This document shows positions 1 to 64,000 of a stretch of 64,000 nucleotides of DNA, in pieces. Source of the DNA: Polyangiaceae bacterium. GTDB lineage: Bacteria; Myxococcota_A; Polyangia; Polyangiales; Polyangiaceae. Below the pieces are notes generated by a model. The model did not search any database. It saw only the letters and a list, made by a program, of their open reading frames with translations, and was not told where the DNA came from. The first letter of the stretch is position 1, and each line of letters starts with the position of its first letter. The stretch is taken from the NCBI GenBank assembly GCA_965222375.1, contig CBDCTZ010000016.1, positions 64,001 to 128,000 on the forward strand, in the 5' to 3' direction. Position numbers and translations under genes: made by a program.

Positions 1-175
1 AGCCACGTAGGGCTACCCGAGCGGGGCTGAAGGCGATCGGCTCTTTCACTGCGCCCGTTTGCAGCGAAGTCCTTGCCGTTTGCCGCGCGAACATGGCCAC
101 GGTTTCTTGAATCCGAGCCCCAGCTTGCCATCCGCGCGCCGCTCGAGGCGGTCTTGGGCCACGGATGGTCGCGTG

Positions 176-229
176 ATGTATACACAAAGTCGCTCGACGC
201 GGCGGCGGTCGCGGCCGTGGACGCGTTGG
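176..229 (+). repeat. Degenerate 54-bp direct repeat, copy 1
   Basis: ATGTATACACAAAGTCGCTCGACGCGGCGGCGGTCGCGGCCGTGGACGCGTTGG; matches 3481-3534 with 6 mismatches. Confidence 0.9.
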
Positions 230-327
230 GCTGCGTGGCGCCCGCTCGCCAGCGCAATAAAGGGACGGGCCAGAGCGACAGCGCGGCGACTGGCAGGCGC
301 TTTGCCATCGACTTATGTTTCACCGAG

Positions 328-780
328 ATGAGCTTGCGTACGATCGGACTCGGCTTGATGAAAGGCGCTGGTCTGGGCGTCGCGACTGTCGTGGGCTTCG
401 TCGTGCTCATGTGTTCGTTTCCGGTGATTGGATCAGTGACGACACCTGGCATACCGGTCGGCCGGGCACTCAGCGAAATCGTCCCCTTGCTGCCATCACT
501 GTTGCCGGTCGGCTTGGGGTTCGGCGTGATCCTCGGTGGCTTGGCCGCCGTGGCCGGCCGGGTTCGGGTGCCGCTGATGACGACGGTGGCGACGCTCGGC
601 TACCTGTTCGCCGTCTGGATCGGCCTCGGTGCGCTATCAACCACTCCGCCGCCGGCCGCGCTGCGCGGCGTGCTGACCCTGTTCGGCGCCGTCGCCTTCG
701 CTCCGTTCGCCGGCCCGTTACTGTTCCTGGGCGTCTTCCTGCTCAGCCGCTGGGTCAAGCCGCTCGGTTCTGAAGGTTGA
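328..780 (+). CDS. Hypothetical membrane protein (about 4 TM segments)
   Basis: Hydrophobic 3' part of ORF 73..780; ATG at 328 preceded by TATGTT (314-319); the upstream extension of the ORF runs through the repeat. Confidence 0.65.
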   Translation: MSLRTIGLGLMKGAGLGVATVVGFVVLMCSFPVIGSVTTPGIPVGRALSEIVPLLPSLLPVGLGFGVILGGLAAVAGRVRVPLMTTVATLGYLFAVWIGLGALSTTPPPAALRGVLTLFGAVAFAPFAGPLLFLGVFLLSRWVKPLGSEG

Positions 781-977
781 AATCCGAGCTCGACGAAGCC
801 ACACCCCACTGTCGGCAATCAGCTTGACCTACACCGACATCACGCAGTTGCTCGCAGAGCACGTGCCGGGCCCGAGGGCGCGCCTCCGGCGCGACGCTCA
901 CTTCGGGTGCCCGAGCAGTCAAGCTTGGGGTTCCGGGAGGTGTGAGGAGCAACCGAGTCGGGTCCGCCGGGCGGAGG

Positions 978-2033
978 TCAGCGGGGGGCATCAAGCGAAT
1001 GAGCGAACTCCGCGATGCGTTTGAGGGCTTGCGGATCGTGCAGGAGAAAGTAGTGCCCGCCTTTGAACCACTCGATTGAAACCTGCGCCCCGCGGCGCTT
1101 GAGCTGAGCCTGCTTACCCGCAGCTGTAGCTGCGGAGACCATGCGGTCGGTGCGACTGTTGAGCATGAGGATGGGCGTGTTGGTTGGGATTCGGCGGGCA
1201 CTTCCGAGGGGATGCCCCGCAATGCTCACGAACGCGGCGAACGACGGTGGGGCGCTGTTCATCACTTGAAAGCCTCCCATGGCTCCGTCGGATAGGCCAA
1301 CGAGGACGAATGTCGGAGCGCGCAACTTGCTGAACTTGAGAAACGCGCTCCGAGACTCAGCGAGGTACGTGAGGTTTGGCCTCCTCCATGACACACCATG
1401 GCTGGGGGAGACGATCCAGACGTCAGGCAGGGCTCGCGCCAGCAACCAGGCGTACAGTTTACCGTTACCGCCATAACCGTGGAGAAACCAGATCACCTTT
1501 GGACGATGGGCTTGTAGTGCTGACTTGCCTCGTGGCGGAACGATGAGCATCATCGGCGTCCGGCTTTCGAACGCCGATGCCATTGGACTGTCGAGATCTT
1601 TCCAAACCCCGTCTCGTTCCAGCTCACGGTATCCATCGACGAGCGCATCGATGGTCGCCTGGCGCCGACTCTTCGGTAGCTTCAAGAGGCTGGGGGCTGC
1701 GTTGAGGATGCTGACGACCGTTGCACCCTCGCCTCGAGAGTCCAGCGACGATAGCGCTGCGGCAGTACCTAAGCGTTCAACGGCGTTCTTGGGTTGGTAG
1801 ATGGGGAGTCTTTGGCGGGTCGACACGGGCAAGCTGACGGGTCGGCGCTTACTTGGAACGGCTCGCGCATGCCGCCCCTTTGTCACAACGCTCGGTTTCG
1901 GCGGCGGTTTGGTGGTGGCACCTGCACCCTGTGAGGCGCCCGCCGTACCGGTCGCGGGCTGGGTAGACGCCAATTCCTCGCTCCGATTGCAGGCAACCAG
2001 AGGGAGCGCAGCAGCGATCAAGAGAAGTCGCAT
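978..2033 (-). CDS. Alpha/beta-hydrolase lipoprotein (phospholipase/carboxylesterase-like)
   Basis: Signal MRLLLIAAALPLVAC; HGYGG oxyanion motif, GLSDG nucleophile elbow, D(RMV) and GGH triad residues. Confidence 0.8.
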   Translation of the reverse strand: MRLLLIAAALPLVACNRSEELASTQPATGTAGASQGAGATTKPPPKPSVVTKGRHARAVPSKRRPVSLPVSTRQRLPIYQPKNAVERLGTAAALSSLDSRGEGATVVSILNAAPSLLKLPKSRRQATIDALVDGYRELERDGVWKDLDSPMASAFESRTPMMLIVPPRGKSALQAHRPKVIWFLHGYGGNGKLYAWLLARALPDVWIVSPSHGVSWRRPNLTYLAESRSAFLKFSKLRAPTFVLVGLSDGAMGGFQVMNSAPPSFAAFVSIAGHPLGSARRIPTNTPILMLNSRTDRMVSAATAAGKQAQLKRRGAQVSIEWFKGGHYFLLHDPQALKRIAEFAHSLDAPR

Positions 2034-2341
2034 GCGGAAAGCGTCGAGGTAACCACAATCGGTGCGCAGACCGCTACAGGACCCCAGCGCTCGGGTCCAG
2101 GTCCAGGCGACGACACCGTTTCGAGGGCGTAACCAATATCGAATCACGGACGGGCGATCAGGTCAGCGTACAGAACTACCGCTCGGTGTCGCTGGGTCCA
2201 GAACGCCCCACTGCGCCGACGCTCTGTGGCTCCGGCGCCGCGGAACATAGATGCGCCACAGCTCCCCCCGGCAGCATTCCGACCCGAAGGGACAGGTGGC
2301 ATGCACCTTGCTCTGACCGCGCCCGTCTACGGGAGTACCCA

Positions 2342-3457
2342 ATGATCCGATATGTCACATCTGCAACACTCCTGCTCTGCATTGGGGCTGCATGCACGGA
2401 CGCCAATACTGATGATGTGAGCCCGGACGCGAGTGGCGCCGGGGGCAATGCCGCAGGCACCGGCGGCTTCTTTGCGGGCACTGGCGGAAGGGTCGACGGT
2501 GGCGTGTGGGACGGAGCGGGTGATGCGGCGACGGACGCTGGGGACAAGAACGACGGTGCGGCGGGCTGCGAGAGCCAATGCACAACAACCCAAGTGTGCC
2601 AGAACGGTACGTGTGTGGAGCTTCCGCCAGCGTGTCCCTGTCCTCTCGAGTCCTACTGCGACCTCTCTACGGGCACCTGCGTGAAAGGATGCTACCAACA
2701 CAGCCAGTGTGACTCAGCGCGATACTGCGACGTGGATCTCCGAGTGTGCAAACCCGGCTGTCGCGACGCTTCCGAGTGCGCAAAACCGGAGCACGGAAGT
2801 GTCACTTGCAGCGCGGGCACCTGCACCGCGAGCTGCGACCCTGGGTTTCATATGTGTGGCGAGATCTGCAAGAGTGACACCGCGATCGACGCATGCGGCG
2901 CTTCCTGTATGGCGTGTCCGGCTATCGCCAACGCCGTAGCGCTTTGTCAGGCTGGCCAGTGCGGGTTTTCCTGCGCTACCGGGTTTGAGGACTGCAACGG
3001 CAAAGCCGGGGACGGTTGTGAGGCGCCGCTCGTGAAGTGTTATCGCGACCAAGATGGGGATGGGTACGTAGTGAGCGCAACTCCGAAGCTTGCATGTTCG
3101 TGTGGGGTCGGGTGGACCACGAAATTGTCTTCCGAACTTGACTGCGACGATTCGGACAACCGTGTCTTTCCTGGCCAAACTGACTTTTTCACCACAGCCA
3201 GCGCATCGGGTGGGTTTGATTTCAACTGCGACGGCAAGGCAGAGCTCAAGCTCGCGGTCACGTCGCAAGCTTGCTACAAGTTCGGTTCGACCTGCAAATG
3301 GACCGAAGGCTGGGCATACTACGCTGGTTACGCATGGTATGTGCCGCCGTGTGGAAAGAAAGGCAGTGTCGTCCCCTGCGTCTACGAGACGGGTCCGTGG
3401 GCAGGCTGCGACGGTGCCTACTCCGGCGGCAAGACCCGAATTCAGGCCTGCCGATGA
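2342..3457 (+). CDS. Cys-rich secreted lipoprotein with putative metal-binding motifs
   Basis: Lipobox (LCIGAAC), Gly-rich linker, many Cys repeats, YRDQDGDGY and DCDDSDNRVFPG motifs typical of myxobacterial surface proteins. Confidence 0.8.
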   Translation: MIRYVTSATLLLCIGAACTDANTDDVSPDASGAGGNAAGTGGFFAGTGGRVDGGVWDGAGDAATDAGDKNDGAAGCESQCTTTQVCQNGTCVELPPACPCPLESYCDLSTGTCVKGCYQHSQCDSARYCDVDLRVCKPGCRDASECAKPEHGSVTCSAGTCTASCDPGFHMCGEICKSDTAIDACGASCMACPAIANAVALCQAGQCGFSCATGFEDCNGKAGDGCEAPLVKCYRDQDGDGYVVSATPKLACSCGVGWTTKLSSELDCDDSDNRVFPGQTDFFTTASASGGFDFNCDGKAELKLAVTSQACYKFGSTCKWTEGWAYYAGYAWYVPPCGKKGSVVPCVYETGPWAGCDGAYSGGKTRIQACR

Positions 3458-3480
3458 ACGGACGGACGTCGGCGAACGGT

Positions 3481-3534
3481 ATGTACATACAAAGTCGCTC
3501 GATGCGGCGGCGTTCGCGGCCGTTGACGCTTTGG
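3481..3534 (+). repeat. Degenerate 54-bp direct repeat, copy 2
   Basis: ATGTACATACAAAGTCGCTCGATGCGGCGGCGTTCGCGGCCGTTGACGCTTTGG; 48/54 identical to 176-229. Confidence 0.9.
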
Positions 3535-3641
3535 ACTACGGGGATAAGGTCGTGGGCGGCCCAGCCCCCAAGAAGATGTGCACGGCCGAGGTGATGCGGG
3601 ACGGAATCAAGGTCTTCATCGACGTGCCCTGCAAACCTTGA
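3534..3641 (+). pseudogene. Orphan 3' gene fragment (DYGDKVVGGPAPKKMCTAEVMRDGIKVFIDVPCKP*)
   Basis: GC3-rich coding-like codons ending in TGA, beginning abruptly at the end of repeat copy 2. Confidence 0.35.
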
Positions 3642-3720
3642 TCGCAGCGCTTGACGCTATCGGTGCTCCGCGGCTACCTAGGCGCCTCGTTCGACAAGCC
3701 CGGTCGGCGGAGGCGAGGGG

Positions 3721-5691
3721 ATGCGCGAAAACTGGAAAAGCCGATGGGGACTGATTCTGGCGGCGGCAGGCAACGCCGTCGGCATCGGCAACCTGTTGCG
3801 CTTTCCCGGCCAAGCCGCGCAGAACGGCGGGGGCGCCTTCATGGTGCCCTACCTCATTTCGCTGCTGATCTTCGGCCTGCCGATGATGTGGATCGCTTGG
3901 ACCCTCGGCCGCTTCGGCTCACGGCATGGTCACGGCACGCTGCCGGGCATCTTCGACAAGCTGAGCTCCTGGCGCGGCGCCAAGTACCTGGGCGCTTTGG
4001 GCGTGGCCGGCCCGCTGATCTTCTGCTTCTACTACACGTACCTCGAAGCCTGGTGTTTCGCTTACGCCTGGTTTTCGTTCCGCGGGCTGTACGAGTCGGC
4101 TCACCTGCCGACCTTCTTGAGTGAGTTCCAGGGCGTGCTGCCTACAGGCAGCTACTTCTCGTCGACGAACACGGCCTTGGCCTTCCTGGTGGTCACCATC
4201 GGGTTGAACGTGTGGGTGCTGTATCGAGGCGTCGCTCGAGGCATCGAGCTGCTGGCCAAGATCGCGATGCCGCTGCTGCTCGCGTTCTGCGTGTTGATGT
4301 GTTGGCGCATCTTCACGCTGCCCGACGCCAAGGGGAGCGTGATCGATGGCTTGGCTTTCATGTGGAATCCGAATTTCTCGGCGTTGGGCAGCCCCAGCGT
4401 GTGGTTGGCGGCCGCGGGGCAGGTCTTTTTCACCCTGAGCATCGGCTTCGGCGCGTTGGAAACCTACGCCAGCTACCTGCGTCACAACGACGACGTCGCG
4501 GTCACCGGGTTGACCACGGCCGGCGCGAACGAGTTCGTCGAGATCATCTTCGGCAGCATGATCGCCATCCCCGCCGCAGCGGTGTTTTTCGGCGCTGCCG
4601 CCATTCCCGAGATCGCGTCCAGCGGGACCTTCGACATCGGCATGGTCAGCATGCCCGAGATCCTACGAGCCACCCAGTCCACCCAGATCTTCGGGACGAT
4701 CTGGTTCCTGCTGCTGTTCTTCGCTGCCTTCACTTCCTCGGTCGCGGTCTGCCAACCCGTGATGGCATTCTTGCAAGATGAAGCTGGCCTGCGCCGAGGT
4801 TCAGCGGCCGCGGTGATCGGCTTGTTCTGGCTGCTGGGCAGCATCCCGGTCGTGTTCTTCCTGCGCTACGGGTTCCTGGACGAGTTGGATTTCTGGGCGG
4901 GAACCCTCGGCCTCGTGCTGGTGAGCGCGATCGAAGTCGTGTTCTTCTCTTGGGTCTTCGGCATCGACCGCGGTTGGAAGGAGCTACACCGTGGCGCGCT
5001 GATGAAGGTGCCGCGCATCTTCCGCTTCACGATGCAGTATGTGACTCCCGTGGCCCTGGCGCTGATCCTCGGCGGCTGGGTGTATGGCGACGTGATCGTC
5101 GGCGGAAAACTGAATCCAAGGCCTGGCATGGTCACGGGCATCGTCGACCGCGGCGCTTTCGAGGGCGATTTCGTCAAGAAGCCGCCGAAGGGCGAGGGTG
5201 CCGACGCCAAGGAGCACGGTCTGTTGAAGCAGAGCCTGCTCGGCGCCGTCGAAGTGGCAGGCCGGGATCTGAAGGGTTGGGCGTACCTGGAGATCGACGC
5301 GGGCGGCGGGGTCGTCGTCTCTCGCTTCGAGGGAGACCCAACGCTGACGTCGGCGTTTCCAAAGAAGACCCTGCAGCGAATGCTGGAGCTGGAGGGGTAC
5401 CACTACGCTGTCGACGGGACGAAGACCGCGACTCAGGCCACGTTGCTGATCGAAGGCCTCAATCGGAAGCCGTATATTTGGTTGGCCCGAGGCCTGATGC
5501 TCGGCCTAATCGCGATGATCTGCGTGATGATTGGAGTCATCTGGAAGCACCGCCGCGAGCGCGAAGAAGAGGAAGAAGTGAGTGAGGCAGCCGGGGCCAC
5601 TACTGCAACAGCAGAGGGCGACTCGGAGGAAGCCGACGAGGCGGAGGCCGCCGCTCCAAAGACGAAAGTGACCGAGGAGGAGGAATCATGA
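3721..5691 (+). CDS. Sodium-dependent transporter, neurotransmitter:sodium symporter (NSS/SNF) family
   Basis: GNAVGIGNLLRFP, NGGGAF, AAGQVFFTLSIGFG, FFAAFTSS motifs; hydrophilic insertion before the last TM and an acidic tail. Confidence 0.95.
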   Translation: MRENWKSRWGLILAAAGNAVGIGNLLRFPGQAAQNGGGAFMVPYLISLLIFGLPMMWIAWTLGRFGSRHGHGTLPGIFDKLSSWRGAKYLGALGVAGPLIFCFYYTYLEAWCFAYAWFSFRGLYESAHLPTFLSEFQGVLPTGSYFSSTNTALAFLVVTIGLNVWVLYRGVARGIELLAKIAMPLLLAFCVLMCWRIFTLPDAKGSVIDGLAFMWNPNFSALGSPSVWLAAAGQVFFTLSIGFGALETYASYLRHNDDVAVTGLTTAGANEFVEIIFGSMIAIPAAAVFFGAAAIPEIASSGTFDIGMVSMPEILRATQSTQIFGTIWFLLLFFAAFTSSVAVCQPVMAFLQDEAGLRRGSAAAVIGLFWLLGSIPVVFFLRYGFLDELDFWAGTLGLVLVSAIEVVFFSWVFGIDRGWKELHRGALMKVPRIFRFTMQYVTPVALALILGGWVYGDVIVGGKLNPRPGMVTGIVDRGAFEGDFVKKPPKGEGADAKEHGLLKQSLLGAVEVAGRDLKGWAYLEIDAGGGVVVSRFEGDPTLTSAFPKKTLQRMLELEGYHYAVDGTKTATQATLLIEGLNRKPYIWLARGLMLGLIAMICVMIGVIWKHRREREEEEEVSEAAGATTATAEGDSEEADEAEAAAPKTKVTEEEES

Positions 5692-5780
5692 CCACGGGTG
5701 GATGGATCTTCATGCTCGGCACTTGGAGCGTCGTACTGGCGGTGAACGTGTTCTGCATCAGACGCCTAATCAAGCGCTGA
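5688..5780 (+). CDS. Small single-TM protein, probable MetS-like NSS transporter small subunit (30 aa; not in ORF track)
   Basis: MTTGGWIFMLGTWSVVLAVNVFCIRRLIKR*; ATGA overlap with the NSS stop; GGAGGAGG SD upstream. Confidence 0.8.
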   Translation: MTTGGWIFMLGTWSVVLAVNVFCIRRLIKR

Positions 5781-5786
5781 GAGCCA

Positions 5787-7460
5787 GTGCTGAAGAAGCT
5801 TCGCGACAACCCAAGCCTGGTCGGGGCCGCGGCCTTTGCCATCGTCGCGGTGATCTTCCTACCTCGCCTGCCGAAGGTGACGCTGGAGTCGGGCTTCGTC
5901 GCGGGGGCACCCGCTCTGGTGCCCCCGGTGATCGCCATCTGTATGGCTCTCGCCACCCGCCGGCTACTGATCTCACTGGCTAGCGCCGTGGTCGTTGGCG
6001 CTCTGCTGCGCCACGGCGTGGGACAATTCCTGCAGGCGGGCTTTTCGGCCTACGTCGTCGACAACGTCGTCGACTCGGCCCATCTGTACATCATCGGCTT
6101 CACCTTGGCGCTGCTGGGCATGGTGCAGGCGACGGCACGCTCCGGCGGCGCCCAGGGCATCGTCGACGCCGTCGCCCGTCGAGCCAAAACCCGACGCGGC
6201 GCCCAAGTCAGCACCTGGGGCATGGGGCTACTGGTCTTTTTCGACGACTACGCAAACTGCATGTTGGTGGGTCCGACCATGCGGCCCCTCACGGACAAGC
6301 TGCGCATCTCCCGGGAGAAGCTGGCCTACCTCATCGACTCGACTGCGGCGCCGGTTGCCGGGATCGTGATCATCTCGACCTGGGTCGGCTACGAAACGGG
6401 GCTCCTCGACGATGTGAGCAAGTCCCTGGGGCTCCCCTTGAGCGGCTACGCGCTGCTTCTGGCTGGTCTGCCCCTGCGCTTCTATTGCGTGTTGATGCTG
6501 TTCTTCGTCCTACTCTCCGCGTGGTCTGGCCGTGACTTCGGCCCCATGTTGCGGGCGGAGCGCCGCGCATTGACCGAGGGCAAACTCCTGCGCGACGGCG
6601 CAAAGCCCATGGGAGGCAACGTCGAGGCCGAGACCGCCGACAGGCCCAAGGGTCGATGGTCCAACGCCGCCGCGCCGGTAGCGCTGGTCGTGCTGGGAAC
6701 CCTGGGTGGTTTGGTGATCGATGGCGGCGGCGCCACGACCCTCGCAGCGCAACCCTGGAACGCCTTCGGTGTCGCCTTCTGGCGGGACACCCTGGGCGCT
6801 AGCGAGAACAACACGCAGGTTCTGTTCATCGCGGCGTTGGCCGGCGCAGCTTGCGCGGTGTTGTTGCCCGCCGTGCGCCGAGACCTGGCGCTGCCCAAGG
6901 GCTTGCGAGCCTTCGCCCGAGGAGTGAAGTCCGGCCTATACGCCGTCTTGGTGTTGCTCTTGGCCTGGGCCTTGGCGCAGGTCTGCAAAGATCTCGGCAC
7001 GGGCCCTGTGGTGATCGCTGCCGTCGGCAAGTCCCTGCCCGCCGTGGCTGTGCCCGCCGTCACCTTCTTGGGGGCAGCCGCGGTGGCGTTTTCCACGGGC
7101 ACCTCCTGGGGCACCATGGCGATCTTGATCCCCACCGCCATCCCCATTGCTCACCAACTCGGCGGCATGCCCCTATTGGTGCTCACCGTAGCAAGTGTGC
7201 TGGACGGAGCGATCTTCGGAGATCACTGTTCTCCCATCAGCGACACCACCCTCATGTCGAGCATCGCCGCCGGCGCGGATCACCTCGACCACGTCGGCAC
7301 CCAATTGCCCTACGCCTTCGTGGTGATGTGCATCGCCGTCTTGGGCGGCTACTTGCCGGTGGCCATGGGCGCGCCGGCGTGGCTGTCCTACCTGGGCTGC
7401 CTAGTGGTTGCCGCCGGATTCCTGTTCAGCGTTGGCCGTCGAGCCGAGGCAACACCGTGA
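5787..7460 (+). CDS. NhaC-family Na+/H+ antiporter-like transporter
   Basis: FFDDYAN, ISREKLAYLIDSTAAP, GTSWGT and GAIFGDHCSPISDTT motifs. Confidence 0.93.
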   Translation: MLKKLRDNPSLVGAAAFAIVAVIFLPRLPKVTLESGFVAGAPALVPPVIAICMALATRRLLISLASAVVVGALLRHGVGQFLQAGFSAYVVDNVVDSAHLYIIGFTLALLGMVQATARSGGAQGIVDAVARRAKTRRGAQVSTWGMGLLVFFDDYANCMLVGPTMRPLTDKLRISREKLAYLIDSTAAPVAGIVIISTWVGYETGLLDDVSKSLGLPLSGYALLLAGLPLRFYCVLMLFFVLLSAWSGRDFGPMLRAERRALTEGKLLRDGAKPMGGNVEAETADRPKGRWSNAAAPVALVVLGTLGGLVIDGGGATTLAAQPWNAFGVAFWRDTLGASENNTQVLFIAALAGAACAVLLPAVRRDLALPKGLRAFARGVKSGLYAVLVLLLAWALAQVCKDLGTGPVVIAAVGKSLPAVAVPAVTFLGAAAVAFSTGTSWGTMAILIPTAIPIAHQLGGMPLLVLTVASVLDGAIFGDHCSPISDTTLMSSIAAGADHLDHVGTQLPYAFVVMCIAVLGGYLPVAMGAPAWLSYLGCLVVAAGFLFSVGRRAEATP

Positions 7461-8656
7461 CTGTTCGGCCGGGACAACGCTTCACCTTCAAGGGCAACGT
7501 CGCCCAGTCGCGCCACGGCTGGCTGCGCTTGACCCCTGCGTACTCGGTTCATCTGGTGAGGGAACTCTTGGACAAACACGCGGAGCCCGGACGCGCGGTG
7601 CTCGATCCCTTTTGCGGAACCGGCACCACCCTGCTGGCCTGCGCCGAGGCTGGGCTCGACTGCGTCACCGTCGATGTGAACCCGTTCCTGATCTGGCTCG
7701 CCAAGACCAAGACGACCAACTTCGGCGCCAAGGCCCTCGGCGAAGGCGCCGCCTTGGTCAAGAGCATGCGCCGAGCCGCCGAGCGCCCACCCAAGCGCCG
7801 GCGCTGGACCCCCGCGCTGCACAAGATCGAGCGCTGGTGGGACCCCGCGACTCTCGACGCCCTGGCCGCTGCGTTTCACAAGCTGCGCACCAGCGACGCT
7901 TCACCCCGAGCCAAGGACTTGGCGCGGCTGGCGTTCTGTCGCGCCCTGATCCGGAGCTCCAAGGCGAGCTTCGGTCATCAATCCATGTCCTTCAAAACCG
8001 AAGCCGCTGCCGGACCCAGCGTTTCGCAGCAGCTTGCGACGGCCTTTGAACTCGTCGACGCAGCTTGCGCTCCAGCCTTGCGCCGCTCCAAGCGCCACGC
8101 ACGCCTGGGCGACGCCCGAGAGCTACACGCCGTGAAAAGCGATCTACGCGTCGGTACGTTGATCACCTCGCCGCCCTACGCCAATCGCATGAGCTACGTG
8201 CGCGAGCTGCGTCCCTACATGTATTGGCTCGGACACCTCCAGGACGGGCGCCAGGCCGGCGAGCTCGACTGGCGCGCCATTGGCGGCACTTGGGGCATTG
8301 CCACCAGTCGCCTCGCCCATTGGCGCCCTTCCGAGCGCCGCATGCCACGCAAGCTCAGCCGCTCCATCAAAGTGATTCGAGAGCAGAGCGCCTTGCTGGG
8401 CAACTACGTCGATCGCTACTTCGAGGACATGGACCGCCACGTCCGAAGCGCTTTTCAGCGCGTCGATCACGGCGGCACCGTGCACTACATCGTCGGCAAC
8501 TCGAAGTTCTTCGACGAGGTCGTTCCCGTCGAAGAACTTGTCGCTAAGCAGCTCGAAGCCGCAGGTTTTCGCCGCGCATCCGTGACTCGCCTTCGCAAAC
8601 GCACCAGCAAACGCGAACTCTACGAATACCTGGTCAGCGCAGAAAAACCCCGCTGA
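7457..8656 (+). CDS. DNA amino-methyltransferase (N4-cytosine type, motif I before motif IV), orphan
   Basis: VLDPFCGTGTT (motif I) and ITSPPY (motif IV); GTGA overlap with the previous gene; the 5' part of ORF 6851 is a shadow of nhaC. Confidence 0.88.
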   Translation: MTVRPGQRFTFKGNVAQSRHGWLRLTPAYSVHLVRELLDKHAEPGRAVLDPFCGTGTTLLACAEAGLDCVTVDVNPFLIWLAKTKTTNFGAKALGEGAALVKSMRRAAERPPKRRRWTPALHKIERWWDPATLDALAAAFHKLRTSDASPRAKDLARLAFCRALIRSSKASFGHQSMSFKTEAAAGPSVSQQLATAFELVDAACAPALRRSKRHARLGDARELHAVKSDLRVGTLITSPPYANRMSYVRELRPYMYWLGHLQDGRQAGELDWRAIGGTWGIATSRLAHWRPSERRMPRKLSRSIKVIREQSALLGNYVDRYFEDMDRHVRSAFQRVDHGGTVHYIVGNSKFFDEVVPVEELVAKQLEAAGFRRASVTRLRKRTSKRELYEYLVSAEKPR

Positions 8657-8678
8657 CCCGCCTTGGTGATCTTTGTGG

Positions 8679-8728
8679 GTTTGGGGTCGCGGCATTGTGG
8701 AGACGTTGGGCCACTACTCTAGAACTGG
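8679..8728 (+). repeat. Left imperfect inverted repeat flanking the TA module
   Basis: GTTTGGGGTCGCGGCATTGTGGAGACGTTGGGCCACTACTCTAGAACTGG; 39/51 aligned identities to the reverse complement of 10181-10231. Confidence 0.7.
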
Positions 8729-8774
8729 GCCGCGGGTTGGCGGGTTCGGCGTAGCGGACGGGCCTCTCTACGCA

Positions 8775-8823
8775 ACCGGACATTACCGACCAGGTTGACA
8801 AACTGTCCGGTGAGCCCTAAACT
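8775..8823 (+). promoter_or_regulatory. Sigma70-type promoter with operator palindrome for the TA operon
   Basis: TTGACA (8795-8800), 17 bp, TAAACT (8818-8823); inverted repeat ACCGGACA (8775-8782)/TGTCCGGT (8804-8811) straddles the -35; GTG start 6 nt after the -10. Confidence 0.8.
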
Positions 8824-8829
8824 AGCTCG

Positions 8830-9111
8830 GTGGCCAGGGTCGCGGCGTTCGGTCTCCCCGGCTTGGACCTCTGGTTCAACTCGGACGACCACCTACCTCC
8901 CCACTTCCACGCGGAGCAACCGGGCGACTAGGAAGTCCGCGTGCTCTTTCTGCGAGACCAGTCCGAGATGATCGAAGTTAGATGGAACAGGCGCCGCCCC
9001 AGAGCTGCAACGCTCCGCACACTATGTCAAGCAGCTGAAGCACACCGCCAGCAGCTTCTCGAAGAGTGGGACCAGAAGGTATCGGCCCCCACCCCAGGAC
9101 CGCGCAGGTGA
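8830..9111 (+). pseudogene. DUF4160-family toxin-like gene with in-frame amber stop (not in ORF track)
   Basis: MARVAAFGLPGLDLWFNSDDHLPPHFHAEQPGD*EVRV...QQLLEEWDQK; DHxPPHFH and LLEEW motifs; TAG at 8929-8931. Confidence 0.8.
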
Positions 9112-9115
9112 ACTC

Positions 9116-9970
9116 ATGGGTGTAGCAATCGAAGTTCTCGTTACAGAGCCCTCCAAGAGTGTCGTTCAGAAGCGGCTCGGTGCGTTGCCAAACGTCAGCA
9201 TCGTTTCACAACCGTCGGAACGCGCCGTCGCCAGACTGCTCGTAGCGCTCCTGGAAGATCTCCAGAAGCGCCGCCCGGAGTTCGAGCGTTGGCTGGAACG
9301 TGCGCCCGCGACTGTTCCGCTCGTATTCCTAGGCCCGGACGGCGGGGCGAACATCTCGGCGAGCCTCGTTGTCTTTCAGACATTCGCTCTCGTATCAAGG
9401 CGACTCTCGTCGAATACGGTGGATCCCTACGTGGCTCCCGACCGAGAGGCCGCCCGGCGTCTCGTGCTCGCGCACAGCCTGGACGCCGAAAAGGAGCTCA
9501 TCGCGTCCGCGTCGATCGAAGATGACACGCTGTACGTCTGGAGCTGCGAGCCGCGGCTCTATCGTTGTCCCGTGTCGGACATCCCCGCCCTCGCGAGATT
9601 GAGCAAGAAGCAGCTCCAGGGGTTCGAAGTCAGCAAGAGTGGGAGCCGCCTGCGGTGGCCTGACGCCGATATCGACATCAACCTCGACACTATCCGTGTT
9701 CAAGTGGATCCGGCGCACCGGCGGGAGGCTGAAGCAGGGTTTCGGCAGGAGGCCTCCCGATATGCTGAAGCCATCCGAACCGTCCGCGAGAAGAAGGGGC
9801 TTCGGCAGGGAGATGTCGCTGGGTTGAGCGAGCGACACGTCCGCCGTCTGGAGCAAGGCGAAACCTTCCCGCAGGCGAAGACGGTGAAGAAGCTCGCCGC
9901 GGCCCACGGACTGTCCGTCGGCGACTACCTGAAAGAGCTTGCGAGACACTCGAAGCAAACAGGATCATAG
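9116..9970 (+). CDS. DUF2442 + XRE-type HTH protein (antitoxin/regulator)
   Basis: FEVSKSGSRLRWPDADIDI (DUF2442-like); C-terminal AIRTVREKKGLRQGDVAGLSERHVRRLEQGE HTH; directly follows the DUF4160 gene. Confidence 0.8.
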   Translation: MGVAIEVLVTEPSKSVVQKRLGALPNVSIVSQPSERAVARLLVALLEDLQKRRPEFERWLERAPATVPLVFLGPDGGANISASLVVFQTFALVSRRLSSNTVDPYVAPDREAARRLVLAHSLDAEKELIASASIEDDTLYVWSCEPRLYRCPVSDIPALARLSKKQLQGFEVSKSGSRLRWPDADIDINLDTIRVQVDPAHRREAEAGFRQEASRYAEAIRTVREKKGLRQGDVAGLSERHVRRLEQGETFPQAKTVKKLAAAHGLSVGDYLKELARHSKQTGS

Positions 9971-9980
9971 CCTTCGAGCA

Positions 9981-10150
9981 CTACTTGCACGGACTTGAGC
10001 TTCAGCTTGCACGTGCGCCTGAACTTCGGCTTGCACTTGAACTTCGACGTGGGCTTGGGCTTCAACGTCGGCCTAGGCATCGGCGAGGGTGGACGCCTAC
10101 GTGCAAGCAGACGCCTACGTGCAAGCGGACGTTCACGGGCGAGTCAAGGT
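9981..10150. repeat. Hexamer-periodic low-complexity imperfect inverted repeat
   Basis: Left arm units GAGCTT CAGCTT GCACGT GCGCCT GAACTT CGGCTT GCACTT; right arm has two copies of GACGCCTACGTGCAAGC; GCTTGCACGT pairs with ACGTGCAAGC. Confidence 0.7.
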
Positions 10151-10180
10151 GCGACCCTGTTGGCGGCGCGCTTGGGTGCG

Positions 10181-10231
10181 CCAAGTCGAGAGTAGGGCCC
10201 CAATGCCACCCCAACTCCGCGACCCCCAAAC
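10181..10231 (-). repeat. Right imperfect inverted repeat flanking the TA module
   Basis: Minus strand reads GTTTGGGGGTCGCGGAGTTGGGGTGGCATTGGGGCCCTACTCTCGACTTGG, matching 8679-8728. Confidence 0.7.
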
Positions 10232-10302
10232 AGCCAAATCCAGCAATGGACGTGCAGGTCCGAGCTCAGTTCGATCTAGCCACCTCGCAAAATCGGGTTG
10301 GA

Positions 10303-12261
10303 TCAGAGCGACGATGTGGAGCGCTGACGGGTTGTTGGACGCTTCTTTTTGGCGAGGGCGGCGCTGATCAGGCTTTCGGCGGCGGATTGCGCGTCGCGAA
10401 CTTGCGGAGTGGAAGCGTCGGGTTGCAGCACGCGTCCGGTTTCGTCGAGGGCGTCGGGAAGAGAGCCGAGACCCTTGCTGAGCAGCCAGACCAAGAGCGC
10501 GCGAGTGAGGGGACCGGCGCCTGCGCTTTGCTCACTGCGCCACTCGCGCTTCAGTTGGCGGGCCACGGCCATTTTTGCGACGCCGCGGGCTCGGGCTCGG
10601 AGGGCGGAAGCTCCGGTGGGTAGCAAGTGTCGATCACGCTCGAGCGCGCGTTCTACTTCACGCAGTTGGGCGTGGGGCGGCTTCACGCCGTCCCGCAGTT
10701 GCTCGGCGAACAAGCAGACGCCGCGGTACACGGCTTTGAGGAAGTGGAAGGCGCGGTAACGCTCGGGGCCAGAGAACACGACGGCGGCGCGCGAGAGGCC
10801 CACCAGGTTGAGGATCTCCATGGGGATGGGGGCCGCGGGAGCCTTGGCGGCCTCGAACATGGTGGTGAGTACTTCGTCGCCGATCTGCTGCGAGTTGAAT
10901 TCCGATGTCGCATAAGAGAGGTAGTGCTCCGCATCCTGCAGCGCGTCGTTCTTGATGACGGTGGCGAAGTCGTAGAGTTGAAACGGATTGAGCGCGTAGG
11001 TGAAACACACGGGGCGCTCTTCGTGCCCTTGGTTGAGGCTGACGATCAGCTTTCGAGTGGCCGCGAGGGACTCGGCGGTTTCTCCGGGGAAGCCGTGAAT
11101 GAAAGAGAAGTAGGTGCCGATTCCGTGTCGAGCACAGGCCTCGAGGGCGGGACGGATCTGGGAAACCTTCGTGCCCTTCTTCATGGCGTTGAGCAGTCGT
11201 TGGTCCCCGGACTCCTGTCCGATGAAGAGCAGGCGAACGTTCGCCCGAGCCATCAGGTCGGCGCACTCGTCGTCGATGTCTGCGACCCGGGCGAAGGCAC
11301 TGATCGGCAGAGGGCAGCCGCCGCGGTCGGCGAGGCCGCGCAAGACCTCGAGCCAACGGGCGTGGGGCACCGAGGCGGTGGCATCGGCGAGATTGATCAT
11401 GCCGCTGTGGGCCAAGGCCGAACCCAGGATTTCCTCGACGGCGCGATCCGCGGGCATCACGCTGAGCTCGGCCAGAGTCCGAAAGGTACAGAACTCGCAC
11501 TTGAAGACGCAGCCACGCTGAGTTTCCACAGGCTGCATCAAGGTATGGCGGGCCAAGTCGATTGGGGGATCGATGCGGCTGGCCAGAGCCCAATTCGGCG
11601 TTGGAAGCTGTGCCAGCTCGAGGGCCTCTGCTCGACCCGTGTAGTCCAGGCCACCTGTCGGGCGGCGAATGTAGATCCCCGGGATGCGCCGGAGCGCGGC
11701 CGGATCCTTGTCGTGAAGGGCTCGCACGATGTCCACCAATCGCTGCTCGCCCTCGCCGATGCAGAACACATCGGCATCGAGAGACAGGAAGCCCTCGGCA
11801 TCCGTGGAGTAGTAGTAGCCACCCACCACGATTTGCGCCTTGGGCAGCGCATTGTGAACCATGCGGCACAGGGTGCGTAGCCAGGCGGTTTTCATCACGA
11901 AGGTCGTCGAGATCCCCACGACCTTGGGCGGATTGCGCCGCGCCGTTTCGAGGCGCTTTCGCCAAAAAGAAAGCCCTGTGACGCCGGGATCGCAGACCTC
12001 CCAATCGAGCTTTGCAGCCTCGAGGTGAGTCGCCATGGCGATGGCGCCGAGGGACCGATGGGCGACGGATGGCGCGCCAAAAATCGTGTCGTCTTCTTCG
12101 GCCTGGAGGGAGATGCGCATGCCCATGTGAGCTTCGAGCTTGGCGTGGGCCTCCATCAGAGGCATGTAGATGCGCGCGCCGGTGACTCGACGGACATGCT
12201 CGTCAAAGAGCATGTTCATGTCGGGCTCGAACGGCACGAGCAGCAATACGTCCGGCCCCAT
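10303..12261 (-). CDS. Cobalamin (B12)-binding radical SAM enzyme, paralogue A
   Basis: VVGISTTF, IVVGGYY and IGEGE in the B12 domain; ETQRGCVFKCEFC (CxxxCxxC); GQESGDQRLLNAMKKG; IHGFPGET. Confidence 0.92.
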   Translation of the reverse strand: MGPDVLLLVPFEPDMNMLFDEHVRRVTGARIYMPLMEAHAKLEAHMGMRISLQAEEDDTIFGAPSVAHRSLGAIAMATHLEAAKLDWEVCDPGVTGLSFWRKRLETARRNPPKVVGISTTFVMKTAWLRTLCRMVHNALPKAQIVVGGYYYSTDAEGFLSLDADVFCIGEGEQRLVDIVRALHDKDPAALRRIPGIYIRRPTGGLDYTGRAEALELAQLPTPNWALASRIDPPIDLARHTLMQPVETQRGCVFKCEFCTFRTLAELSVMPADRAVEEILGSALAHSGMINLADATASVPHARWLEVLRGLADRGGCPLPISAFARVADIDDECADLMARANVRLLFIGQESGDQRLLNAMKKGTKVSQIRPALEACARHGIGTYFSFIHGFPGETAESLAATRKLIVSLNQGHEERPVCFTYALNPFQLYDFATVIKNDALQDAEHYLSYATSEFNSQQIGDEVLTTMFEAAKAPAAPIPMEILNLVGLSRAAVVFSGPERYRAFHFLKAVYRGVCLFAEQLRDGVKPPHAQLREVERALERDRHLLPTGASALRARARGVAKMAVARQLKREWRSEQSAGAGPLTRALLVWLLSKGLGSLPDALDETGRVLQPDASTPQVRDAQSAAESLISAALAKKKRPTTRQRSTSSL

Positions 12262-12307
12262 GCTTGAAACATAGTGGCCGGACAGCGAAAGCGCGAGGTG
12301 CCAGGGA

Positions 12308-13669
12308 CTAGCTAGCCGGCTTTCTGCGCCGAATAACAGCGATGATGGGATCCCGGGGGCGAAGCGTGACCTGGCCGAGGGGCTGAACGGGATGGTCACT
12401 CACAGGCTCGAAAGACACGCGCTGCAGCAAGGTAGCAAGCACCATCTGGCCCTCCATGAGAGCGTAGCCGCTGCCCAGACAGCGCCGGGGTCCTTCGATG
12501 AACGGGATGAAGCCACCCCGGGGCAGGCCGGTTTCGAACTCCCTGGTCCAACGCCCTGGGCGGAACTCGTCGGGAGACTCGAAGAGTCGCGGGTTGCGGT
12601 GAATGCCGTAGATGTTGAGCACTACTCGCGCGCCCTTTGGCACGGCTACTCCCGACAGCGTCGTGGCTTCGGTGGCTTCACGCACTGTCATGAACACCGG
12701 TGGATACAGCCGCAAGGTTTCTTTGAAAACCCGAAGCGCGCAGGGCAGCCGCGGGCCGTCACTGGCGTTCGGAACACGTCCGGCCAGCACTTCATCGACT
12801 TCAGTTTGAAGCTCCGCGGCGAACTCTGGCTTCGCGATCAGACAGTGGATGGCCCAGGCCAGGGCATTTGGGGTCGTGTCCTGACAGGCGATGGCGAGAC
12901 CCACGGCCTCGTCCCGAGGCGAAGACCCGCTCGCTCGCAGGTCTTCGGCGCGCTGCTGAACCAGCACGGAAAGTAGATCTCGCACCGGCCGCCGCCCCGC
13001 CTCCTGGATCAACCGCGCGATCACGCGATCCAAAACGCGAACGGCTGCTCTGCCGCTCAGGCTGGCGCGGGATGGCAGCCATTTGCGAACACCCCGAGGC
13101 GCCCCGAGGCGTTCGTGGACGAGTTGATCGACGCGATCCACCGCCGAGATGACGTCGGAAGCCGGCCCCACGTCCTTGCCGAAGAGCGTGCGCGACACCA
13201 GCGCCAGGTTGAGCTGCAGCATCGCTTGCAGCACGTCGATGTGGGCGTCGTCCTGCCAACTGTGCTGTAAGCCCTCGGCCAGCTCCGCCATGGCGTCCGC
13301 GTAGCGCTCGATGGCGGGGCGACTGAAAGATGGTGCTAGAATGCGCCTACGCGTGCGGTGCTGCGGGCCGTCGGTCCAGCCCAGGTTTCGCCCCAGAAAG
13401 CCCGACGCCCAGCGATAGCCTTGGGTCTTGCGGAACAGTCCGCGGTCTTGGGCCAGCACGCTCATGGCGGCCTCGGGGGACGACACGACGAAGAGTGAGT
13501 CTCGCCCCGTCGAAACTCGGAGGACCGGCGCCGCCTCTGCAGCCTGCTGCAGGAAGTCGAAGGGGCGAGTGCGCAAGTTGCGTACATCCTGCAACGAGGC
13601 TCGACCCGCCAGCTTTCGACCCATGGCCGAGGATACCGACGTCCCTCGCGCAGGAGCAACCGGGCTCAC
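12308..13669 (-). CDS. Cytochrome P450
   Basis: KETLRLYPP (ExxR), FRPGRW, heme loop FIEGPRRCLG; atypical I-helix ACQDTT. Confidence 0.95.
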   Translation of the reverse strand: MSPVAPARGTSVSSAMGRKLAGRASLQDVRNLRTRPFDFLQQAAEAAPVLRVSTGRDSLFVVSSPEAAMSVLAQDRGLFRKTQGYRWASGFLGRNLGWTDGPQHRTRRRILAPSFSRPAIERYADAMAELAEGLQHSWQDDAHIDVLQAMLQLNLALVSRTLFGKDVGPASDVISAVDRVDQLVHERLGAPRGVRKWLPSRASLSGRAAVRVLDRVIARLIQEAGRRPVRDLLSVLVQQRAEDLRASGSSPRDEAVGLAIACQDTTPNALAWAIHCLIAKPEFAAELQTEVDEVLAGRVPNASDGPRLPCALRVFKETLRLYPPVFMTVREATEATTLSGVAVPKGARVVLNIYGIHRNPRLFESPDEFRPGRWTREFETGLPRGGFIPFIEGPRRCLGSGYALMEGQMVLATLLQRVSFEPVSDHPVQPLGQVTLRPRDPIIAVIRRRKPAS

Positions 13670-14952
13670 GTCGTGGGATCGCCCCGAGTGACGGTCAGCC
13701 GGTGGCCTTTGGGTGGTCGCAGGGTCAGCGCTGCTCGAGGGCGCAATCCCTGGCGTGTTGCGCCGAAGCCAACCTGCCGCAGCAGCGACGCCAGTACGAG
13801 CTGGCCTTCCATCAGCGCGAAGTGGCTTCCGATACAGCGGCGAGGACCCGCAATGAATGGGATGTACGCACCGCGAGGCAGGGTTTGCTCGAAACCATCA
13901 CCCCAGCGCTGCGGTCGGAACTCCTCCGGCTCCGAGAACAGATCTGGCCGCCGCTGGATGCCATAGATGTTGAAAATGAGGTTGGACCCAGGGCTCAGTG
14001 TCACGCCGCCAACATCGAGGCTGGTTCGCGCCTGGCGCATCGTCATGTAGGCCGGCGGATACAAACGCAGCGTCTCTTTGAACACCGCGAGGGCAAGCGG
14101 AAGCTCAGCGGCGCCGGCTGCTGACAGCGCAGTGCATTGGCGCGCTTCCCGTTGCACTGCCCTCGCCGTTTCGCTCTGCTGCGCCAGCAGGTGAAGGCAC
14201 CAAGCGAGCACATAGGGCGTCGTGTCCTGACACGCGACCAGCAGCCCCACGGCTTCATCCCGCACGCTGGAGCCAGCGTCGCGGATACGCTCCCGCGATG
14301 CCCGCGAAAGGAGTTGCCCGGAGCATTGTGCGCTGGCGACGCCGGATTGACGTAAGCGCCGCAGTAGTCCTTCGATCTGCCGCACTGCAGCTCGCGCCCG
14401 CCATGCTCGCCACGATGTCCGAGCGAGGGAGCTGTCTCCCCCCAGCCGCGCCTCGAGCAAGGCATCAACTTCCTGGACCGCACTCACGATGGTGTCTACG
14501 TCCGCGTCGGAAAGCTGACCCAATAGCGACTCGGTCACGATCGAAACATTGAGGCGCAGCATGCTCTGCAGCACATCCACGCTCGCGCCGTGATGCCAGT
14601 TGCGCGCCGCTTCTTCCGAGTGTCGGAGGATTGCCGCCGCGTAGCTCTGCACGGCGCGAGGGCTGAAGCATGGGGTCAGTGCTCCTCGCTGGCGTTGATG
14701 TGCTTGTCCTTCTGCCCACAGCAGTCCGCGCCCCAGAAAGCGGGTGGCCCGGCGATAGCGAGGGGTCTTTGCGACCGTAGCGCCGTCTTGAACTAGGAGC
14801 GCGTGCACATCCTCCGGGGCGGAGAGAACATAGGCGTCCTTCCCTTGCTGCTGAATCTTGCACACGGGTGCAATGTCCGCGGCTCGAAGGAGCAGCCCAA
14901 GGGGATCGGCCCGCAAGGCGTCGCCGGATCCGATCAGCGGAGCTGAGGACAT
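13666..14952 (-). CDS. Cytochrome P450 (tandem paralogue)
   Basis: KETLRLYPP, FRPQRW, FIAGPRRCIG; I-helix ACQDTT; GTGA overlap with the next P450; alternative GTG start at 14973. Confidence 0.95.
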   Translation of the reverse strand: MSSAPLIGSGDALRADPLGLLLRAADIAPVCKIQQQGKDAYVLSAPEDVHALLVQDGATVAKTPRYRRATRFLGRGLLWAEGQAHQRQRGALTPCFSPRAVQSYAAAILRHSEEAARNWHHGASVDVLQSMLRLNVSIVTESLLGQLSDADVDTIVSAVQEVDALLEARLGGDSSLARTSWRAWRARAAVRQIEGLLRRLRQSGVASAQCSGQLLSRASRERIRDAGSSVRDEAVGLLVACQDTTPYVLAWCLHLLAQQSETARAVQREARQCTALSAAGAAELPLALAVFKETLRLYPPAYMTMRQARTSLDVGGVTLSPGSNLIFNIYGIQRRPDLFSEPEEFRPQRWGDGFEQTLPRGAYIPFIAGPRRCIGSHFALMEGQLVLASLLRQVGFGATRQGLRPRAALTLRPPKGHRLTVTRGDPTT

Positions 14953-14997
14953 CGTCGGCCACGCTAGCTCCACACAAACGCGAGACCAAGAAGTGCT

Positions 14998-17900
14998 TCA
15001 GAACAAAGTGTAGATGTAGGGTCGAGGCTGCTCCCGCGGTGACATGGCTGCAGCCGCGGGAATCAGCGCGGCAACGAGTGCCGACAGCATGGGTTTGCGC
15101 CGAGCCTGCAGAAACGCGATCAAGCGGCGGTAATGCTTCGACTGCGGGCCGGGCTCGCGGTCGAAACCTTCGGGTAGGTGTGTGTACGGCTGCCAATGGC
15201 TCGTTGGGGTCCTGTTTGGATCGTTTGGCTCCAACGCACGAAAACAAGCTCCCGTCGGCACGACGAGGCCGTAATACGCCAACGCGGCCGCCCACGCCGA
15301 AACTCGGGAGCGCAACGGTGCTGCTTTGACTCCGACCAGAGTTCGAGCCCGCGCTGCCACCCCGGGCACCTGCAGCCCCAGGCGGGAGAAGAGAGCCGCC
15401 CCGGTGGTTCGAAGCAGCGCTGGCTGCATCTGCGGCTGCTGCAGGTCCCCGCGCGCAATTCGTCGAGGGAGCTTCTCGTAGTTCGCGCAGGCAGAGTCCA
15501 CGTCACCGGCGAGGGCCGCAGCTAACGCGCGAGCGCGCCGGACCTCGGGGTCATGCGGGCTGAGGGCCTCCGCTTGGCGCAGATACTCTTCCACTTGGCG
15601 CTGCGCGCCATCCGAGTCCCAGTTCTGCAGCAGCGCCAACGCGAACAGGTATTGGACACGTGAGCAAAGCACCGCGGTCTGAGTCGCGCTGTCCAGAGCG
15701 AACGCGCGGCGCACGTCCTCGATGTTCGGGCGCCGAAAAGCCGCTTGATGCGCAGCACCGTCGCTCAGCGCTTCGCGGAAACAGAGAGCGAGCTGTAGGT
15801 AGCCCTCCAGAGTGGGGTGACAATTGTCCCAGAACAGACCGGACTCATCCAACGCTTCGAGGAGCTGTGCACAGTCCGCGAGGGGCACGCTGAGCCTAGC
15901 GCAGACCTGTCGAATCGCGGTGTTCAACGCAGAGGTGCACCGGGTTGGCGCAGCGTCGTGGTCCCGGGCAGCTAGGAAGTGCGGCAGCGCTTCCCGCTTC
16001 CGTCCTTGAGCAGCCAGCTCCCGCGCGAGGAGGAAATGCGCCCAAGCCACACCGGGATCTACGCGCAAGATACGCCGAGCGGTTTGTACTGCCTCGTGGC
16101 TGTCGCCAGCTCGCGCGCGCTGCCGCGCGTGGGTCATCAGCGACGCGACTTGCCTGAGGCTCCCGCGCTTGGCCACGCGCGAACGATTCGGCGCCCATTG
16201 CGTCAGATTGCCCGCGGCAGTCGCCACCACGAGCCCTATGCCCTGGCGTTGCAGGTGCTCGATGCTCGCTTCGAGGTTGCGCGTGAGCCTGCGTACAGCG
16301 CGCTCGTGGTGCAGTGGCCCGACGCCAGAGGTCTGCGCTGGAGCGGGCCCGCGGCCGCGTATGAAGTCCAGAGGCGCACCCAGCGCGGATGGTTGATGGC
16401 GGAGGTACTCGTTGTGGCCGGTGTAGAGCAACACTAGAGACGCCGATGCGGGCACTTGGCGCGCAGCTTCGAGAACGGCGTCGGAATCCATCGCAGCGTG
16501 GGCCAGGTTCACCACCCGCACGGCGCGACCTTGCCTAGTGCCCCCCAGGCAGAACCCCACCAACTTTCCCAAGTCCAAGTCCGGGCCATAAGGTTCGCCA
16601 GCTGCAGTGGATCCGCCAAGAACGTAGATCGTGAAAAAGTCCCCGGGATCTTCGTCGGGTCCAAGCTCGGCTGGCGCTTGCTGATCAGGGCGTGCGATCA
16701 AAAAGCGGTCGAGGACGAGGTAGTCGAGACTGGTTCGGGTGAAGCAACGGTAGGCATCGCTGGGCGATTGCACGATGGGCTCGTCGCGCCCGTTGAAGCT
16801 GGTGTTGAGCAATACCGGGCAACCCGTGCGCTCTGCAAACCTGGAAAGCAAGCCGTGAAAGCGAGGATTGTGGTCCGGGCGCACGGTTTGAACCCGAGCG
16901 CTGTAGTCCACATGGGTAACGGCAGGCAGCTCGGAGCGCACGGCGTCGAGGCTGCGGGGAGACTCGCCGCTTTCTGCAGCGTGCTCTGAGCGAACCTGGG
17001 CCACGATGGCCATGTAGTCGCTGTCACCCTCGAGCTCGAAGTAGTCGGAAGCGGCTTCGCGCAGCACAGCGGGCGCAAAGGGCCGGAAAGACTCGCGGCG
17101 CTTGATTCGGTCATTCAGCCGCCGCCGCATGTCGGGTTCACGCGGGTCCGCCAGAATCGACCGCGCCCCAAGGGCACGGGGGCCAAACTCTGCGCGGTCC
17201 TGAAACCAACCCACCGCGCTCCCCGACTCGATCAGCTGTGCGGTTCGGTCTAACAGGGCATCCGTCGCTCCGAGTTCTTCGAAGGGGATCTTGCTGGCGC
17301 AGAGGTACTCCCGAACTGCTGCCTCCTCGAAGCGGGGTCCGAGCAGGGAACCCGCCTGGCCATCACTACCGTCCCGGAGCTCTCGTGTCTGACCTAGGCG
17401 CTGATGCCACAAGTAGAGCGCGGCACCCAGTGCGCCGCCGGCGTCTCCGGCCGCGGGCTGAACCCAGAGTCGATCGCAGACGGAATCACGCAACAGCCGC
17501 CCATTGGCTACGCTGTTTTGAGCCACTCCCCCTGCCAAGCAAAGATCACGAGTTCCGGCGGACTGAACTGCGTGACGTGCAACGCGCCGCACGACTTCCT
17601 CGGTCACGTACTGCAATGACGCGGCGAGATCCATGTGGGCAGGCGTCAGCGCAGCCTCGGGCGCACGACGCGGAATGCCCAAGTAGTGCTCTAGCTTGGC
17701 GCCCGCCATTCGAAGCAACGCCTGGTAGTCGAAATAGGCCATGTTCAGGCGAAAGGAGCCATCGGACTTGAGGTCGATGAGTTCCTCGTAGAAGCGCTGC
17801 GCAAGGCGAGGCGTGCCATAGGGCGCGAGGCCCATGACCTTGTACTCGTCACGGTTGACGCTGAATCCGAGCAGGTAGGTGATCGCCGAGTAGAGCAAGC

Positions 17901-18435
17901 CCAGCGAGTGGGGAAAACGAAGCTCTTGGCGTAGCGACAGGCTAGGCCCCTCGCCGTAGCCCCACGCACTGGTGGCCCACTCACCGGCCCCGTCCAAACT
18001 AACCACGGCAGCTCGAGTGAAGGGCGACGGGTAGAACGCACTGGCGGCGTGGGCCTCGTGGTGCGTGCACCACGCGATTTCCCCATCGAAGTCCAAGTCC
18101 CGCCGCAGCGAGCCGGTTATGCGCGTGCGCTCCCGGAGCCAACGGAGAACCGAACTGCGAAAAGTCTCGAATCCCCGGGGAGCGACTGTCAGCTGGGTCT
18201 GCAGGATCCGCTCGAACTTCAGCTGTGTGGATTCGTAGAAGCCCACGAGATCGACCTCGGCGGCCGAGCCCAGCTTGGCTTGGCGCAGGCAGAAGTCGAC
18301 GGCCTGGTTCGGGAAGCTCGCGTCATTCTTCTTGCGCGAGAACCGCTCCTCTTGAGCCGCCGCGATGACTCGGCCGTCCTCGAGAATGGCCGCAGCACTG
18401 TCATGATAGAGTGCGGAGATCCCGAGGATCCTCAT
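14998..18435 (-). CDS. NodU/CmcH/SxtI-type O-carbamoyltransferase fused to SGNH-hydrolase/TPR and SxtJ-like/SxtK-like C-terminal segments
   Basis: ILGISALYHDSAA, QEERFSRKK, HHEAHAAS, LAGGVAQN, EFGPRALGARS, RESFRPFAP, HVDYSARVQT, LNTSFN; then GGSTAAG/GHNE/DNCHP; ends PYIYTLF. Confidence 0.9.
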   Translation of the reverse strand: MRILGISALYHDSAAAILEDGRVIAAAQEERFSRKKNDASFPNQAVDFCLRQAKLGSAAEVDLVGFYESTQLKFERILQTQLTVAPRGFETFRSSVLRWLRERTRITGSLRRDLDFDGEIAWCTHHEAHAASAFYPSPFTRAAVVSLDGAGEWATSAWGYGEGPSLSLRQELRFPHSLGLLYSAITYLLGFSVNRDEYKVMGLAPYGTPRLAQRFYEELIDLKSDGSFRLNMAYFDYQALLRMAGAKLEHYLGIPRRAPEAALTPAHMDLAASLQYVTEEVVRRVARHAVQSAGTRDLCLAGGVAQNSVANGRLLRDSVCDRLWVQPAAGDAGGALGAALYLWHQRLGQTRELRDGSDGQAGSLLGPRFEEAAVREYLCASKIPFEELGATDALLDRTAQLIESGSAVGWFQDRAEFGPRALGARSILADPREPDMRRRLNDRIKRRESFRPFAPAVLREAASDYFELEGDSDYMAIVAQVRSEHAAESGESPRSLDAVRSELPAVTHVDYSARVQTVRPDHNPRFHGLLSRFAERTGCPVLLNTSFNGRDEPIVQSPSDAYRCFTRTSLDYLVLDRFLIARPDQQAPAELGPDEDPGDFFTIYVLGGSTAAGEPYGPDLDLGKLVGFCLGGTRQGRAVRVVNLAHAAMDSDAVLEAARQVPASASLVLLYTGHNEYLRHQPSALGAPLDFIRGRGPAPAQTSGVGPLHHERAVRRLTRNLEASIEHLQRQGIGLVVATAAGNLTQWAPNRSRVAKRGSLRQVASLMTHARQRARAGDSHEAVQTARRILRVDPGVAWAHFLLARELAAQGRKREALPHFLAARDHDAAPTRCTSALNTAIRQVCARLSVPLADCAQLLEALDESGLFWDNCHPTLEGYLQLALCFREALSDGAAHQAAFRRPNIEDVRRAFALDSATQTAVLCSRVQYLFALALLQNWDSDGAQRQVEEYLRQAEALSPHDPEVRRARALAAALAGDVDSACANYEKLPRRIARGDLQQPQMQPALLRTTGAALFSRLGLQVPGVAARARTLVGVKAAPLRSRVSAWAAALAYYGLVVPTGACFRALEPNDPNRTPTSHWQPYTHLPEGFDREPGPQSKHYRRLIAFLQARRKPMLSALVAALIPAAAAMSPREQPRPYIYTLF

Positions 18436-18479
18436 GGGATCTCACTAGCAGTGGATATCGTCTGCACCAAGCGAGGGTG

Positions 18480-19927
18480 ATGACAGCGCCTGACGCGGGT
18501 GAGGAAAACCCGGACCGCGAGCCAGCCAAACGATTGCGCCGCGCCGTAGTCGGAGGGACAGCCTATCTTGGGGCCGGCGCGAGCGCGCGTCTGCTGCAGC
18601 TCCTGGTTCTGCCGTTGGTGATGCGAGCTGTCTCCCCCGAGGTGTTCGGCAAGTACGTGCTGATTCGGGTCGCTCTGTTTCTCTTTCGCAGCCTGACGGA
18701 TCTGGGAACGAGCTCAGCGACGGTGCGCTACGCGGGGCGCGGAGCCACGGACTAGGGCCTGACCAACGCCAGCGTTTGGTGGGGGCGGGTGACGCTGGCT
18801 GGGACTGGGTCGGTGGCGCTCGTGACCCTCACCTACGCAGTTTCGCCAGCCCACACACCCGTCGCCGTGCTGGCAGCAGGAGCCTTCTTCAGCCTGAGCG
18901 TTGGCGACGCTTTGGCTGCCATCGCCCGAGCACAGGAGCGACACCGGCTGGTTGCGACGGCACATGTCGTAGGCGCGGTCATGGAGGCCACGAGCCTACT
19001 CGTTTTCGTGTGGTTGCTCGAACACGCCCTGGTTGGTCTGGCGGCATCCCTGTGCTTGCGTTTTGTGCGGCGTTCGGGGTGATTGCTCCGCGGGTGTTGG
19101 GCGCGGCGCTGGGTCGACCCAGTCTGTCCCGCTACGTCGCGTTGCTGCGCTTTGGCGTGCCAGCCGCGATTGCGGCACTGATGGGGACCCTGGGCGCAAT
19201 GGACCGCTGGTTGATCGAGCGGGTCTCGTCCCTGGCCAACGTAGCCGCGTACCACTTCGCGAGCATTCCGGGAGTGGTGATCGAAGTGGTGCAGCACGCC
19301 GTCTTCCACGCCGCCGAACCCTGGGTCTACGGCTCGAACGTGGCGTCGCGTGCCCGGGCATTGCAACGCCTGACACAGCTCTACTTCAGCGCGGCGACTG
19401 CGGCAGCACTCGTCGCGAGCCTTTCGGCGCCGGAAGTGTTGTTCGTTCTGGCGCCCCCGGAATATGGCGCCGCCCCCAGCGTCATCCCCTGGTTGACCTT
19501 CGCAGCCGTCTTGCGTGGTGGCGTTCGGATCGTCGGCATCGCAGCGGGCATTGCCCACCAAACGCGGCCGTGGGCGATCGCTGGCTTGATCGACTTGGCC
19601 TTGCTCGCGATCCTGATTGCCGGCGGCGTGCCGCATTTTGGTGTGCTTGCGGCGGGGATCGCTCGATTCGTCGCGGCGGCCGCGGGACTGGTCGCCTGCC
19701 ACCGCTTGTCGGAACTCGCATCGAAGTCGCGAATCCGGGCCGGGTGGGCCATTGGATGGGCAATCCTGTGCGCAGCGCTCTGCGTCGCGTGTATCGACGG
19801 TCCTCTGGGACCAGGGCAGCCCCTGACGATACGGGGAGCGGTGTTGTTCGCCTTGGGCCTGCTCACGCTCGTGTTGCACAAGCACGTCAGTTCCTCCCGT
19901 CTTCGAGGGCCGGCTGCATTAGGCTGA
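18480..19927 (+). pseudogene. Wzx/MATE-like polysaccharide flippase, interrupted
   Basis: LLVLPLVMRAVSPEVFGKY, DLGTSSATVRY, DRWLI motifs; in-frame TAG at 18753-18755 and a 1-nt frameshift near 19067. Confidence 0.8.
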
Positions 19928-19993
19928 CACCATGACGCGCACGCGGCGGCGGCTGATCCAAGTACGGCACGGCAAGTCCCAAGCAGGCGCTCG

Positions 19994-21568
19994 GTGCATC
20001 GCGTGAAACCACAAACCATCGAAACCGATGTTTGCATCATCGGCGCGGGGCCCGCCGGGGCGGTACTGGGCGCCAAGCTCACTCTGGCGGGCAAACGGGT
20101 CGTGATCCTCGAGCGAGGGCCAAAGTTCAAGGGACTCGTCACGCGCAAAGAGCTGGTCGCGAACCGCGCCGTACATCGGGCACCGATGAACTACCACGAC
20201 GCCCTCAAAGGCGATCAACCCGCGTTCCTCGCTGCCAGCGGCAGCAAGCGGCCGTACTTCTACAGCCGGGTGTCGGCTGCCGGCGGCACGAGTCTCACCT
20301 GGCGCGCATTCTGTCAGCGCCCCCTGGCGGAGGAGATGCAGGCGCGGAGTCAATTGGATCGCGGACGTGACTGGCCACTGAGCTACGACCAGCTCGAACC
20401 CTGGTTGACTGCAGCCGAAACTGAACTGGGGGTCGCGGGCGCGGACAGCCCCTATGCGTCTGCTCGCTCGAAACCTTTCCCTTTGCCCGCTCACGCTTTT
20501 TCCTACTGCGACCTGGCGCTACTGAAACCCGCCCTGCAGCGCCTGGGGTGGCACCTGCACAGCAACCCCGTCGCAATCGCGTCGCGCCCGTACCGAGGTC
20601 GACCGGCCTGCCGCGGCTGCCGCCAATGCGATCTATGCCCCTCGGGGGCGCGCTACTCGGCTGATCTGTCGCACTTGGCCTTCTTCCAAAGCAAGGGAGG
20701 GACGCTCTATCCGCACACTCAGGCCCTTCGGGTCGCCTTCGACTCCTCCGCACGCCGCATTGGGCACGTCCTCGCCGTCGATCGAAAGACTGGCAACAAG
20801 CTTCGAATCCGTGGTGAAAGCATCGTGATTGCCGCCGGCGGAGTGGAAAGTCCAAGGCTGCTCCAGCTATCTCTTCCCGTCCAAGCGACTGAATTCAGCG
20901 ACGCATTGGGCACGGGCTTTGGCGACAGCCTCGTGACCATCTCGACGCTGGTGCTCAAAGAGGAGACGGGGACGAGCCTGGGTTTCTCGACCTCCGCGAC
21001 GGATCACTTCCGCGTCGCCGCCAACCGCTCGGACCATGACGGCTTCCACCTGATGTTCGCCGCGGGGCGCTACGACTCCGAGGGCTTGCTGCGCTGGGTC
21101 ACGCGACATGGGAAGTACTCGCCGCAGCGCTACCAGGAGGCGGCGCGCCGCAGCGTCATGGTGGTGGCAACCGTCGAACTCGAAGCCAACGGCTCGATTG
21201 GACTGGCGCAGGATCGGCGCGACAGCAACAAGGACCCCATCCCTCGCATCGAGTACGCGGTGAGCGAGCGCGGCGAAAAAACAATGCAGGCGGCCACCAG
21301 TGCCATTGACGAGCTCGGGCGAGCTCTAGGCGCAGAACACGTGCACCATGGCACCAGTCACGGCTACCTGTGGGGCGGCAGCCCCCGGGGCGGCTGTGGC
21401 ATGGGCGAAGGCGGCGTCTGCGACGCAGACCTTCAGGTGCGCGGCACGGAGAATCTGTACGTGCTGAGTAGCGCGGCCTTCCCCCACTTGGGCAGCACCA
21501 GCCCGACGCTCACCCTCGTCGCGCTAGCGCTGAGATTGGCCAACAGGTTGGTGGCGAGCGTGCCATGA
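19994..21568 (+). CDS. GMC-family FAD oxidoreductase
   Basis: DVCIIGAGPAG, LERG, GGTSLTW, WPLSYDQLEPW, CRGCRQCDLC, AAGGVESPRLL, NLYV...PTLT. Confidence 0.9.
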   Translation: MHRVKPQTIETDVCIIGAGPAGAVLGAKLTLAGKRVVILERGPKFKGLVTRKELVANRAVHRAPMNYHDALKGDQPAFLAASGSKRPYFYSRVSAAGGTSLTWRAFCQRPLAEEMQARSQLDRGRDWPLSYDQLEPWLTAAETELGVAGADSPYASARSKPFPLPAHAFSYCDLALLKPALQRLGWHLHSNPVAIASRPYRGRPACRGCRQCDLCPSGARYSADLSHLAFFQSKGGTLYPHTQALRVAFDSSARRIGHVLAVDRKTGNKLRIRGESIVIAAGGVESPRLLQLSLPVQATEFSDALGTGFGDSLVTISTLVLKEETGTSLGFSTSATDHFRVAANRSDHDGFHLMFAAGRYDSEGLLRWVTRHGKYSPQRYQEAARRSVMVVATVELEANGSIGLAQDRRDSNKDPIPRIEYAVSERGEKTMQAATSAIDELGRALGAEHVHHGTSHGYLWGGSPRGGCGMGEGGVCDADLQVRGTENLYVLSSAAFPHLGSTSPTLTLVALALRLANRLVASVP

Positions 21569-22038
21569 GGCTACCGCGGCGCAGAGTGCTCTTCTTCCTA
21601 GGCTCCCTGGGAGCCGCTGCTGCTGGAGTCTGGGTGTTGTTGCTACGCCTGCGTGGGCCAAGCTCCGGCCCGGAAACTGAGCAGGCGCCGGTTTCCACGG
21701 CGCGTCAGCGATTGGTCCGCGGGCTGCTTGGTGTGACGACCGGCGCCGCTTTGGACAATCCTACCCGAGGGAATTCCCTGCTGCGTGTGCCCGATAGCGT
21801 GAATCTGCGCTCCCTCGCCGAACGCGTTGAAGGAGCACTCGCCGAGGGCGGCGAACTTCGATTGAAGGAATTGGCCAAAGACGAGCGCGAGTGGGTCTGG
21901 CGGCTCATCGCGGATCTTCAAGACACTCAACCTGCGCGCGAGGCTGCCCGGGTCGATCCGTCGGGTTGTTTGGAGGACGCTGCCCTTCACACCCTGTCCC
22001 CCGAGGCTCTGCGAAGGCGTTTTCGGCGCCGGCCCTAA
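21565..22038 (+). CDS. Tat-signal-like small protein, possible GMC partner subunit
   Basis: RRRVLFFLG followed by a hydrophobic stretch; ATGA overlap with the GMC gene. Confidence 0.5.
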   Translation: MRLPRRRVLFFLGSLGAAAAGVWVLLLRLRGPSSGPETEQAPVSTARQRLVRGLLGVTTGAALDNPTRGNSLLRVPDSVNLRSLAERVEGALAEGGELRLKELAKDEREWVWRLIADLQDTQPAREAARVDPSGCLEDAALHTLSPEALRRRFRRRP

Positions 22039-24848
22039 GGCTGGTCTTCGAACCAGGGCGCACCATCCCCACAGCGGTGTACACGCAGCCGCGTGATGCG
22101 AGTCTCAGGCGCTTCGGCGTCCCATAACGTCCAGGTCGCGAGTCGGAGCTTGACCCAGCGGCCATCCCACTCGCTGAGGGGAAGGTCTGCGAGATCGATC
22201 TGCTCTTTGTCAGGCCCCAGCTCGACCCGCGACAGGCGAACGACATCAGAGCCGTACATGATTCCGACATCCAAGGCGGCGCCCGCAGACTTTTCGGAGC
22301 GCGGCTCTCGCAATCCGGTCAGCGCGATGCAACGACCCTTCTTGGCCAATACCGGGATCAAGACTTCTGTCGGAGGCACCCCTCTGGCTTCCGGCTGCAT
22401 CACCAGCCCGGCGCCACTCACCCGAGCCTGACCTTGGGTGAGCTCGAATTCGCTTCGGTGCAGGTTGAGAGCCAAGTTGACCAGGCTGCTGCATGCTCCC
22501 AATCGTGGTCGCCGAAAGACGCCACGGTTGTTGCTCCGGCCTTGCGCACTGACCCCGAGACGCAAAACCACATCCCGCCCTGCCCAAGGCGCCAGAGGCA
22601 ATTCCATGGGCAGAGCGTCGGCACCTGGTTTCGCCGTGTAATGCACGACCCGGGGGCGGTCGTAGCCATCGATGATGTGCGCCTCGACTTCAACTGGGTC
22701 CGGGTCGTCTCCGGCCACACTCAGCTGCCCGAAGAAGCACGTGTCCTTGCAGGGGACGGTGGGCAAGAACATCTCGGCCAGGGGTTGGCCGGGTGCGTTG
22801 GGGCGAAGTTGCAAGTCGTCGCCGTTCACCTCCGGTGACGTCCAACGCGGCATCGCCCGATCATGAGCGCGCGCGAACTCTGTGCCCGCCTCACAGTTCT
22901 TCGGTAGCGCGCGCGGCTCGTCTCCGGGCGCAAGCTCCATCAGACTGTGAATTCTCAGCGATGCACTCTTGGGTGAAGCCGGGCGTGGCGCAACGGAGAT
23001 CACCATGCGATCCGCGAAACGTTCGATCTTTGGCGCGCGGCCCGCAACCCAGCGCCATTCCGCCACGTCCGCAACCACGGGCAGGATGGTCGTGAGGTTG
23101 TCGCCAACACCGGCGTAGGGCACGCTCATGGGGCGGGACAGGGGCTCGTCGCCGTCAAAGAAGCGTACCGTCAAGATGGGCGCGCCCCCGACGAGCAGCC
23201 GAGCTGCGCTGATGCCGAGGGAGTACTCGAGGCGCACGGCGTTTTCCCAGGGCACGCGCCGACCAAACGGAATGCTCACCCGCGCCGGAAGCGCCAGCTC
23301 CGTCTCCGCAGTCAAATCCGCGAACAGCGGCCTCTGCTTGGGTCGCACGGGAACTGCCCGCAATACCGAGGCCACCAGGTCCGGACCCAGCATCTCCCTT
23401 GGTTCATACAGTTCGTGCTGGGCCAGCATGATGTCGCTGAAGCCCCAGCTACCGCCGTCAAAGGAAATGATCTCCCGGGCAGCGTGAGGGCATCGTTTCT
23501 CTCGAATTCGATCGGCCATGGCGCGCTGCAGGGGTTCGGACCAACCCAGCATGAGTTCCGTGGGTCCAGGCACGCCCGTGAGTGCATGCAGGGACTCCGC
23601 GCTGCCTGGCAGGCCGATGCAGCCGCCGTCTTTCGGTTGGTTTGCTTCCACCCAACGCCGTAGCCGCGCAAATTCGCCCTGGTACTCGACGCGGGGCGGA
23701 GCGCGCAGTGCCCGGTACAAAGCGACAAAGCGGGTCGGTTCCCATGCGGATGGGCGATCGCGATGGCTGCCGAACCATGCAAGCCCGAATATCAAAGACA
23801 GAAGACCGGCGAACCCCGCCACAAAACGCTGCGTGCGTAGGGTCCGCGCGCAGACCAGTACGAGCACGGCAGCCAGCGGAACCAACCCCGCATACAGATG
23901 CTCTGCGTCGGCACGGAGCACGGTGCGGTACGCCAGGGGCAGCGCGCCCACCAACCAGGTACCGATCACCGGTTCGACCCGTAGCAAAGCAATGATCCCC
24001 GAAAGTAGCGTCGCGAAAACCACGAACGCGATGGCCGCTGCCGGATCGAAACCAGTGGGGGCGAGCAGCATGGTCGTGCCGTAGGCGTGCACGATGTCAA
24101 AGGAGCTCTTGACGAAGTGTGCGTAACTGCCCCCAAGCAGGGCCAACACACCCGCGACGACGAACTGCCACAAAGCGACCGCCGCAAGTGCACGCAGCCC
24201 CCTGACCAGCGCGGGGCGTCCTCCCGCCAACACGAAAGACTCGTAGCCGCACATGACGAGCAGGCTCGCCAGGCTCAATAGGCCGGTGTCGAAAGAGAGC
24301 AGCACGCCTACCGTCACCAGACCGCCCACGATCAAGTCCCGGCGACGGGTCGTCGCTTGTCGAGGTGCCTCGGCGGCGTAGTACAGGACGACCGAGAGGG
24401 GCAGGATCGCGCGAAAGGTCCGAACGTCGTCGTGCAACGCAAACACGCTCATCCCCAACAAGGCCGCTGCCCGAACCCGCGGCGACAGAGGCTGGGACAA
24501 CACCAGCAACGTGCAAACCACCAAGGAAGCGAGGGGAAAGACGAGATGCAAGCCGGCGACGACCCGAGGACCCGTCAGCGGAGACCCCAGAGTGGGCAGT
24601 GTGGCCAGGGCTTGCCACAGCGGTCCGATCGGATAGGCGAGTTCCCGACCCACCCAGCGGCCCTGGCGCGCAGCCCACGGCAACATCAACTCCCAGCCGT
24701 AGTCCCACTTGCGGCGCTCGAGCATCCAATCGTCGAAGGACAGATGCCACCACAGGGCGTTCGCGACGACCGCGCAGGTCAGATAGCCGAGCACTATCAG
24801 ACTCAGCCTCCCGGGCTTCTTCAGACGTTGGATCAGTTCTGTGGACAT
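22035..24848 (-). CDS. Large polytopic membrane protein, putative GT-C-fold glycosyltransferase-like, with extracytoplasmic beta domains
   Basis: First-loop motif DYGW...GRWVGRELAYPIGPLW, about 11 TMs, C-terminal repeats of LPLxxWxGRxVxLRL. Confidence 0.7.
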   Translation of the reverse strand: MSTELIQRLKKPGRLSLIVLGYLTCAVVANALWWHLSFDDWMLERRKWDYGWELMLPWAARQGRWVGRELAYPIGPLWQALATLPTLGSPLTGPRVVAGLHLVFPLASLVVCTLLVLSQPLSPRVRAAALLGMSVFALHDDVRTFRAILPLSVVLYYAAEAPRQATTRRRDLIVGGLVTVGVLLSFDTGLLSLASLLVMCGYESFVLAGGRPALVRGLRALAAVALWQFVVAGVLALLGGSYAHFVKSSFDIVHAYGTTMLLAPTGFDPAAAIAFVVFATLLSGIIALLRVEPVIGTWLVGALPLAYRTVLRADAEHLYAGLVPLAAVLVLVCARTLRTQRFVAGFAGLLSLIFGLAWFGSHRDRPSAWEPTRFVALYRALRAPPRVEYQGEFARLRRWVEANQPKDGGCIGLPGSAESLHALTGVPGPTELMLGWSEPLQRAMADRIREKRCPHAAREIISFDGGSWGFSDIMLAQHELYEPREMLGPDLVASVLRAVPVRPKQRPLFADLTAETELALPARVSIPFGRRVPWENAVRLEYSLGISAARLLVGGAPILTVRFFDGDEPLSRPMSVPYAGVGDNLTTILPVVADVAEWRWVAGRAPKIERFADRMVISVAPRPASPKSASLRIHSLMELAPGDEPRALPKNCEAGTEFARAHDRAMPRWTSPEVNGDDLQLRPNAPGQPLAEMFLPTVPCKDTCFFGQLSVAGDDPDPVEVEAHIIDGYDRPRVVHYTAKPGADALPMELPLAPWAGRDVVLRLGVSAQGRSNNRGVFRRPRLGACSSLVNLALNLHRSEFELTQGQARVSGAGLVMQPEARGVPPTEVLIPVLAKKGRCIALTGLREPRSEKSAGAALDVGIMYGSDVVRLSRVELGPDKEQIDLADLPLSEWDGRWVKLRLATWTLWDAEAPETRITRLRVHRCGDGAPWFEDQP

Positions 24849-27688
24849 GACCCAACACTGAAGTTCTGAAGCAACAAACGCGCGTCTTTCGAACCCGCGA
24901 TCACCCGCGTTTCCAAGCTGAGCGCAAGGTGCCGCCGGAACCAGTCGTGGAGCGAGAAGATCAGATCTGGTGGGTCTTGGCTGGCCGACAGCGTCTCACG
25001 ATAAAGTCGGTGCCTTCGGCCATCCACCTCGACCCACACCGCAAGCTCCAACCGAGTGCTCTCACCGCCCTCCAATTTCGGTTGGGCGCGAACGCAGGTG
25101 TCAGCGCTGACGTAGAAGGGGTAGCTGAGCGCCGCGTTCGGCGACATGGCGACATAGGACGGTCCTTCGGGGCGTGCCCAACCCTTTGGGACTCGAACCA
25201 ACCGGCGCCGCAACTTCTCAGCGACCACGGCGCGGTTGCTGCAACGATTCAGACGGGGTTTGCCAACGAACAGAAAGTCGTTTGCCGGGCTGTCTCGGGT
25301 CTCGGAGCCGAGGCGGAGCAAGACGTCCCGGTCCTTCCAGCGGTCCAAGGGCAATTCGATCTTGTGTGCCTGCTCGCCGGGCAAGACCACCTGGCGGAAG
25401 ATGACCGGACGCTGATCCGCATCGTGCACATGCACCTCTGCCAACGCACCGTCGCCTGAACCTTTGGGCATTTCGATACCCAGTTCCATGTACAGACAGG
25501 TGGAGCCGCAGGGGCGAACCGGAAAATACACTTCAGCGGGCTGCTCGGGCTTGGGCGTGGGGTGCAACAAGAAGCGCTGCTCCGTGGGTCGAACGGCAAC
25601 CCCACGCGGCATCGCGGCGCCCGACTGCACCGACTCCAACAAGTCGGCTTTCGGCGTGCAGTGCGCCTTGCGCGGCGTGACAACCTTGGTCCGTGGGGAC
25701 CAAGCCTCAGCCGCGTGAACCACGAACTCGATCTCGCTCGGTGACAATCTCCCCCGAGGCGCGAAACGCAGCCGCACTGAATCCGCTCGCGCGGGCTCCT
25801 TGCGTGCACGCGCGACTATCCAGCGCCACTCGGCGTCGACAGGGTCGACGGCCAGAGTCGCTTTTGTCCGTGTGTTGATCGCAACATCCGTCCAAGGCAC
25901 TTCAGCACTCACCGCTTTTCCGTCGCGTTCGAAGCGGTAGAAGATCTCCGGCGACGCCCCCAACATGCGCGTCAGCTCTTGGATTTCGAAACTGTGGTCC
26001 AACCACAGGAAGTCGGGCCCGGTGAGCTCTCGGCCCAGCGACAGAACCAGTTCACCAGGGACCGAAACCGTCGTCGTGCGGCCCACCTCGGCAAGGGGTA
26101 GCGACTGCCGCTTGGGAGGAAGGGGCACTTGCCTGAGGCGCATCGCGAAAGTCGCCGGCCCTAGGCGCCGCTCGACTTCGTACAGTTCGCTGATCACGAA
26201 CAGGTCTTCTCCCAAGAACCAATTCGGCTGGTCAGGGCGATCGAAGCTGCCGATCTGATACACGAAGGTGGGGCAACGCTCCTCACGAATCCGCTGGCCG
26301 AGCCGGCGCTGCTGCTCGCTGTTCCAGCGCAACGCGATGCTCGTGGGGCCCGGCAGGTCCGCTAGTGCGTGAGCCACTGAGAGCCCCGGTGACAGACTCA
26401 CGCAAGCTCCGTCGAGGGTTCGCTTCTTGTCTCGCAAGAAGGCGGTGGTCGTCGAAATGTCGGTCGCGAAGTCCAGTTGGGGCTTTCGCTCACCGCGCCG
26501 TACTTTCGACGCCTCGGCAAAGACCTTGGGACTGAGCCAGAGGTTTTCGGAGCGCGCGCCGTACCAGCCGAGTAGGAAGATGGCGGCGAGGAGCGCCGTC
26601 GCCGAGCGGGTCTTCGTCGTGCCTGCGCTGGGCCGGGCGGCGATCACGATCAGCACGCCTACCAATGGCAGCACTCCCATGAACACATGCCCGGCGTTGG
26701 GCTGTGGAATGGCGAAGACCGCGAGGGGCAACGCTCCGGCGATCCAGCACGCCTCCAACGCGCGCCGCTCTCGGGATGCGACCCCGAACAAGGCAACCAT
26801 GCAGGCGCACACCACGAGCAGGATCACATTCGCCGCATTGTCCTCTGCGGTCTTCGCGAGAGTGACTGCGTAGGACGCCGCCATGGCGCGCTGCTCCGCA
26901 ACATACTCAGTCGGACTCACACCGAGCCCAAGACCGATGGCGCACACGCCGGCGAGCCAGCCAGCCTGCGCGACGAGGTACAGCGCAAATCGCCTCAACC
27001 CAGGTCGCAACGGAAGTCCGTGGCGCCACCGAAGGAGCAGCTCGACACACGCCATCAAGCCGACGGTTCCCCCCGCCAACACCAAGCGGTCGAGGGAGAG
27101 CAGCGCTGCCACGGTGGCGACACCCGCCGCGAGGACGGCATCGCGTGCCGTGGGTCGCCGCTCGCTCGACTCACTGGGCAAGTAGAGCAGCACGTGGGCG
27201 AGCGAAAGCATCGGCCTCAGGGTCGCGACGCCGGCGCCATAGCAGAGCAGCCCAAGCAAGCCATATACAAGCAGGCGAGCGAGGGGATGCTTGGTGCTGC
27301 GCCATGCAATGACGAAGGAGAGGATCACGCCGAGGGCTTGCACCACGGCTTGCATGCCAGCGGCCGCGTGCGCTGCATCGAACGCGCCGGGCAAGGCGCC
27401 AAAGTAGGCGAGCGCTTGCCACAAGGGGCCCATGGGGAAGTGGAAGTCGCGACCGACCCATTGCCCGTGGCTAGCGTGCCAAGGCAGCGACAGCTGCCAA
27501 GAGTAGTCCACGGGGTTCGAAAGCAAGGTCCGCGAGTCCCACAGGCGAAAACGCACATAGGCACCAGCGGCGATGGCTGCGGTAGCATACAGGGAGAACA
27601 AAGCCACCGGTAGGTGACGAAGAAAGCGCCGCGCCCGCCCCAGATTCTGGCTCGGCTGCTCCGTCACACTTGTGTCCTGCTCTTTCAC
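24833..27688 (-). CDS. Large polytopic membrane protein, paralogue of the downstream gene
   Basis: DYSW...GQWVGRDFHFPMGPLW; colinear similarity with 22035..24848; start uncertain (27688 or 27730). Confidence 0.7.
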   Translation of the reverse strand: MKEQDTSVTEQPSQNLGRARRFLRHLPVALFSLYATAAIAAGAYVRFRLWDSRTLLSNPVDYSWQLSLPWHASHGQWVGRDFHFPMGPLWQALAYFGALPGAFDAAHAAAGMQAVVQALGVILSFVIAWRSTKHPLARLLVYGLLGLLCYGAGVATLRPMLSLAHVLLYLPSESSERRPTARDAVLAAGVATVAALLSLDRLVLAGGTVGLMACVELLLRWRHGLPLRPGLRRFALYLVAQAGWLAGVCAIGLGLGVSPTEYVAEQRAMAASYAVTLAKTAEDNAANVILLVVCACMVALFGVASRERRALEACWIAGALPLAVFAIPQPNAGHVFMGVLPLVGVLIVIAARPSAGTTKTRSATALLAAIFLLGWYGARSENLWLSPKVFAEASKVRRGERKPQLDFATDISTTTAFLRDKKRTLDGACVSLSPGLSVAHALADLPGPTSIALRWNSEQQRRLGQRIREERCPTFVYQIGSFDRPDQPNWFLGEDLFVISELYEVERRLGPATFAMRLRQVPLPPKRQSLPLAEVGRTTTVSVPGELVLSLGRELTGPDFLWLDHSFEIQELTRMLGASPEIFYRFERDGKAVSAEVPWTDVAINTRTKATLAVDPVDAEWRWIVARARKEPARADSVRLRFAPRGRLSPSEIEFVVHAAEAWSPRTKVVTPRKAHCTPKADLLESVQSGAAMPRGVAVRPTEQRFLLHPTPKPEQPAEVYFPVRPCGSTCLYMELGIEMPKGSGDGALAEVHVHDADQRPVIFRQVVLPGEQAHKIELPLDRWKDRDVLLRLGSETRDSPANDFLFVGKPRLNRCSNRAVVAEKLRRRLVRVPKGWARPEGPSYVAMSPNAALSYPFYVSADTCVRAQPKLEGGESTRLELAVWVEVDGRRHRLYRETLSASQDPPDLIFSLHDWFRRHLALSLETRVIAGSKDARLLLQNFSVGSCPQN

Positions 27689-27748
27689 GACGTTAGAACG
27701 GCTCGGGTGGCTTCCGGCACCAAACGGCATGCAGCAATCCGGCGTGCC

Positions 27749-28378
27749 ATGGCGCTACGGCTCGAGGATAAGCCGGAGCTCGGCGCGTACCACGTCGACT
27801 TTGCATCGATGGTGCGGCGGATGCGGGCAATCGAGGCCATTTGCGAGAAGAGCGACAGGATCCTCTTCCTCGGGGATGACGATCTCGCATCGCTAGCCGT
27901 GCATTTCTTGGGCTATCACAACCTAACGGTTCTGGATCTCGACCAGCAGCTCCTCGCAGTCGTCAAGAAGCACTCCCGAGGCCGGATCCGCACCGTCCCC
28001 CACGATCTACGCGGGGTCTATCGGGGGCGCCTTCCCCGCCTGGGCGTGAAGTTCGACTTGTTCGTCACCGACCCGCCCTACGGCGCCGACGGGCTTCGGG
28101 CGTTCAGCGGCGTCGGTCTGGCCAATCTCGCGCTGGGCGGGATGGGTCTGGTGGCGACTCCGGAACGCAAGGCACCCGTGACCAACGTCGGCGATCCGGA
28201 AACTCTGACCCACTCGCTGCAGGAGTTCCTCATCGCCAGTGGTGGGCTGCTACTCCGCGCAGACTCGGCCGCCATCCGCTCCTATCATGGCACGGTCGCG
28301 ACGATGCTTTGGTTGAAGAAGCACACGCGACGCAAGCCCCGATTCGATCTCCTAGAGGGCCCCGGTGCCTTCTACTGA
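27749..28378 (+). CDS. DUF43/BpsA-like (branched-chain polyamine synthase-like) SAM-fold protein
   Basis: ILFLGDDDLASLA, VLDLD, HDLR and FDLFVTDPPY motifs. Confidence 0.7.
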   Translation: MALRLEDKPELGAYHVDFASMVRRMRAIEAICEKSDRILFLGDDDLASLAVHFLGYHNLTVLDLDQQLLAVVKKHSRGRIRTVPHDLRGVYRGRLPRLGVKFDLFVTDPPYGADGLRAFSGVGLANLALGGMGLVATPERKAPVTNVGDPETLTHSLQEFLIASGGLLLRADSAAIRSYHGTVATMLWLKKHTRRKPRFDLLEGPGAFY

Positions 28379-29777
28379 CGAAGGCGCTGCTGACCTTCGC
28401 GGCCCCGATCCTCACGCAGAGCGCCGCTTGGAATTGCTTGTGGCCTACGCGCGGGGCGCCTTCAAACTTCTTCCTGAGCTTATCGGAATTCCCTGGCTCC
28501 CCGTGCCCGCACTTCGTGCGTTGGTGCGTCGACGGCGCAGGGCACTGGTGACGCGGGCCTTCAGAGACGTTCCTTTCTATCGAGATGCCTTTGGCTCGGC
28601 TGGCTTCGCCGAGACCGATGTTGGCCGAGCCGAAAACTTCACCCAGCTCCCTCTCCTCACGAAGGAGCATCTACTGACAGCCGGCAGCTCCCTGTTCAGC
28701 TCCGGGGCGGCACCCCGTGATCAATTGCTGGCCCGGCGCTCCAGCGGGTCCACGGGCGCACCGACGGTCGGCTATTTCGACCCTTTGCGTGAGGCTCAAC
28801 GCCGAGCTCAAGAGCTGCGCATGCTCTCTAGCCATGGGGTGCGACCGCGACACGTTCAGCTGATATTGGACGCCCCGGCACATCTGCCACCGAAGCCTTT
28901 CATCCTGCAGCGCATGGGCCTGTGGCGCCGCATACCTTATCCAGTGGAGCTCTCGCCCGCCGCGGCCCTCGACGAGATCGAGCGCATGCAACCTGAAGTC
29001 ATTCACGGCGTCTTGGCAGGGCTGCGTATGCTGGCGCTCGCAGCCGAGGCCCGCGGCGGCCTCGAGCACCGACCGCATCGCATCTTCTCTCGGGGCGAAG
29101 TCTTGGATGCACAAACGCGCTGGTTCATCGAAAACGCCCTTGGCGCCCCTCTGGTCGACTTCTACGCAACCGAGGAAACGGGGATCGTGGCCTGGGAGTG
29201 TCCCCTGGGCGGCGGATACCACGTGGACTCGGACTTGGTTTTCGTCGAGGTGTTGCGGGAAGACGGCTCCACGGCGGCGCCCGGGGAGCTTGGTGAACTC
29301 GTGCTGACGAACTTGTTTCAACACACCATGCCAATCATCCGCTACCGCGTAGGCGATATGGGTGCGCTGAGCGCAACACGGTGCCCATGCGGGCGTGGCC
29401 TACCTCTGCTCACGGAGCTTCAAGGGCGACGCTTGGACTTCATCGTCACGCCCGGTGGCAAGCTGCACGACCCCTTTCGAGTCATGGCCATATTCGAGCA
29501 CGTCTCTGGCGTTCGCTGGTTTCGCGTTCAGCAACGGTCCGTCGAACTGCTTGTCGTACAGCTCGGTTTCGAAGCCGAACTGACCCCGGAAGAGCGCGAG
29601 CATGTTCGGAAGCAGCTGCGCCTGGGGTTTGAGCGCCTGTTTCGAGAACCCATCAAGCTCGACTTCGAGGACGCCGGCGAGTTCCAGGTCCCCATGGGTA
29701 CCAAGGCGCCGTTGGTGAAAGGCCTCGGCCTCAGCCTGGAGCAGCTCGCGGAAAAGGGCTACCGCTTCCGAATCTAG
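28365..29777 (+). CDS. Phenylacetate-CoA ligase/CapK-like adenylate-forming enzyme
   Basis: VPFYR, LPLLTK, SSGSTG, YATEETG, TNLFQHTMPIIRYRVGD, GR motifs. Confidence 0.9.
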   Translation: MPSTDEGAADLRGPDPHAERRLELLVAYARGAFKLLPELIGIPWLPVPALRALVRRRRRALVTRAFRDVPFYRDAFGSAGFAETDVGRAENFTQLPLLTKEHLLTAGSSLFSSGAAPRDQLLARRSSGSTGAPTVGYFDPLREAQRRAQELRMLSSHGVRPRHVQLILDAPAHLPPKPFILQRMGLWRRIPYPVELSPAAALDEIERMQPEVIHGVLAGLRMLALAAEARGGLEHRPHRIFSRGEVLDAQTRWFIENALGAPLVDFYATEETGIVAWECPLGGGYHVDSDLVFVEVLREDGSTAAPGELGELVLTNLFQHTMPIIRYRVGDMGALSATRCPCGRGLPLLTELQGRRLDFIVTPGGKLHDPFRVMAIFEHVSGVRWFRVQQRSVELLVVQLGFEAELTPEEREHVRKQLRLGFERLFREPIKLDFEDAGEFQVPMGTKAPLVKGLGLSLEQLAEKGYRFRI

Positions 29778-29786
29778 CCGCGGACA

Positions 29787-30509
29787 TCAGCGGCGGTAGG
29801 CGACCACGATGAGAAAGCTACCGAGACTGGGCACCAACTTCGCCAACCAGCGAGACGCCCAGCGCACTTGTTCGGGTTCCCTGGGGTCGCGGCGAAAGAC
29901 CACCAGCGTGCTCGACAGCTCTTGGACGTCGAGGCCAGCCTCGGCAAGGGCCCGCTTCAACGTGCCGGGGGCGAAGGGGCGAATGTGGAGCTTCAAGTAC
30001 GGATGCAACGGTTGCACCTGCATTGGCGCGCGCCCGAGCAATAGCCGGAAGCGGTCCGGTAGGTGGGCCAGGTTCGGCGTGGTCAGCACCAGCTTGCCGC
30101 CGGGCTTCAACACGCGCCGCACCTCCGCCAAGAACGCACGAGTGTCGAATAAGTGCTCGATGATCTCGCCAGCGAAAACGACATCGAAATTACCAGCCTG
30201 TACCGGGATTTCTGAACTCACATCCCCCTTGAGGGGCGTGATGCCCCGCTCTGCGGCCTCAGCCAGTGCTTGCTCCGAAACGTCCATACCGGTGACTCGA
30301 TAGCCGAGTCGCGACAGTCGCTCACCCACTCGGCCATCTCCACAACCCAGATCGAGTAGGCGCGGCTGCCCCATTGGGTCCGCGAGGAGCTTTTCGACAA
30401 CCTGCAACCGCAGCACGTTGTCGGCATCACGCGCGAGGAAGTCGAAAGCGTTTCGTCTTCCGAACCACTCGGCGTTGTCGCCGGCGGTGTCTGGGCGCTG
30501 GGAGGTCAT
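29787..30509 (-). CDS. Class I SAM-dependent methyltransferase
   Basis: LLDLGCGDG, FDVVFAGEIIEHL, RVLKPGGKLVLTTPN. Confidence 0.9.
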   Translation of the reverse strand: MTSQRPDTAGDNAEWFGRRNAFDFLARDADNVLRLQVVEKLLADPMGQPRLLDLGCGDGRVGERLSRLGYRVTGMDVSEQALAEAAERGITPLKGDVSSEIPVQAGNFDVVFAGEIIEHLFDTRAFLAEVRRVLKPGGKLVLTTPNLAHLPDRFRLLLGRAPMQVQPLHPYLKLHIRPFAPGTLKRALAEAGLDVQELSSTLVVFRRDPREPEQVRWASRWLAKLVPSLGSFLIVVAYRR

Positions 30510-30519
30510 GACCAGTGCG

Positions 30520-31581
30520 TCAGAAGTAGAAGTCGTCTTTCGTATTCGCCAAGATCTTGCACTGGGAAGCACACTCATACACATGGTCCCTGGCGCGGCC
30601 CGCAGCAGCGCCAGTCCACATTTTGTGCAAATCCTGGCGCAGAATGTGGCCGAAGCTCTCCCACGTGTTCGGGCACATCTTGACCTGACCCTGTTCGGTT
30701 ACGAGTAGCGTCTTCAATTCGCTCTCGCAGCTCTCCAGCTTTCCAAAGGCAACCGGATCGCGGAAGTAGGCGCGCCACTGACGAAAATCGTTGTCGCTGT
30801 TCTGGATCGGATAGCCAGCCGCTTTGCGGCCCTCCAGCTCCGCCACGAACTCCATGGCTGCGTCGGGAACTGGGAACAGCGGGCTCTTCTCGAACCAACG
30901 GTCACCCTGGGGGCGTTCGCCCATGAAGAAGTCCGTGCTGGCGACGGGCTGGAAGCTGTGGCCCTCGATACCTTCATTCTTCACCCAATCCGACAGCTGC
31001 AGCAACCCGTCGAGGTTGTCTCGCATGATGATGCTGTTGACCCATACGCGCGGGTGCTCCAGCCCGAGCCGCTCCCGCGCCTCCCGGATGTGCTCGATGG
31101 CCTTCTTGGCAAGAACCCATGCGCCTTTCTTGCCGCGACTCGCATCGTGATAGGCCGCGTCCGCACTGTCGATGGACACGGCCATGAACGACAGCCCGGA
31201 GCGCACGACCCGTTCTGCCCGCTGTCGAGTGGCGATCAGCGTTCCGTTGGTGGTGACGCTCGTGGTCACGTCCAAGTCGCGCGCGGTCGCCACGACGTCC
31301 AGCAGGTCACGATGCAAGAACGGCTCACCGGCGATAAAGGAGAGGCTGAACGGCGCGCCGACAAAGCTGCGCAGCCGCCGCAGCGCTTCGCGTTTCTCGC
31401 TGAGTGAAAGCGAGGGCTCTAAGCGGTAGCTCTTGGTGCGTCGACCGATATCGCAGTGGTTGCAGGACAGGTTGCAGATCTGCTCCCACCACCAAAAGAT
31501 GCGCTCGGGCTTGGGGTGCACAGTGGTCGCAGGCGACGATCCGCCGCGGCGCAACAAGCGGTCCACAAGCACCAAAGACAT
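30520..31581 (-). CDS. Radical SAM enzyme with twitch/SPASM-like C-terminus
   Basis: CNLSCNHC, AGEPFL, TTNGT, VSIDS, HDASRG; C-terminal C...GQVKMC...CxxxC. Confidence 0.9.
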   Translation of the reverse strand: MSLVLVDRLLRRGGSSPATTVHPKPERIFWWWEQICNLSCNHCDIGRRTKSYRLEPSLSLSEKREALRRLRSFVGAPFSLSFIAGEPFLHRDLLDVVATARDLDVTTSVTTNGTLIATRQRAERVVRSGLSFMAVSIDSADAAYHDASRGKKGAWVLAKKAIEHIREARERLGLEHPRVWVNSIIMRDNLDGLLQLSDWVKNEGIEGHSFQPVASTDFFMGERPQGDRWFEKSPLFPVPDAAMEFVAELEGRKAAGYPIQNSDNDFRQWRAYFRDPVAFGKLESCESELKTLLVTEQGQVKMCPNTWESFGHILRQDLHKMWTGAAAGRARDHVYECASQCKILANTKDDFYF

Positions 31582-31587
31582 GGAAAA

Positions 31588-31616
31588 ACGGTACGAGGGG
31601 GTGGGGGCTCGGTCAA
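31588..31616 (-). promoter_or_regulatory. Internal sigma70-type promoter, leaderless configuration
   Basis: Minus strand TTGACC (31616-31611), 17 bp, TACCGT (31593-31588), 6 nt, ATG at 31581. Confidence 0.6.
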
Positions 31617-31649
31617 GCGCCGAGCCGCTTTGCGAATACCCGCAGTGAG

Positions 31650-32885
31650 CTAGAGGCGGATGCCGCGTTGTGCGAGGAAGTCGAGATAACCCGACATGCT
31701 GACGGCAATTCGCTCCTCGGAGAGCCCAAACTGACGCAAGGAGTAACGATGGGCTCCGCGGCTGTGATGCGTCGCGCGCGACAATTGTCTAGCGATACCG
31801 CGCCGCCCGGTGTCATCGAGTTCGTACCCGAAGCGATCGTAGATGCCTTCGACGACACGTATGGGGCTGTCGACCAGGTCGGAATACGCGACGTCCCAGC
31901 AGCGCTGATCTGAAATGCATCGTCGACGCGCGAGCCCACTCGCGACGAGCTCGGTCAGGGACTGCAGCACCGCACTGCCGAGCGGCGCAGGGTCGACACC
32001 ACCGAAAAAGACCTGCGAACGCGCCGCCGCATAACTGGCCGTCGACGGCACCACTTGCGCGGGATCGCGATGTGTGAACACGAAGTTCGCATCCGGGTAC
32101 ACACTGGCCAGGCTACTCAAGTGCCATAGGTGGAAACCGCCTTTCAGGACCCAATGGCGGCCTGGCCAGCGCCACTGCAGCAACCGCAGCAGAGTGCGGT
32201 GGTATTTGTAGGCTTCGCGCATGTCCTGAGCCCGGAACCACCGCTCGTAGGCAGCGCCTGCTGGTAGCAACGGATTCATGAACGAAAGGTCGAGCAGGTA
32301 GTGGCACTCCTCGGGACCGTCCGCGCGGTGGGGGTGCAGTTTCGACAAGGCCGGGTTGAGGCGCAAGCCGCGGGACACGGCTTGCCGCGCGCGCGCGATC
32401 CGTGGGTCGCGCTCCCCGAGCCCCGATTGCGGCGGCGGCGTCGGTTGCATCAGCTGCCACAACAGCGGAACGCGCACCGCCGGGTCCGCGCAGAGCAGGT
32501 GGTGCAAATGGGTGGAGCCCGTCCGAGGTAGGCCCACGATGAACAGGGGTCGTGCCACACGCTGGTCGGCGATCTCCTCGAATCTCGAAAGCCAACGCTG
32601 GACCTCGAGGCGCTTGCGCAAACACGCCAGGACGTGGGACCGCATTGCAGCGAGTCCAAAGGCGGACAAGCTCACCTCCTGGGTCAGCGCCTGCAGCAAC
32701 CTGGCCAGAGGACGGACGAAGCCGCGGTCCCCATAGTCCGACAGCCCGGTCTGCGCTTCGGCCGCACGAAGAAGTCCTTCGAGATCCAGCTGCCGCCGAA
32801 GCAGCGGGCGCACCAGCACCCCGGTGGCATTCATGCCGCGCACGAACAGCGGCATACGCAGTTGCTCCAGAGTCGTTGGCGACAT
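31650..32885 (-). CDS. PAPS-dependent sulfotransferase (mycobacterial Stf-like)
   Basis: PLFIVGLPRTGSTHLHHLL (5'-PSB loop), WVLK, FVFTHRDP. Confidence 0.92.
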   Translation of the reverse strand: MSPTTLEQLRMPLFVRGMNATGVLVRPLLRRQLDLEGLLRAAEAQTGLSDYGDRGFVRPLARLLQALTQEVSLSAFGLAAMRSHVLACLRKRLEVQRWLSRFEEIADQRVARPLFIVGLPRTGSTHLHHLLCADPAVRVPLLWQLMQPTPPPQSGLGERDPRIARARQAVSRGLRLNPALSKLHPHRADGPEECHYLLDLSFMNPLLPAGAAYERWFRAQDMREAYKYHRTLLRLLQWRWPGRHWVLKGGFHLWHLSSLASVYPDANFVFTHRDPAQVVPSTASYAAARSQVFFGGVDPAPLGSAVLQSLTELVASGLARRRCISDQRCWDVAYSDLVDSPIRVVEGIYDRFGYELDDTGRRGIARQLSRATHHSRGAHRYSLRQFGLSEERIAVSMSGYLDFLAQRGIRL

Positions 32886-32895
32886 GACGATTCTG

Positions 32896-34755
32896 CTACT
32901 GAACGGGGGCGTCTCCAACTACGTGAAGCTTGCGGTATCGGCGATCCACGCCCGCGAGGAGGCGCTCCGCGTGCAACGCCGCGCCGGTCCGCCGCGCCGA
33001 TGTGTGCACACGCGGCGTGAGGTACCAAAGCAGCGTCTCAGTGAGCGGCCCCGTTGCACCTGGACTCGTTCGCCACTCCCGAGCCAAGCCGCGAATCAAC
33101 ATGCTCTCGACGCGACTGCGCAGCGATGCGCGACGAGATGGGCGCCGCTCGAAGGGTGCCAGCAGGGTTGGCTTGAGTGCCTCGAGCTCTGCCCGGTCGA
33201 TGGGTTTACCAAATACGTCGCGCCCGATGAACAGCGCCACGCCGCACTCGAGGGCCTTTGCCCAGCGAAAGATGTCGCCGCGCGACGACGACGCAGATAT
33301 CACCGACGTAGGAAGCGACAGTGCTCGCTGGAACACGCTGGCGGCAACCGGCGCATGCGGGATGCGACTCGTGTGCAACAACGTCAGCAGGATCTCCCTG
33401 CACACCACCGAGATATCCATGTCCCCGCTGGAGTACCCAAAGTAGTGGGTCGAACCCTCGCTCAGCTCGGGGTCCGACGCGATCGCGGCATAGTCCTGCA
33501 AGGCGAAGGGATACAGCACGTAGCTGAACGCCGTCGGATGGTCCGGACAGCGGGCGTTCACCCGAGCGAGCAGCGACCGGGTGGCATCGAGGGAAGCCGA
33601 TGTTTCACCAGGAAACCCGTGAATCAGACCCAAAGTCACGGTAATTCCCGCGTCACCCAACGCGTCTAGCGCCGGCTGAAACTGCTCGAGCTTGGTGCCC
33701 TTACGCATCAGATTCAGCATCCGCTGGTCACCGCTTTCCTGACCGATGAAGACGTGCGCGACGCCCGCCCTGGCCATTCGATTGACCGTGTCGTCGTCCA
33801 AATCCGAGGCTCGGCCGAATGCGCCGAGCTTCTTGCCCAACTCTGCGTCAGCACACTGGTCCAAGAAAGCGCGCCACCGCGTTCGTGGCGCCGTCGCCGT
33901 CGCGTCATAGAGCTCCACGTAGGAAGTAGGCAGCCGCGCGGCTCGAAGCGCGGCTGCTTCGGGGCTCAAGGCAGCGGAAGTCGGAAGCGTTCGATAGGTG
34001 CAGAACGCACACATGAAGCCGCAACCGCGCTGCGTCTCCAGGCCAGCGTAGGGAAGGCGCGCGGGCTCGTGAGCCGGAGAGATTCTCGAACTGATGGCAA
34101 AGTCCGGTTCCGAGACTTCCTCCAAGAAGAGCCCCGGCGGAGTTCCCGTGTGCTCTAGTTGATCTGCCGCGCTGCGAAGGTACAATCCTGGAATCGTCGC
34201 CAAAGATTGGCCACGCAAAACCCGCCGAACCAGCTCGGGAAAGCGCGTTTCGCCCTCGCCCACGAGGTACACGTCAGCGTCCAACTCGAGAAAGCCCTGA
34301 GTATCCGTGGTGTAGAAATAGCCGCCCACCACGAGGACCGCGTCCGGGAAATCTCTGCGAACCAGGCCCAGCAGTGCGTCTAGCCAAGGGCGACTGGTCA
34401 TGAAGGTTGTCGACACACCAACGCACTTCGGCTTCCGCCGCGCCAACACCGAAAGCGCTTTCGACCATTGCCGCAAATCCCAAGAACCGGGGTCCAGCGC
34501 TTCCCAGTCCAGACCGGCAGCCTCGAGCTGCGTCGCCAAGGCGACGGCCGTCAACGAGCGGTGCGGTCCTGGATCGAGGCTCTGCCCGGCAATGCTTGGA
34601 GCGGCATCGAAGCAGACGCCCAGGGCAGCCTCGAGCTCTCGCGCCGCGGAAGCCAGCGGCGCCGCCAAGTGAGCGCCGGTCGTCTTGCGCAGGGCGGCGT
34701 CCAGCACGTAGCCCGACTTGGACTCGAAGGGCACCAACAACAGCACGTCCGACAC
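32896..34755 (-). CDS. Cobalamin (B12)-binding radical SAM enzyme, paralogue B
   Basis: VGVSTTF, VVGGYFY, VGEGE; ETQRGCGFMCAFC; GQESGDQRMLNLMRKG; TATACT 7 nt upstream of the GTG. Confidence 0.92.
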   Translation of the reverse strand: MSDVLLLVPFESKSGYVLDAALRKTTGAHLAAPLASAARELEAALGVCFDAAPSIAGQSLDPGPHRSLTAVALATQLEAAGLDWEALDPGSWDLRQWSKALSVLARRKPKCVGVSTTFMTSRPWLDALLGLVRRDFPDAVLVVGGYFYTTDTQGFLELDADVYLVGEGETRFPELVRRVLRGQSLATIPGLYLRSAADQLEHTGTPPGLFLEEVSEPDFAISSRISPAHEPARLPYAGLETQRGCGFMCAFCTYRTLPTSAALSPEAAALRAARLPTSYVELYDATATAPRTRWRAFLDQCADAELGKKLGAFGRASDLDDDTVNRMARAGVAHVFIGQESGDQRMLNLMRKGTKLEQFQPALDALGDAGITVTLGLIHGFPGETSASLDATRSLLARVNARCPDHPTAFSYVLYPFALQDYAAIASDPELSEGSTHYFGYSSGDMDISVVCREILLTLLHTSRIPHAPVAASVFQRALSLPTSVISASSSRGDIFRWAKALECGVALFIGRDVFGKPIDRAELEALKPTLLAPFERRPSRRASLRSRVESMLIRGLAREWRTSPGATGPLTETLLWYLTPRVHTSARRTGAALHAERLLAGVDRRYRKLHVVGDAPVQ

Positions 34756-34819
34756 GCCGGGCAGTATAGGCGTCGGGCGCAGTCAGGACGAACGCACGTT
34801 CTCGCTAGCGAAATTGGGC

Positions 34820-35770
34820 TCAGGCGGCGACTTCGAGAAGCCCGAACGCGGCAACGCCTCGGCTGCGCAGCTCTCGGCGGATCTGCTGCACCGAGTCGGT
34901 ATCCGCAGAAATGGTCGCCAGCAGTTCCGAGCAGAAACCATCGAGGGTGGAATTGCCAATTTGAGTGAGGTCGCCACTGCCATCAAGCGCTGCACGCCAG
35001 GCTCGAGCGACCTCACTCGTCGCGGAAGATAGCTCGAGCCGCTTGCCGCGCTTGACTAGCAAGCCCGCAGATTCTCCGGCATCGATACCAGCCTTGGAAA
35101 CCAAGTCCGCCGGGGTCGAACCCGCGCGGAGCAAGTCCCCAATCACTGCAGCAGCTCGCGTGGCACCCCGAGCGAGCGCGACCTCGCTCAAGGTCGAGAG
35201 CAATGCCTCGAAGGCCTCAGGAGCGGACTCTTCTTCACACGCTTGACTCTCCTCGCTCGCCGCTTCGAGCACTGGTGCCACAGCGCTCGCGGGCACCTCG
35301 TTCGCAACAGAATCCGCTTCGTCCTCGTCAGCCACCTCGGCAATGAATTCTGCGACGCTCTCGTCCACTTCGCCCTCGCTCGCTACCTCTGCAATGACCT
35401 CGTCCCCAGCGTCCGCGATGAACTCGGCAACTGCTTCGCTTTCTGCCCGTCCGATGATCTCTTCGACTCCGTCATCCACCGCTTTGGCAATGACTTCAGA
35501 ATCGACTTCGCTCGGCGGGGCGTCGGAGAAGTCTCCGGTTTCCGCCACGATCTCCGCGACGCTCAGATCCACGGCCTCGGCAATGATCTCCGCGACGTTG
35601 ACAGGCTCGGCAACCTGCGCTGGCTGCGCCACTTCCCGCGCCGCCACGACAACTGGCGGACGCACGATGGCACGAGAAGCGCCGGTCACCTCTCGACAGC
35701 GCCACACAGCACCATCGTGAAGGTCGAGATTGTCGTTCGGGAACTCGGAGGCGGGTCGTCTGAAGTCCAT
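34820..35770 (-). CDS. Acidic hypothetical protein with internal AE(I/F)IAE repeats
   Basis: Long ORF with coding-like bias; E/D/A-rich central region; start uncertain (35770 or 35818). Confidence 0.7.
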   Translation of the reverse strand: MDFRRPASEFPNDNLDLHDGAVWRCREVTGASRAIVRPPVVVAAREVAQPAQVAEPVNVAEIIAEAVDLSVAEIVAETGDFSDAPPSEVDSEVIAKAVDDGVEEIIGRAESEAVAEFIADAGDEVIAEVASEGEVDESVAEFIAEVADEDEADSVANEVPASAVAPVLEAASEESQACEEESAPEAFEALLSTLSEVALARGATRAAAVIGDLLRAGSTPADLVSKAGIDAGESAGLLVKRGKRLELSSATSEVARAWRAALDGSGDLTQIGNSTLDGFCSELLATISADTDSVQQIRRELRSRGVAAFGLLEVAA

Positions 35771-35826
35771 GGCGCGCTTTCGCGCGAAATGGTGGTCAGA
35801 CTCGCCGCTGACGGCCAAGAAAGCGG

Positions 35827-36258
35827 CTACTGATTCACCACCACATCGGCGGCGTTTTCCGCGCTCAGGCCCGGAGAAACCTTCCGTTTGGAGCCCACCA
35901 GCATGTACTCGACGACGGCCCAGTACTCCTCGTCACTCAGGGACCCGACCTTGCTCTTGGGCAATGGCATCTCCTTCTTGACGTAGTCGAACACGTCTTG
36001 AGCTGTCTTGAAGGGGCCGATGTCACCGCCGACACCTTTGAGCGGCAACGCCGTGGGACCCATCACCTCGGGAGTGCCACCCAAACCCTGACCTTGGCTG
36101 CCGTGGCAACCTGCGCACTCGCTCTTGTACACCTTGGCACCGGTCGGAGATTGCTTCTTGGCCTTCGCCACCGCGGCATCGTTGGCAGGGCTGCCAGAGC
36201 CCCCACAGGCGAGGAGAATTGGGAACAGGGCGAGGCAGCGGAGGATACGGGCGTTCAT
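35827..36258 (-). CDS. c-type cytochrome lipoprotein
   Basis: Lipobox LLAC; CAGCH heme motif; distal MP ligand. Confidence 0.88.
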   Translation of the reverse strand: MNARILRCLALFPILLACGGSGSPANDAAVAKAKKQSPTGAKVYKSECAGCHGSQGQGLGGTPEVMGPTALPLKGVGGDIGPFKTAQDVFDYVKKEMPLPKSKVGSLSDEEYWAVVEYMLVGSKRKVSPGLSAENAADVVVNQ

Positions 36259-36363
36259 TCCTCGGCATTTCGTCGGACAACGCCTGAATGTCAAGCCAAC
36301 TTGTATGGCCCCCGGGCGCCCCACAGCCTGCGCTCGGACGCTTTTCGGACTATATCTTCAGGT

Positions 36364-36903
36364 ATGAGGTCCTTCTGGTTGGCCGGACTCGTCGCAGTCT
36401 TTGCGCTGTCAGCGTGTGCACCGAATCCACCGCCACGTTGGGAAACTGGCGGCGCCCCACTGCTCTTGGCGCCTGCTCGTTGGGATCGCCCGGACGACGA
36501 CAGCATCGAGATCACCAAAGACGGAAAGGTGCTCGAAGACGGGGATCTGCTGTTTGTGATCGACCGAGCCGGTCGAGTCGTCGACGAAGACTACGAGCCC
36601 CTCGCGGTGCTCCTGCCCGACGGACACGTTGCTGGAACCGACAACCGCCTACTCGGACGCGTAGGCATGAGCAACGCGGCTCCGCCCGGCGCTGCATCCG
36701 CATGGCTCGCCATCATGCCGAACGGGCAGGTCGTGTACTTCGATGAGGACGGCGAGCGAGAAGACCGTGGCGTATGGCGAGGTTGCCAGGGCCCCCAGCA
36801 GCGCACCTGCACTCTCGTCACCCACGTGCTCTGGGTTCGAAACTGGCTGCGTCGGCCGCGAAGCGGTGTGAGCGTGGGGGTCGGCATCGGCGTCGGCTAT
36901 TGA
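36364..36903 (+). CDS. Hypothetical lipoprotein
   Basis: MRSFWLAGLVAVFALSAC signal; C-terminal GVSVGVGIGVGY. Confidence 0.75.
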   Translation: MRSFWLAGLVAVFALSACAPNPPPRWETGGAPLLLAPARWDRPDDDSIEITKDGKVLEDGDLLFVIDRAGRVVDEDYEPLAVLLPDGHVAGTDNRLLGRVGMSNAAPPGAASAWLAIMPNGQVVYFDEDGEREDRGVWRGCQGPQQRTCTLVTHVLWVRNWLRRPRSGVSVGVGIGVGY

Positions 36904-36949
36904 TCCATCGCTGTCGACGCAGGGCGAAAGTGACGCTAAGACGCCGGCC

Positions 36950-38254
36950 ATGCTGGACGGTCGCTACGTAGCCGAACACCTGGAGGAAACCAAAGCCGCA
37001 TTACGGCGGCGCTCCGAAGACGCAGCCAGCGGTTTGGACTCCGCGGACACGCTCTTCGCGAACCGCCGCGCCTTGATCCAAGCGACAGAAAAGCTCCAGG
37101 CGGAGCGCAACCAAGCCAGCCAAGAGATGGGTGCCCTGGCCAAGGGTCCAGACAAAGCGGCCTTCCAAGCGCGCCGCGCAGAGCTCAAGACGCTCTCCAA
37201 CGAGATCAAGAAGCGCGAAACCGAGCTGTCCAAGGTCGAGCAAGAAGTAGAAGATCTCCTGCTCGGGATCCCCAATACACCCCATGCCTCGACACCGGAT
37301 GGCGAAAACGAGGACGACAACGTCGTGCGGCACGTGCAGGGCGAGGCAAGGAGCTACGACTTCGAGCCCAAGGCCCACTGGGACCTGGGCGCAGCTCTGG
37401 GCATCTTGGACTTCGAGCGCGCTGCCAAGCTTTCCGGCGCTCGCTTTGCGGTGCTCTGGGGTGCAGGCGCGCGGCTGGAGCGTTCTCTGATCTCCTTCAT
37501 GCTGGACTTACACACCAAACAGCATGGCTACACGGAAGTCCTCCCGCCGTTTCTCGTGCGGGGCGACGCCTTGCGCGGAACCGGCCAACTACCCAAGTTC
37601 GAGGCCGACCTGTTCAAGACCCAGCGCAGCGACCCCGAGGACCCTTCGGCCCTGTACTTGATCCCCACGGCGGAGGTTCCCGTCACCAACCTGCACGCCA
37701 ACGAAATCCTCGATGGTTCGTCGTTGCCCCTCACCTACACGGCCTACACGCCCTGTTTTCGCAGCGAGGCAGGCTCCTATGGCAAAGACGTGCGCGGGCT
37801 AATCCGCCAACACCAATTCGACAAGGTGGAACTCGTGCGCTTCGTCGAGCCCAGTCAGGCGCTAGACCAACTCGAGCTGTTGCGCGGACACGCGGAAGAA
37901 GTCCTGAAACGGCTGGAACTGCACTACCGCGTGACGGAGCTGTGCACTGCCGACATCAGCTTCTCCGCCGAGAAGTGCTACGACCTCGAGGTTTGGCTTC
38001 CGTCGCAGCAGGCGTATCGGGAGATCTCCAGCTGCTCGAGCTTCGGGCAATACCAAGCACGCCGTGCCAGAATCCGCTACCGCCCACAGCCGAAAGCCAA
38101 ACCCATGTTCGCCGCAACACTGAACGGCTCGGCACTAGCGGTTGGGCGAACTCTCGTGGCCCTCTTGGAGCAGAACCAACAAAAGGACGGCAGCGTCACC
38201 ATCCCCAAGGCGCTCGTGCCCTACTTCGGGGCAGAAGTACTCACGCCTCCCTGA
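36950..38254 (+). CDS. serS: Serine--tRNA ligase
   Basis: GTGQLPKF, LIPTAEVP, CFRSEAG, GLIRQHQFDKVE, YREISSCS, TLNGSALAVGR. Confidence 0.98.
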   Translation: MLDGRYVAEHLEETKAALRRRSEDAASGLDSADTLFANRRALIQATEKLQAERNQASQEMGALAKGPDKAAFQARRAELKTLSNEIKKRETELSKVEQEVEDLLLGIPNTPHASTPDGENEDDNVVRHVQGEARSYDFEPKAHWDLGAALGILDFERAAKLSGARFAVLWGAGARLERSLISFMLDLHTKQHGYTEVLPPFLVRGDALRGTGQLPKFEADLFKTQRSDPEDPSALYLIPTAEVPVTNLHANEILDGSSLPLTYTAYTPCFRSEAGSYGKDVRGLIRQHQFDKVELVRFVEPSQALDQLELLRGHAEEVLKRLELHYRVTELCTADISFSAEKCYDLEVWLPSQQAYREISSCSSFGQYQARRARIRYRPQPKAKPMFAATLNGSALAVGRTLVALLEQNQQKDGSVTIPKALVPYFGAEVLTPP

Positions 38255-38327
38255 GCGCGTAGGCACGCCGGGCAGCAGGTCGAACCCGTGGTCCTCGAAC
38301 GTCACGCCTCCCTGAGCGCGTAGGCAC
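38241..38327 (+). repeat. Exact 26-bp direct repeat of the serS 3' end with a 35-bp spacer
   Basis: TCACGCCTCCCTGAGCGCGTAGGCAC at 38241-38266 and 38302-38327. Confidence 0.9.
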
Positions 38328-38403
38328 CACTCGGCAGCGAGGGCTGGAGAAAACGTTTCCGACCGCAGCGTCCTATCCCAAAGTTTGATCCTGGAGGTTT
38401 CGT

Positions 38404-39074
38404 ATGAAGCTGAATGTGCTTGGTCTTTTCTTGGTATCCGGGTTGGCTTTCACGCTGGGGTGCGGCTCTAGCTCCGACGGCAGCAGCGGCGGAGGCGGCT
38501 CTGCGGGAAGCAGCAGCGGCGGTTCCGCGGGAAGCAGTGGCTCCGCGGGAAGCGGTGGCTCCGCCGGAAGCAGCAGCGGCGGCTCCGCGGGAAGCGGTGG
38601 TGGCGCAGTCGCCCTGTGTGAAGAAGTCTGCACGCTGACCGCGGGCGTCGGTTGCACCAACGAGACCAAGGCTGCCTGACGGACTGCAATGCTCAGTACA
38701 GCACCTGCAAGGCGGAGTTCGACGCCATCGGCGCATGCATCAAGAGCACTGCCAAACTGTCTTGTCAGCCTGACGGAGATTTGAAGATCGAAGGTTGTAA
38801 CTCCGAGCTCGTGCCGTTTGCGACCTGCTCCGCGTGCCTGCCAAGCGTCGACGACGACGCCTGCGAAAAGTGCTCTGCCAATAGCTGCTGTTCAGAGAAC
38901 AAAGCGCTGTTCCAAGCATCAGACATCTTCAAACTGGTCGACTGCGCCAACGCCTGTCCCCCGAATGACGTTGCGTGCAACACGGCTTGCTTCAACGCCA
39001 ACCTTGAGGCGAAGAAGGCGTTCGAAGATCTGCAAGCTTGCCAGGGCAAGAACTGCAGCGCCGCCTGCACTTGA
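38404..39074 (+). pseudogene. Gly/Ser- and Cys-rich lipoprotein, frameshifted
   Basis: Signal + lipobox + SAGS linker in 38404..38679; the Cys-rich domain continues in another frame (CLTDCNAQY...) from about 38673. Confidence 0.75.
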
Positions 39075-39196
39075 TCCTCCCTCGCCATGCTAGCTGCCCG
39101 CGCGAGCGACGCAGAACGCCGTCGTTCCGACGATCACGATGAAGAAGACCCACAGCACCAGGACGTAGGGCGGGGTGCCTGAAAGCGCGCCGCGCC

Positions 39197-41545
39197 CTAC
39201 TTCTTCTTGCCCTTTGTGGGCTTGGCGGCTTTCGGATCCTTTTGTGCCTCCAAGGCCTTCTTCTCGTCGGCCAGGCGCTGGCGGATGTGCTTCATCGTCT
39301 TGCGAAACGCTTTGGCCTGAGAGGCGCACATCGGTGGGCAAGGCCGACGTTTCCACCGGCCACAACCCCGCTTCTTGCCAGTGGAGTACAGCGCCAAAGC
39401 AGCAATGGCACGCGAATCACCTTGACTCTTCGCCCGAGGCAACAGCGAAATTCTGGCGCTGCAGCTGGGCGCATTTCGTAGATCAAAGGCAATGGCGAGG
39501 CCCGCGGTGAAGCGTTGGCGCACCTCCGACGATTCGAGCCGCTTCTTCGCTGACTTGTGCAGCTGCGGCGAGCTCAAATAGAGTTCGTATAGGAGGTCTG
39601 GCCCATGCGAACCCATCTTATGGGACATGAGATCGAGCACCGCTTCGGACTCATCGCCGTGAGCCAGCTTCATGAGCAGCGGCCGCAGTGCGTCGTCCGC
39701 TGCCTGAGCCGGGTCTTTTTGAAACAGTTTCTCGAAGGCGGTCAGCGCCTCCTTGGTTTGCCCACCCTCCGTGGCCGCTTGCACGGCCCAAGCCCGTAGC
39801 ACCTGGGGCTCGTCGGGGTGTCGATCCGCCAGCGCGCGCAGCGCCGGCAGCCCACTGCGCATGGCTTCGGCGACTTCGCCCTCTAGGTTCCGCTGCACCG
39901 GCGCAGTGGCACTTGCGGCAGGCATGGCGCTGCCGCTGGTATCAGGCGCCACCGCTGACTTTGCGGTCGGTGGCTCGGCCGTCAACGCGGTGCTACTCAG
40001 CGCCGCCCGCGTGGGCAAGGGTTTCATGGCCCGAAGCCCCAACACGAAGGCAGCCAGGGTTACGGTCACCGCGAACACCCTGACCCCAACCGCAGCCAAC
40101 ATTCGGGCCCAGCGCTCGGGACGACGCCCTGCCTTGCGGTTGATGATCGTAGCGATGGCCCAAACCGCGGCGATCATGAACAGCGCCAAATCCCAGCCAA
40201 CCCAGGCGGACGGCCAGCTGTCGCGGGTCAGGTAGCGCGCACACCTCAGGGCGAGCACCACCACCCCGTAGCCAACCAGAGCGGCCACGAGAGGCGCGCG
40301 GATCGCTGTCACCGCATCGATGACCTTCGCACTGTTGTTCCAGATCTTGCGTCGCACTCGCGACGCCAACAGCACGACCGGGGTCAGCGCCGTGCCCATC
40401 ACGCCGAACATCGCAATAAGCAGCTCGGTATTGGTCAACTCCCGCTTCGTGATGGATGTGGCCAGACCCACGGCGGCCGCCACAGCGATCGCGCCGCTCA
40501 ACCCAACCGCGGCCATCAAGAGTGCTGCCAGGCGAACGCGACCCCAGCGCACGTCGTCCTCGGTTTCCAGCGCCACCACCGACTGTTGGGTGGCCCGCAT
40601 CGCGGGCAGCTTGTTGTTGACGGACAACTGCTCTTCGAGAGTCGTGAGCGCCGCGAGGAGCTCTGCCATGGACTGGTAGCGATCCGAAGGATCCCGCGCC
40701 ATGGCTCGATGGATCACTAGCTCCACGCTCTCAGGGACCGCAGGGTTGACGGTCTTGGGCCGCTGGGGCTCTCGACTCATCACGGCCAGGATCGTCTGTT
40801 GGGGCGATTCTTCCTCGAAGGGCGGTCGGCCCGTCACCGCGGTGTACAGAATGGCACCCACGCCGTAGATGTCAGTTCGATGATCGCCGCGTTCGCCCCG
40901 TGCCTGTTCGGGCGACATGTACGAGGGTGTGCCCATCACCACCCCCGCACGTGTAACCGTCGAGCGCGAACCGTCGACGAAGCGGGACAAGCCAAAGTCA
41001 ATCACCTTGACCTCGGAACTGGCCACCGGTCCCATCAAGAAGATGTTCTCGGGTTTGAGGTCCCGGTGCACCACTCCACGCTCGTGCGCGGCGGCCAAAG
41101 CTGCGGCCACGTGCCGCGCAATTCGCACAGCGATTAGCCCATCCAGGCTGCTGACTTCCTCGAGAAGGATCGCGAGATCTTGCCCGTCCAAGAACTCGTA
41201 CACCATGAAGGGCACACCCTGGGGCGTGACTCCGACATCGAAGACTTCGACGATGGACTCGTGCCTCAGGGATGCAACGGCGTCGGCTTCTCGCTGGAAT
41301 CGCTCAACAAGCTCGGTGTTCCTGGAGAGATCCGCGTTGAGCACCTTCAAGGCATACCGTTTGTGCGCGATGCGCATATGCCGCGCCTCGAACACGCGGC
41401 TCATGCCCCCTTCCCCCACCATCCGCTCGATACGGTAGGTGTCGTTCAGGACCGTCCCGACAAGCTCCTCATCCTCCCCGCTCAGGGAGCCAGTTGCGGG
41501 CCCGGATGTGGGCTTTTCGACGACCGTTGGATCTTCGGAGTTCAT
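39197..41545 (-). CDS. Membrane Ser/Thr protein kinase (Hanks type)
   Basis: VGEGGMSRV, ALKVL, HRDLKPEN, DFG, GTPSYMSPEQ; multiple TMs and a C-terminal Cys-containing domain. Confidence 0.95.
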   Translation of the reverse strand: MNSEDPTVVEKPTSGPATGSLSGEDEELVGTVLNDTYRIERMVGEGGMSRVFEARHMRIAHKRYALKVLNADLSRNTELVERFQREADAVASLRHESIVEVFDVGVTPQGVPFMVYEFLDGQDLAILLEEVSSLDGLIAVRIARHVAAALAAAHERGVVHRDLKPENIFLMGPVASSEVKVIDFGLSRFVDGSRSTVTRAGVVMGTPSYMSPEQARGERGDHRTDIYGVGAILYTAVTGRPPFEEESPQQTILAVMSREPQRPKTVNPAVPESVELVIHRAMARDPSDRYQSMAELLAALTTLEEQLSVNNKLPAMRATQQSVVALETEDDVRWGRVRLAALLMAAVGLSGAIAVAAAVGLATSITKRELTNTELLIAMFGVMGTALTPVVLLASRVRRKIWNNSAKVIDAVTAIRAPLVAALVGYGVVVLALRCARYLTRDSWPSAWVGWDLALFMIAAVWAIATIINRKAGRRPERWARMLAAVGVRVFAVTVTLAAFVLGLRAMKPLPTRAALSSTALTAEPPTAKSAVAPDTSGSAMPAASATAPVQRNLEGEVAEAMRSGLPALRALADRHPDEPQVLRAWAVQAATEGGQTKEALTAFEKLFQKDPAQAADDALRPLLMKLAHGDESEAVLDLMSHKMGSHGPDLLYELYLSSPQLHKSAKKRLESSEVRQRFTAGLAIAFDLRNAPSCSARISLLPRAKSQGDSRAIAALALYSTGKKRGCGRWKRRPCPPMCASQAKAFRKTMKHIRQRLADEKKALEAQKDPKAAKPTKGKKK

Positions 41546-41671
41546 TTTCCGAAACGACTGAGGACGCGAGCCCCGGACTGGAGACACTATCACAGCACAA
41601 GCGCGCCTTCGTCTCGCTCGGCACCCACAAGGTGCGCCGGACAAACTTGAGTGAATTCAGGCCGATGGCGG

Positions 41672-43972
41672 TCAGCGCCGACGGCTCTGCCCAGTGCCAC
41701 GCTGCAATCGCGGCCGCTTCTTGCCCTGCTTTTTCCGATCCTCGGCTTTGGGCGGTGCCTTCCGCCCTCTCGCCTGCTCGGGCCGCCCCTTTCTGCCGCG
41801 GCCGCGAGCCTTGGTGCCCTTGCCCGCTGCACGTACGACTTTGTCCGGCGGAACGCGGCGCGCGTAGGTCATGCGGCGCAACACCGCGACGTCCTCAATC
41901 TCCACCAATAGGGGATCCCCGAGTTGCAAGGTGTCGCCGCTGTGGAGCCCCACCACGGAGAGCTCGTTGTCGTCCAGCTCGTAGCGATCCGGGCCGAGCG
42001 CGTCGTAGCGCACCAACACGTCCACGAAGGGCTCCTGCAGAGTCACAAAGACACCACTGCCCACCATTGCGGAGATCGTACCCTCAAGCACGTCACCGAT
42101 GCGGTCGCGCATGTACAGAACACGGTACAAATCCACGACCTCGCGCTCCACGACCATCGCCGCCCGCTCCCGCACGCTGGATTGCGTCGCAGACGCACGC
42201 AAGGCCTCGACCGCGCTCGGCGACGTGTCCGGTTTGTTGCCGCGAGACAGGGACTTCACCGCACGATGCACCTCGATGTCCGGATAACGGCGGATAGGCG
42301 AGGTGAAGTGCAAGTAGGCATCCGAAGCCAAGCCGAAGTGCCCCACGTTCACGATGTCGTAGACGGCCTGCTTCAGGGACCGAAGCAGCAGCATCTCCAA
42401 TACGTTCTTGCGAGGGTGGTCGTGAATCTTCTTCAAGAAGCGCCCAACACCAAGCGGGTCGACCAGCTCGTTCAGATCCACCGCCACCCCCAGGCGCTCC
42501 GCTACATCCGCGAGACGCTCCAGCTTTTTCTCGTCGGGGCGGGCGTGCACTCGGTACACAGCCGGAGATCGCTTGCTACTCAGCCATTCCGCGACCAGCT
42601 CGTTCGCGAGCAGCATCAGCTCTTCGACCATCTGATAGGCGCGCTTGATTCCGGGGTCTTCCGCGCGCCGCTCCACCCCGATGGGCGCACCAGTCTTCGG
42701 ATCCAACACCACCTTGGGTTCAGGCAGATCGAGATCGAGGGCGCCTCGCTTCATGCGCTTGCGGCGCAGTTTGCGCGACACCTCGTCGATGCACTTTAGG
42801 CCCTTCTTCAAAGATTCCGCCGGCGCACTGCGAGGTGGTTTGTTGGTGAATCCAAGAGCGCGGGCCACACCACCGTAGGTCAGCATGGCCTGAGAACGCA
42901 TCACGCCTTCGACGATTTCGAAGTGGGTCACCGTCGCGGACTTGTCCATGTCGGCGACCACGCACATGCAGAGCCGCTCCGCGTCTGGCAGCAGCGAGCA
43001 GACATCGGAAGCCAGCGCCGCCGGCAGCATCGGAATCGCGCGATCCGGCATATAAATGGTGCAACCGCGTGACACGGCCTCGGCGTCCAGGGCTGAACCC
43101 GGTTCCACGTACTCGGCCACGTCTGCAATGGCGATCCACACGCGATAGCCATCGTGCGTCTTCTCGACCCAAAGGGCATCATCATGATCCCGAGCGTCCT
43201 CGGGGTCGATGGTCGGTAGAGGCACGTTGCGCAAGTCGACGCGCCCCTCTTTGGGTGATTTGAGTAGCCGAGCAGCAAGGGCCTCCGCTTCACGAACCGC
43301 GGCGTCGGGATGGTCCTCTTCGATCTGTTCCCGCACCAAGATCTTGGCGACCTCGCAATTCGGGTCTCCGGGCACCCCGAGCACGGCCACCAACTCGCCC
43401 TCGGGGTTTTCGTCGGCCCGCTCAGGAAAGCGTGTGATGGTCACGACAGCGGCGTCGCCATCCTCGCCTTCGTGTTTTCCGATCAGCACGATCGGGCCGC
43501 GCACGCGAGTGTCATCCGGTTCGAGCCAACTGCTCTTGCGCCTTCGATGCAGCACGCCAGCGACCCGCGGATTGCGGCGCTGCACGATGGCTTCAATCCG
43601 TCCCTCATGGCCACGGCTGGTTCGACTGATCACGGAGATGCACACCTTGTCGCCGTGCATACCTGCACCCAAGCCATCGGCCGCGATGTAGACGTCGGGC
43701 TGCCCCACCGCGGTCACGAAACCGAAACCGCGAGGATTGACGCTCAGAACGCCCTCCCAGCTTTCTCCATCGGTCCTGGGCTGGGCCTTGAACCGCCCGC
43801 CGGGCAGACGCCCAATCGTTCCATCGAAGCTCAGTTGGTCCAAGAGCTCGAGCAGGCGAGAATAGGACGCTTCGTGCACACCACAGCGCTTGGCGATCGC
43901 ACGCGCGTGCAGGGGCCGGCCGGATTCCGCCAAGCAGCCGACGATGTCTCCACGGGACGGAAGGGGTCGCAT
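41672..43972 (-). CDS. rnr: Ribonuclease R (VacB/RNase II family)
   Basis: NPRGFGFV cold-shock domain, TIDPEDARDHDDA, VEELMLLAN, YLHFTSPIRRYPD, S1 domain, basic tail. Confidence 0.95.
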   Translation of the reverse strand: MRPLPSRGDIVGCLAESGRPLHARAIAKRCGVHEASYSRLLELLDQLSFDGTIGRLPGGRFKAQPRTDGESWEGVLSVNPRGFGFVTAVGQPDVYIAADGLGAGMHGDKVCISVISRTSRGHEGRIEAIVQRRNPRVAGVLHRRRKSSWLEPDDTRVRGPIVLIGKHEGEDGDAAVVTITRFPERADENPEGELVAVLGVPGDPNCEVAKILVREQIEEDHPDAAVREAEALAARLLKSPKEGRVDLRNVPLPTIDPEDARDHDDALWVEKTHDGYRVWIAIADVAEYVEPGSALDAEAVSRGCTIYMPDRAIPMLPAALASDVCSLLPDAERLCMCVVADMDKSATVTHFEIVEGVMRSQAMLTYGGVARALGFTNKPPRSAPAESLKKGLKCIDEVSRKLRRKRMKRGALDLDLPEPKVVLDPKTGAPIGVERRAEDPGIKRAYQMVEELMLLANELVAEWLSSKRSPAVYRVHARPDEKKLERLADVAERLGVAVDLNELVDPLGVGRFLKKIHDHPRKNVLEMLLLRSLKQAVYDIVNVGHFGLASDAYLHFTSPIRRYPDIEVHRAVKSLSRGNKPDTSPSAVEALRASATQSSVRERAAMVVEREVVDLYRVLYMRDRIGDVLEGTISAMVGSGVFVTLQEPFVDVLVRYDALGPDRYELDDNELSVVGLHSGDTLQLGDPLLVEIEDVAVLRRMTYARRVPPDKVVRAAGKGTKARGRGRKGRPEQARGRKAPPKAEDRKKQGKKRPRLQRGTGQSRRR

Positions 43973-44077
43973 GAGGGCCTTGTAGCCCAGAATCCCCGGC
44001 CGCGGGGCTGGCGGGAGTTCAGAACAAAACCGCGAATGAATCCGCGTCTTTGCACGGCAACGCCAGGGGCGTCTAAG

Positions 44078-45373
44078 ATGCGGTCCGTGCACACTGCCGG
44101 CTGGATGATCGCGCTTCGAATTTCGGTGCTGGTCGCCCTGGCCACCAGTGCGGCCTTGCTGGTGGACTACACCAGTTTCAATCCGGCTTTCTGCAGCCCA
44201 GGCTCGGGTTGCGCTTCGGTCCGCGCGAGCGGCTTCGGCTACGTCGCTGGTGTGCCCGTTCCCTTGCTGGGACTCTTGGGCTTCGGGCTGCTGTACGTTC
44301 TGTCGCTTTCCAAGTCCGCTGGCGCGAAGCGCTGGATTGCCCCGACGGCGACAGCTGGCGGCGTCATCGCCGTGCTCTTGATCTTGCTGCAGGCGGTCGT
44401 GATCGGTCACATCTGCACGTATTGTGTGGTTGTCGACCTCGCCGGCATTGCGGCAGGGGCAGCAGCGCTCGGCTACACGCGTGCCGGTGGCTCGAGGATC
44501 GTCAACGGCGAGGTGTTGCCGAGCTTCAGCTGGATCGCCCTGGGCGCCATTGCCATTGGCGCGCCACTGATCTGGCCGAAAGTTCGCCCCAAGCCCAATG
44601 TGCCGGCAGCCATTCAGGCGTTCTATGTGGCCGGCAAGATCAACGTCGTCGAGTTCGCTGACTTCCAGTGCCCCTTCTGCCGCATGCTGCATCCGCAGCT
44701 GAAGGCGATCACCCGCGACTATCCGGGCCAAGTGAACTTCGTGCGCATGAACATGCCTTTGGATCGGCACCCTCACGCCATGGACGCCGCCCGCGCTTAC
44801 GTCTGCGCCGCCGAGCAGGGCAAAGGTGAAGAGATGGCTGACGCTCTCTTCGAGACCGAGGAGCTCTCGGTCGCATCGAACCGACGACTCGCGGTGCAAA
44901 TGGCCCTCGACGCAAACAAATATGACGCGTGCCTGAAGGACCCAAAGACCGAGGCCGGGATCCGAAAGGAATCACAAATCCTCCGAAAAGCCGGCTTCCA
45001 AGGCTTGCCCACCACCTACGTGGGTAACGAGATCATCGTCGGCGCCCAAGGCGAAGAAGTCTTTCGCGAAGCCTTCGACCGCGCCGCCAAGGGTGCCGGC
45101 AACACCGGAGTACCGGGCTGGGCATTCCTGATCGGCGTGGTCGTCCTGGCCGGAGCGGCCGTCGGGATCGGCCGCATGCGATCCAACGGCGGCGGCGCGG
45201 CACACGCACCCCAAACCGCTAAGGCCAAGATATCCAAGAAGACCGGGCCCCGAGCCGAGGAGGCCGAAGCAGACGAAGACGAAGACGAAGACGACGAAGA
45301 CGACCCAAGCGGCCCCCAAGGGGCCGGAGACTCCGCGAACGAAGCAGACGAAGAGGACGACTCCACTAGCTGA
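44078..45373 (+). CDS. VKOR-DsbA/thioredoxin fusion membrane protein
   Basis: CSPGSGCASV and CTYC (VKOR); EFADFQCPFC and GLPT (DsbA); extra TM and acidic tail. Confidence 0.88.
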   Translation: MRSVHTAGWMIALRISVLVALATSAALLVDYTSFNPAFCSPGSGCASVRASGFGYVAGVPVPLLGLLGFGLLYVLSLSKSAGAKRWIAPTATAGGVIAVLLILLQAVVIGHICTYCVVVDLAGIAAGAAALGYTRAGGSRIVNGEVLPSFSWIALGAIAIGAPLIWPKVRPKPNVPAAIQAFYVAGKINVVEFADFQCPFCRMLHPQLKAITRDYPGQVNFVRMNMPLDRHPHAMDAARAYVCAAEQGKGEEMADALFETEELSVASNRRLAVQMALDANKYDACLKDPKTEAGIRKESQILRKAGFQGLPTTYVGNEIIVGAQGEEVFREAFDRAAKGAGNTGVPGWAFLIGVVVLAGAAVGIGRMRSNGGGAAHAPQTAKAKISKKTGPRAEEAEADEDEDEDDEDDPSGPQGAGDSANEADEEDDSTS

Positions 45374-45397
45374 CCCTGAGTCATGCTATGCTCAGAC

Positions 45398-46561
45398 ATG
45401 GCAGACCTAGACAGCGCCGAACACCTCGACGAAAACGGTCACGTCCCCTTCGAGGTATTCCAAGCGCTGCCAAAAACCGATCTGCATGTGCACGTCGACG
45501 GGTCGCTGAGGCTCGAGACCATCCTCGAGCTCGCGGCTGAAGAACAGATCCCCCTGCCCGCCGACAGCGTGGACGGCCTTCGCAACGCCATTGGCTGCGG
45601 GCGTATGTTTGGCTCTCTAGTCGACTACCTTCGCGGCTTCGAGATCACCCTCAAGGTGATGCAAACCGAAGAGGGCTTGGAACGCATCGCTTTCGAACTT
45701 GCCGAAGACGCCCATGGGGAAAACGTGCGCTACATGGAAGTGCGCTACTCACCCATGCTGCACACCCAGCGCGGGCTGAAGTTGACCAAGGTCGTGGAAG
45801 CCGTACTCGACGGTCTGCGCAGGGCCCGAGAAACCTATGGCATTAAAGCCAACGTGATCATCTGCGGGATCCGCAACATCTCGACGGAATCCTCCTACGA
45901 GATGGCGGAGTTAGCCGTCGCCTACAAAGGCCGCGGCGTCGTCGGCTTCGACCTGGCTGGCGCGGAGGCAGACAACCCGGCCAAACACCACAAACTGGCC
46001 TTCCAGCTCGTGCGGGACAACAACATCAACTGCACCATCCATGCTGGAGAAGCCTACGGCCCCGAGTCGGTCGCCCAGGCCATCCACGTCTGCGGCGCGC
46101 ACAGAATCGGCCACGGGGTACGTCTACGCGAAAGCGGCGACCTGCTGCACTACGTCAACGACCATCGCATCCCCCTGGAGTGCTGCCCCTCCAGCAACGT
46201 GCAGACCGGTGCCGTCCGCGATCTGTCGAGCCACCCGCTGACTCTCTATTTCGATCTCGGGTTGCGCGTGACCGTCAACACCGACAATCGCCTGATCACG
46301 GACACGTCCGTATCCAAGGAGCTCTACTTGGCCCACACCCAAATGGGCATGTCCTTCAAGGACATCAAGAGCATGATCGTGGGCGGCTTCAAATCCAGCT
46401 TCCGGCCCTTCCACGAAAAGCAGGCTGCTCTACGACGGGTCACCGCCGAGATCGAACGCTTCGACGACGAGGGTCGGTTGCGACCCGACGCACCGCCGTC
46501 GGGCTCGGAGCTACGGAGCCGACCCAGCGCGCCGAAGCCCACCGCACCGCGCTTGGGTTGA
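45398..46561 (+). CDS. add: Adenosine deaminase
   Basis: LPKTDLHVHVDGS, GFDLAG, TIHAGE, RIGHG, ECCPSSN, VNTDN. Confidence 0.95.
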   Translation: MADLDSAEHLDENGHVPFEVFQALPKTDLHVHVDGSLRLETILELAAEEQIPLPADSVDGLRNAIGCGRMFGSLVDYLRGFEITLKVMQTEEGLERIAFELAEDAHGENVRYMEVRYSPMLHTQRGLKLTKVVEAVLDGLRRARETYGIKANVIICGIRNISTESSYEMAELAVAYKGRGVVGFDLAGAEADNPAKHHKLAFQLVRDNNINCTIHAGEAYGPESVAQAIHVCGAHRIGHGVRLRESGDLLHYVNDHRIPLECCPSSNVQTGAVRDLSSHPLTLYFDLGLRVTVNTDNRLITDTSVSKELYLAHTQMGMSFKDIKSMIVGGFKSSFRPFHEKQAALRRVTAEIERFDDEGRLRPDAPPSGSELRSRPSAPKPTAPRLG

Positions 46562-46565
46562 ACGC

Positions 46566-47495
46566 CTAGATCCGCAAACCCGAGCGGACGTCGTCGCCCA
46601 AGACGGCGTCCAGGGTCTCGATAGCCGCCTCGACCTCCTTGGTTTGTACGTCCGGCAGGCGCACCAAGAAGCGCACGTAGAGGTCACCTGTCTTCTTGCT
46701 GCGCTTCACGCCGCGGCCCCTCAGGCGAACGACCTGGCCGCTCTGCGCGCCTGAGGGCACGGTCAACGCGACGGTCCCATCCGGGGTCGGGACCCGCACT
46801 TTCGCTCCGCGATACGCTTCACCGGGCAGGATGGGCACATCCATATACAGGTCCAATCCGTCTCGTTCGAACACGGGATGCGAAGAAACCCGAATCGACA
46901 GCATCAGATCGCCAGGCGGCCCGCCGACGACTCCCGGAGCGCCGTGACCCGGAACCCGCACGCGATCCCCATCCGCCGCACCCGCGGGGATCCGCACCGC
47001 GACCTCGTCGCCGCCGTCTTGAACCCGCAGTTTCAAGGTTGCGCCGCGGATGGCGCTCATGAAGTCGACGGTGACCTCACTCGATACGTCATGTCCCTTG
47101 ACGGGCCCTCGGCGAGCACGACCGCCAAAGAGATCTCCGAATAGATCCCCGATGCCACTGTTCTGCGCAGCGCCAAAGATCTCCTCGAAGCCAACACTGC
47201 CGCTGCGACCATAGCGAACGCGCCCACCGGCGGCGCGCTTGTAGGCGCGAGCGGCCTGTACATCGAAACCCTCTCTGAGGCCGTCCTCGCCAAACTCATC
47301 GTACAGCGAGCGTTTCTCTTGGTCGCTCAAGGTCTGGTACGCGCGATTCACCGACTTGAAGCGCGCTTCGGCCTGCTTGTCGTTGGGGTTCTTGTCGGGG
47401 TGCAGCTCCGCCGCGAGCTTGCGATACGCCTTCTTGATCTCGTCGGCCCCGGCATCACGCTTGACGCCGAGTTCTTTGTAAAAATCCCTGGCCAT
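46566..47495 (-). CDS. DnaJ-class chaperone lacking the zinc finger (CbpA-like)
   Basis: J domain with HPD, G/F-rich linker, DnaJ C-terminal domain (GDL, LRGRG). Confidence 0.93.
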   Translation of the reverse strand: MARDFYKELGVKRDAGADEIKKAYRKLAAELHPDKNPNDKQAEARFKSVNRAYQTLSDQEKRSLYDEFGEDGLREGFDVQAARAYKRAAGGRVRYGRSGSVGFEEIFGAAQNSGIGDLFGDLFGGRARRGPVKGHDVSSEVTVDFMSAIRGATLKLRVQDGGDEVAVRIPAGAADGDRVRVPGHGAPGVVGGPPGDLMLSIRVSSHPVFERDGLDLYMDVPILPGEAYRGAKVRVPTPDGTVALTVPSGAQSGQVVRLRGRGVKRSKKTGDLYVRFLVRLPDVQTKEVEAAIETLDAVLGDDVRSGLRI

Positions 47496-47555
47496 AGCCT
47501 TCCGTCAAAGTAAGTACGCAGCAGCCTTGGGGCAAGCACGACCGGGGAGCGGGCC

Positions 47556-48434
47556 TCAGCCTTGGTTTTTGCGCCGGGGGGCGAGCCGTTTGCGAGGCCC
47601 CCGACAGGTCACGGCGATGGAGTCGACTTGGTGCGTTGGCGGCTCATCGCTGAAGTCCCCAGAGTACTCGATCGCCGAAAAGCCCGCCGCCTCCAACAGA
47701 CCGCGCATTTCCAACGGAAAAAATTGCCGGTGAGTCAACGGCACGGTCCAACCCGGGCTGCCATCTTCCGGGAAAAACTCCATCCACACCACGAGCAACT
47801 GCCGCAACGGATCGTATTCGAAGCGCTCGGCATACCGAGTCAGCTTCCCGGTGGTCGGGTGGCGAAAGCGCGGGGCGCGATAGCGCTTGTTCGGGTCCAA
47901 ACATAGGTCCGCAGGCTGCGGAATCGAAAAGTCGAAGGCCAAGACGCCCTTCGGCGTCAGGTGCTTTTGCACCGTGTGGAAGAAGCTCCGCGCTTCCTCC
48001 AGCGTGTAGAGATGCAGCACGACGTTGAAGGGCGCGATCACCAGAGGGAACCGGCGCCTCAGCGAAAGCGAAGCGAAATCCGCGTGCTTCAGCGTCACTC
48101 GGGCGCATAGCGCTGGGTCCTCGGAGACCTTTTCCTCCAGGGCGCGCAACATGGGTCGCGAAAGATCGACGGCTGTCACGTCGACGCCCGCGCGCGCCAG
48201 CGCCAAAGTCACGCGACCACTACCGGCCCCCAACTCGAGAACGGGTCCGCCGGTTTGCTCGGCCTGCTTGACGTACCAAGCAACGTCCTCGACACGCTTG
48301 GCGTAAGTGCGATCGTAATACGCAGGATCGGCGTAGTGGGCGAGGGCGCCCAGGTCACCCGCTTGACCCAGATCGCCCGCGGTCAGGCCGGGAACAGATT
48401 GCCGAGATTTGTTGCGCGCCGCGCGCGGGCTCAC
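47556..48434 (-). CDS. Class I SAM-dependent methyltransferase
   Basis: [22 protein letters not shown] coupling to rpoZ. Confidence 0.88.
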
Positions 48435-48673
48435 TGCGGTTCGGCGGCTTGGATCTCCGCGATGTACTCGCGAACGACCTCTTCACTCTGCCGGTGCCAG
48501 TAGACGCGGCCCTTGGCGATTTCACGCAGGCTCACGACAGCAGCCTTGTTCTTCGCATTCACCAGCGCCGGAGCACCTTTCATCAACTGGCGGGTGCGGT
48601 GTGATGCCAACACCACCAGTGCGAAACGGTTTTCTTCGTGCTCCAAGCAATCTTCAACGGTAACGCGCGCCAC
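48431..48673 (-). CDS. rpoZ: RNA polymerase omega subunit
   Basis: [10 protein letters not shown]...NRFALV...RTRQL...LREIA; GGAGG SD before the GTG. Confidence 0.96.
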
Positions 48674-48849
48674 AAAGGCCTCCTTCGAAAGGGGCGGCGA
48701 AGCTAGCTGAAGGCAATCCCTCGCGCAACCTGATGACCCCACTGCTCCTGAGTTCAGTGCAGCCGCGTTCCGCCAGGCGCCCCCGGCATTTGGCAAAACC
48801 CCGCGTTTTTCCTAACCCAAAGCCGCCGCAACCGCGCAGGATGTCCCCC

Positions 48850-49449
48850 ATGAAACGCCTGCATCGCGACAATCTATTCGCGTGGTCCCAATTCGACGAG
48901 GCCCGCAATCTGGATTTCCACAGCGTGCTCTGGCTGCGTAACGACGGCAACGTCATCGTCGACCCACTGCCCCTGTCGGATCACGATCAACAGCACGTGG
49001 ACGCCCTCGGCGGCGTGGACACGATCATCGTCACCAACTCCGACCATCTGCGTGCCGCCCCCGAGTTGAAGCAACGTTACGGGGCGGAACTTTGCGGACC
49101 CAGCGCGGAGCGATCCCACCTCGCCGCACCCTGCGACCGTTGGCTCGAAGACGGCGAAGAAGTCGTACCGGGATTGCGCGTGCGAGAGCTCGCCGGCTCC
49201 AAGACCCCAGGCGAACTCTGCGTCCTGCTCGAGCCCCACACTCTGATCTTCGGCGATTTGGTGCGTGGCCACCTCGGCGGCAGGCTCAATCTACTCCCAG
49301 AGCCGAAGCTCGCGGATCCCGAAGCCGCGCGCAGCAGCGTCCGACAACTCACCGAAGCGGTTGCCGTCGAGGCCGTTCTCGTCGGCGACGGTTGGCACAT
49401 CTTCCGTGACGGCCAGCGAGCCCTCGAGGACCTAGTTCAAACTTTCTAG
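48850..49449 (+). CDS. Metallo-beta-lactamase-fold protein (degenerate metal motif)
   Basis: NVIVDP, IVTNSDH, GSKTPGE, LIFGD, VLVGDG. Confidence 0.8.
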   Translation: MKRLHRDNLFAWSQFDEARNLDFHSVLWLRNDGNVIVDPLPLSDHDQQHVDALGGVDTIIVTNSDHLRAAPELKQRYGAELCGPSAERSHLAAPCDRWLEDGEEVVPGLRVRELAGSKTPGELCVLLEPHTLIFGDLVRGHLGGRLNLLPEPKLADPEAARSSVRQLTEAVAVEAVLVGDGWHIFRDGQRALEDLVQTF

Positions 49450-49528
49450 CCGCTCCATCAACATGCCGAGCGCGCCGCTATCGACCCGCGGGTTCAAAGC
49501 TTCCACAAAGTCGCCTACAGTCCCACTC

Positions 49529-50296
49529 ATGAGCGACGACGAAGGCGAGTGGGACTTCTACTATTGCCGGGTGGACGACGCCCCAGCGTCGATCTTCCTG
49601 AACTTCAAGCTCCAAAGAGAACGCCCCGTCGCGGACACCCTCTACTATGCGGGCCTGCAAATGCTCGACCCAGCCGATCACGGCATGGGCGGCCCCGAAG
49701 ACGCCGAGGCGCTCTGGGCTTTGGAAGACACCATCACCGCCCAGGCCAAAGAAGCCGGCCTCACCTACGTCGGCCGCCTGCGCAACCACGGTGACTGGCA
49801 ACTGACCTTCTACGGCCCGAGCGGCAAAGAAGAACGCCTCGAAGAGATCATCGTCGAGGCGCTGGCCAGCGGAGAGCGTGGTTACCGGGTCGGAAGCAAA
49901 GAAGACGCCGACTGGAACTACTACGAAGACTTCATGCTCCCGGACGCCGAGCGTTGGCAATGGATCATGGATCGCCGCGTCGTACAACAACTCGAAAGCC
50001 GCGGCGATCCTCTCGACGTGCCCCGCGAGGTCGACCACTTCATCGCCTTTCCCGACGCCGACAAGCGCGACGTCTACGCCCGCGCCGCCGAAGCCCTCGG
50101 CTTCCGCCCCAGCCCCGCAAACCCGGACCAAGCCGCCGAGCTGCCCTTTGGCATCTCCTTGCACCGCGACGACGCCGTGAATCTCAACCACATCCACGAA
50201 GTCGTGATGACCCTCTCCGACCTAGCCGACGAACACGGCGGCGACTACGACGGCTGGGGCTGCGTCCTAGTAGCCGATCCCAAAACCCAGAATTAG
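49529..50296 (+). CDS. DUF695 + RraB-like domain protein
   Basis: WDFYYCRVDDAPASI N-terminus; L..RGDPLDVPREVDH and GGDYDGWGC C-terminus. Confidence 0.85.
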   Translation: MSDDEGEWDFYYCRVDDAPASIFLNFKLQRERPVADTLYYAGLQMLDPADHGMGGPEDAEALWALEDTITAQAKEAGLTYVGRLRNHGDWQLTFYGPSGKEERLEEIIVEALASGERGYRVGSKEDADWNYYEDFMLPDAERWQWIMDRRVVQQLESRGDPLDVPREVDHFIAFPDADKRDVYARAAEALGFRPSPANPDQAAELPFGISLHRDDAVNLNHIHEVVMTLSDLADEHGGDYDGWGCVLVADPKTQN

Positions 50297-50336
50297 GTGC
50301 TTTGTTTTGGGAACGCTCCTTGCGCGGGATCCAGAG

Positions 50337-51527
50337 TCAGTTCACACAAGGATCAGGTGGCGGGGGGGTTGGACTGGCGACCCCACCGAGTTGCACCGGG
50401 CTAGCTTCGAAGCCTATCGCAACACTGATCGCGTCGCAGTGCTTCGCAGGGTCGCCGTTGGTTCCATCGGACATGATGTCGCTGGTCTGGCGAATCGCGA
50501 TCAGCGCACCCTCGAGGGTTGGGTTGCCCGGACAGAGCTGGCCGCCAGTGAGGTAACCCGCGGCCTTCTCGAACTCGCTGACCAGTTGAGTCGTCTTGAC
50601 GAGGCCGGAAATAACGCCATTGGAAGCGCCCGCGCCACCAGGGGTGACGTTCATCGTGATGACCGCATTGAGAATGACGAGCGAAATCGCCCAGCCGCCG
50701 ATGTCAATGTTTAGCTCCACCAGGCCTTTGCCGCCGCTTACCCACGTTCCGCCAACCACGTAGCTGGCTGGGAACCTCACTCGGGGCTGGTTCACACTGC
50801 CGCCATTGACGGAATCGGGCAGGACCTGCCGCACATCGCTGCCGTTCCACGCGGGCGGACCCTGCAGCGGCGCTCCCTTGTAAAGCGCAGCGCTGATGTT
50901 CGTCTGGTTCGGCGCATTGTCTAAGTTGTCCAGCTTCAGGAGCACCGTGGCGCCTCCCTGCTCGATGGCAAGACTCGTGTCATCACTAGGCGAAGGGACG
51001 AGTGTCTTCAGAATCGGGACGACGTTCTTGCCGAAGCCGTTGTCGATGCCCTCGGTGCCGTCCACCTTGTTGGAAGGCGGCGTGTTCGGTTGCAGCGTGC
51101 AGTGATTGGAACCCGTCTTCGTCGAAAGCAGGCCGTCGAGATTGAAACCATAGTTCGCCCAGGCGTTCGGATCGGGCTGCCCGCTCGTATTGGTTTCGCC
51201 CAGGAACACGCGGCGGATGGCGAGCACCGTCGGAGTCGAACCCGTGCCAACGCTGCCTCCTCCTGGCGCCGGCGGCTGCTTTCCCGGAGCGGATGGATCG
51301 GTGGTTGGAGAGCCGCCAGAACCCGTCAGGCCCGTGCCGCCGCTACCGACGAGACCCGAGCCTCCAGTGCCGACGAGACCGGAGCCACCCGAACCACCAG
51401 CGGCAGCTTGGCCGCCCCCGCCGTCGGGAGCGCCGCCCCCACCGCTGCCCTTGCTGGAGCATCCCACTGGCCCTGCCACAACAACGAGCGCCGCAGCGCC
51501 ACCCAAAGCGAGTCTTCGAAGCAACAT
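50337..51527 (-). CDS. Gly-rich myxobacterial lipoprotein
   Basis: MLLRRLALGGAAALVVVAGPVGC signal, GGAGGAG SD, GFNLDG/DGxxGIDN motifs, CDAISVAIGF. Confidence 0.8.
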   Translation of the reverse strand: MLLRRLALGGAAALVVVAGPVGCSSKGSGGGGAPDGGGGQAAAGGSGGSGLVGTGGSGLVGSGGTGLTGSGGSPTTDPSAPGKQPPAPGGGSVGTGSTPTVLAIRRVFLGETNTSGQPDPNAWANYGFNLDGLLSTKTGSNHCTLQPNTPPSNKVDGTEGIDNGFGKNVVPILKTLVPSPSDDTSLAIEQGGATVLLKLDNLDNAPNQTNISAALYKGAPLQGPPAWNGSDVRQVLPDSVNGGSVNQPRVRFPASYVVGGTWVSGGKGLVELNIDIGGWAISLVILNAVITMNVTPGGAGASNGVISGLVKTTQLVSEFEKAAGYLTGGQLCPGNPTLEGALIAIRQTSDIMSDGTNGDPAKHCDAISVAIGFEASPVQLGGVASPTPPPPDPCVN

Positions 51528-51728
51528 TTCTCCTCCCACCAAGCGCACCGGCAGTATGCATCGCGCTCTGCTCGAACGCCACGGCGACTCCAGAACCGAC
51601 GTGACCAGCATCATGGAACCCACGAGGCGGCCCCGCCACTGGCTTCATTCGATTGTTGCACCAGTGCGACAGCCTTTTCCGGCTGGCGGCATTGTCACGG
51701 GCGAAGACTCTCCTTAGGAATCTTCACC

Positions 51729-52436
51729 ATGAACAAGATCAAGACCTGGGGATTTCGAGGCGGGATGCTGCTGGTGGCGGGGTCGCTGGCACTGATGGGC
51801 TGCGACAAGAAGGAGACGCCCAAGAGCGAAGCTCCCACGACGACAGCCAAGACGCCGGAAACCCCCAAACCACAGCCCAAACCGGAAACGCCTCCTGCGC
51901 AAGGCGGCGCGCCGAAGCTGGCCGACGCCAAGGGATCCTACAAACTGGACGTCGCGCACTCCGTCGTTGTGTTCGCTGCCAAGCATGCCGGGCTGTCCTA
52001 CACTTACGGCCGCTTCAACAAAGTCGACGGCACGATCACGATTGGTGACGACGCCGCCAAGAGCTCCGTGGAGCTGGAGATCGATGCCGCAAGCATCTTC
52101 ACCGCCAGCAAGAAGCGGGACGATCACCTCAAGAATGCCGACTTCCTGAACGTAAAGCAGTTTCCGAAGATCACTTTCAAGAGCAAGGAAGTGAAGGATT
52201 CCGGCGGCGGCAAGTACGACGTCACTGGAGACTTGACCCTTCACGGCGTGACCAAACCGGTGACCGTGACGATGGAGCACATTGGGGCCGGCGAGTTCCC
52301 AATGGACAAGTCTTTCCGCACGGGCTTCGAAGGCAACGTCACGATCAAGCGCAGCGACTTCGAAATGAAGAACATGCTGGAGGCGGTCAGCGATGAGATT
52401 CGCTTGATCATCTCCGTCGAAGGCATTCGCCAGTAG
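51729..52436 (+). CDS. YceI-family (polyisoprenoid-binding) lipoprotein
   Basis: LDVAHSVV, GRF, RDDHLKNADF, FPKITFKS, GDLTLHGVTKPV, IKRSDF. Confidence 0.93.
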   Translation: MNKIKTWGFRGGMLLVAGSLALMGCDKKETPKSEAPTTTAKTPETPKPQPKPETPPAQGGAPKLADAKGSYKLDVAHSVVVFAAKHAGLSYTYGRFNKVDGTITIGDDAAKSSVELEIDAASIFTASKKRDDHLKNADFLNVKQFPKITFKSKEVKDSGGGKYDVTGDLTLHGVTKPVTVTMEHIGAGEFPMDKSFRTGFEGNVTIKRSDFEMKNMLEAVSDEIRLIISVEGIRQ

Positions 52437-52441
52437 TCGAC

Positions 52442-53347
52442 ATGGGCCCGAGCACTCTCGTCTGGATCGCACTTCCAGGCGTGGTGTGCGCCTTGCTCTT
52501 GTTGAGTGGTCGCCCGCGGCGCGAGAAGCCGTGGGCGGGCGACCGCTATTTGGCCCCGGCCGCGTTGGGCCTGGCCTACGTCGCGGGTCACTTCGCGCTC
52601 TTCGGCGTTGACCTGACGCCCCATGACGCCACTCACTGGCTGCCTCACGTCGCGCTGCTCGGGATCCTGGCAGCGTTGGTTTCCGCTGGACGCGCGCGGG
52701 GCCTCGCCCTGGTCGTCGGATTGGTCGCCGCCGCCCTCGGGGCCTACGTCTTGCTGCGCCCCCTCGCGGCTCAGATGTCCGGTGCCCGATTCGCCATGGT
52801 ACTGGCGGCCATCGCGACAGCAGCAACGCTCGCTGGGGCGCTGCTCAGGGTCAGCCTAGCAAAAGCCAATGCTCCTGCTGGCGGTGGGTTGTTGGTCTTG
52901 ATCGGCACCGTGACCGCAGCGCTGTGTGGGGCATCAGGCACACTCACGATTGGTCAGTTCGGCGGTCTGGCCACGTCTGCCTTCGCGGGTTTGGCAGTCG
53001 CTGGTTGGCTCTACCGGCGGTCCCTCGATCTGCGGGTGACGGTGCCGGTGGTGATCGCACTGCTCGGTGGTGCCATCACCCTGGCCTTCTTCTACGCAGA
53101 AATGCGCGTCGCGGTGCTGGGCATTCTCGCCGCCGTCCCCATCGCCCTAGCGCTAGCGCACCGACTGATCCCCAAGCGCAAACTACTCGCACAACTCGGC
53201 GCGACGATCCTACTAGGCGCCGTCGCGGGATGGCAGGCCTTTACGGTCCCGGACGACAAGACGCCTTCCAGCGCCACCAGCGACGGCGCAGCGGGGTCCG
53301 CCGCCGCAACCGACGACTACGGTTACGGCTACGACTACGACGACTGA
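52442..53347 (+). CDS. Hypothetical polytopic membrane protein
   Basis: About 10 hydrophobic segments; 5 nt after yceI; ends DDYGYGYDYDD. Confidence 0.8.
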   Translation: MGPSTLVWIALPGVVCALLLLSGRPRREKPWAGDRYLAPAALGLAYVAGHFALFGVDLTPHDATHWLPHVALLGILAALVSAGRARGLALVVGLVAAALGAYVLLRPLAAQMSGARFAMVLAAIATAATLAGALLRVSLAKANAPAGGGLLVLIGTVTAALCGASGTLTIGQFGGLATSAFAGLAVAGWLYRRSLDLRVTVPVVIALLGGAITLAFFYAEMRVAVLGILAAVPIALALAHRLIPKRKLLAQLGATILLGAVAGWQAFTVPDDKTPSSATSDGAAGSAAATDDYGYGYDYDD

Positions 53348-53406
53348 CCCCGCGAAGCCCTGCGACTGACCCCAGTAAGCCCTGCGACTGACCCCAGTAA
53401 GCCCCG
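53341..53406 (+). repeat. Tandem 22-bp repeat x3
   Basis: CGACTGACCCC(GCG/AGT)AAGCCC(T/C)G; the first unit contains the upstream gene's stop codon. Confidence 0.9.
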
Positions 53407-53505
53407 CGCTATCTCATTTGATTTGGGGTCGAGCGCTGTGCCGGCGCGTCTTCCCTAATCTCGCGCTTCATCCCGCGGCGCGCCTGCCGCGATTCGTTCG
53501 CCAGC

Positions 53506-53534
53506 TTGACACTCGTGCACTTCAGCCAAAAACT
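53506..53534 (+). promoter_or_regulatory. Putative tRNA promoter
   Basis: TTGACA (53506-53511), 17 bp, AAAACT, then GC-rich CCGCCG before the tRNA. Confidence 0.55.
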
Positions 53535-53541
53535 CCGCCGT

Positions 53542-53628
53542 GGAGGAGTGGCCGAGTGGTCTAAGGCAGCGGTTTTGAAAACCGCCGTGGGTTTACGCCC
53601 ACCGAAGGTTCGAATCCTTTCTCCTCCG
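53542..53628 (+). tRNA. tRNA-Ser (anticodon TGA)
   Basis: Acceptor GGAGGAG/CTCCTCC + G discriminator; D loop GAGTGGTCTAAG; anticodon arm GCGGT-TTTGAAA-ACCGC; long variable arm; GGTTCGAATCC; CCA not encoded. Confidence 0.97.
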
Positions 53629-53857
53629 CCCCAGATCTCGATTTCCGAATGTATCTCAGCCCGGATTGTCGGACCTGGGTAGGCAGGATCTAGCCCGGAC
53701 GAGCAGCCCGACCCAGCTCAGCAGAAGATAGGCAACAACCGTCAGGCTGTCGCGCTCAGCCTGCGTTGCGACGAGCTTGATCTCGGCAATCGAGTAGTTG
53801 ACAGTAAGCCGTTGCGACCTGGTTGGGAGCGGAAGCCGATCGAAAAGTCGATGCAGA

Positions 53858-54211
53858 TCAGTTGTCAGTGAACAGGTTGATGTATGACGGGTACATGAAC
53901 TTCCTGTTGCGAGCCTGGCCTGTGATCTCACGAAGGATGGTCAGGTCGACCATCTTCGAGACCAGGTCATTTGCGGCAGGGAACGTCGTTCCGATCACGT
54001 CCTGAGCCTCCCTCACGGAGATAATCGGATGGCGGTATAAGTGCTCGAGAACCTTGTGGCCATTCCCTGCTGAGCGACCGAGCGATTCCGTAATTGCGTT
54101 GCGGTGCTGCTCGCGCAGCTGAAGGATGGCGCGGGCCGTCTCTGTGGCTTGGGCGCTCACTTCGATGACCCCCTCGAGGAAGAACTCGAGCCACTCCTCC
54201 CACGCTCCTCC
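53858..54211 (-). pseudogene. C-terminal fragment of a Fic-family (SoFic-like) protein
   Basis: GAWEEWLEFFLEGV...PIISV...ILREITGQARNRKF.Y..Y..LF; the catalytic HPFxDGNGR part is absent. Confidence 0.8.
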
Positions 54212-54233
54212 ACTTGGTGGCATGGTGAGCGTC

Positions 54234-54715
54234 ATGGGTCTTCGACGGCCGGGTTGGATTTGGGTCGTGTCGGTGATCGGCGTGAGTTGCGGCAGAGCGA
54301 CGCAGGAGCCAGCGCGCAGCGGAGCTGGCCAATCGGATCCGGCACGGGCCGCGGAGTGCAGCGTCGACGTTCTATGCCCCGCCGGACAGACCTGCGTGAT
54401 CTCGCCCTGCGCGTCCCCGGCGTGACCATCGATGGCGCGCCCCGCAGCGGCGGGACACGCGGCGCGTCTCGCAGCGACCTCCGCAGCGGAACCGTTGGCG
54501 GGCTTCGCGCAGGAGATCGGATCGATGGCGCGCGGGTGAAGTCGTCGAAATCTGTACCGTACCCCTTCGCGCGCACCTGGGACATCGCAGTGACCGGGCC
54601 CACGGGCTTCTACATCAGCGATGGGGTCGTCCTCGCGAGCACGCTGCGGGCGCCACGTTGTCCGTCAGGGAGCTACAAAATGCCCCCGACCCAAAAACCA
54701 TCTGGACGGCGCTGA
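54234..54715 (+). pseudogene. Degenerate lipoprotein with a Hint-like C-terminal fragment
   Basis: Signal + Cys-rich N-terminus stops at 54425; another frame gives LRAGDRIDGARV...VPY...TWDI...TGFYISDGVVLASTL. Confidence 0.5.
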
Positions 54716-54773
54716 GCTCCCGCGACGATCGGTTTCGTGAGGTCGCCCGCTGCACTCGCCCTCGAAGCCGAAC

Positions 54774-54966
54774 CGCAATCACCGGTTGGAGCTCTCGGCA
54801 CAAGGCGGATCGCCGGCAAGTCCAGAACTGATCCTGATTGCTGGCGGGACCCCAACCGACGAATCCAACGCAATCACCGGTTAAAGCTCTCGGGCTTCGT
54901 GATGGCGGGTCGTCGGCAAGTTTGGATGTGGTCCTGGTTGCTGTCGGGATCCCAGCCGGCGAAGTC
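54774..54966. repeat. Degenerate ~95-bp tandem duplication of the 3' end of the 54874..55266 gene
   Basis: Both units start CGCAATCACCGGTT; translated FAGWDPDSNQDHIQTCRR vs FVGWGPASNQDQFWTCRR. Confidence 0.85.
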
Positions 54967-55266
54967 GGGGCGTAGGTGTTTGCCTCGCTGGAGGTCGATG
55001 TCGACTTCGCTTCGCTGACACTTCCAGTTGGGAGGGCAATCTGTGTCGGCTTCGCAGCGATCGGTGCAGTAGGCAGATTCGTCCCAGGACTCGACGCAGT
55101 ACTGGGCCGGGAACATGCCACGGCACTCGGTCCGCTGGGTGCAGGCCTCTCCGACCTGTTTCGACCAATTCATGTCGTCGTAGTACTGCAGGCCAAAAGC
55201 CGCGCCCAAGAACAGAACCAGGCTCGACACCGCGAGCGCGGCGTAGACAAGCTTCTTCCCACCCAT
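54874..55266 (-). CDS. Small membrane-anchored Cys-rich protein
   Basis: N-terminal TM, GEAC...C...YCTDRCEADTDCPPNWKC; TACGCT 7 nt upstream of the ATG. Confidence 0.75.
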   Translation of the reverse strand: MGGKKLVYAALAVSSLVLFLGAAFGLQYYDDMNWSKQVGEACTQRTECRGMFPAQYCVESWDESAYCTDRCEADTDCPPNWKCQRSEVDIDLQRGKHLRPDFAGWDPDSNQDHIQTCRRPAITKPESFNR

Positions 55267-55462
55267 GCCAAAGAGCGTATCTCAACGCCGAGCGAGCCAG
55301 CACCCTTCGGGCTTCACGTTGACGTGATGGAGCGACGAAACTCCCCCAGCCCAAAACCCAACCGGCAATGGAGACCCGGGGCGCGTACAGCGTGGACCGG
55401 TTACCGTGGGCCTTCCAACCTTCCTATTCACTCTCCCATCGCGGAAGAGGGGACCGGGAGTC

Positions 55463-56689
55463 CTAACGGCAGAGCACGACTTTGTCGGTGCCCGCGCCGG
55501 GTGTGCAGGTGCCAACCTTGGTCAAGTTCTTCAGGACCATTTCGGTACCGCTGGGGGTGCCCCACTTGAAGGTGGAACCGGAGCCGACGCAGTACACACC
55601 ACCGGCGAAGGTGCTGGTGGGGAAAGTGACGATCACGGCCCTGGTGACGTTGCCGGTGGTGTTGGGGCTGAGGGGCTTGTCGACGAAGGCGCGCACGTAG
55701 AGCTGACTGTTGCGACCGTTGAGGTTCGGGGTGCCAACACTACTGCCCGAGAAGTTCACGGCGGTGTTCGTGACCGCTTTGCCCTCGATGCTGCCGGAGG
55801 CCTGGGTCGCGCAGCCACTGCAGAACGTCACGTCGCCGGCCACGGCCGGTCCACTGGGGCACTTGCCCAGGAACTTGGCATCGGTGCTGGTGATGGTTTT
55901 GCGAAGGCTCGGGAGGATGACCATTTTCGCGGAACCAAGGCAGACCACGCCACCGCCGAGGACGCTGCTGGTCGGGCTGACCAAGACCGAGGAATCGACG
56001 TCGTAGCTGCCGGCCGGCAGCGTGCTGAACATCCCCGCCACCTTGCCTTGGAGCCTCTCGGAGCCCTCGTCCTTGAACAGCAGGGTGTTCCACCATGGAT
56101 TTGTGTTCGGTCCGGCGACGCTCAAGGCCTGCCAACCCTCGGAAACCTTCGTGGCCCCGAGCTGGCCTTCGATCGCGCTGCCCGGCGCCGTGGCGCAACT
56201 GAACGCGGGTGTTCCACCCGTGCCCACGCCGCCGGTTCCTGCACCACCCGTGCCCACGCCGCCGGTGCCGCCGCTGGCTCCACCGGAACCCGAGGTGCCA
56301 CCGGTCGAACTAATGCCACCGCTGCCGGACGTTCCGCCCGTCGAGCTGATGCCACCGCTACCCGAACCACCGCCGCTGCCCGCGGAGCCTGCACTACCCG
56401 CGCTGCCTGCGGAGCCAGCGCTACCCGCAGAGCCCGCGCTACCAGCCGAGCCGCCACTACCCGATGTGCCACCCGTCGCGCCGGTTCCCGAAGCGCCGCC
56501 GCTCGTGCTGCCACCGGTCGCGACCCCACCGGATCCGCCTGTTGTCACGAATCCCCCGGTGCCGCTCATGCCACCGATGCCTGCGTCAGGCTTCGGTCCG
56601 CCACCGCTGTCGTCGGAGTCGGAGCCACAAGCCGCGACGAGGCCGAGGGAGGAAACACCAATCAGGACCAACAGAGATGAGCTGCGCAT
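55463..56689 (-). CDS. Gly/Ser-rich lipoprotein
   Basis: MRSSSLLVLIGVSSLGLVAAC signal; (SAG)n linker; Cys-containing duplicated beta domain. Confidence 0.8.
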   Translation of the reverse strand: MRSSSLLVLIGVSSLGLVAACGSDSDDSGGGPKPDAGIGGMSGTGGFVTTGGSGGVATGGSTSGGASGTGATGGTSGSGGSAGSAGSAGSAGSAGSAGSAGSAGSGGGSGSGGISSTGGTSGSGGISSTGGTSGSGGASGGTGGVGTGGAGTGGVGTGGTPAFSCATAPGSAIEGQLGATKVSEGWQALSVAGPNTNPWWNTLLFKDEGSERLQGKVAGMFSTLPAGSYDVDSSVLVSPTSSVLGGGVVCLGSAKMVILPSLRKTITSTDAKFLGKCPSGPAVAGDVTFCSGCATQASGSIEGKAVTNTAVNFSGSSVGTPNLNGRNSQLYVRAFVDKPLSPNTTGNVTRAVIVTFPTSTFAGGVYCVGSGSTFKWGTPSGTEMVLKNLTKVGTCTPGAGTDKVVLCR

Positions 56690-56855
56690 GCGCAGAGGGA
56701 ACCACGGGACTTGACATGCGGCAAGTCGCCAGGCTCGAGCGCGCATCGGACTGACCGCCCCCGAGGGGCGTCGCGGCAGGTCAGGGACCCAGTCGCGGGC
56801 CCCAGGCTGAAGCGCACAGCGGGCGGCGCTCCCGACAGCAAACTCGTCGCGTCCG

Positions 56856-57401
56856 TCAGCAGCCGCAGCGATGCTGAAGCTCCGCCTGGTCGAGAACCTG
56901 GCGCACGCTGCCGTGGGCGTAGCTCGCAAACTCCTCGGGCTCGAGAGCCAATAGCAGCGGGATCACCAAGTCCTCTTCCTCGGTCAGATGAGCGTGGAGG
57001 GCACGATCGTAGATCGCCAGAGCGTCCTGCAGCTCATCTCGGTTGGCGCTGGCGAAAACGACCCGAACCTGCTCCTTGAGCTCGCCGAGCTGTTCGTGCC
57101 CCTTCTCCAGCAACTCGGTGGTCACGCAATAGCGCCGCCGCAGGAATGGATACAGCTTGGCTTCTTCGTAGAGCTCGTGGTTCTTCATGCCGGCTTGCCA
57201 ACTCTCGAACAAGTGCTCCAGGGAGTCGAGGCGACCAGCCGCGACTTCGCTCTCGGCAGCCTCGACCAAGATCTCGCTGATGGCGCGGAAGTTCTGGTGG
57301 CTGCCGAGCAGGAGCACTTGCGAGGGATAGTGCGGATGGCTGCGCCACTCCGCGCGCGGCAATGCGCGCGCTTGATCGAGCTCGTTATTCGAATCACTCA
57401 T
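56856..57401 (-). CDS. Hemerythrin/HHE cation-binding domain protein
   Basis: H...HELYEE..LYP...H...HLTEEE pattern; GGAGGTG SD. Confidence 0.85.
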   Translation of the reverse strand: MSDSNNELDQARALPRAEWRSHPHYPSQVLLLGSHQNFRAISEILVEAAESEVAAGRLDSLEHLFESWQAGMKNHELYEEAKLYPFLRRRYCVTTELLEKGHEQLGELKEQVRVVFASANRDELQDALAIYDRALHAHLTEEEDLVIPLLLALEPEEFASYAHGSVRQVLDQAELQHRCGC

Positions 57402-57567
57402 CGCAGCACCTCCTGGGGACCGAACAACATGTGAACCCCAAGTTCGATTCGCAAGCCCCCCCGCCCATGGGGCCGCTCGGCGCTCAGTTCGCCGGCGTGC
57501 TGTTCGCGCAACGGGCTTCGCCCAACGGGATAGACAACGGGGGCGCGAGGGGAGCCGATGTGGTCGA

Positions 57568-57951
57568 ATGGCGTATATAGGCCATCTCGTGCGCCGCATT
57601 CCGCCCAACTCGCCCGCTGCATTGCCGCTTCCTGTGCTGGCGGCCGGCGTCGCGGTGCTCGGAATTGGCTGCGTGAGCGCTCCACCGCCCTTGCCGGAGC
57701 TGCCAACGGACAAACAAGCGAAGTGCTCGATTCAGAAAAGCCAGTCGCGGCCCCTGATCGTGGAGTGGCCCTCGGCGGATCGAGCCAGCCTCGAGTCCCA
57801 AGCTCGGCGTGGTCTCATTGCCGTGCACTACTCGGGTTGCGAGATGGAATTGCTGAGTCGCTGTCGCGTGGAGGGCAAGTATCGCTACACGCCGGTAACG
57901 CTGCAGAGCGATCAGATCTCGATCCGTGACGCAGACGAGCTGTACGCCAAG
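57568..57951 (+). pseudogene. 5' fragment of a myxobacterial lipoprotein gene, truncated
   Basis: Lipobox GIGC, PLIVEWPSADRASLE...YSGCEMELLSRC...DADELYAK, then reads into the antisense of another fragment. Confidence 0.6.
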
Positions 57952-58360
57952 ATTCACGGCGATGACCTTGACGTCGTCTACATTCCAACCGGAGACTGTG
58001 AAGGCGTTGGTGGCCCCAACCTGATAGCCGAAACGAACACGCAGTTGGGCGTTGGCGTGCTGGGTAATGTCGAAGGACTGCTTGACCCAACTGCTGTCAG
58101 TGATCCCCGGCGATCCTTCGGTTTCCCACACCCGCTCCCACTTGGAGCCGTCGAAGACTTCGACGATGTTTTGCATGTAGGGGGCGAAGTCGCTGTTGAG
58201 CCACCGATAGTATTCCAAGAAGACGGACGCCCCGGACGCCGCGACGGCGGGGCTCGTCAAGTAGCGGTAGGCGTGCACCGTAACAGGTACGTTGCCTCCG
58301 ATGACCACTCCGGCAAGGCGATTGTCCGTGCTCGGCGACGCATCCACGCTGGGATCAGGT
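57952..58360 (-). pseudogene. Internal fragment of a secreted beta-sandwich domain
   Basis: AGVVIGGN...YLTSP...YRWLNSD...VEVFDG..W...LRVRFGY...GWNVDDV; no start or signal and no own stop. Confidence 0.6.
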
Positions 58361-58426
58361 CTTCGAGGCGCTCACGCTTGGGAGTGGAGCTGGTTGAACC
58401 GCTCCCAAGCGCAGCCCTCGCGGCTC

Positions 58427-58786
58427 TCAGCGGCCCATTGCTTTGGCGATTTCGCGAGCGTCGTAGAGCAGCTCGGCAGAGCGGATCTTACCGTCAACCA
58501 CGCGAATGCGCTCTGCACACGGGAACGGTGCGACCGGCAGCTGCTTCACGCCAAAAGTGAACCAGCTGATGACCGTGTCTTTGCCCGTCAGTTGCTCATG
58601 CACCTCGAGCTTGTCCACCATGGGGCCAAACTCTTTGCTCATCGCCAGGAACGCTTCGGCACTATCAAACTGATCAATTGGGCCAACGAACTTGAAGTCG
58701 CTGGCAAGGGGAACGTCGCTGAAATCGCCTCCTTTGCGCCAGGCGTCGTAGTAGCGGTTGACGATTTGCTTGTTGGATTCGGACAT
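58427..58786 (-). CDS. SnoaL-like/NTF2-family protein
   Basis: NKQIVNRYYDAWRKGG...LASDFKFVGP...VVDGKI...YD; GAGGAG SD. Confidence 0.88.
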   Translation of the reverse strand: MSESNKQIVNRYYDAWRKGGDFSDVPLASDFKFVGPIDQFDSAEAFLAMSKEFGPMVDKLEVHEQLTGKDTVISWFTFGVKQLPVAPFPCAERIRVVDGKIRSAELLYDAREIAKAMGR

Positions 58787-58884
58787 GGGTAGCTCCTCGA
58801 GTTTGTGAATCCTTGCTTAGACGTCCGAACCCCATACAACCTGCCAACCTTGCGATTTCACACGAGTTCTAGGATTGTTAGGGC

Positions 58885-59697
58885 GTGAGCATCAGTCAGC
58901 AGACCGAGGCCGAATTGCTCGATGGCGCTCGGGCCGGAGACTCCCGGGCCTTCGACCGCCTCATGGCGCCCCATCTGCCGCGGCTTCGAGCCTTGGCCTA
59001 TCGCATGCTGGCCCACCCCGATGATGCCGACGACATCGTGCAAGAGACCCTCGTCGTCGCTCTCCAACGGTTGGGGCAATTCCGAGGTGAGGCCGCGCTA
59101 TCGACGTGGCTCTTATCCATCACCACGAGAAAGTGCCTGGACCACCTGCGCGTCCGCAAGCGGTGGCCCGTCTCCGCGCAGAGCCAGGCGGCAAGCACGG
59201 CCGTGCAGTCACCCGCTGTCATGGGCGAGATTGAAGCGCGTGCAGTAACTCCGGGCTTTCGTTACGAATACCGTGAACACATCGCCTATTGCTTCTCGTG
59301 TTTAGCTCGTTCTCTCGAGCCAGAGGAAGAGGTCGCGCTCATCCTTAGGGAAGTGCTGGAGCACACCAACGACGAGGCTGCTCAAATCGCTGGAATGTCT
59401 GTGTCGACCTTTCGCCATCGCCTGGCAAGCGCCCGCTCGAAAATGAAGGAAGCCTTCGCCGGCCTCTGCTCTTTGGTGGGCAAGCAAGGCGCGTGTTGGC
59501 AATGCGAGGGGCTGCGCGATGCGCTGCCTAGCGACCGACGCGGCACACCCGTGCAGCGGATTGGTACTGCAGAGGACACTCCGAATGAGTTATATCGACG
59601 CCGGTTGAAAATAGTCCGACAGGCAAGGCTCGGAACCGGCACGACCGCGGCACTCCACGACTACCTGCTCCAGTACATGAGCGACAGTTTCGGCTGA
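58885..59697 (+). CDS. ECF sigma factor with Cys-containing linker and C-terminal extension
   Basis: AFDRLM, DADDIVQET, FRGEAALSTWL (region 2); region 4 HTH; HIAYCFSC and CSLV...CWQC. Confidence 0.92.
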   Translation: MSISQQTEAELLDGARAGDSRAFDRLMAPHLPRLRALAYRMLAHPDDADDIVQETLVVALQRLGQFRGEAALSTWLLSITTRKCLDHLRVRKRWPVSAQSQAASTAVQSPAVMGEIEARAVTPGFRYEYREHIAYCFSCLARSLEPEEEVALILREVLEHTNDEAAQIAGMSVSTFRHRLASARSKMKEAFAGLCSLVGKQGACWQCEGLRDALPSDRRGTPVQRIGTAEDTPNELYRRRLKIVRQARLGTGTTAALHDYLLQYMSDSFG

Positions 59698-59704
59698 CGC
59701 GGAA

Positions 59705-59747
59705 ACCGATGCAGCTTATATGCGCTGCGCATATAAGCTGCATCGGT
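59705..59747. repeat. Perfect 43-bp palindrome (21-bp arms, 1-nt centre)
   Basis: ACCGATGCAGCTTATATGCGC-T-GCGCATATAAGCTGCATCGGT. Confidence 0.97.
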
Positions 59748-59795
59748 GACCCAATGGCGTTGTCAATAGTTCGGCACTTCGTGTATTCTGAAATG

Positions 59796-60851
59796 ATGCC
59801 GGATTTCTTGACCTCCAAGACGTCAACCTTGCTCCTAGTCGCACTGACGGGCTGGAGTTGTGGGCTGGAGGACAAGGGAGATGGGGCAGCACCTGGCGAT
59901 GGCGGGGTCGGAGCATCGAGTTCCGGCGGGATCCCTGGTGCCTCGGGCTTTCCTAGTGTGGGCGGTGATGCGGCCAGCTCGGGCGCAGCGGGAAGTGGCG
60001 GGTCCGCGGCGTCGGGCGGTTCCGCTGGCACATCGGGTGGTAGCGGGGGTCTGGCTGCCGCTGGTGGAGTATCGGGTTCGGCTGGGGCTGGCGGGGCTGG
60101 TGGCAATTCGGGGGCTGGGGGTTCCGGGGGAACTTCGGGCCTGGGGGGCAGCGGCGGCGTTTCGGGTTCGGGTGGCTCGGGCGGGACCGGCGGCGCTTCG
60201 GGCTCAGGCGGTTCTGGGGGGACCGGCGGCGCCTCGGGTTCCGGGGGGTCTGGGGGCGGCGCGTGCTCAAGCGATTGCGGCCCGCTCGCAGTATGCGTGG
60301 GCTCGAGCTGCCTAGCCGGAGCCCGGGTATTCGTGACCCAGAAGACCTACGACGGCGATCTCAACGGCGTGAACGGCGCGGACAACAAGTGCCGAAACGC
60401 GGCGATAAATGCCGGATTGGGAAGCTTCTGGCGAGCATGGGTTTCCACGAGCAGCGGTAGTCCATCATCGCGCTTTCACCAGTCGACGATCCCCTACCGG
60501 CTGCTCGACGGCACCGAAATTGCGAGCAATTGGAGTGATCTTACGGATGGCGCACTCGACCACCCGATCAACCTCAGCCAAAAGCTCAAGGTCCTCTCTG
60601 GAGGCGAGGTGTGGACCAACTCCACCGCTTCGGGAAGCGCTTCACCGTCAGACGGTTGCTACGGCTTCACGAGCAACGGGAGCGGCGCGCCTCGTGCCCG
60701 AGTGGGCTCCCTCGCTGATAGCGACTTGAAGTGGTCGTCGATCTACACCGAATTCTGCGACCGAACCAACGTCCGCATCTATTGTTTCGAGCAAGAGTGC
60801 AACGCGACGACCTGCCCGGGTAGCAGCTGCACCAACAACGTGTGCCAATAG
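59796..60851 (+). CDS. Gly-rich lipoprotein with DUF1554-like C-terminal domain
   Basis: Signal ending GWSC; RVFVT..YDGDL.G..GAD..C, WRAWVS, VWT, IYCFEQ; TTGTCA-18bp-TATTCT upstream; ATG at 59793 or 59796. Confidence 0.85.
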   Translation: MPDFLTSKTSTLLLVALTGWSCGLEDKGDGAAPGDGGVGASSSGGIPGASGFPSVGGDAASSGAAGSGGSAASGGSAGTSGGSGGLAAAGGVSGSAGAGGAGGNSGAGGSGGTSGLGGSGGVSGSGGSGGTGGASGSGGSGGTGGASGSGGSGGGACSSDCGPLAVCVGSSCLAGARVFVTQKTYDGDLNGVNGADNKCRNAAINAGLGSFWRAWVSTSSGSPSSRFHQSTIPYRLLDGTEIASNWSDLTDGALDHPINLSQKLKVLSGGEVWTNSTASGSASPSDGCYGFTSNGSGAPRARVGSLADSDLKWSSIYTEFCDRTNVRIYCFEQECNATTCPGSSCTNNVCQ

Positions 60852-60881
60852 GACCGAATCGAACAGCCCGCGCGAGCATCC

Positions 60882-60911
60882 ACTTGGTGAAGGCAACACC
60901 AGTCACCAAGT
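60882..60911. terminator. Possible bidirectional hairpin between convergent genes
   Basis: ACTTGGTGA-12 nt-TCACCAAGT; no U-tract. Confidence 0.3.
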
Positions 60912-60935
60912 CGGCCGTGAGGGGCGGTGAACCGA

Positions 60936-62267
60936 TCAACCGATGGCGGCGTGTACGACTTTGCCGCTCGGCAGGATCTCGTCCATGCGCTCCGAGGACA
61001 CACCCAGTGCGACGCCAAGGGTTTTGCCCAAGGAGTTGAGGGTGTCTTCGAACTTGATGTCCGCTTCACCGCCACCTTTGCCGGTGACCGAGTCAATGGC
61101 TTGGGCTTCGTATTCCTTGCCGGACTTGTTGGGCTTGATGCCGCCGATGACGCTGCCCTTCATGCCGTTGCCCATCAGCACCGTGACGTGGTGACCCTTG
61201 TTGTGATCGCGTCCGGCGGTCTTCTTCTTCTTGAGGGTGCGGCCGAAGACGTTGAGAGAGCCAAGCAGCACGTCGTGCTTGAGCAGGTTCTGGGCGCGCA
61301 GTTGGTCGAGCTCATCCATGAGCAGCTGCATGTCGGCGATGGCGGTTTGGTGCCGGCTGGCTTCCCGAGCCAAGCCCGCGTCGGTGTGATTGTCGCGGCC
61401 GAAATCGAGCTTCATGGTGATGACGGGCGTGATGTTCATAGCCGCGAGCACCGCGGCGGTGCGCACCTGGTTGATCTGGTTGTTGCCATTGATGGCATCC
61501 AGGCGGGAAACCAGCGCGTTGCCAATGCCGCGTACTTCGTCGCGGGAGCGCGCCCAGGCGTCCAGCATCGTGCGCTGGCTCGGCGTGCCGTGCTCCTTGT
61601 ACAGGGCGTACATCTTGTCGATGCTCTTGTCGCGGAGCTGAGTCAGGTCTTTCAAGGGGCCATCCACGCCGCCCAGAGCCTTCTGGACCGACGTCGGACC
61701 GACGTTGGCGAGCACGCGGCCGCCTGAGCTGAGCAACTCGCCACCATTGGCTCCCAAGCTCACGGGGTCCGACTGCACGCTTCCGAGACGCGGCGCCAGT
61801 TCACGAGCGAGCAAGCTGATCAGCATGTCGTTCTTCTCGGTGGCGTCCATCATCCGCTGCACGCGGCGCATCTCGCCGTGCACCGGCGTGAAGGTGGCGT
61901 GGTGGAAGAAACAGGTGCGGTCGAGAATGTTCTGCGGCAAGTCGGCCCAGACCTTGGCGCCCTTGGTGGAAGTCGAACCGAGCTGCATGCTGGTCTCGGC
62001 GAAGGCCGGATCCGGCGGGTGGTAGACGTCGTTGAAGCCGTAGGTGCCAGGCACGTTGGCGTTGACGGGATCGCCAGAGCTGGAGCAGCTCAAGATCAAC
62101 ATCTTGGCGGGCAGCAGATCCGCGGCGCGGGCGCTGAGCGGGTCGAGCAGTACTTTGGCAGGAATGCCCGTGGCCAGAGAACGGAGGATCAATCCGCCGG
62201 TGACGGTAGCGAAGGCGCCCAAGGCACCGCGGCGGCTCAACTTCATCTTGCTATTACTCATCGTCAT
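60936..62267 (-). CDS. DUF1501-like Tat-exported protein
   Basis: LSRRGALG Tat signal; DNH, NVFGRT...GRDHN, G...GSVIGG motifs. Confidence 0.8.
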   Translation of the reverse strand: MTMSNSKMKLSRRGALGAFATVTGGLILRSLATGIPAKVLLDPLSARAADLLPAKMLILSCSSSGDPVNANVPGTYGFNDVYHPPDPAFAETSMQLGSTSTKGAKVWADLPQNILDRTCFFHHATFTPVHGEMRRVQRMMDATEKNDMLISLLARELAPRLGSVQSDPVSLGANGGELLSSGGRVLANVGPTSVQKALGGVDGPLKDLTQLRDKSIDKMYALYKEHGTPSQRTMLDAWARSRDEVRGIGNALVSRLDAINGNNQINQVRTAAVLAAMNITPVITMKLDFGRDNHTDAGLAREASRHQTAIADMQLLMDELDQLRAQNLLKHDVLLGSLNVFGRTLKKKKTAGRDHNKGHHVTVLMGNGMKGSVIGGIKPNKSGKEYEAQAIDSVTGKGGGEADIKFEDTLNSLGKTLGVALGVSSERMDEILPSGKVVHAAIG

Positions 62268-62274
62268 CGATCCC

Positions 62275-64000
62275 TCAGAAGCCCACGCCCGCTGAACCTG
62301 GCGACATGCAGGCAACCACGAAAGCCGACTGCAGTGCTTCTTGCTCCTTCTTGCCCGCATCGAGGGCGTCGCTCACGTGCTCCTCCAAGATCTGCTTGGC
62401 GGCGGCGTGGCGCGGATCCTTCGGGGGCAAACCCATGACTTTGCTCACCAGCACATCCACGACCTCTTGCTGCGACTTGCCATCGAAGATGCCAAAGCCC
62501 TTCATGGCGGCAATGGTGCAGGCGGCCTCGCGGTTGGCGCGGGTGAACATGCCCGTCTCGCTGATGGTCACCGGTTCGACCACCGCTCGACTGAAACTGT
62601 CGTCCGGCACCGATGCCGTCGCGCCTCGCACGTCGTTCTGCAGGCTCGTGCTGTCCTGAGACAGAGTGCGCAAGCCGCAGATGTCGTCGACTTCGAGCCG
62701 GTGAGAAAGCTGGGCACAGAACTGCGAGCGACGCGCGATGGTTGCCGTGGTGCCGGCGTCGATTCCGGCGACGCAAGTTCTGCCGGTGATCATCGGCGAG
62801 GAAAACAGCTCGCGCACCAAGACCCGGAAGTCCAGGTTGGAGTCGTCGAAGGCCTTGACCACCCGGTCAAACTCATCACCCTCGGGGCAGGCGGCAGAGT
62901 TGGCGTAGAAGCAGAGCTTCTGGGCCCAGGCGCGTGCGAAGTAGGGGTGGCTAGCGAGGACTTGGGTCAGGTCCAGGATGCCATTGCCCTTCTCTCGAAT
63001 CTCGCCGAAGACGAAGTCCGCAGGCAACGCGCTGCGCTCTTCATCGAGCTGCTGGCCAGCAAAGTTGGTGAAGGAGGCGCGAACGTAGTCGCGCATCGGG
63101 TCCATCTGCTGATGGCAGCCGTAGCACTCGCTGCCGGGAGCTGCATGCTCCTCGTCGAGGCTGGCGGGCGCGAAATCGCTCACCGCAACGCCCTCGAAGC
63201 TGGCGCCCAGGGCAACGATCAAGATCTGGTTGATCACGACCCGCGCGGAGTTGTCTTCATTGTTGGGCCAGGTTCCGATGAAGCCCGGTGAACCGATGAA
63301 GCCGGGGCGATCCATGTTGATCACGAGTTCGTTTTGGCCGCGAAGCTTCTTCAGGTCGTAGAACGCCGTGCCGGACTCACCTGAGGCGGGCTTGCGGATC
63401 GTGACCATGCGCCAGTCGCTGAAGTCCGAGCGCTCCATCAACGGCGCCTTGTTCGTCGAGCCGGTACTGCAGCCGTCTTGATGACGACTGAGGGATTGGT
63501 GCCGCCCGAACATGGTCGAAAAGACGTAGTAAGACGGATTGATGCCGCCGCTAGCGATGCGCCACTGGCCTTTGACGTTCTTCGTGGTGTCGACCGTGTT
63601 CGTGGTTGCGACATTGCAGGAGGTAGGCAGCTCGTTCAGGCGGCCGTGCCAGAACTTGCCGAAGTTGGAGTGGTTCGGGTCCAGCGCCTGACTGGCGGGA
63701 GGCGCGTCAGCCTGGTTCCTCACGAAACGCAGCTGCGGGAAGTGACCATTCGTGGTGCGCACGGTCTTCTTCTCGTCGTCATCGACGACCACGTCGTCCT
63801 GGTAGGCCATGTAGGCCATCTGCGCGGTGGTCATCATGAACGTGTTGGTGGTGATGACCTCGCTCCAAGCCTGACCCGACTTGACGATCTCGTAGGCCGT
63901 ACGGGCGAAGCTCTCCGAGAAGTTATCGTTGAGCATCACGTCCGTGGTTGCGCTGTTCGGATTCGAGAAGCGGCCCAGAGACGTGTTGTTGAAACCAAGC
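62275..64000 (-). CDS. DUF1585/DUF1588-like partner protein with CxxCH (5'-partial)
   Basis: CYGCHQQMDP; FARAWAQKL...FRVLVRELFSSP; frame open to the window edge; directly upstream of the DUF1501 gene. Confidence 0.75.
   Translation of the reverse strand, partial: LGFNNTSLGRFSNPNSATTDVMLNDNFSESFARTAYEIVKSGQAWSEVITTNTFMMTTAQMAYMAYQDDVVVDDDEKKTVRTTNGHFPQLRFVRNQADAPPASQALDPNHSNFGKFWHGRLNELPTSCNVATTNTVDTTKNVKGQWRIASGGINPSYYVFSTMFGRHQSLSRHQDGCSTGSTNKAPLMERSDFSDWRMVTIRKPASGESGTAFYDLKKLRGQNELVINMDRPGFIGSPGFIGTWPNNEDNSARVVINQILIVALGASFEGVAVSDFAPASLDEEHAAPGSECYGCHQQMDPMRDYVRASFTNFAGQQLDEERSALPADFVFGEIREKGNGILDLTQVLASHPYFARAWAQKLCFYANSAACPEGDEFDRVVKAFDDSNLDFRVLVRELFSSPMITGRTCVAGIDAGTTATIARRSQFCAQLSHRLEVDDICGLRTLSQDSTSLQNDVRGATASVPDDSFSRAVVEPVTISETGMFTRANREAACTIAAMKGFGIFDGKSQQEVVDVLVSKVMGLPPKDPRHAAAKQILEEHVSDALDAGKKEQEALQSAFVVACMSPGSAGVGF

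Follow-up and report, generated by a model that had tools for sequence, protein, structure and literature searches.

The 64,000-nucleotide stretch of Polyangiaceae DNA analysed here (the window) carries a mosaic genomic island whose conserved core consists of six genes, encoding two membrane proteins (mem1 and mem2), a BpsA-like protein, a CapK-like ligase, a methyltransferase and a twitch-type radical SAM (rSAM) enzyme. On balance, this core probably makes an amine-containing, methylated substituent that the mem proteins, a predicted GT-C pair, move to a cell-surface glycan, the rest of the island being exchangeable. An earlier note had described 15 densely packed genes at positions 10303-34755, and all of them proved real, with intergene gaps of -16 to 75 bp. 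Pfam matches also back the identities it had proposed for two B12-dependent rSAM enzymes (B12-rSAMs), two cytochromes P450, a carbamoyltransferase fusion, a GMC oxidoreductase, a BpsA_C protein, an AMP-binding (PaaK-like) ligase, a class I methyltransferase, a Sulfotransfer_3 protein and an rSAM enzyme with a weak SPASM/twitch match. The absences it had reported likewise stand: no PKS, NRPS, cyclase or soluble glycosyltransferase family was matched among the island proteins scanned with Pfam and other profiles, and no RiPP precursor-like ORF is evident in the island.

The island is wider than these 15 genes, extending over ~26 kb (8657..34819). Its left end lies at about 8657, so that it includes a passenger formed by a DUF4160-like gene with an in-frame TAG and a DUF2442-HTH gene (8830..9970, + strand), which is skipped in a relative, X5 (joint 8657-9963). 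Intergenic spacing does not exceed 147 bp except at 9971-10302, which contains a dispersed repeat with seven further matches in the genome. The same site is empty in three of five congeners (G001, G003 and G005), where the DNA methyltransferase gene flanking the left end directly adjoins the right-hand gene at 34820, and is occupied by a different passenger in G002. GC content and GC3 of the island are not atypical, and the donor was therefore probably of similar composition. Recoding of TAG was ruled out as the cause of in-frame stops, as this codon ends 97 of the 344 genes called in a 600-kb sample.

The order of the six core genes is kept in the window's genome (G000), in G002, G004, G127, G197 and G216, and in the metagenome contig L067, spanning two genera and three genomic sites; contig L068, being 98-100% identical to G216, adds no independent case. 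Markers for the BpsA-like, mem and CapK-like proteins each pick out an identical set of eight among 301 Polyangiaceae genomes, carriers that belong to only two genera and are thus not independent, the mem profile having itself been built from them. The twitch rSAM matches six of these eight carriers and none of the 293 other genomes of the family. A CapK-like gene was found at most three genes away in 13 of the 14 mem clusters examined, and an orthologue of the ligase accompanies the GT-C pair in every one of the eight carriers. Core dN/dS values against G002 are 0.13-0.24, rough figures since dS is near saturation, and point to purifying selection. Distant BpsA-like matches in metagenomes mostly stand apart, with 78 of 80 loci (taken from 154 confirmed, many on short contigs) lacking any other island gene. 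That the island is a random accretion at an insertion hot spot, its genes sharing no function, might be read from the empty and differently occupied sites in congeners and from two broken genes. It is nevertheless highly improbable as an account of the whole, being refuted for the core by synteny across genera and sites and by purifying selection, and it largely holds for the flanks. The idea of a single 15-gene pathway is not supported: co-conservation is limited to six genes, the left block is largely unmatched in congeners, and X5 lacks two of its genes. What is left of the proposed 15-gene pathway is a smaller unit of six genes, conserved, under selection and testable.

The product of mem1 (22035..24848, - strand) was modelled with a pLDDT of 87.4 as a GT-C-fold membrane domain (residues 1-500) followed by periplasmic beta-sandwiches, two of which are CBM51-like. 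In a fold search, residues 1-500 aligned with AglB (Z 15.6, rmsd 5.1, 408 residues aligned), ArnT (Z 15.3) and AftA (Z 15.2), alignments covering 376-427 residues at an rmsd of ~5; helical bundles can reach Z ~13, and GT-C matches at Z ~15 and rmsd ~5 fit glycan, lipid and protein acceptors alike. Residues 654-784 aligned with CBM51 (Z 12.8, rmsd 2.1, 115 residues). The neighbouring mem2 (24833..27730, - strand) encodes a paralogue, 29% identical to mem1 over 909 aa, whose fold is predicted from this homology. The true start of mem2 may lie further in. The earlier GT-C call thus stands for mem1 on its structure model and finds no support in Pfam, no family being matched by mem1 or by any of the 62 mem relatives scanned; 313 representatives of this GT-C family were retrieved at E <= 0.001. 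Atlas annotates the mem proteins as RgtA/B/C/D-like glycosyltransferases (0.98-0.99). Residue D49, directly past the first membrane helix in the first external loop, is invariant in all 19 aligned rows, and we infer that it is the catalytic residue.

With a predicted GT-C fold, a periplasmic domain, appended carbohydrate-binding modules (AftD is among the Foldseek matches) and a linked flippase, mem1 recalls GT-C envelope systems such as ArnT, AftA/AftD/Emb and AglB/PglB. It differs from them in that the mem proteins are only ~10% identical to these enzymes, belong to no Pfam family and form a tandem pair, and in that the island has no linked donor-loading glycosyltransferase, its linked genes being of the BpsA-like, CapK-like and rSAM types. 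Two other mem pairs exist in the genome, one among GT2, GT4, nucleotidyltransferase, epimerase and Wzm/Wzt genes and the other adjoining a flippase homologue, and the g29 modules adjoin GT4 and GH57. The GT-C enzymes could instead act as an oligosaccharyltransferase-like pair, using the core's modified sugar for protein glycosylation and not for a polysaccharide or glycolipid; AglB, STT3 and PglB do make up much of the fold list, level with ArnT and AftA, and the tandem arrangement would suit such a role. We consider this unlikely, as the paralogous pairs sit in the Wzm/Wzt locus and beside a flippase, and the CBM51-like domains suggest a glycan as the acceptor. The surface glycan that the earlier note had offered as one of its options is supported by the GT-C and CBM51-like folds, a polysaccharide-flippase match, a GMC oxidoreductase of sugar-dehydrogenase type and the mem paralogues in the GT2/GT4/Wzm-Wzt locus. 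Against this reading, P450s are, to our knowledge, atypical of glycan loci.

The remaining core genes follow directly. The BpsA-like gene (27749..28378, + strand) encodes a 209-aa protein that scores above the cut-off of PF01861 and keeps both the GDDD motif (G42-D45, invariant in 7 of 7 aligned sequences) and the DPPY motif, the aspartate of DPP being kept in five of seven. The latter motif would, we presume, equally suit an N-methyltransferase. The GDDD motif and a five-residue acidic carrier tail of BpsA are described in PMC12979288. The island protein shares PF01861 and the GDDD motif with this branched-chain polyamine synthase (EC 2.5.1.128). Unlike BpsA, a 371-residue chain in 5XNC of which the match covers residues 170-268, it is without the N-terminal part and the acidic aminopropyl-carrier tail (its own tail has one Asp and one Glu), and in the loci examined its gene is always adjoined by a CapK-like gene. 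The latter (28365..29777, + strand) overlaps it by 14 bp and encodes an AMP-binding, CapK/PaaK-like adenylate-forming ligase, whose nearest solved relatives are aromatic-acid ligases. On the opposite strand lie the genes for the class I SAM methyltransferase (29787..30509, -), assigned by Pfam, and for the twitch-type rSAM enzyme (30520..31581, -), which has an rSAM Pfam match and a weak SPASM/twitch match, is the most conserved core protein (61-77%) and has cytosylglucuronate decarboxylase as its nearest solved structure.

Under the surface-glycan reading, the BpsA-like enzyme would use dcSAM to aminopropylate an amine; the CapK-like ligase would adenylate a carboxylate, most plausibly that of a uronic acid, and join it by an amide bond to the aminopropylated amine; and the methyltransferase and the twitch rSAM would modify the same sugar unit. 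The lipid-linked unit would then be flipped, in this strain by a flippase encoded elsewhere in the genome, and mem1 and mem2 would transfer it to an acceptor glycan gripped by the CBM51-like domains. APS kinases and a SAM decarboxylase are encoded in the host genome.

The island's own Wzx-like flippase gene (18480..19927, + strand; 482 codons if an X is placed at each break) is a pseudogene, disrupted by an in-frame TAG (18753-18755) and, near 19063, by a frameshift; its match to PF01943 (Polysacc_synt) comes from the N-terminal piece only (30.5 bits, cut-off 28.2; E 3.2e-7). Contigs from runs X1 and X2 show both lesions unchanged, which makes an assembly error unlikely, with the proviso that these runs may be those of the window's source study. 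The adjacent GMC oxidoreductase (20003..21568, + strand; the start could be 19994), assigned by homology, is of the FAD-glucose/fructose dehydrogenase type, and its gene is followed by one for a small 157-aa, twin-arginine-like partner without a Pfam match (21565..22038, + strand). The GMC protein (46% identical) and its partner are arranged in the same way in L067, and an X3 contig is identical to the window over 19567-23170. Resemblance to FAD glucose/fructose dehydrogenases extends to the best solved matches, 6A2U and 7W2J (E 2e-45 and 3e-39), a Cys cluster motif and the small partner. In contrast to those enzymes, no cytochrome subunit is encoded in the island, and Ser463 and Ser503 replace the His (5 of 5 homologues) and Asn (4 of 5) which we take to be the GMC catalytic pair, so that the island enzyme is likely inactive. 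Among 250 other genomes of the order, only one has a GMC relative at E <= 1e-40, at 31% identity. Given that there is no soluble glycosyltransferase to load the lipid carrier, that the flippase is broken and that the GMC lacks its catalytic residues, the cassette may be partly decaying in this strain.

The two B12-rSAMs, rSAM1 (10303..12261, - strand; 652 aa) and rSAM2 (32896..34755, - strand), belong, as judged from their sequences, to the CndI family: both combine a B12-binding domain with a CxxxCxxC radical SAM domain in the order found in CndI, to which they are homologous over their full length (44% and 38% identical, respectively, over ~600 aa). The reference protein (CAQ43073/B9ZUJ4, from Chondromyces crocatus) is identified as CndI here because its gene adjoins one matching PDB 3E1T, presumably CndH, at E = 0. 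The CndI reaction converts a methoxy to an ethoxy group. In PMC9204698, CndI is listed as a single radical C-methylase for chondrochloren B. In contrast to the chondrochloren (cnd) cluster, NRPS/PKS and halogenase are absent among the island proteins. The two enzymes had been seen as twin bookends of the locus, a picture that their relationship does not bear out: they are 39% identical, encoded on the same strand and not sisters, a local duplication being ruled out by the AU test (p = 4e-17; 19 rows, LG+G4) and by a concurring FastTree analysis of 62 rows, and neither is sister to CndI in the trees. An aminopyruvatide-type RiPP was likewise rejected, as both proteins miss the equivalog cut-offs for ApyD (65.5 and 75.2 against 750) and ApyO (153.7 and 148.7 against 525) and no precursor-like ORF is evident. 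Elsewhere, CndI-like genes lie near linked NRPS/PKS and halogenase genes in G131 and L026, within NRPS clusters and as orphans, and in the vicinity of capK-like or flippase genes in G002, G127, G120 and G025; the family, known from one natural-product cluster, thus appears to be reused at envelope loci.

We regard rSAM2 as semi-core: it is encoded by the first gene of the twitch-methyltransferase operon in G002 and is unlinked in G004. Also semi-core is the PAPS sulfotransferase (31650..32855, - strand; Sulfotransfer_3), found at the same position in G004 with an APS kinase before it. The genes for both belong to the operon of the twitch rSAM and the methyltransferase, and the two enzymes would likely act on the core's product, adding sulfate and a C-methyl group. 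The accessory block of rSAM1, two P450s and a carbamoyltransferase might act on the same product or on another substrate, and is dispensable.

P450a (12308..13624, - strand; 438 aa) and P450b (13666..14952, - strand; 428 aa), both assigned by Pfam, are 42% identical and share the I-helix motif ACQDTT; P450a is at most 40% identical to all its other matches except one close relative, and the pair is a candidate new family. The carbamoyltransferase (14998..18435, - strand) has both catalytic domains (N and C) of the SxtI/NodU/CmcH O-carbamoyltransferases and is 53-54% identical to congener enzymes that adjoin separate SxtJ, DUF5989 and SGNH genes. Unlike these, it is strain-specific and fused to a GDSL/TPR region, none of whose 17 other matches carries a carbamoyltransferase domain. 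Its tail is DUF5989-like below the cut-off (E 0.054, 14 bits against 27), has no SxtJ match and retrieved nothing significant by BLAST, whereas the separate SxtJ and DUF5989 genes of the congeners pass both cut-offs. P450b and the carbamoyltransferase are skipped by the X5 contig (~90% identical), and in all five congeners the only DNA matches to the left block are unlinked homologues of the carbamoyltransferase and rSAM genes.

Could the locus as a whole, or failing that the rSAM1-P450 block with the ligase, tailor a lipid or a diffusible small molecule, the scaffold being made by genes elsewhere? CndI-like genes do directly precede P450s in L018 (twice) and L023 and are convergent with one in Chondromyces, the CapK-like protein resembles PaaK, AjiA1 and related ligases, and the block and the flippase gene are divergently transcribed. 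This seems to us improbable, however: those P450s are just 25-32% identical to the island's, the ligase orthologue accompanies the GT-C pair in all eight carriers, the carrier loci examined contain no linked scaffold gene, and X5 lacks half of the block. Still more doubtful, indeed very improbable, is a single 15-gene pathway by which a sterol, hopanoid or ether lipid would receive methyl, hydroxyl, sulfate and carbamoyl groups. P450 and sulfotransferase pairs act on lipids in other systems, the genes are densely packed, and CYP46A1 is among the solved relatives of P450a (E 4e-37). Against this, gene content differs between ~90%-identical strains, and in G004 the sulfotransferase accompanies the twitch-methyltransferase genes whereas P450 homologues there are at most 36% identical and unlinked. 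A sterol or hopanoid scaffold, as suggested in the earlier note together with a check of the genome for shc/osc, is rejected: PF13243 (SQHop_cyclase_C) has no match in G000, which is 98% complete (the control was positive in 2 of 14 genomes), and the B12-rSAMs reach 37.2 and 51.2 bits against the HpnR equivalog cut-off of 650.

Taken as a cell-surface system, the island is best described as a lineage-restricted cassette whose likely role is to modify a surface glycoconjugate, its accessory tailoring differing from strain to strain. A literature search from whose reach subscription journals were mostly excluded returned no description of the six-gene core or of such a system. A bolder version, which we put forward as a speculative and rather unlikely one, is an undescribed envelope modification in which the short BpsA-like and CapK-like proteins form an aminopropyl-amide sugar, installed by the GT-C pair, and CndI-type enzymes turn O-methyl into O-ethyl groups or add C-methyl groups; if true, a surface glycan would be alkylated by B12 radical chemistry, and the CapK-like and short BpsA-like proteins would gain their first function. 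Should the surface-glycan reading hold, it would assign chemistry to three orphan groups, the Pfam-less GT-C family, the CapK-like ligases and the short BpsA-like proteins, and would imply that myxobacteria vary their surface through swapped tailoring genes.

All 15 genes that the earlier note had read as one tailoring pathway (10303..34755) were found, and they are densely packed, adjacent genes being -16 to 75 bp apart. They fall into five transcription blocks, namely rSAM1-P450a-P450b-carbamoyltransferase (minus strand), flippase-GMC-partner (plus), mem1-mem2 (minus), bpsA-capK (plus) and MT-twitch-ST-rSAM2 (minus). The divergent starts at 18435/18480 and 27730/27749 are separated by 44 and 18 bp, respectively (~3 bp in the congener G004), so that promoters must be intragenic or some starts must lie further in. 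As a single unit the 15 genes dissolve, and what remains is a six-gene core: the membrane protein genes mem1 and mem2, the bpsA-like and capK-like genes, the methyltransferase gene MT and the radical SAM gene twitch.

The genes flanking 8657 and 34820 adjoin directly in three of five congeners (G001, G003, G005), and the stretch is therefore an island. The same site in G002 holds solely rSAM2-twitch-MT-capK-bpsA-mem2-mem1 and an unrelated GH123-like gene; G004 carries mem1-mem2-bpsA-capK-MT-twitch-ST-APS kinase at a different site, with its rSAM2 orthologue elsewhere. A contig from X5, a sequencing run of a relative, links 13293 to 18401 via 381 other letters, skipping P450b and the carbamoyltransferase, and a second X5 contig omits a DUF4160/DUF2442 pair. 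This pair (8830-9970), a DUF4160-like gene interrupted by an in-frame TAG and a DUF2442-HTH gene after it, is likely a broken toxin-antitoxin pair. On the right flank (34820-36258) lie genes for a low-complexity acidic protein and a small cytochrome c. The empty-site genomes have both as well, and the cytochrome c is thus not an island member. No tRNA was found at the island ends; a tRNA-Ser(TGA) lies at 53541-53631, ~19 kb away.

The core was surveyed in 301 genomes of the Polyangiaceae, the family of the host, of at least 80% completeness, drawn from a larger group, with the top few candidates per genome scored. Three markers (BpsA-like protein, mem profile, CapK orthologue) all matched the identical eight genomes, and twitch matched six of these eight and none of the other family genomes. 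Since the carriers represent two genera and also supplied the sequences for the mem profile, this co-occurrence is a sign of linkage and not of several independent origins. Six genomes and the metagenome contig L067 share the six-gene order; L067 also has the GMC gene (46%) and its small partner arranged as in the window. G001 and G003 possess a more distant core version without twitch. A capK-like gene lies at most three genes away in 13 of 14 mem clusters. Core dN/dS against G002 is 0.13-0.24; serS has 0.11 and GMC, measured against L067, has 0.44, with dS near saturation. In G216 the bpsA-like gene has two TAG stops (C9:180362-180919) and is intact in a near-identical metagenome contig (L068:3986-4615), a difference due either to an error of assembly or to variation between strains. 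The six-gene core is real, and pure accretion is very improbable.

rSAM1 (10303..12261) and rSAM2 (32896..34755), which had been described as twin bookends, match CAQ43073 of Chondromyces crocatus, which we take to be CndI, at 44% and 38%, respectively, over ~600 aa. PMC9204698 describes CndI, from chondrochloren B biosynthesis, as a radical C-methylase. In G131, a gene that shares its length and N-terminus with CAQ43073 adjoins an NRPS/PKS and a halogenase matching PDB 3E1T. In the tree, rSAM2 groups with its G002 and G004 orthologues, and a topology constrained to unite rSAM1 with rSAM2 is rejected (p = 4e-17). The two came in separately. The CndI family occurs in nine of the 301 family genomes (4/8 core carriers, 5/293 others). 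In G002 its gene stands first in the twitch-MT operon, and in G127 a capK paralogue is two genes away. The G120 copy immediately precedes a capK-like gene that is itself two positions from a carbamoyltransferase gene, and the G025 copy is close to a flippase homologue; in G004 the gene is unlinked, and G023 has it in another context. The G120 locus (L062:35-19637) encodes SxtJ, carbamoyltransferase, membrane protein, CapK-like protein, CndI-like rSAM, YfhO-like protein, GT2 and a second B12-rSAM; it is an independent envelope locus and similarly equipped, the mem pair being absent. Two Chondromyces genomes have the gene in NRPS clusters. Outside Polyangiaceae, CndI-family genes are paired with unrelated P450s in L018 and L023. 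The former, from an alphaproteobacterial MAG (L018:5036-18350), has two tandem CndI-like rSAM+P450 pairs, an AMP-binding/reductase fusion and another B12-rSAM, and is a candidate lipid-tailoring cluster.

P450a has one match at 82%, on an 18-kb contig, the remaining 74 being at or below 40%; the relatives of rSAM1 and mem1 are on contigs of the same length as this one. P450a, P450b and the close relative share the I-helix motif ACQDTT, with Cys where Gly is usual, and 54 of 76 matches have AGHETT. The first 50 columns between P450a and its relative are more divergent (50%) than the remainder (80-96%), which suggests a recombination point. Five other core carriers have P450 homologues at no more than 36% and unlinked carbamoyltransferases, and one of the five has the sulfotransferase ST (31650..32855). 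None of 17 other matches to the C-terminal region of the carbamoyltransferase-GDSL/TPR fusion shares this architecture.

Two of the genes differ from their first description: the flippase frame is broken and GMC catalytic residues are replaced. In the flippase, a TAG interrupts the frame at 18753, and a frameshift follows near 19063. Contigs from runs X1 and X2 repeat both lesions without difference, although their study may itself be the source of the window; in X5 (another study, ~88-91% identical) one extra base at 19063 keeps the flippase in frame at that point. GMC is nearest to FAD glucose and fructose dehydrogenases, with Ser at the position of His in 5/5 and of Asn in 4/5 aligned homologues, the underlying bases being confirmed by an X3 contig.

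Neither mem1 nor any of 62 relatives scanned has a Pfam match. In the predicted mem1 model (pLDDT 87.4), residues 1-500 match AglB, ArnT and AftA at Z ~15 and the C-terminal sandwiches match CBM51 (Z 12.8, rmsd 2.1). With the whole model, Foldseek gave its best E-values to low-TM beta-sandwich matches, AftD and AglB being included. Atlas supports the membrane part at 0.98-0.99 and gives the CBM part as a lead only (0.86-0.89). The window's own genome has two further mem1/mem2 pairs. The C14 pair (L007, L008; ~985-1022 kb) lies amid GT2, GT4, nucleotidyltransferase, epimerase and Wzm/Wzt genes, with capK-like genes on either side and a different B12-rSAM in the vicinity. The C16 pair (L009, L010; ~2152-2162 kb) has a flippase homologue close by, as well as proteins that weakly match NAS and spermine synthase; SAM-dependent aminoalkyl transfer may thus be found repeatedly next to the mem family.

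The GDDD motif, which in BpsA places the dcSAM aminopropyl group according to PMC12979288, is kept in the BpsA-like protein; however, at 209 aa and without the acidic carrier tail of BpsA, the protein is at best BpsA-like in action, not a BpsA member. The CapK-like protein is PaaK-type, and the closest solved relative of twitch is cytosylglucuronate decarboxylase (E 2.5e-11). The genome also encodes SAM decarboxylase and APS kinases. No shc/osc cyclase was found there, which argues against a single lipid-tailoring pathway, one of the options of the earlier note and a reading we give hardly any credence.

We lean towards a cassette for surface-glycan decoration. The BpsA-like enzyme would add aminopropyl to an amine, and the CapK-like ligase would couple this amine to a carboxylate, e.g. 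uronate; the resulting unit would be edited by MT and twitch. A flippase would export the lipid-linked product, which the putative GT-C pair (mem1/mem2) may transfer to a glycan bound by the CBM51-like domains. Further additions to the core's product are likely made by ST and rSAM2. The main weaknesses are that a donor-loading glycosyltransferase is missing and the flippase is broken, and that the modelled GT-C fold would not distinguish glycan from protein acceptors. Of the rival readings, protein glycosylation is unlikely, and a small-molecule product of the island is rather improbable. No curated family above cut-off covers the distinctive genes of the combination, and a literature search of incomplete coverage retrieved no description of it. 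The mode of action would resemble that of known GT-C envelope-modification systems, and the six-gene core is directly testable.
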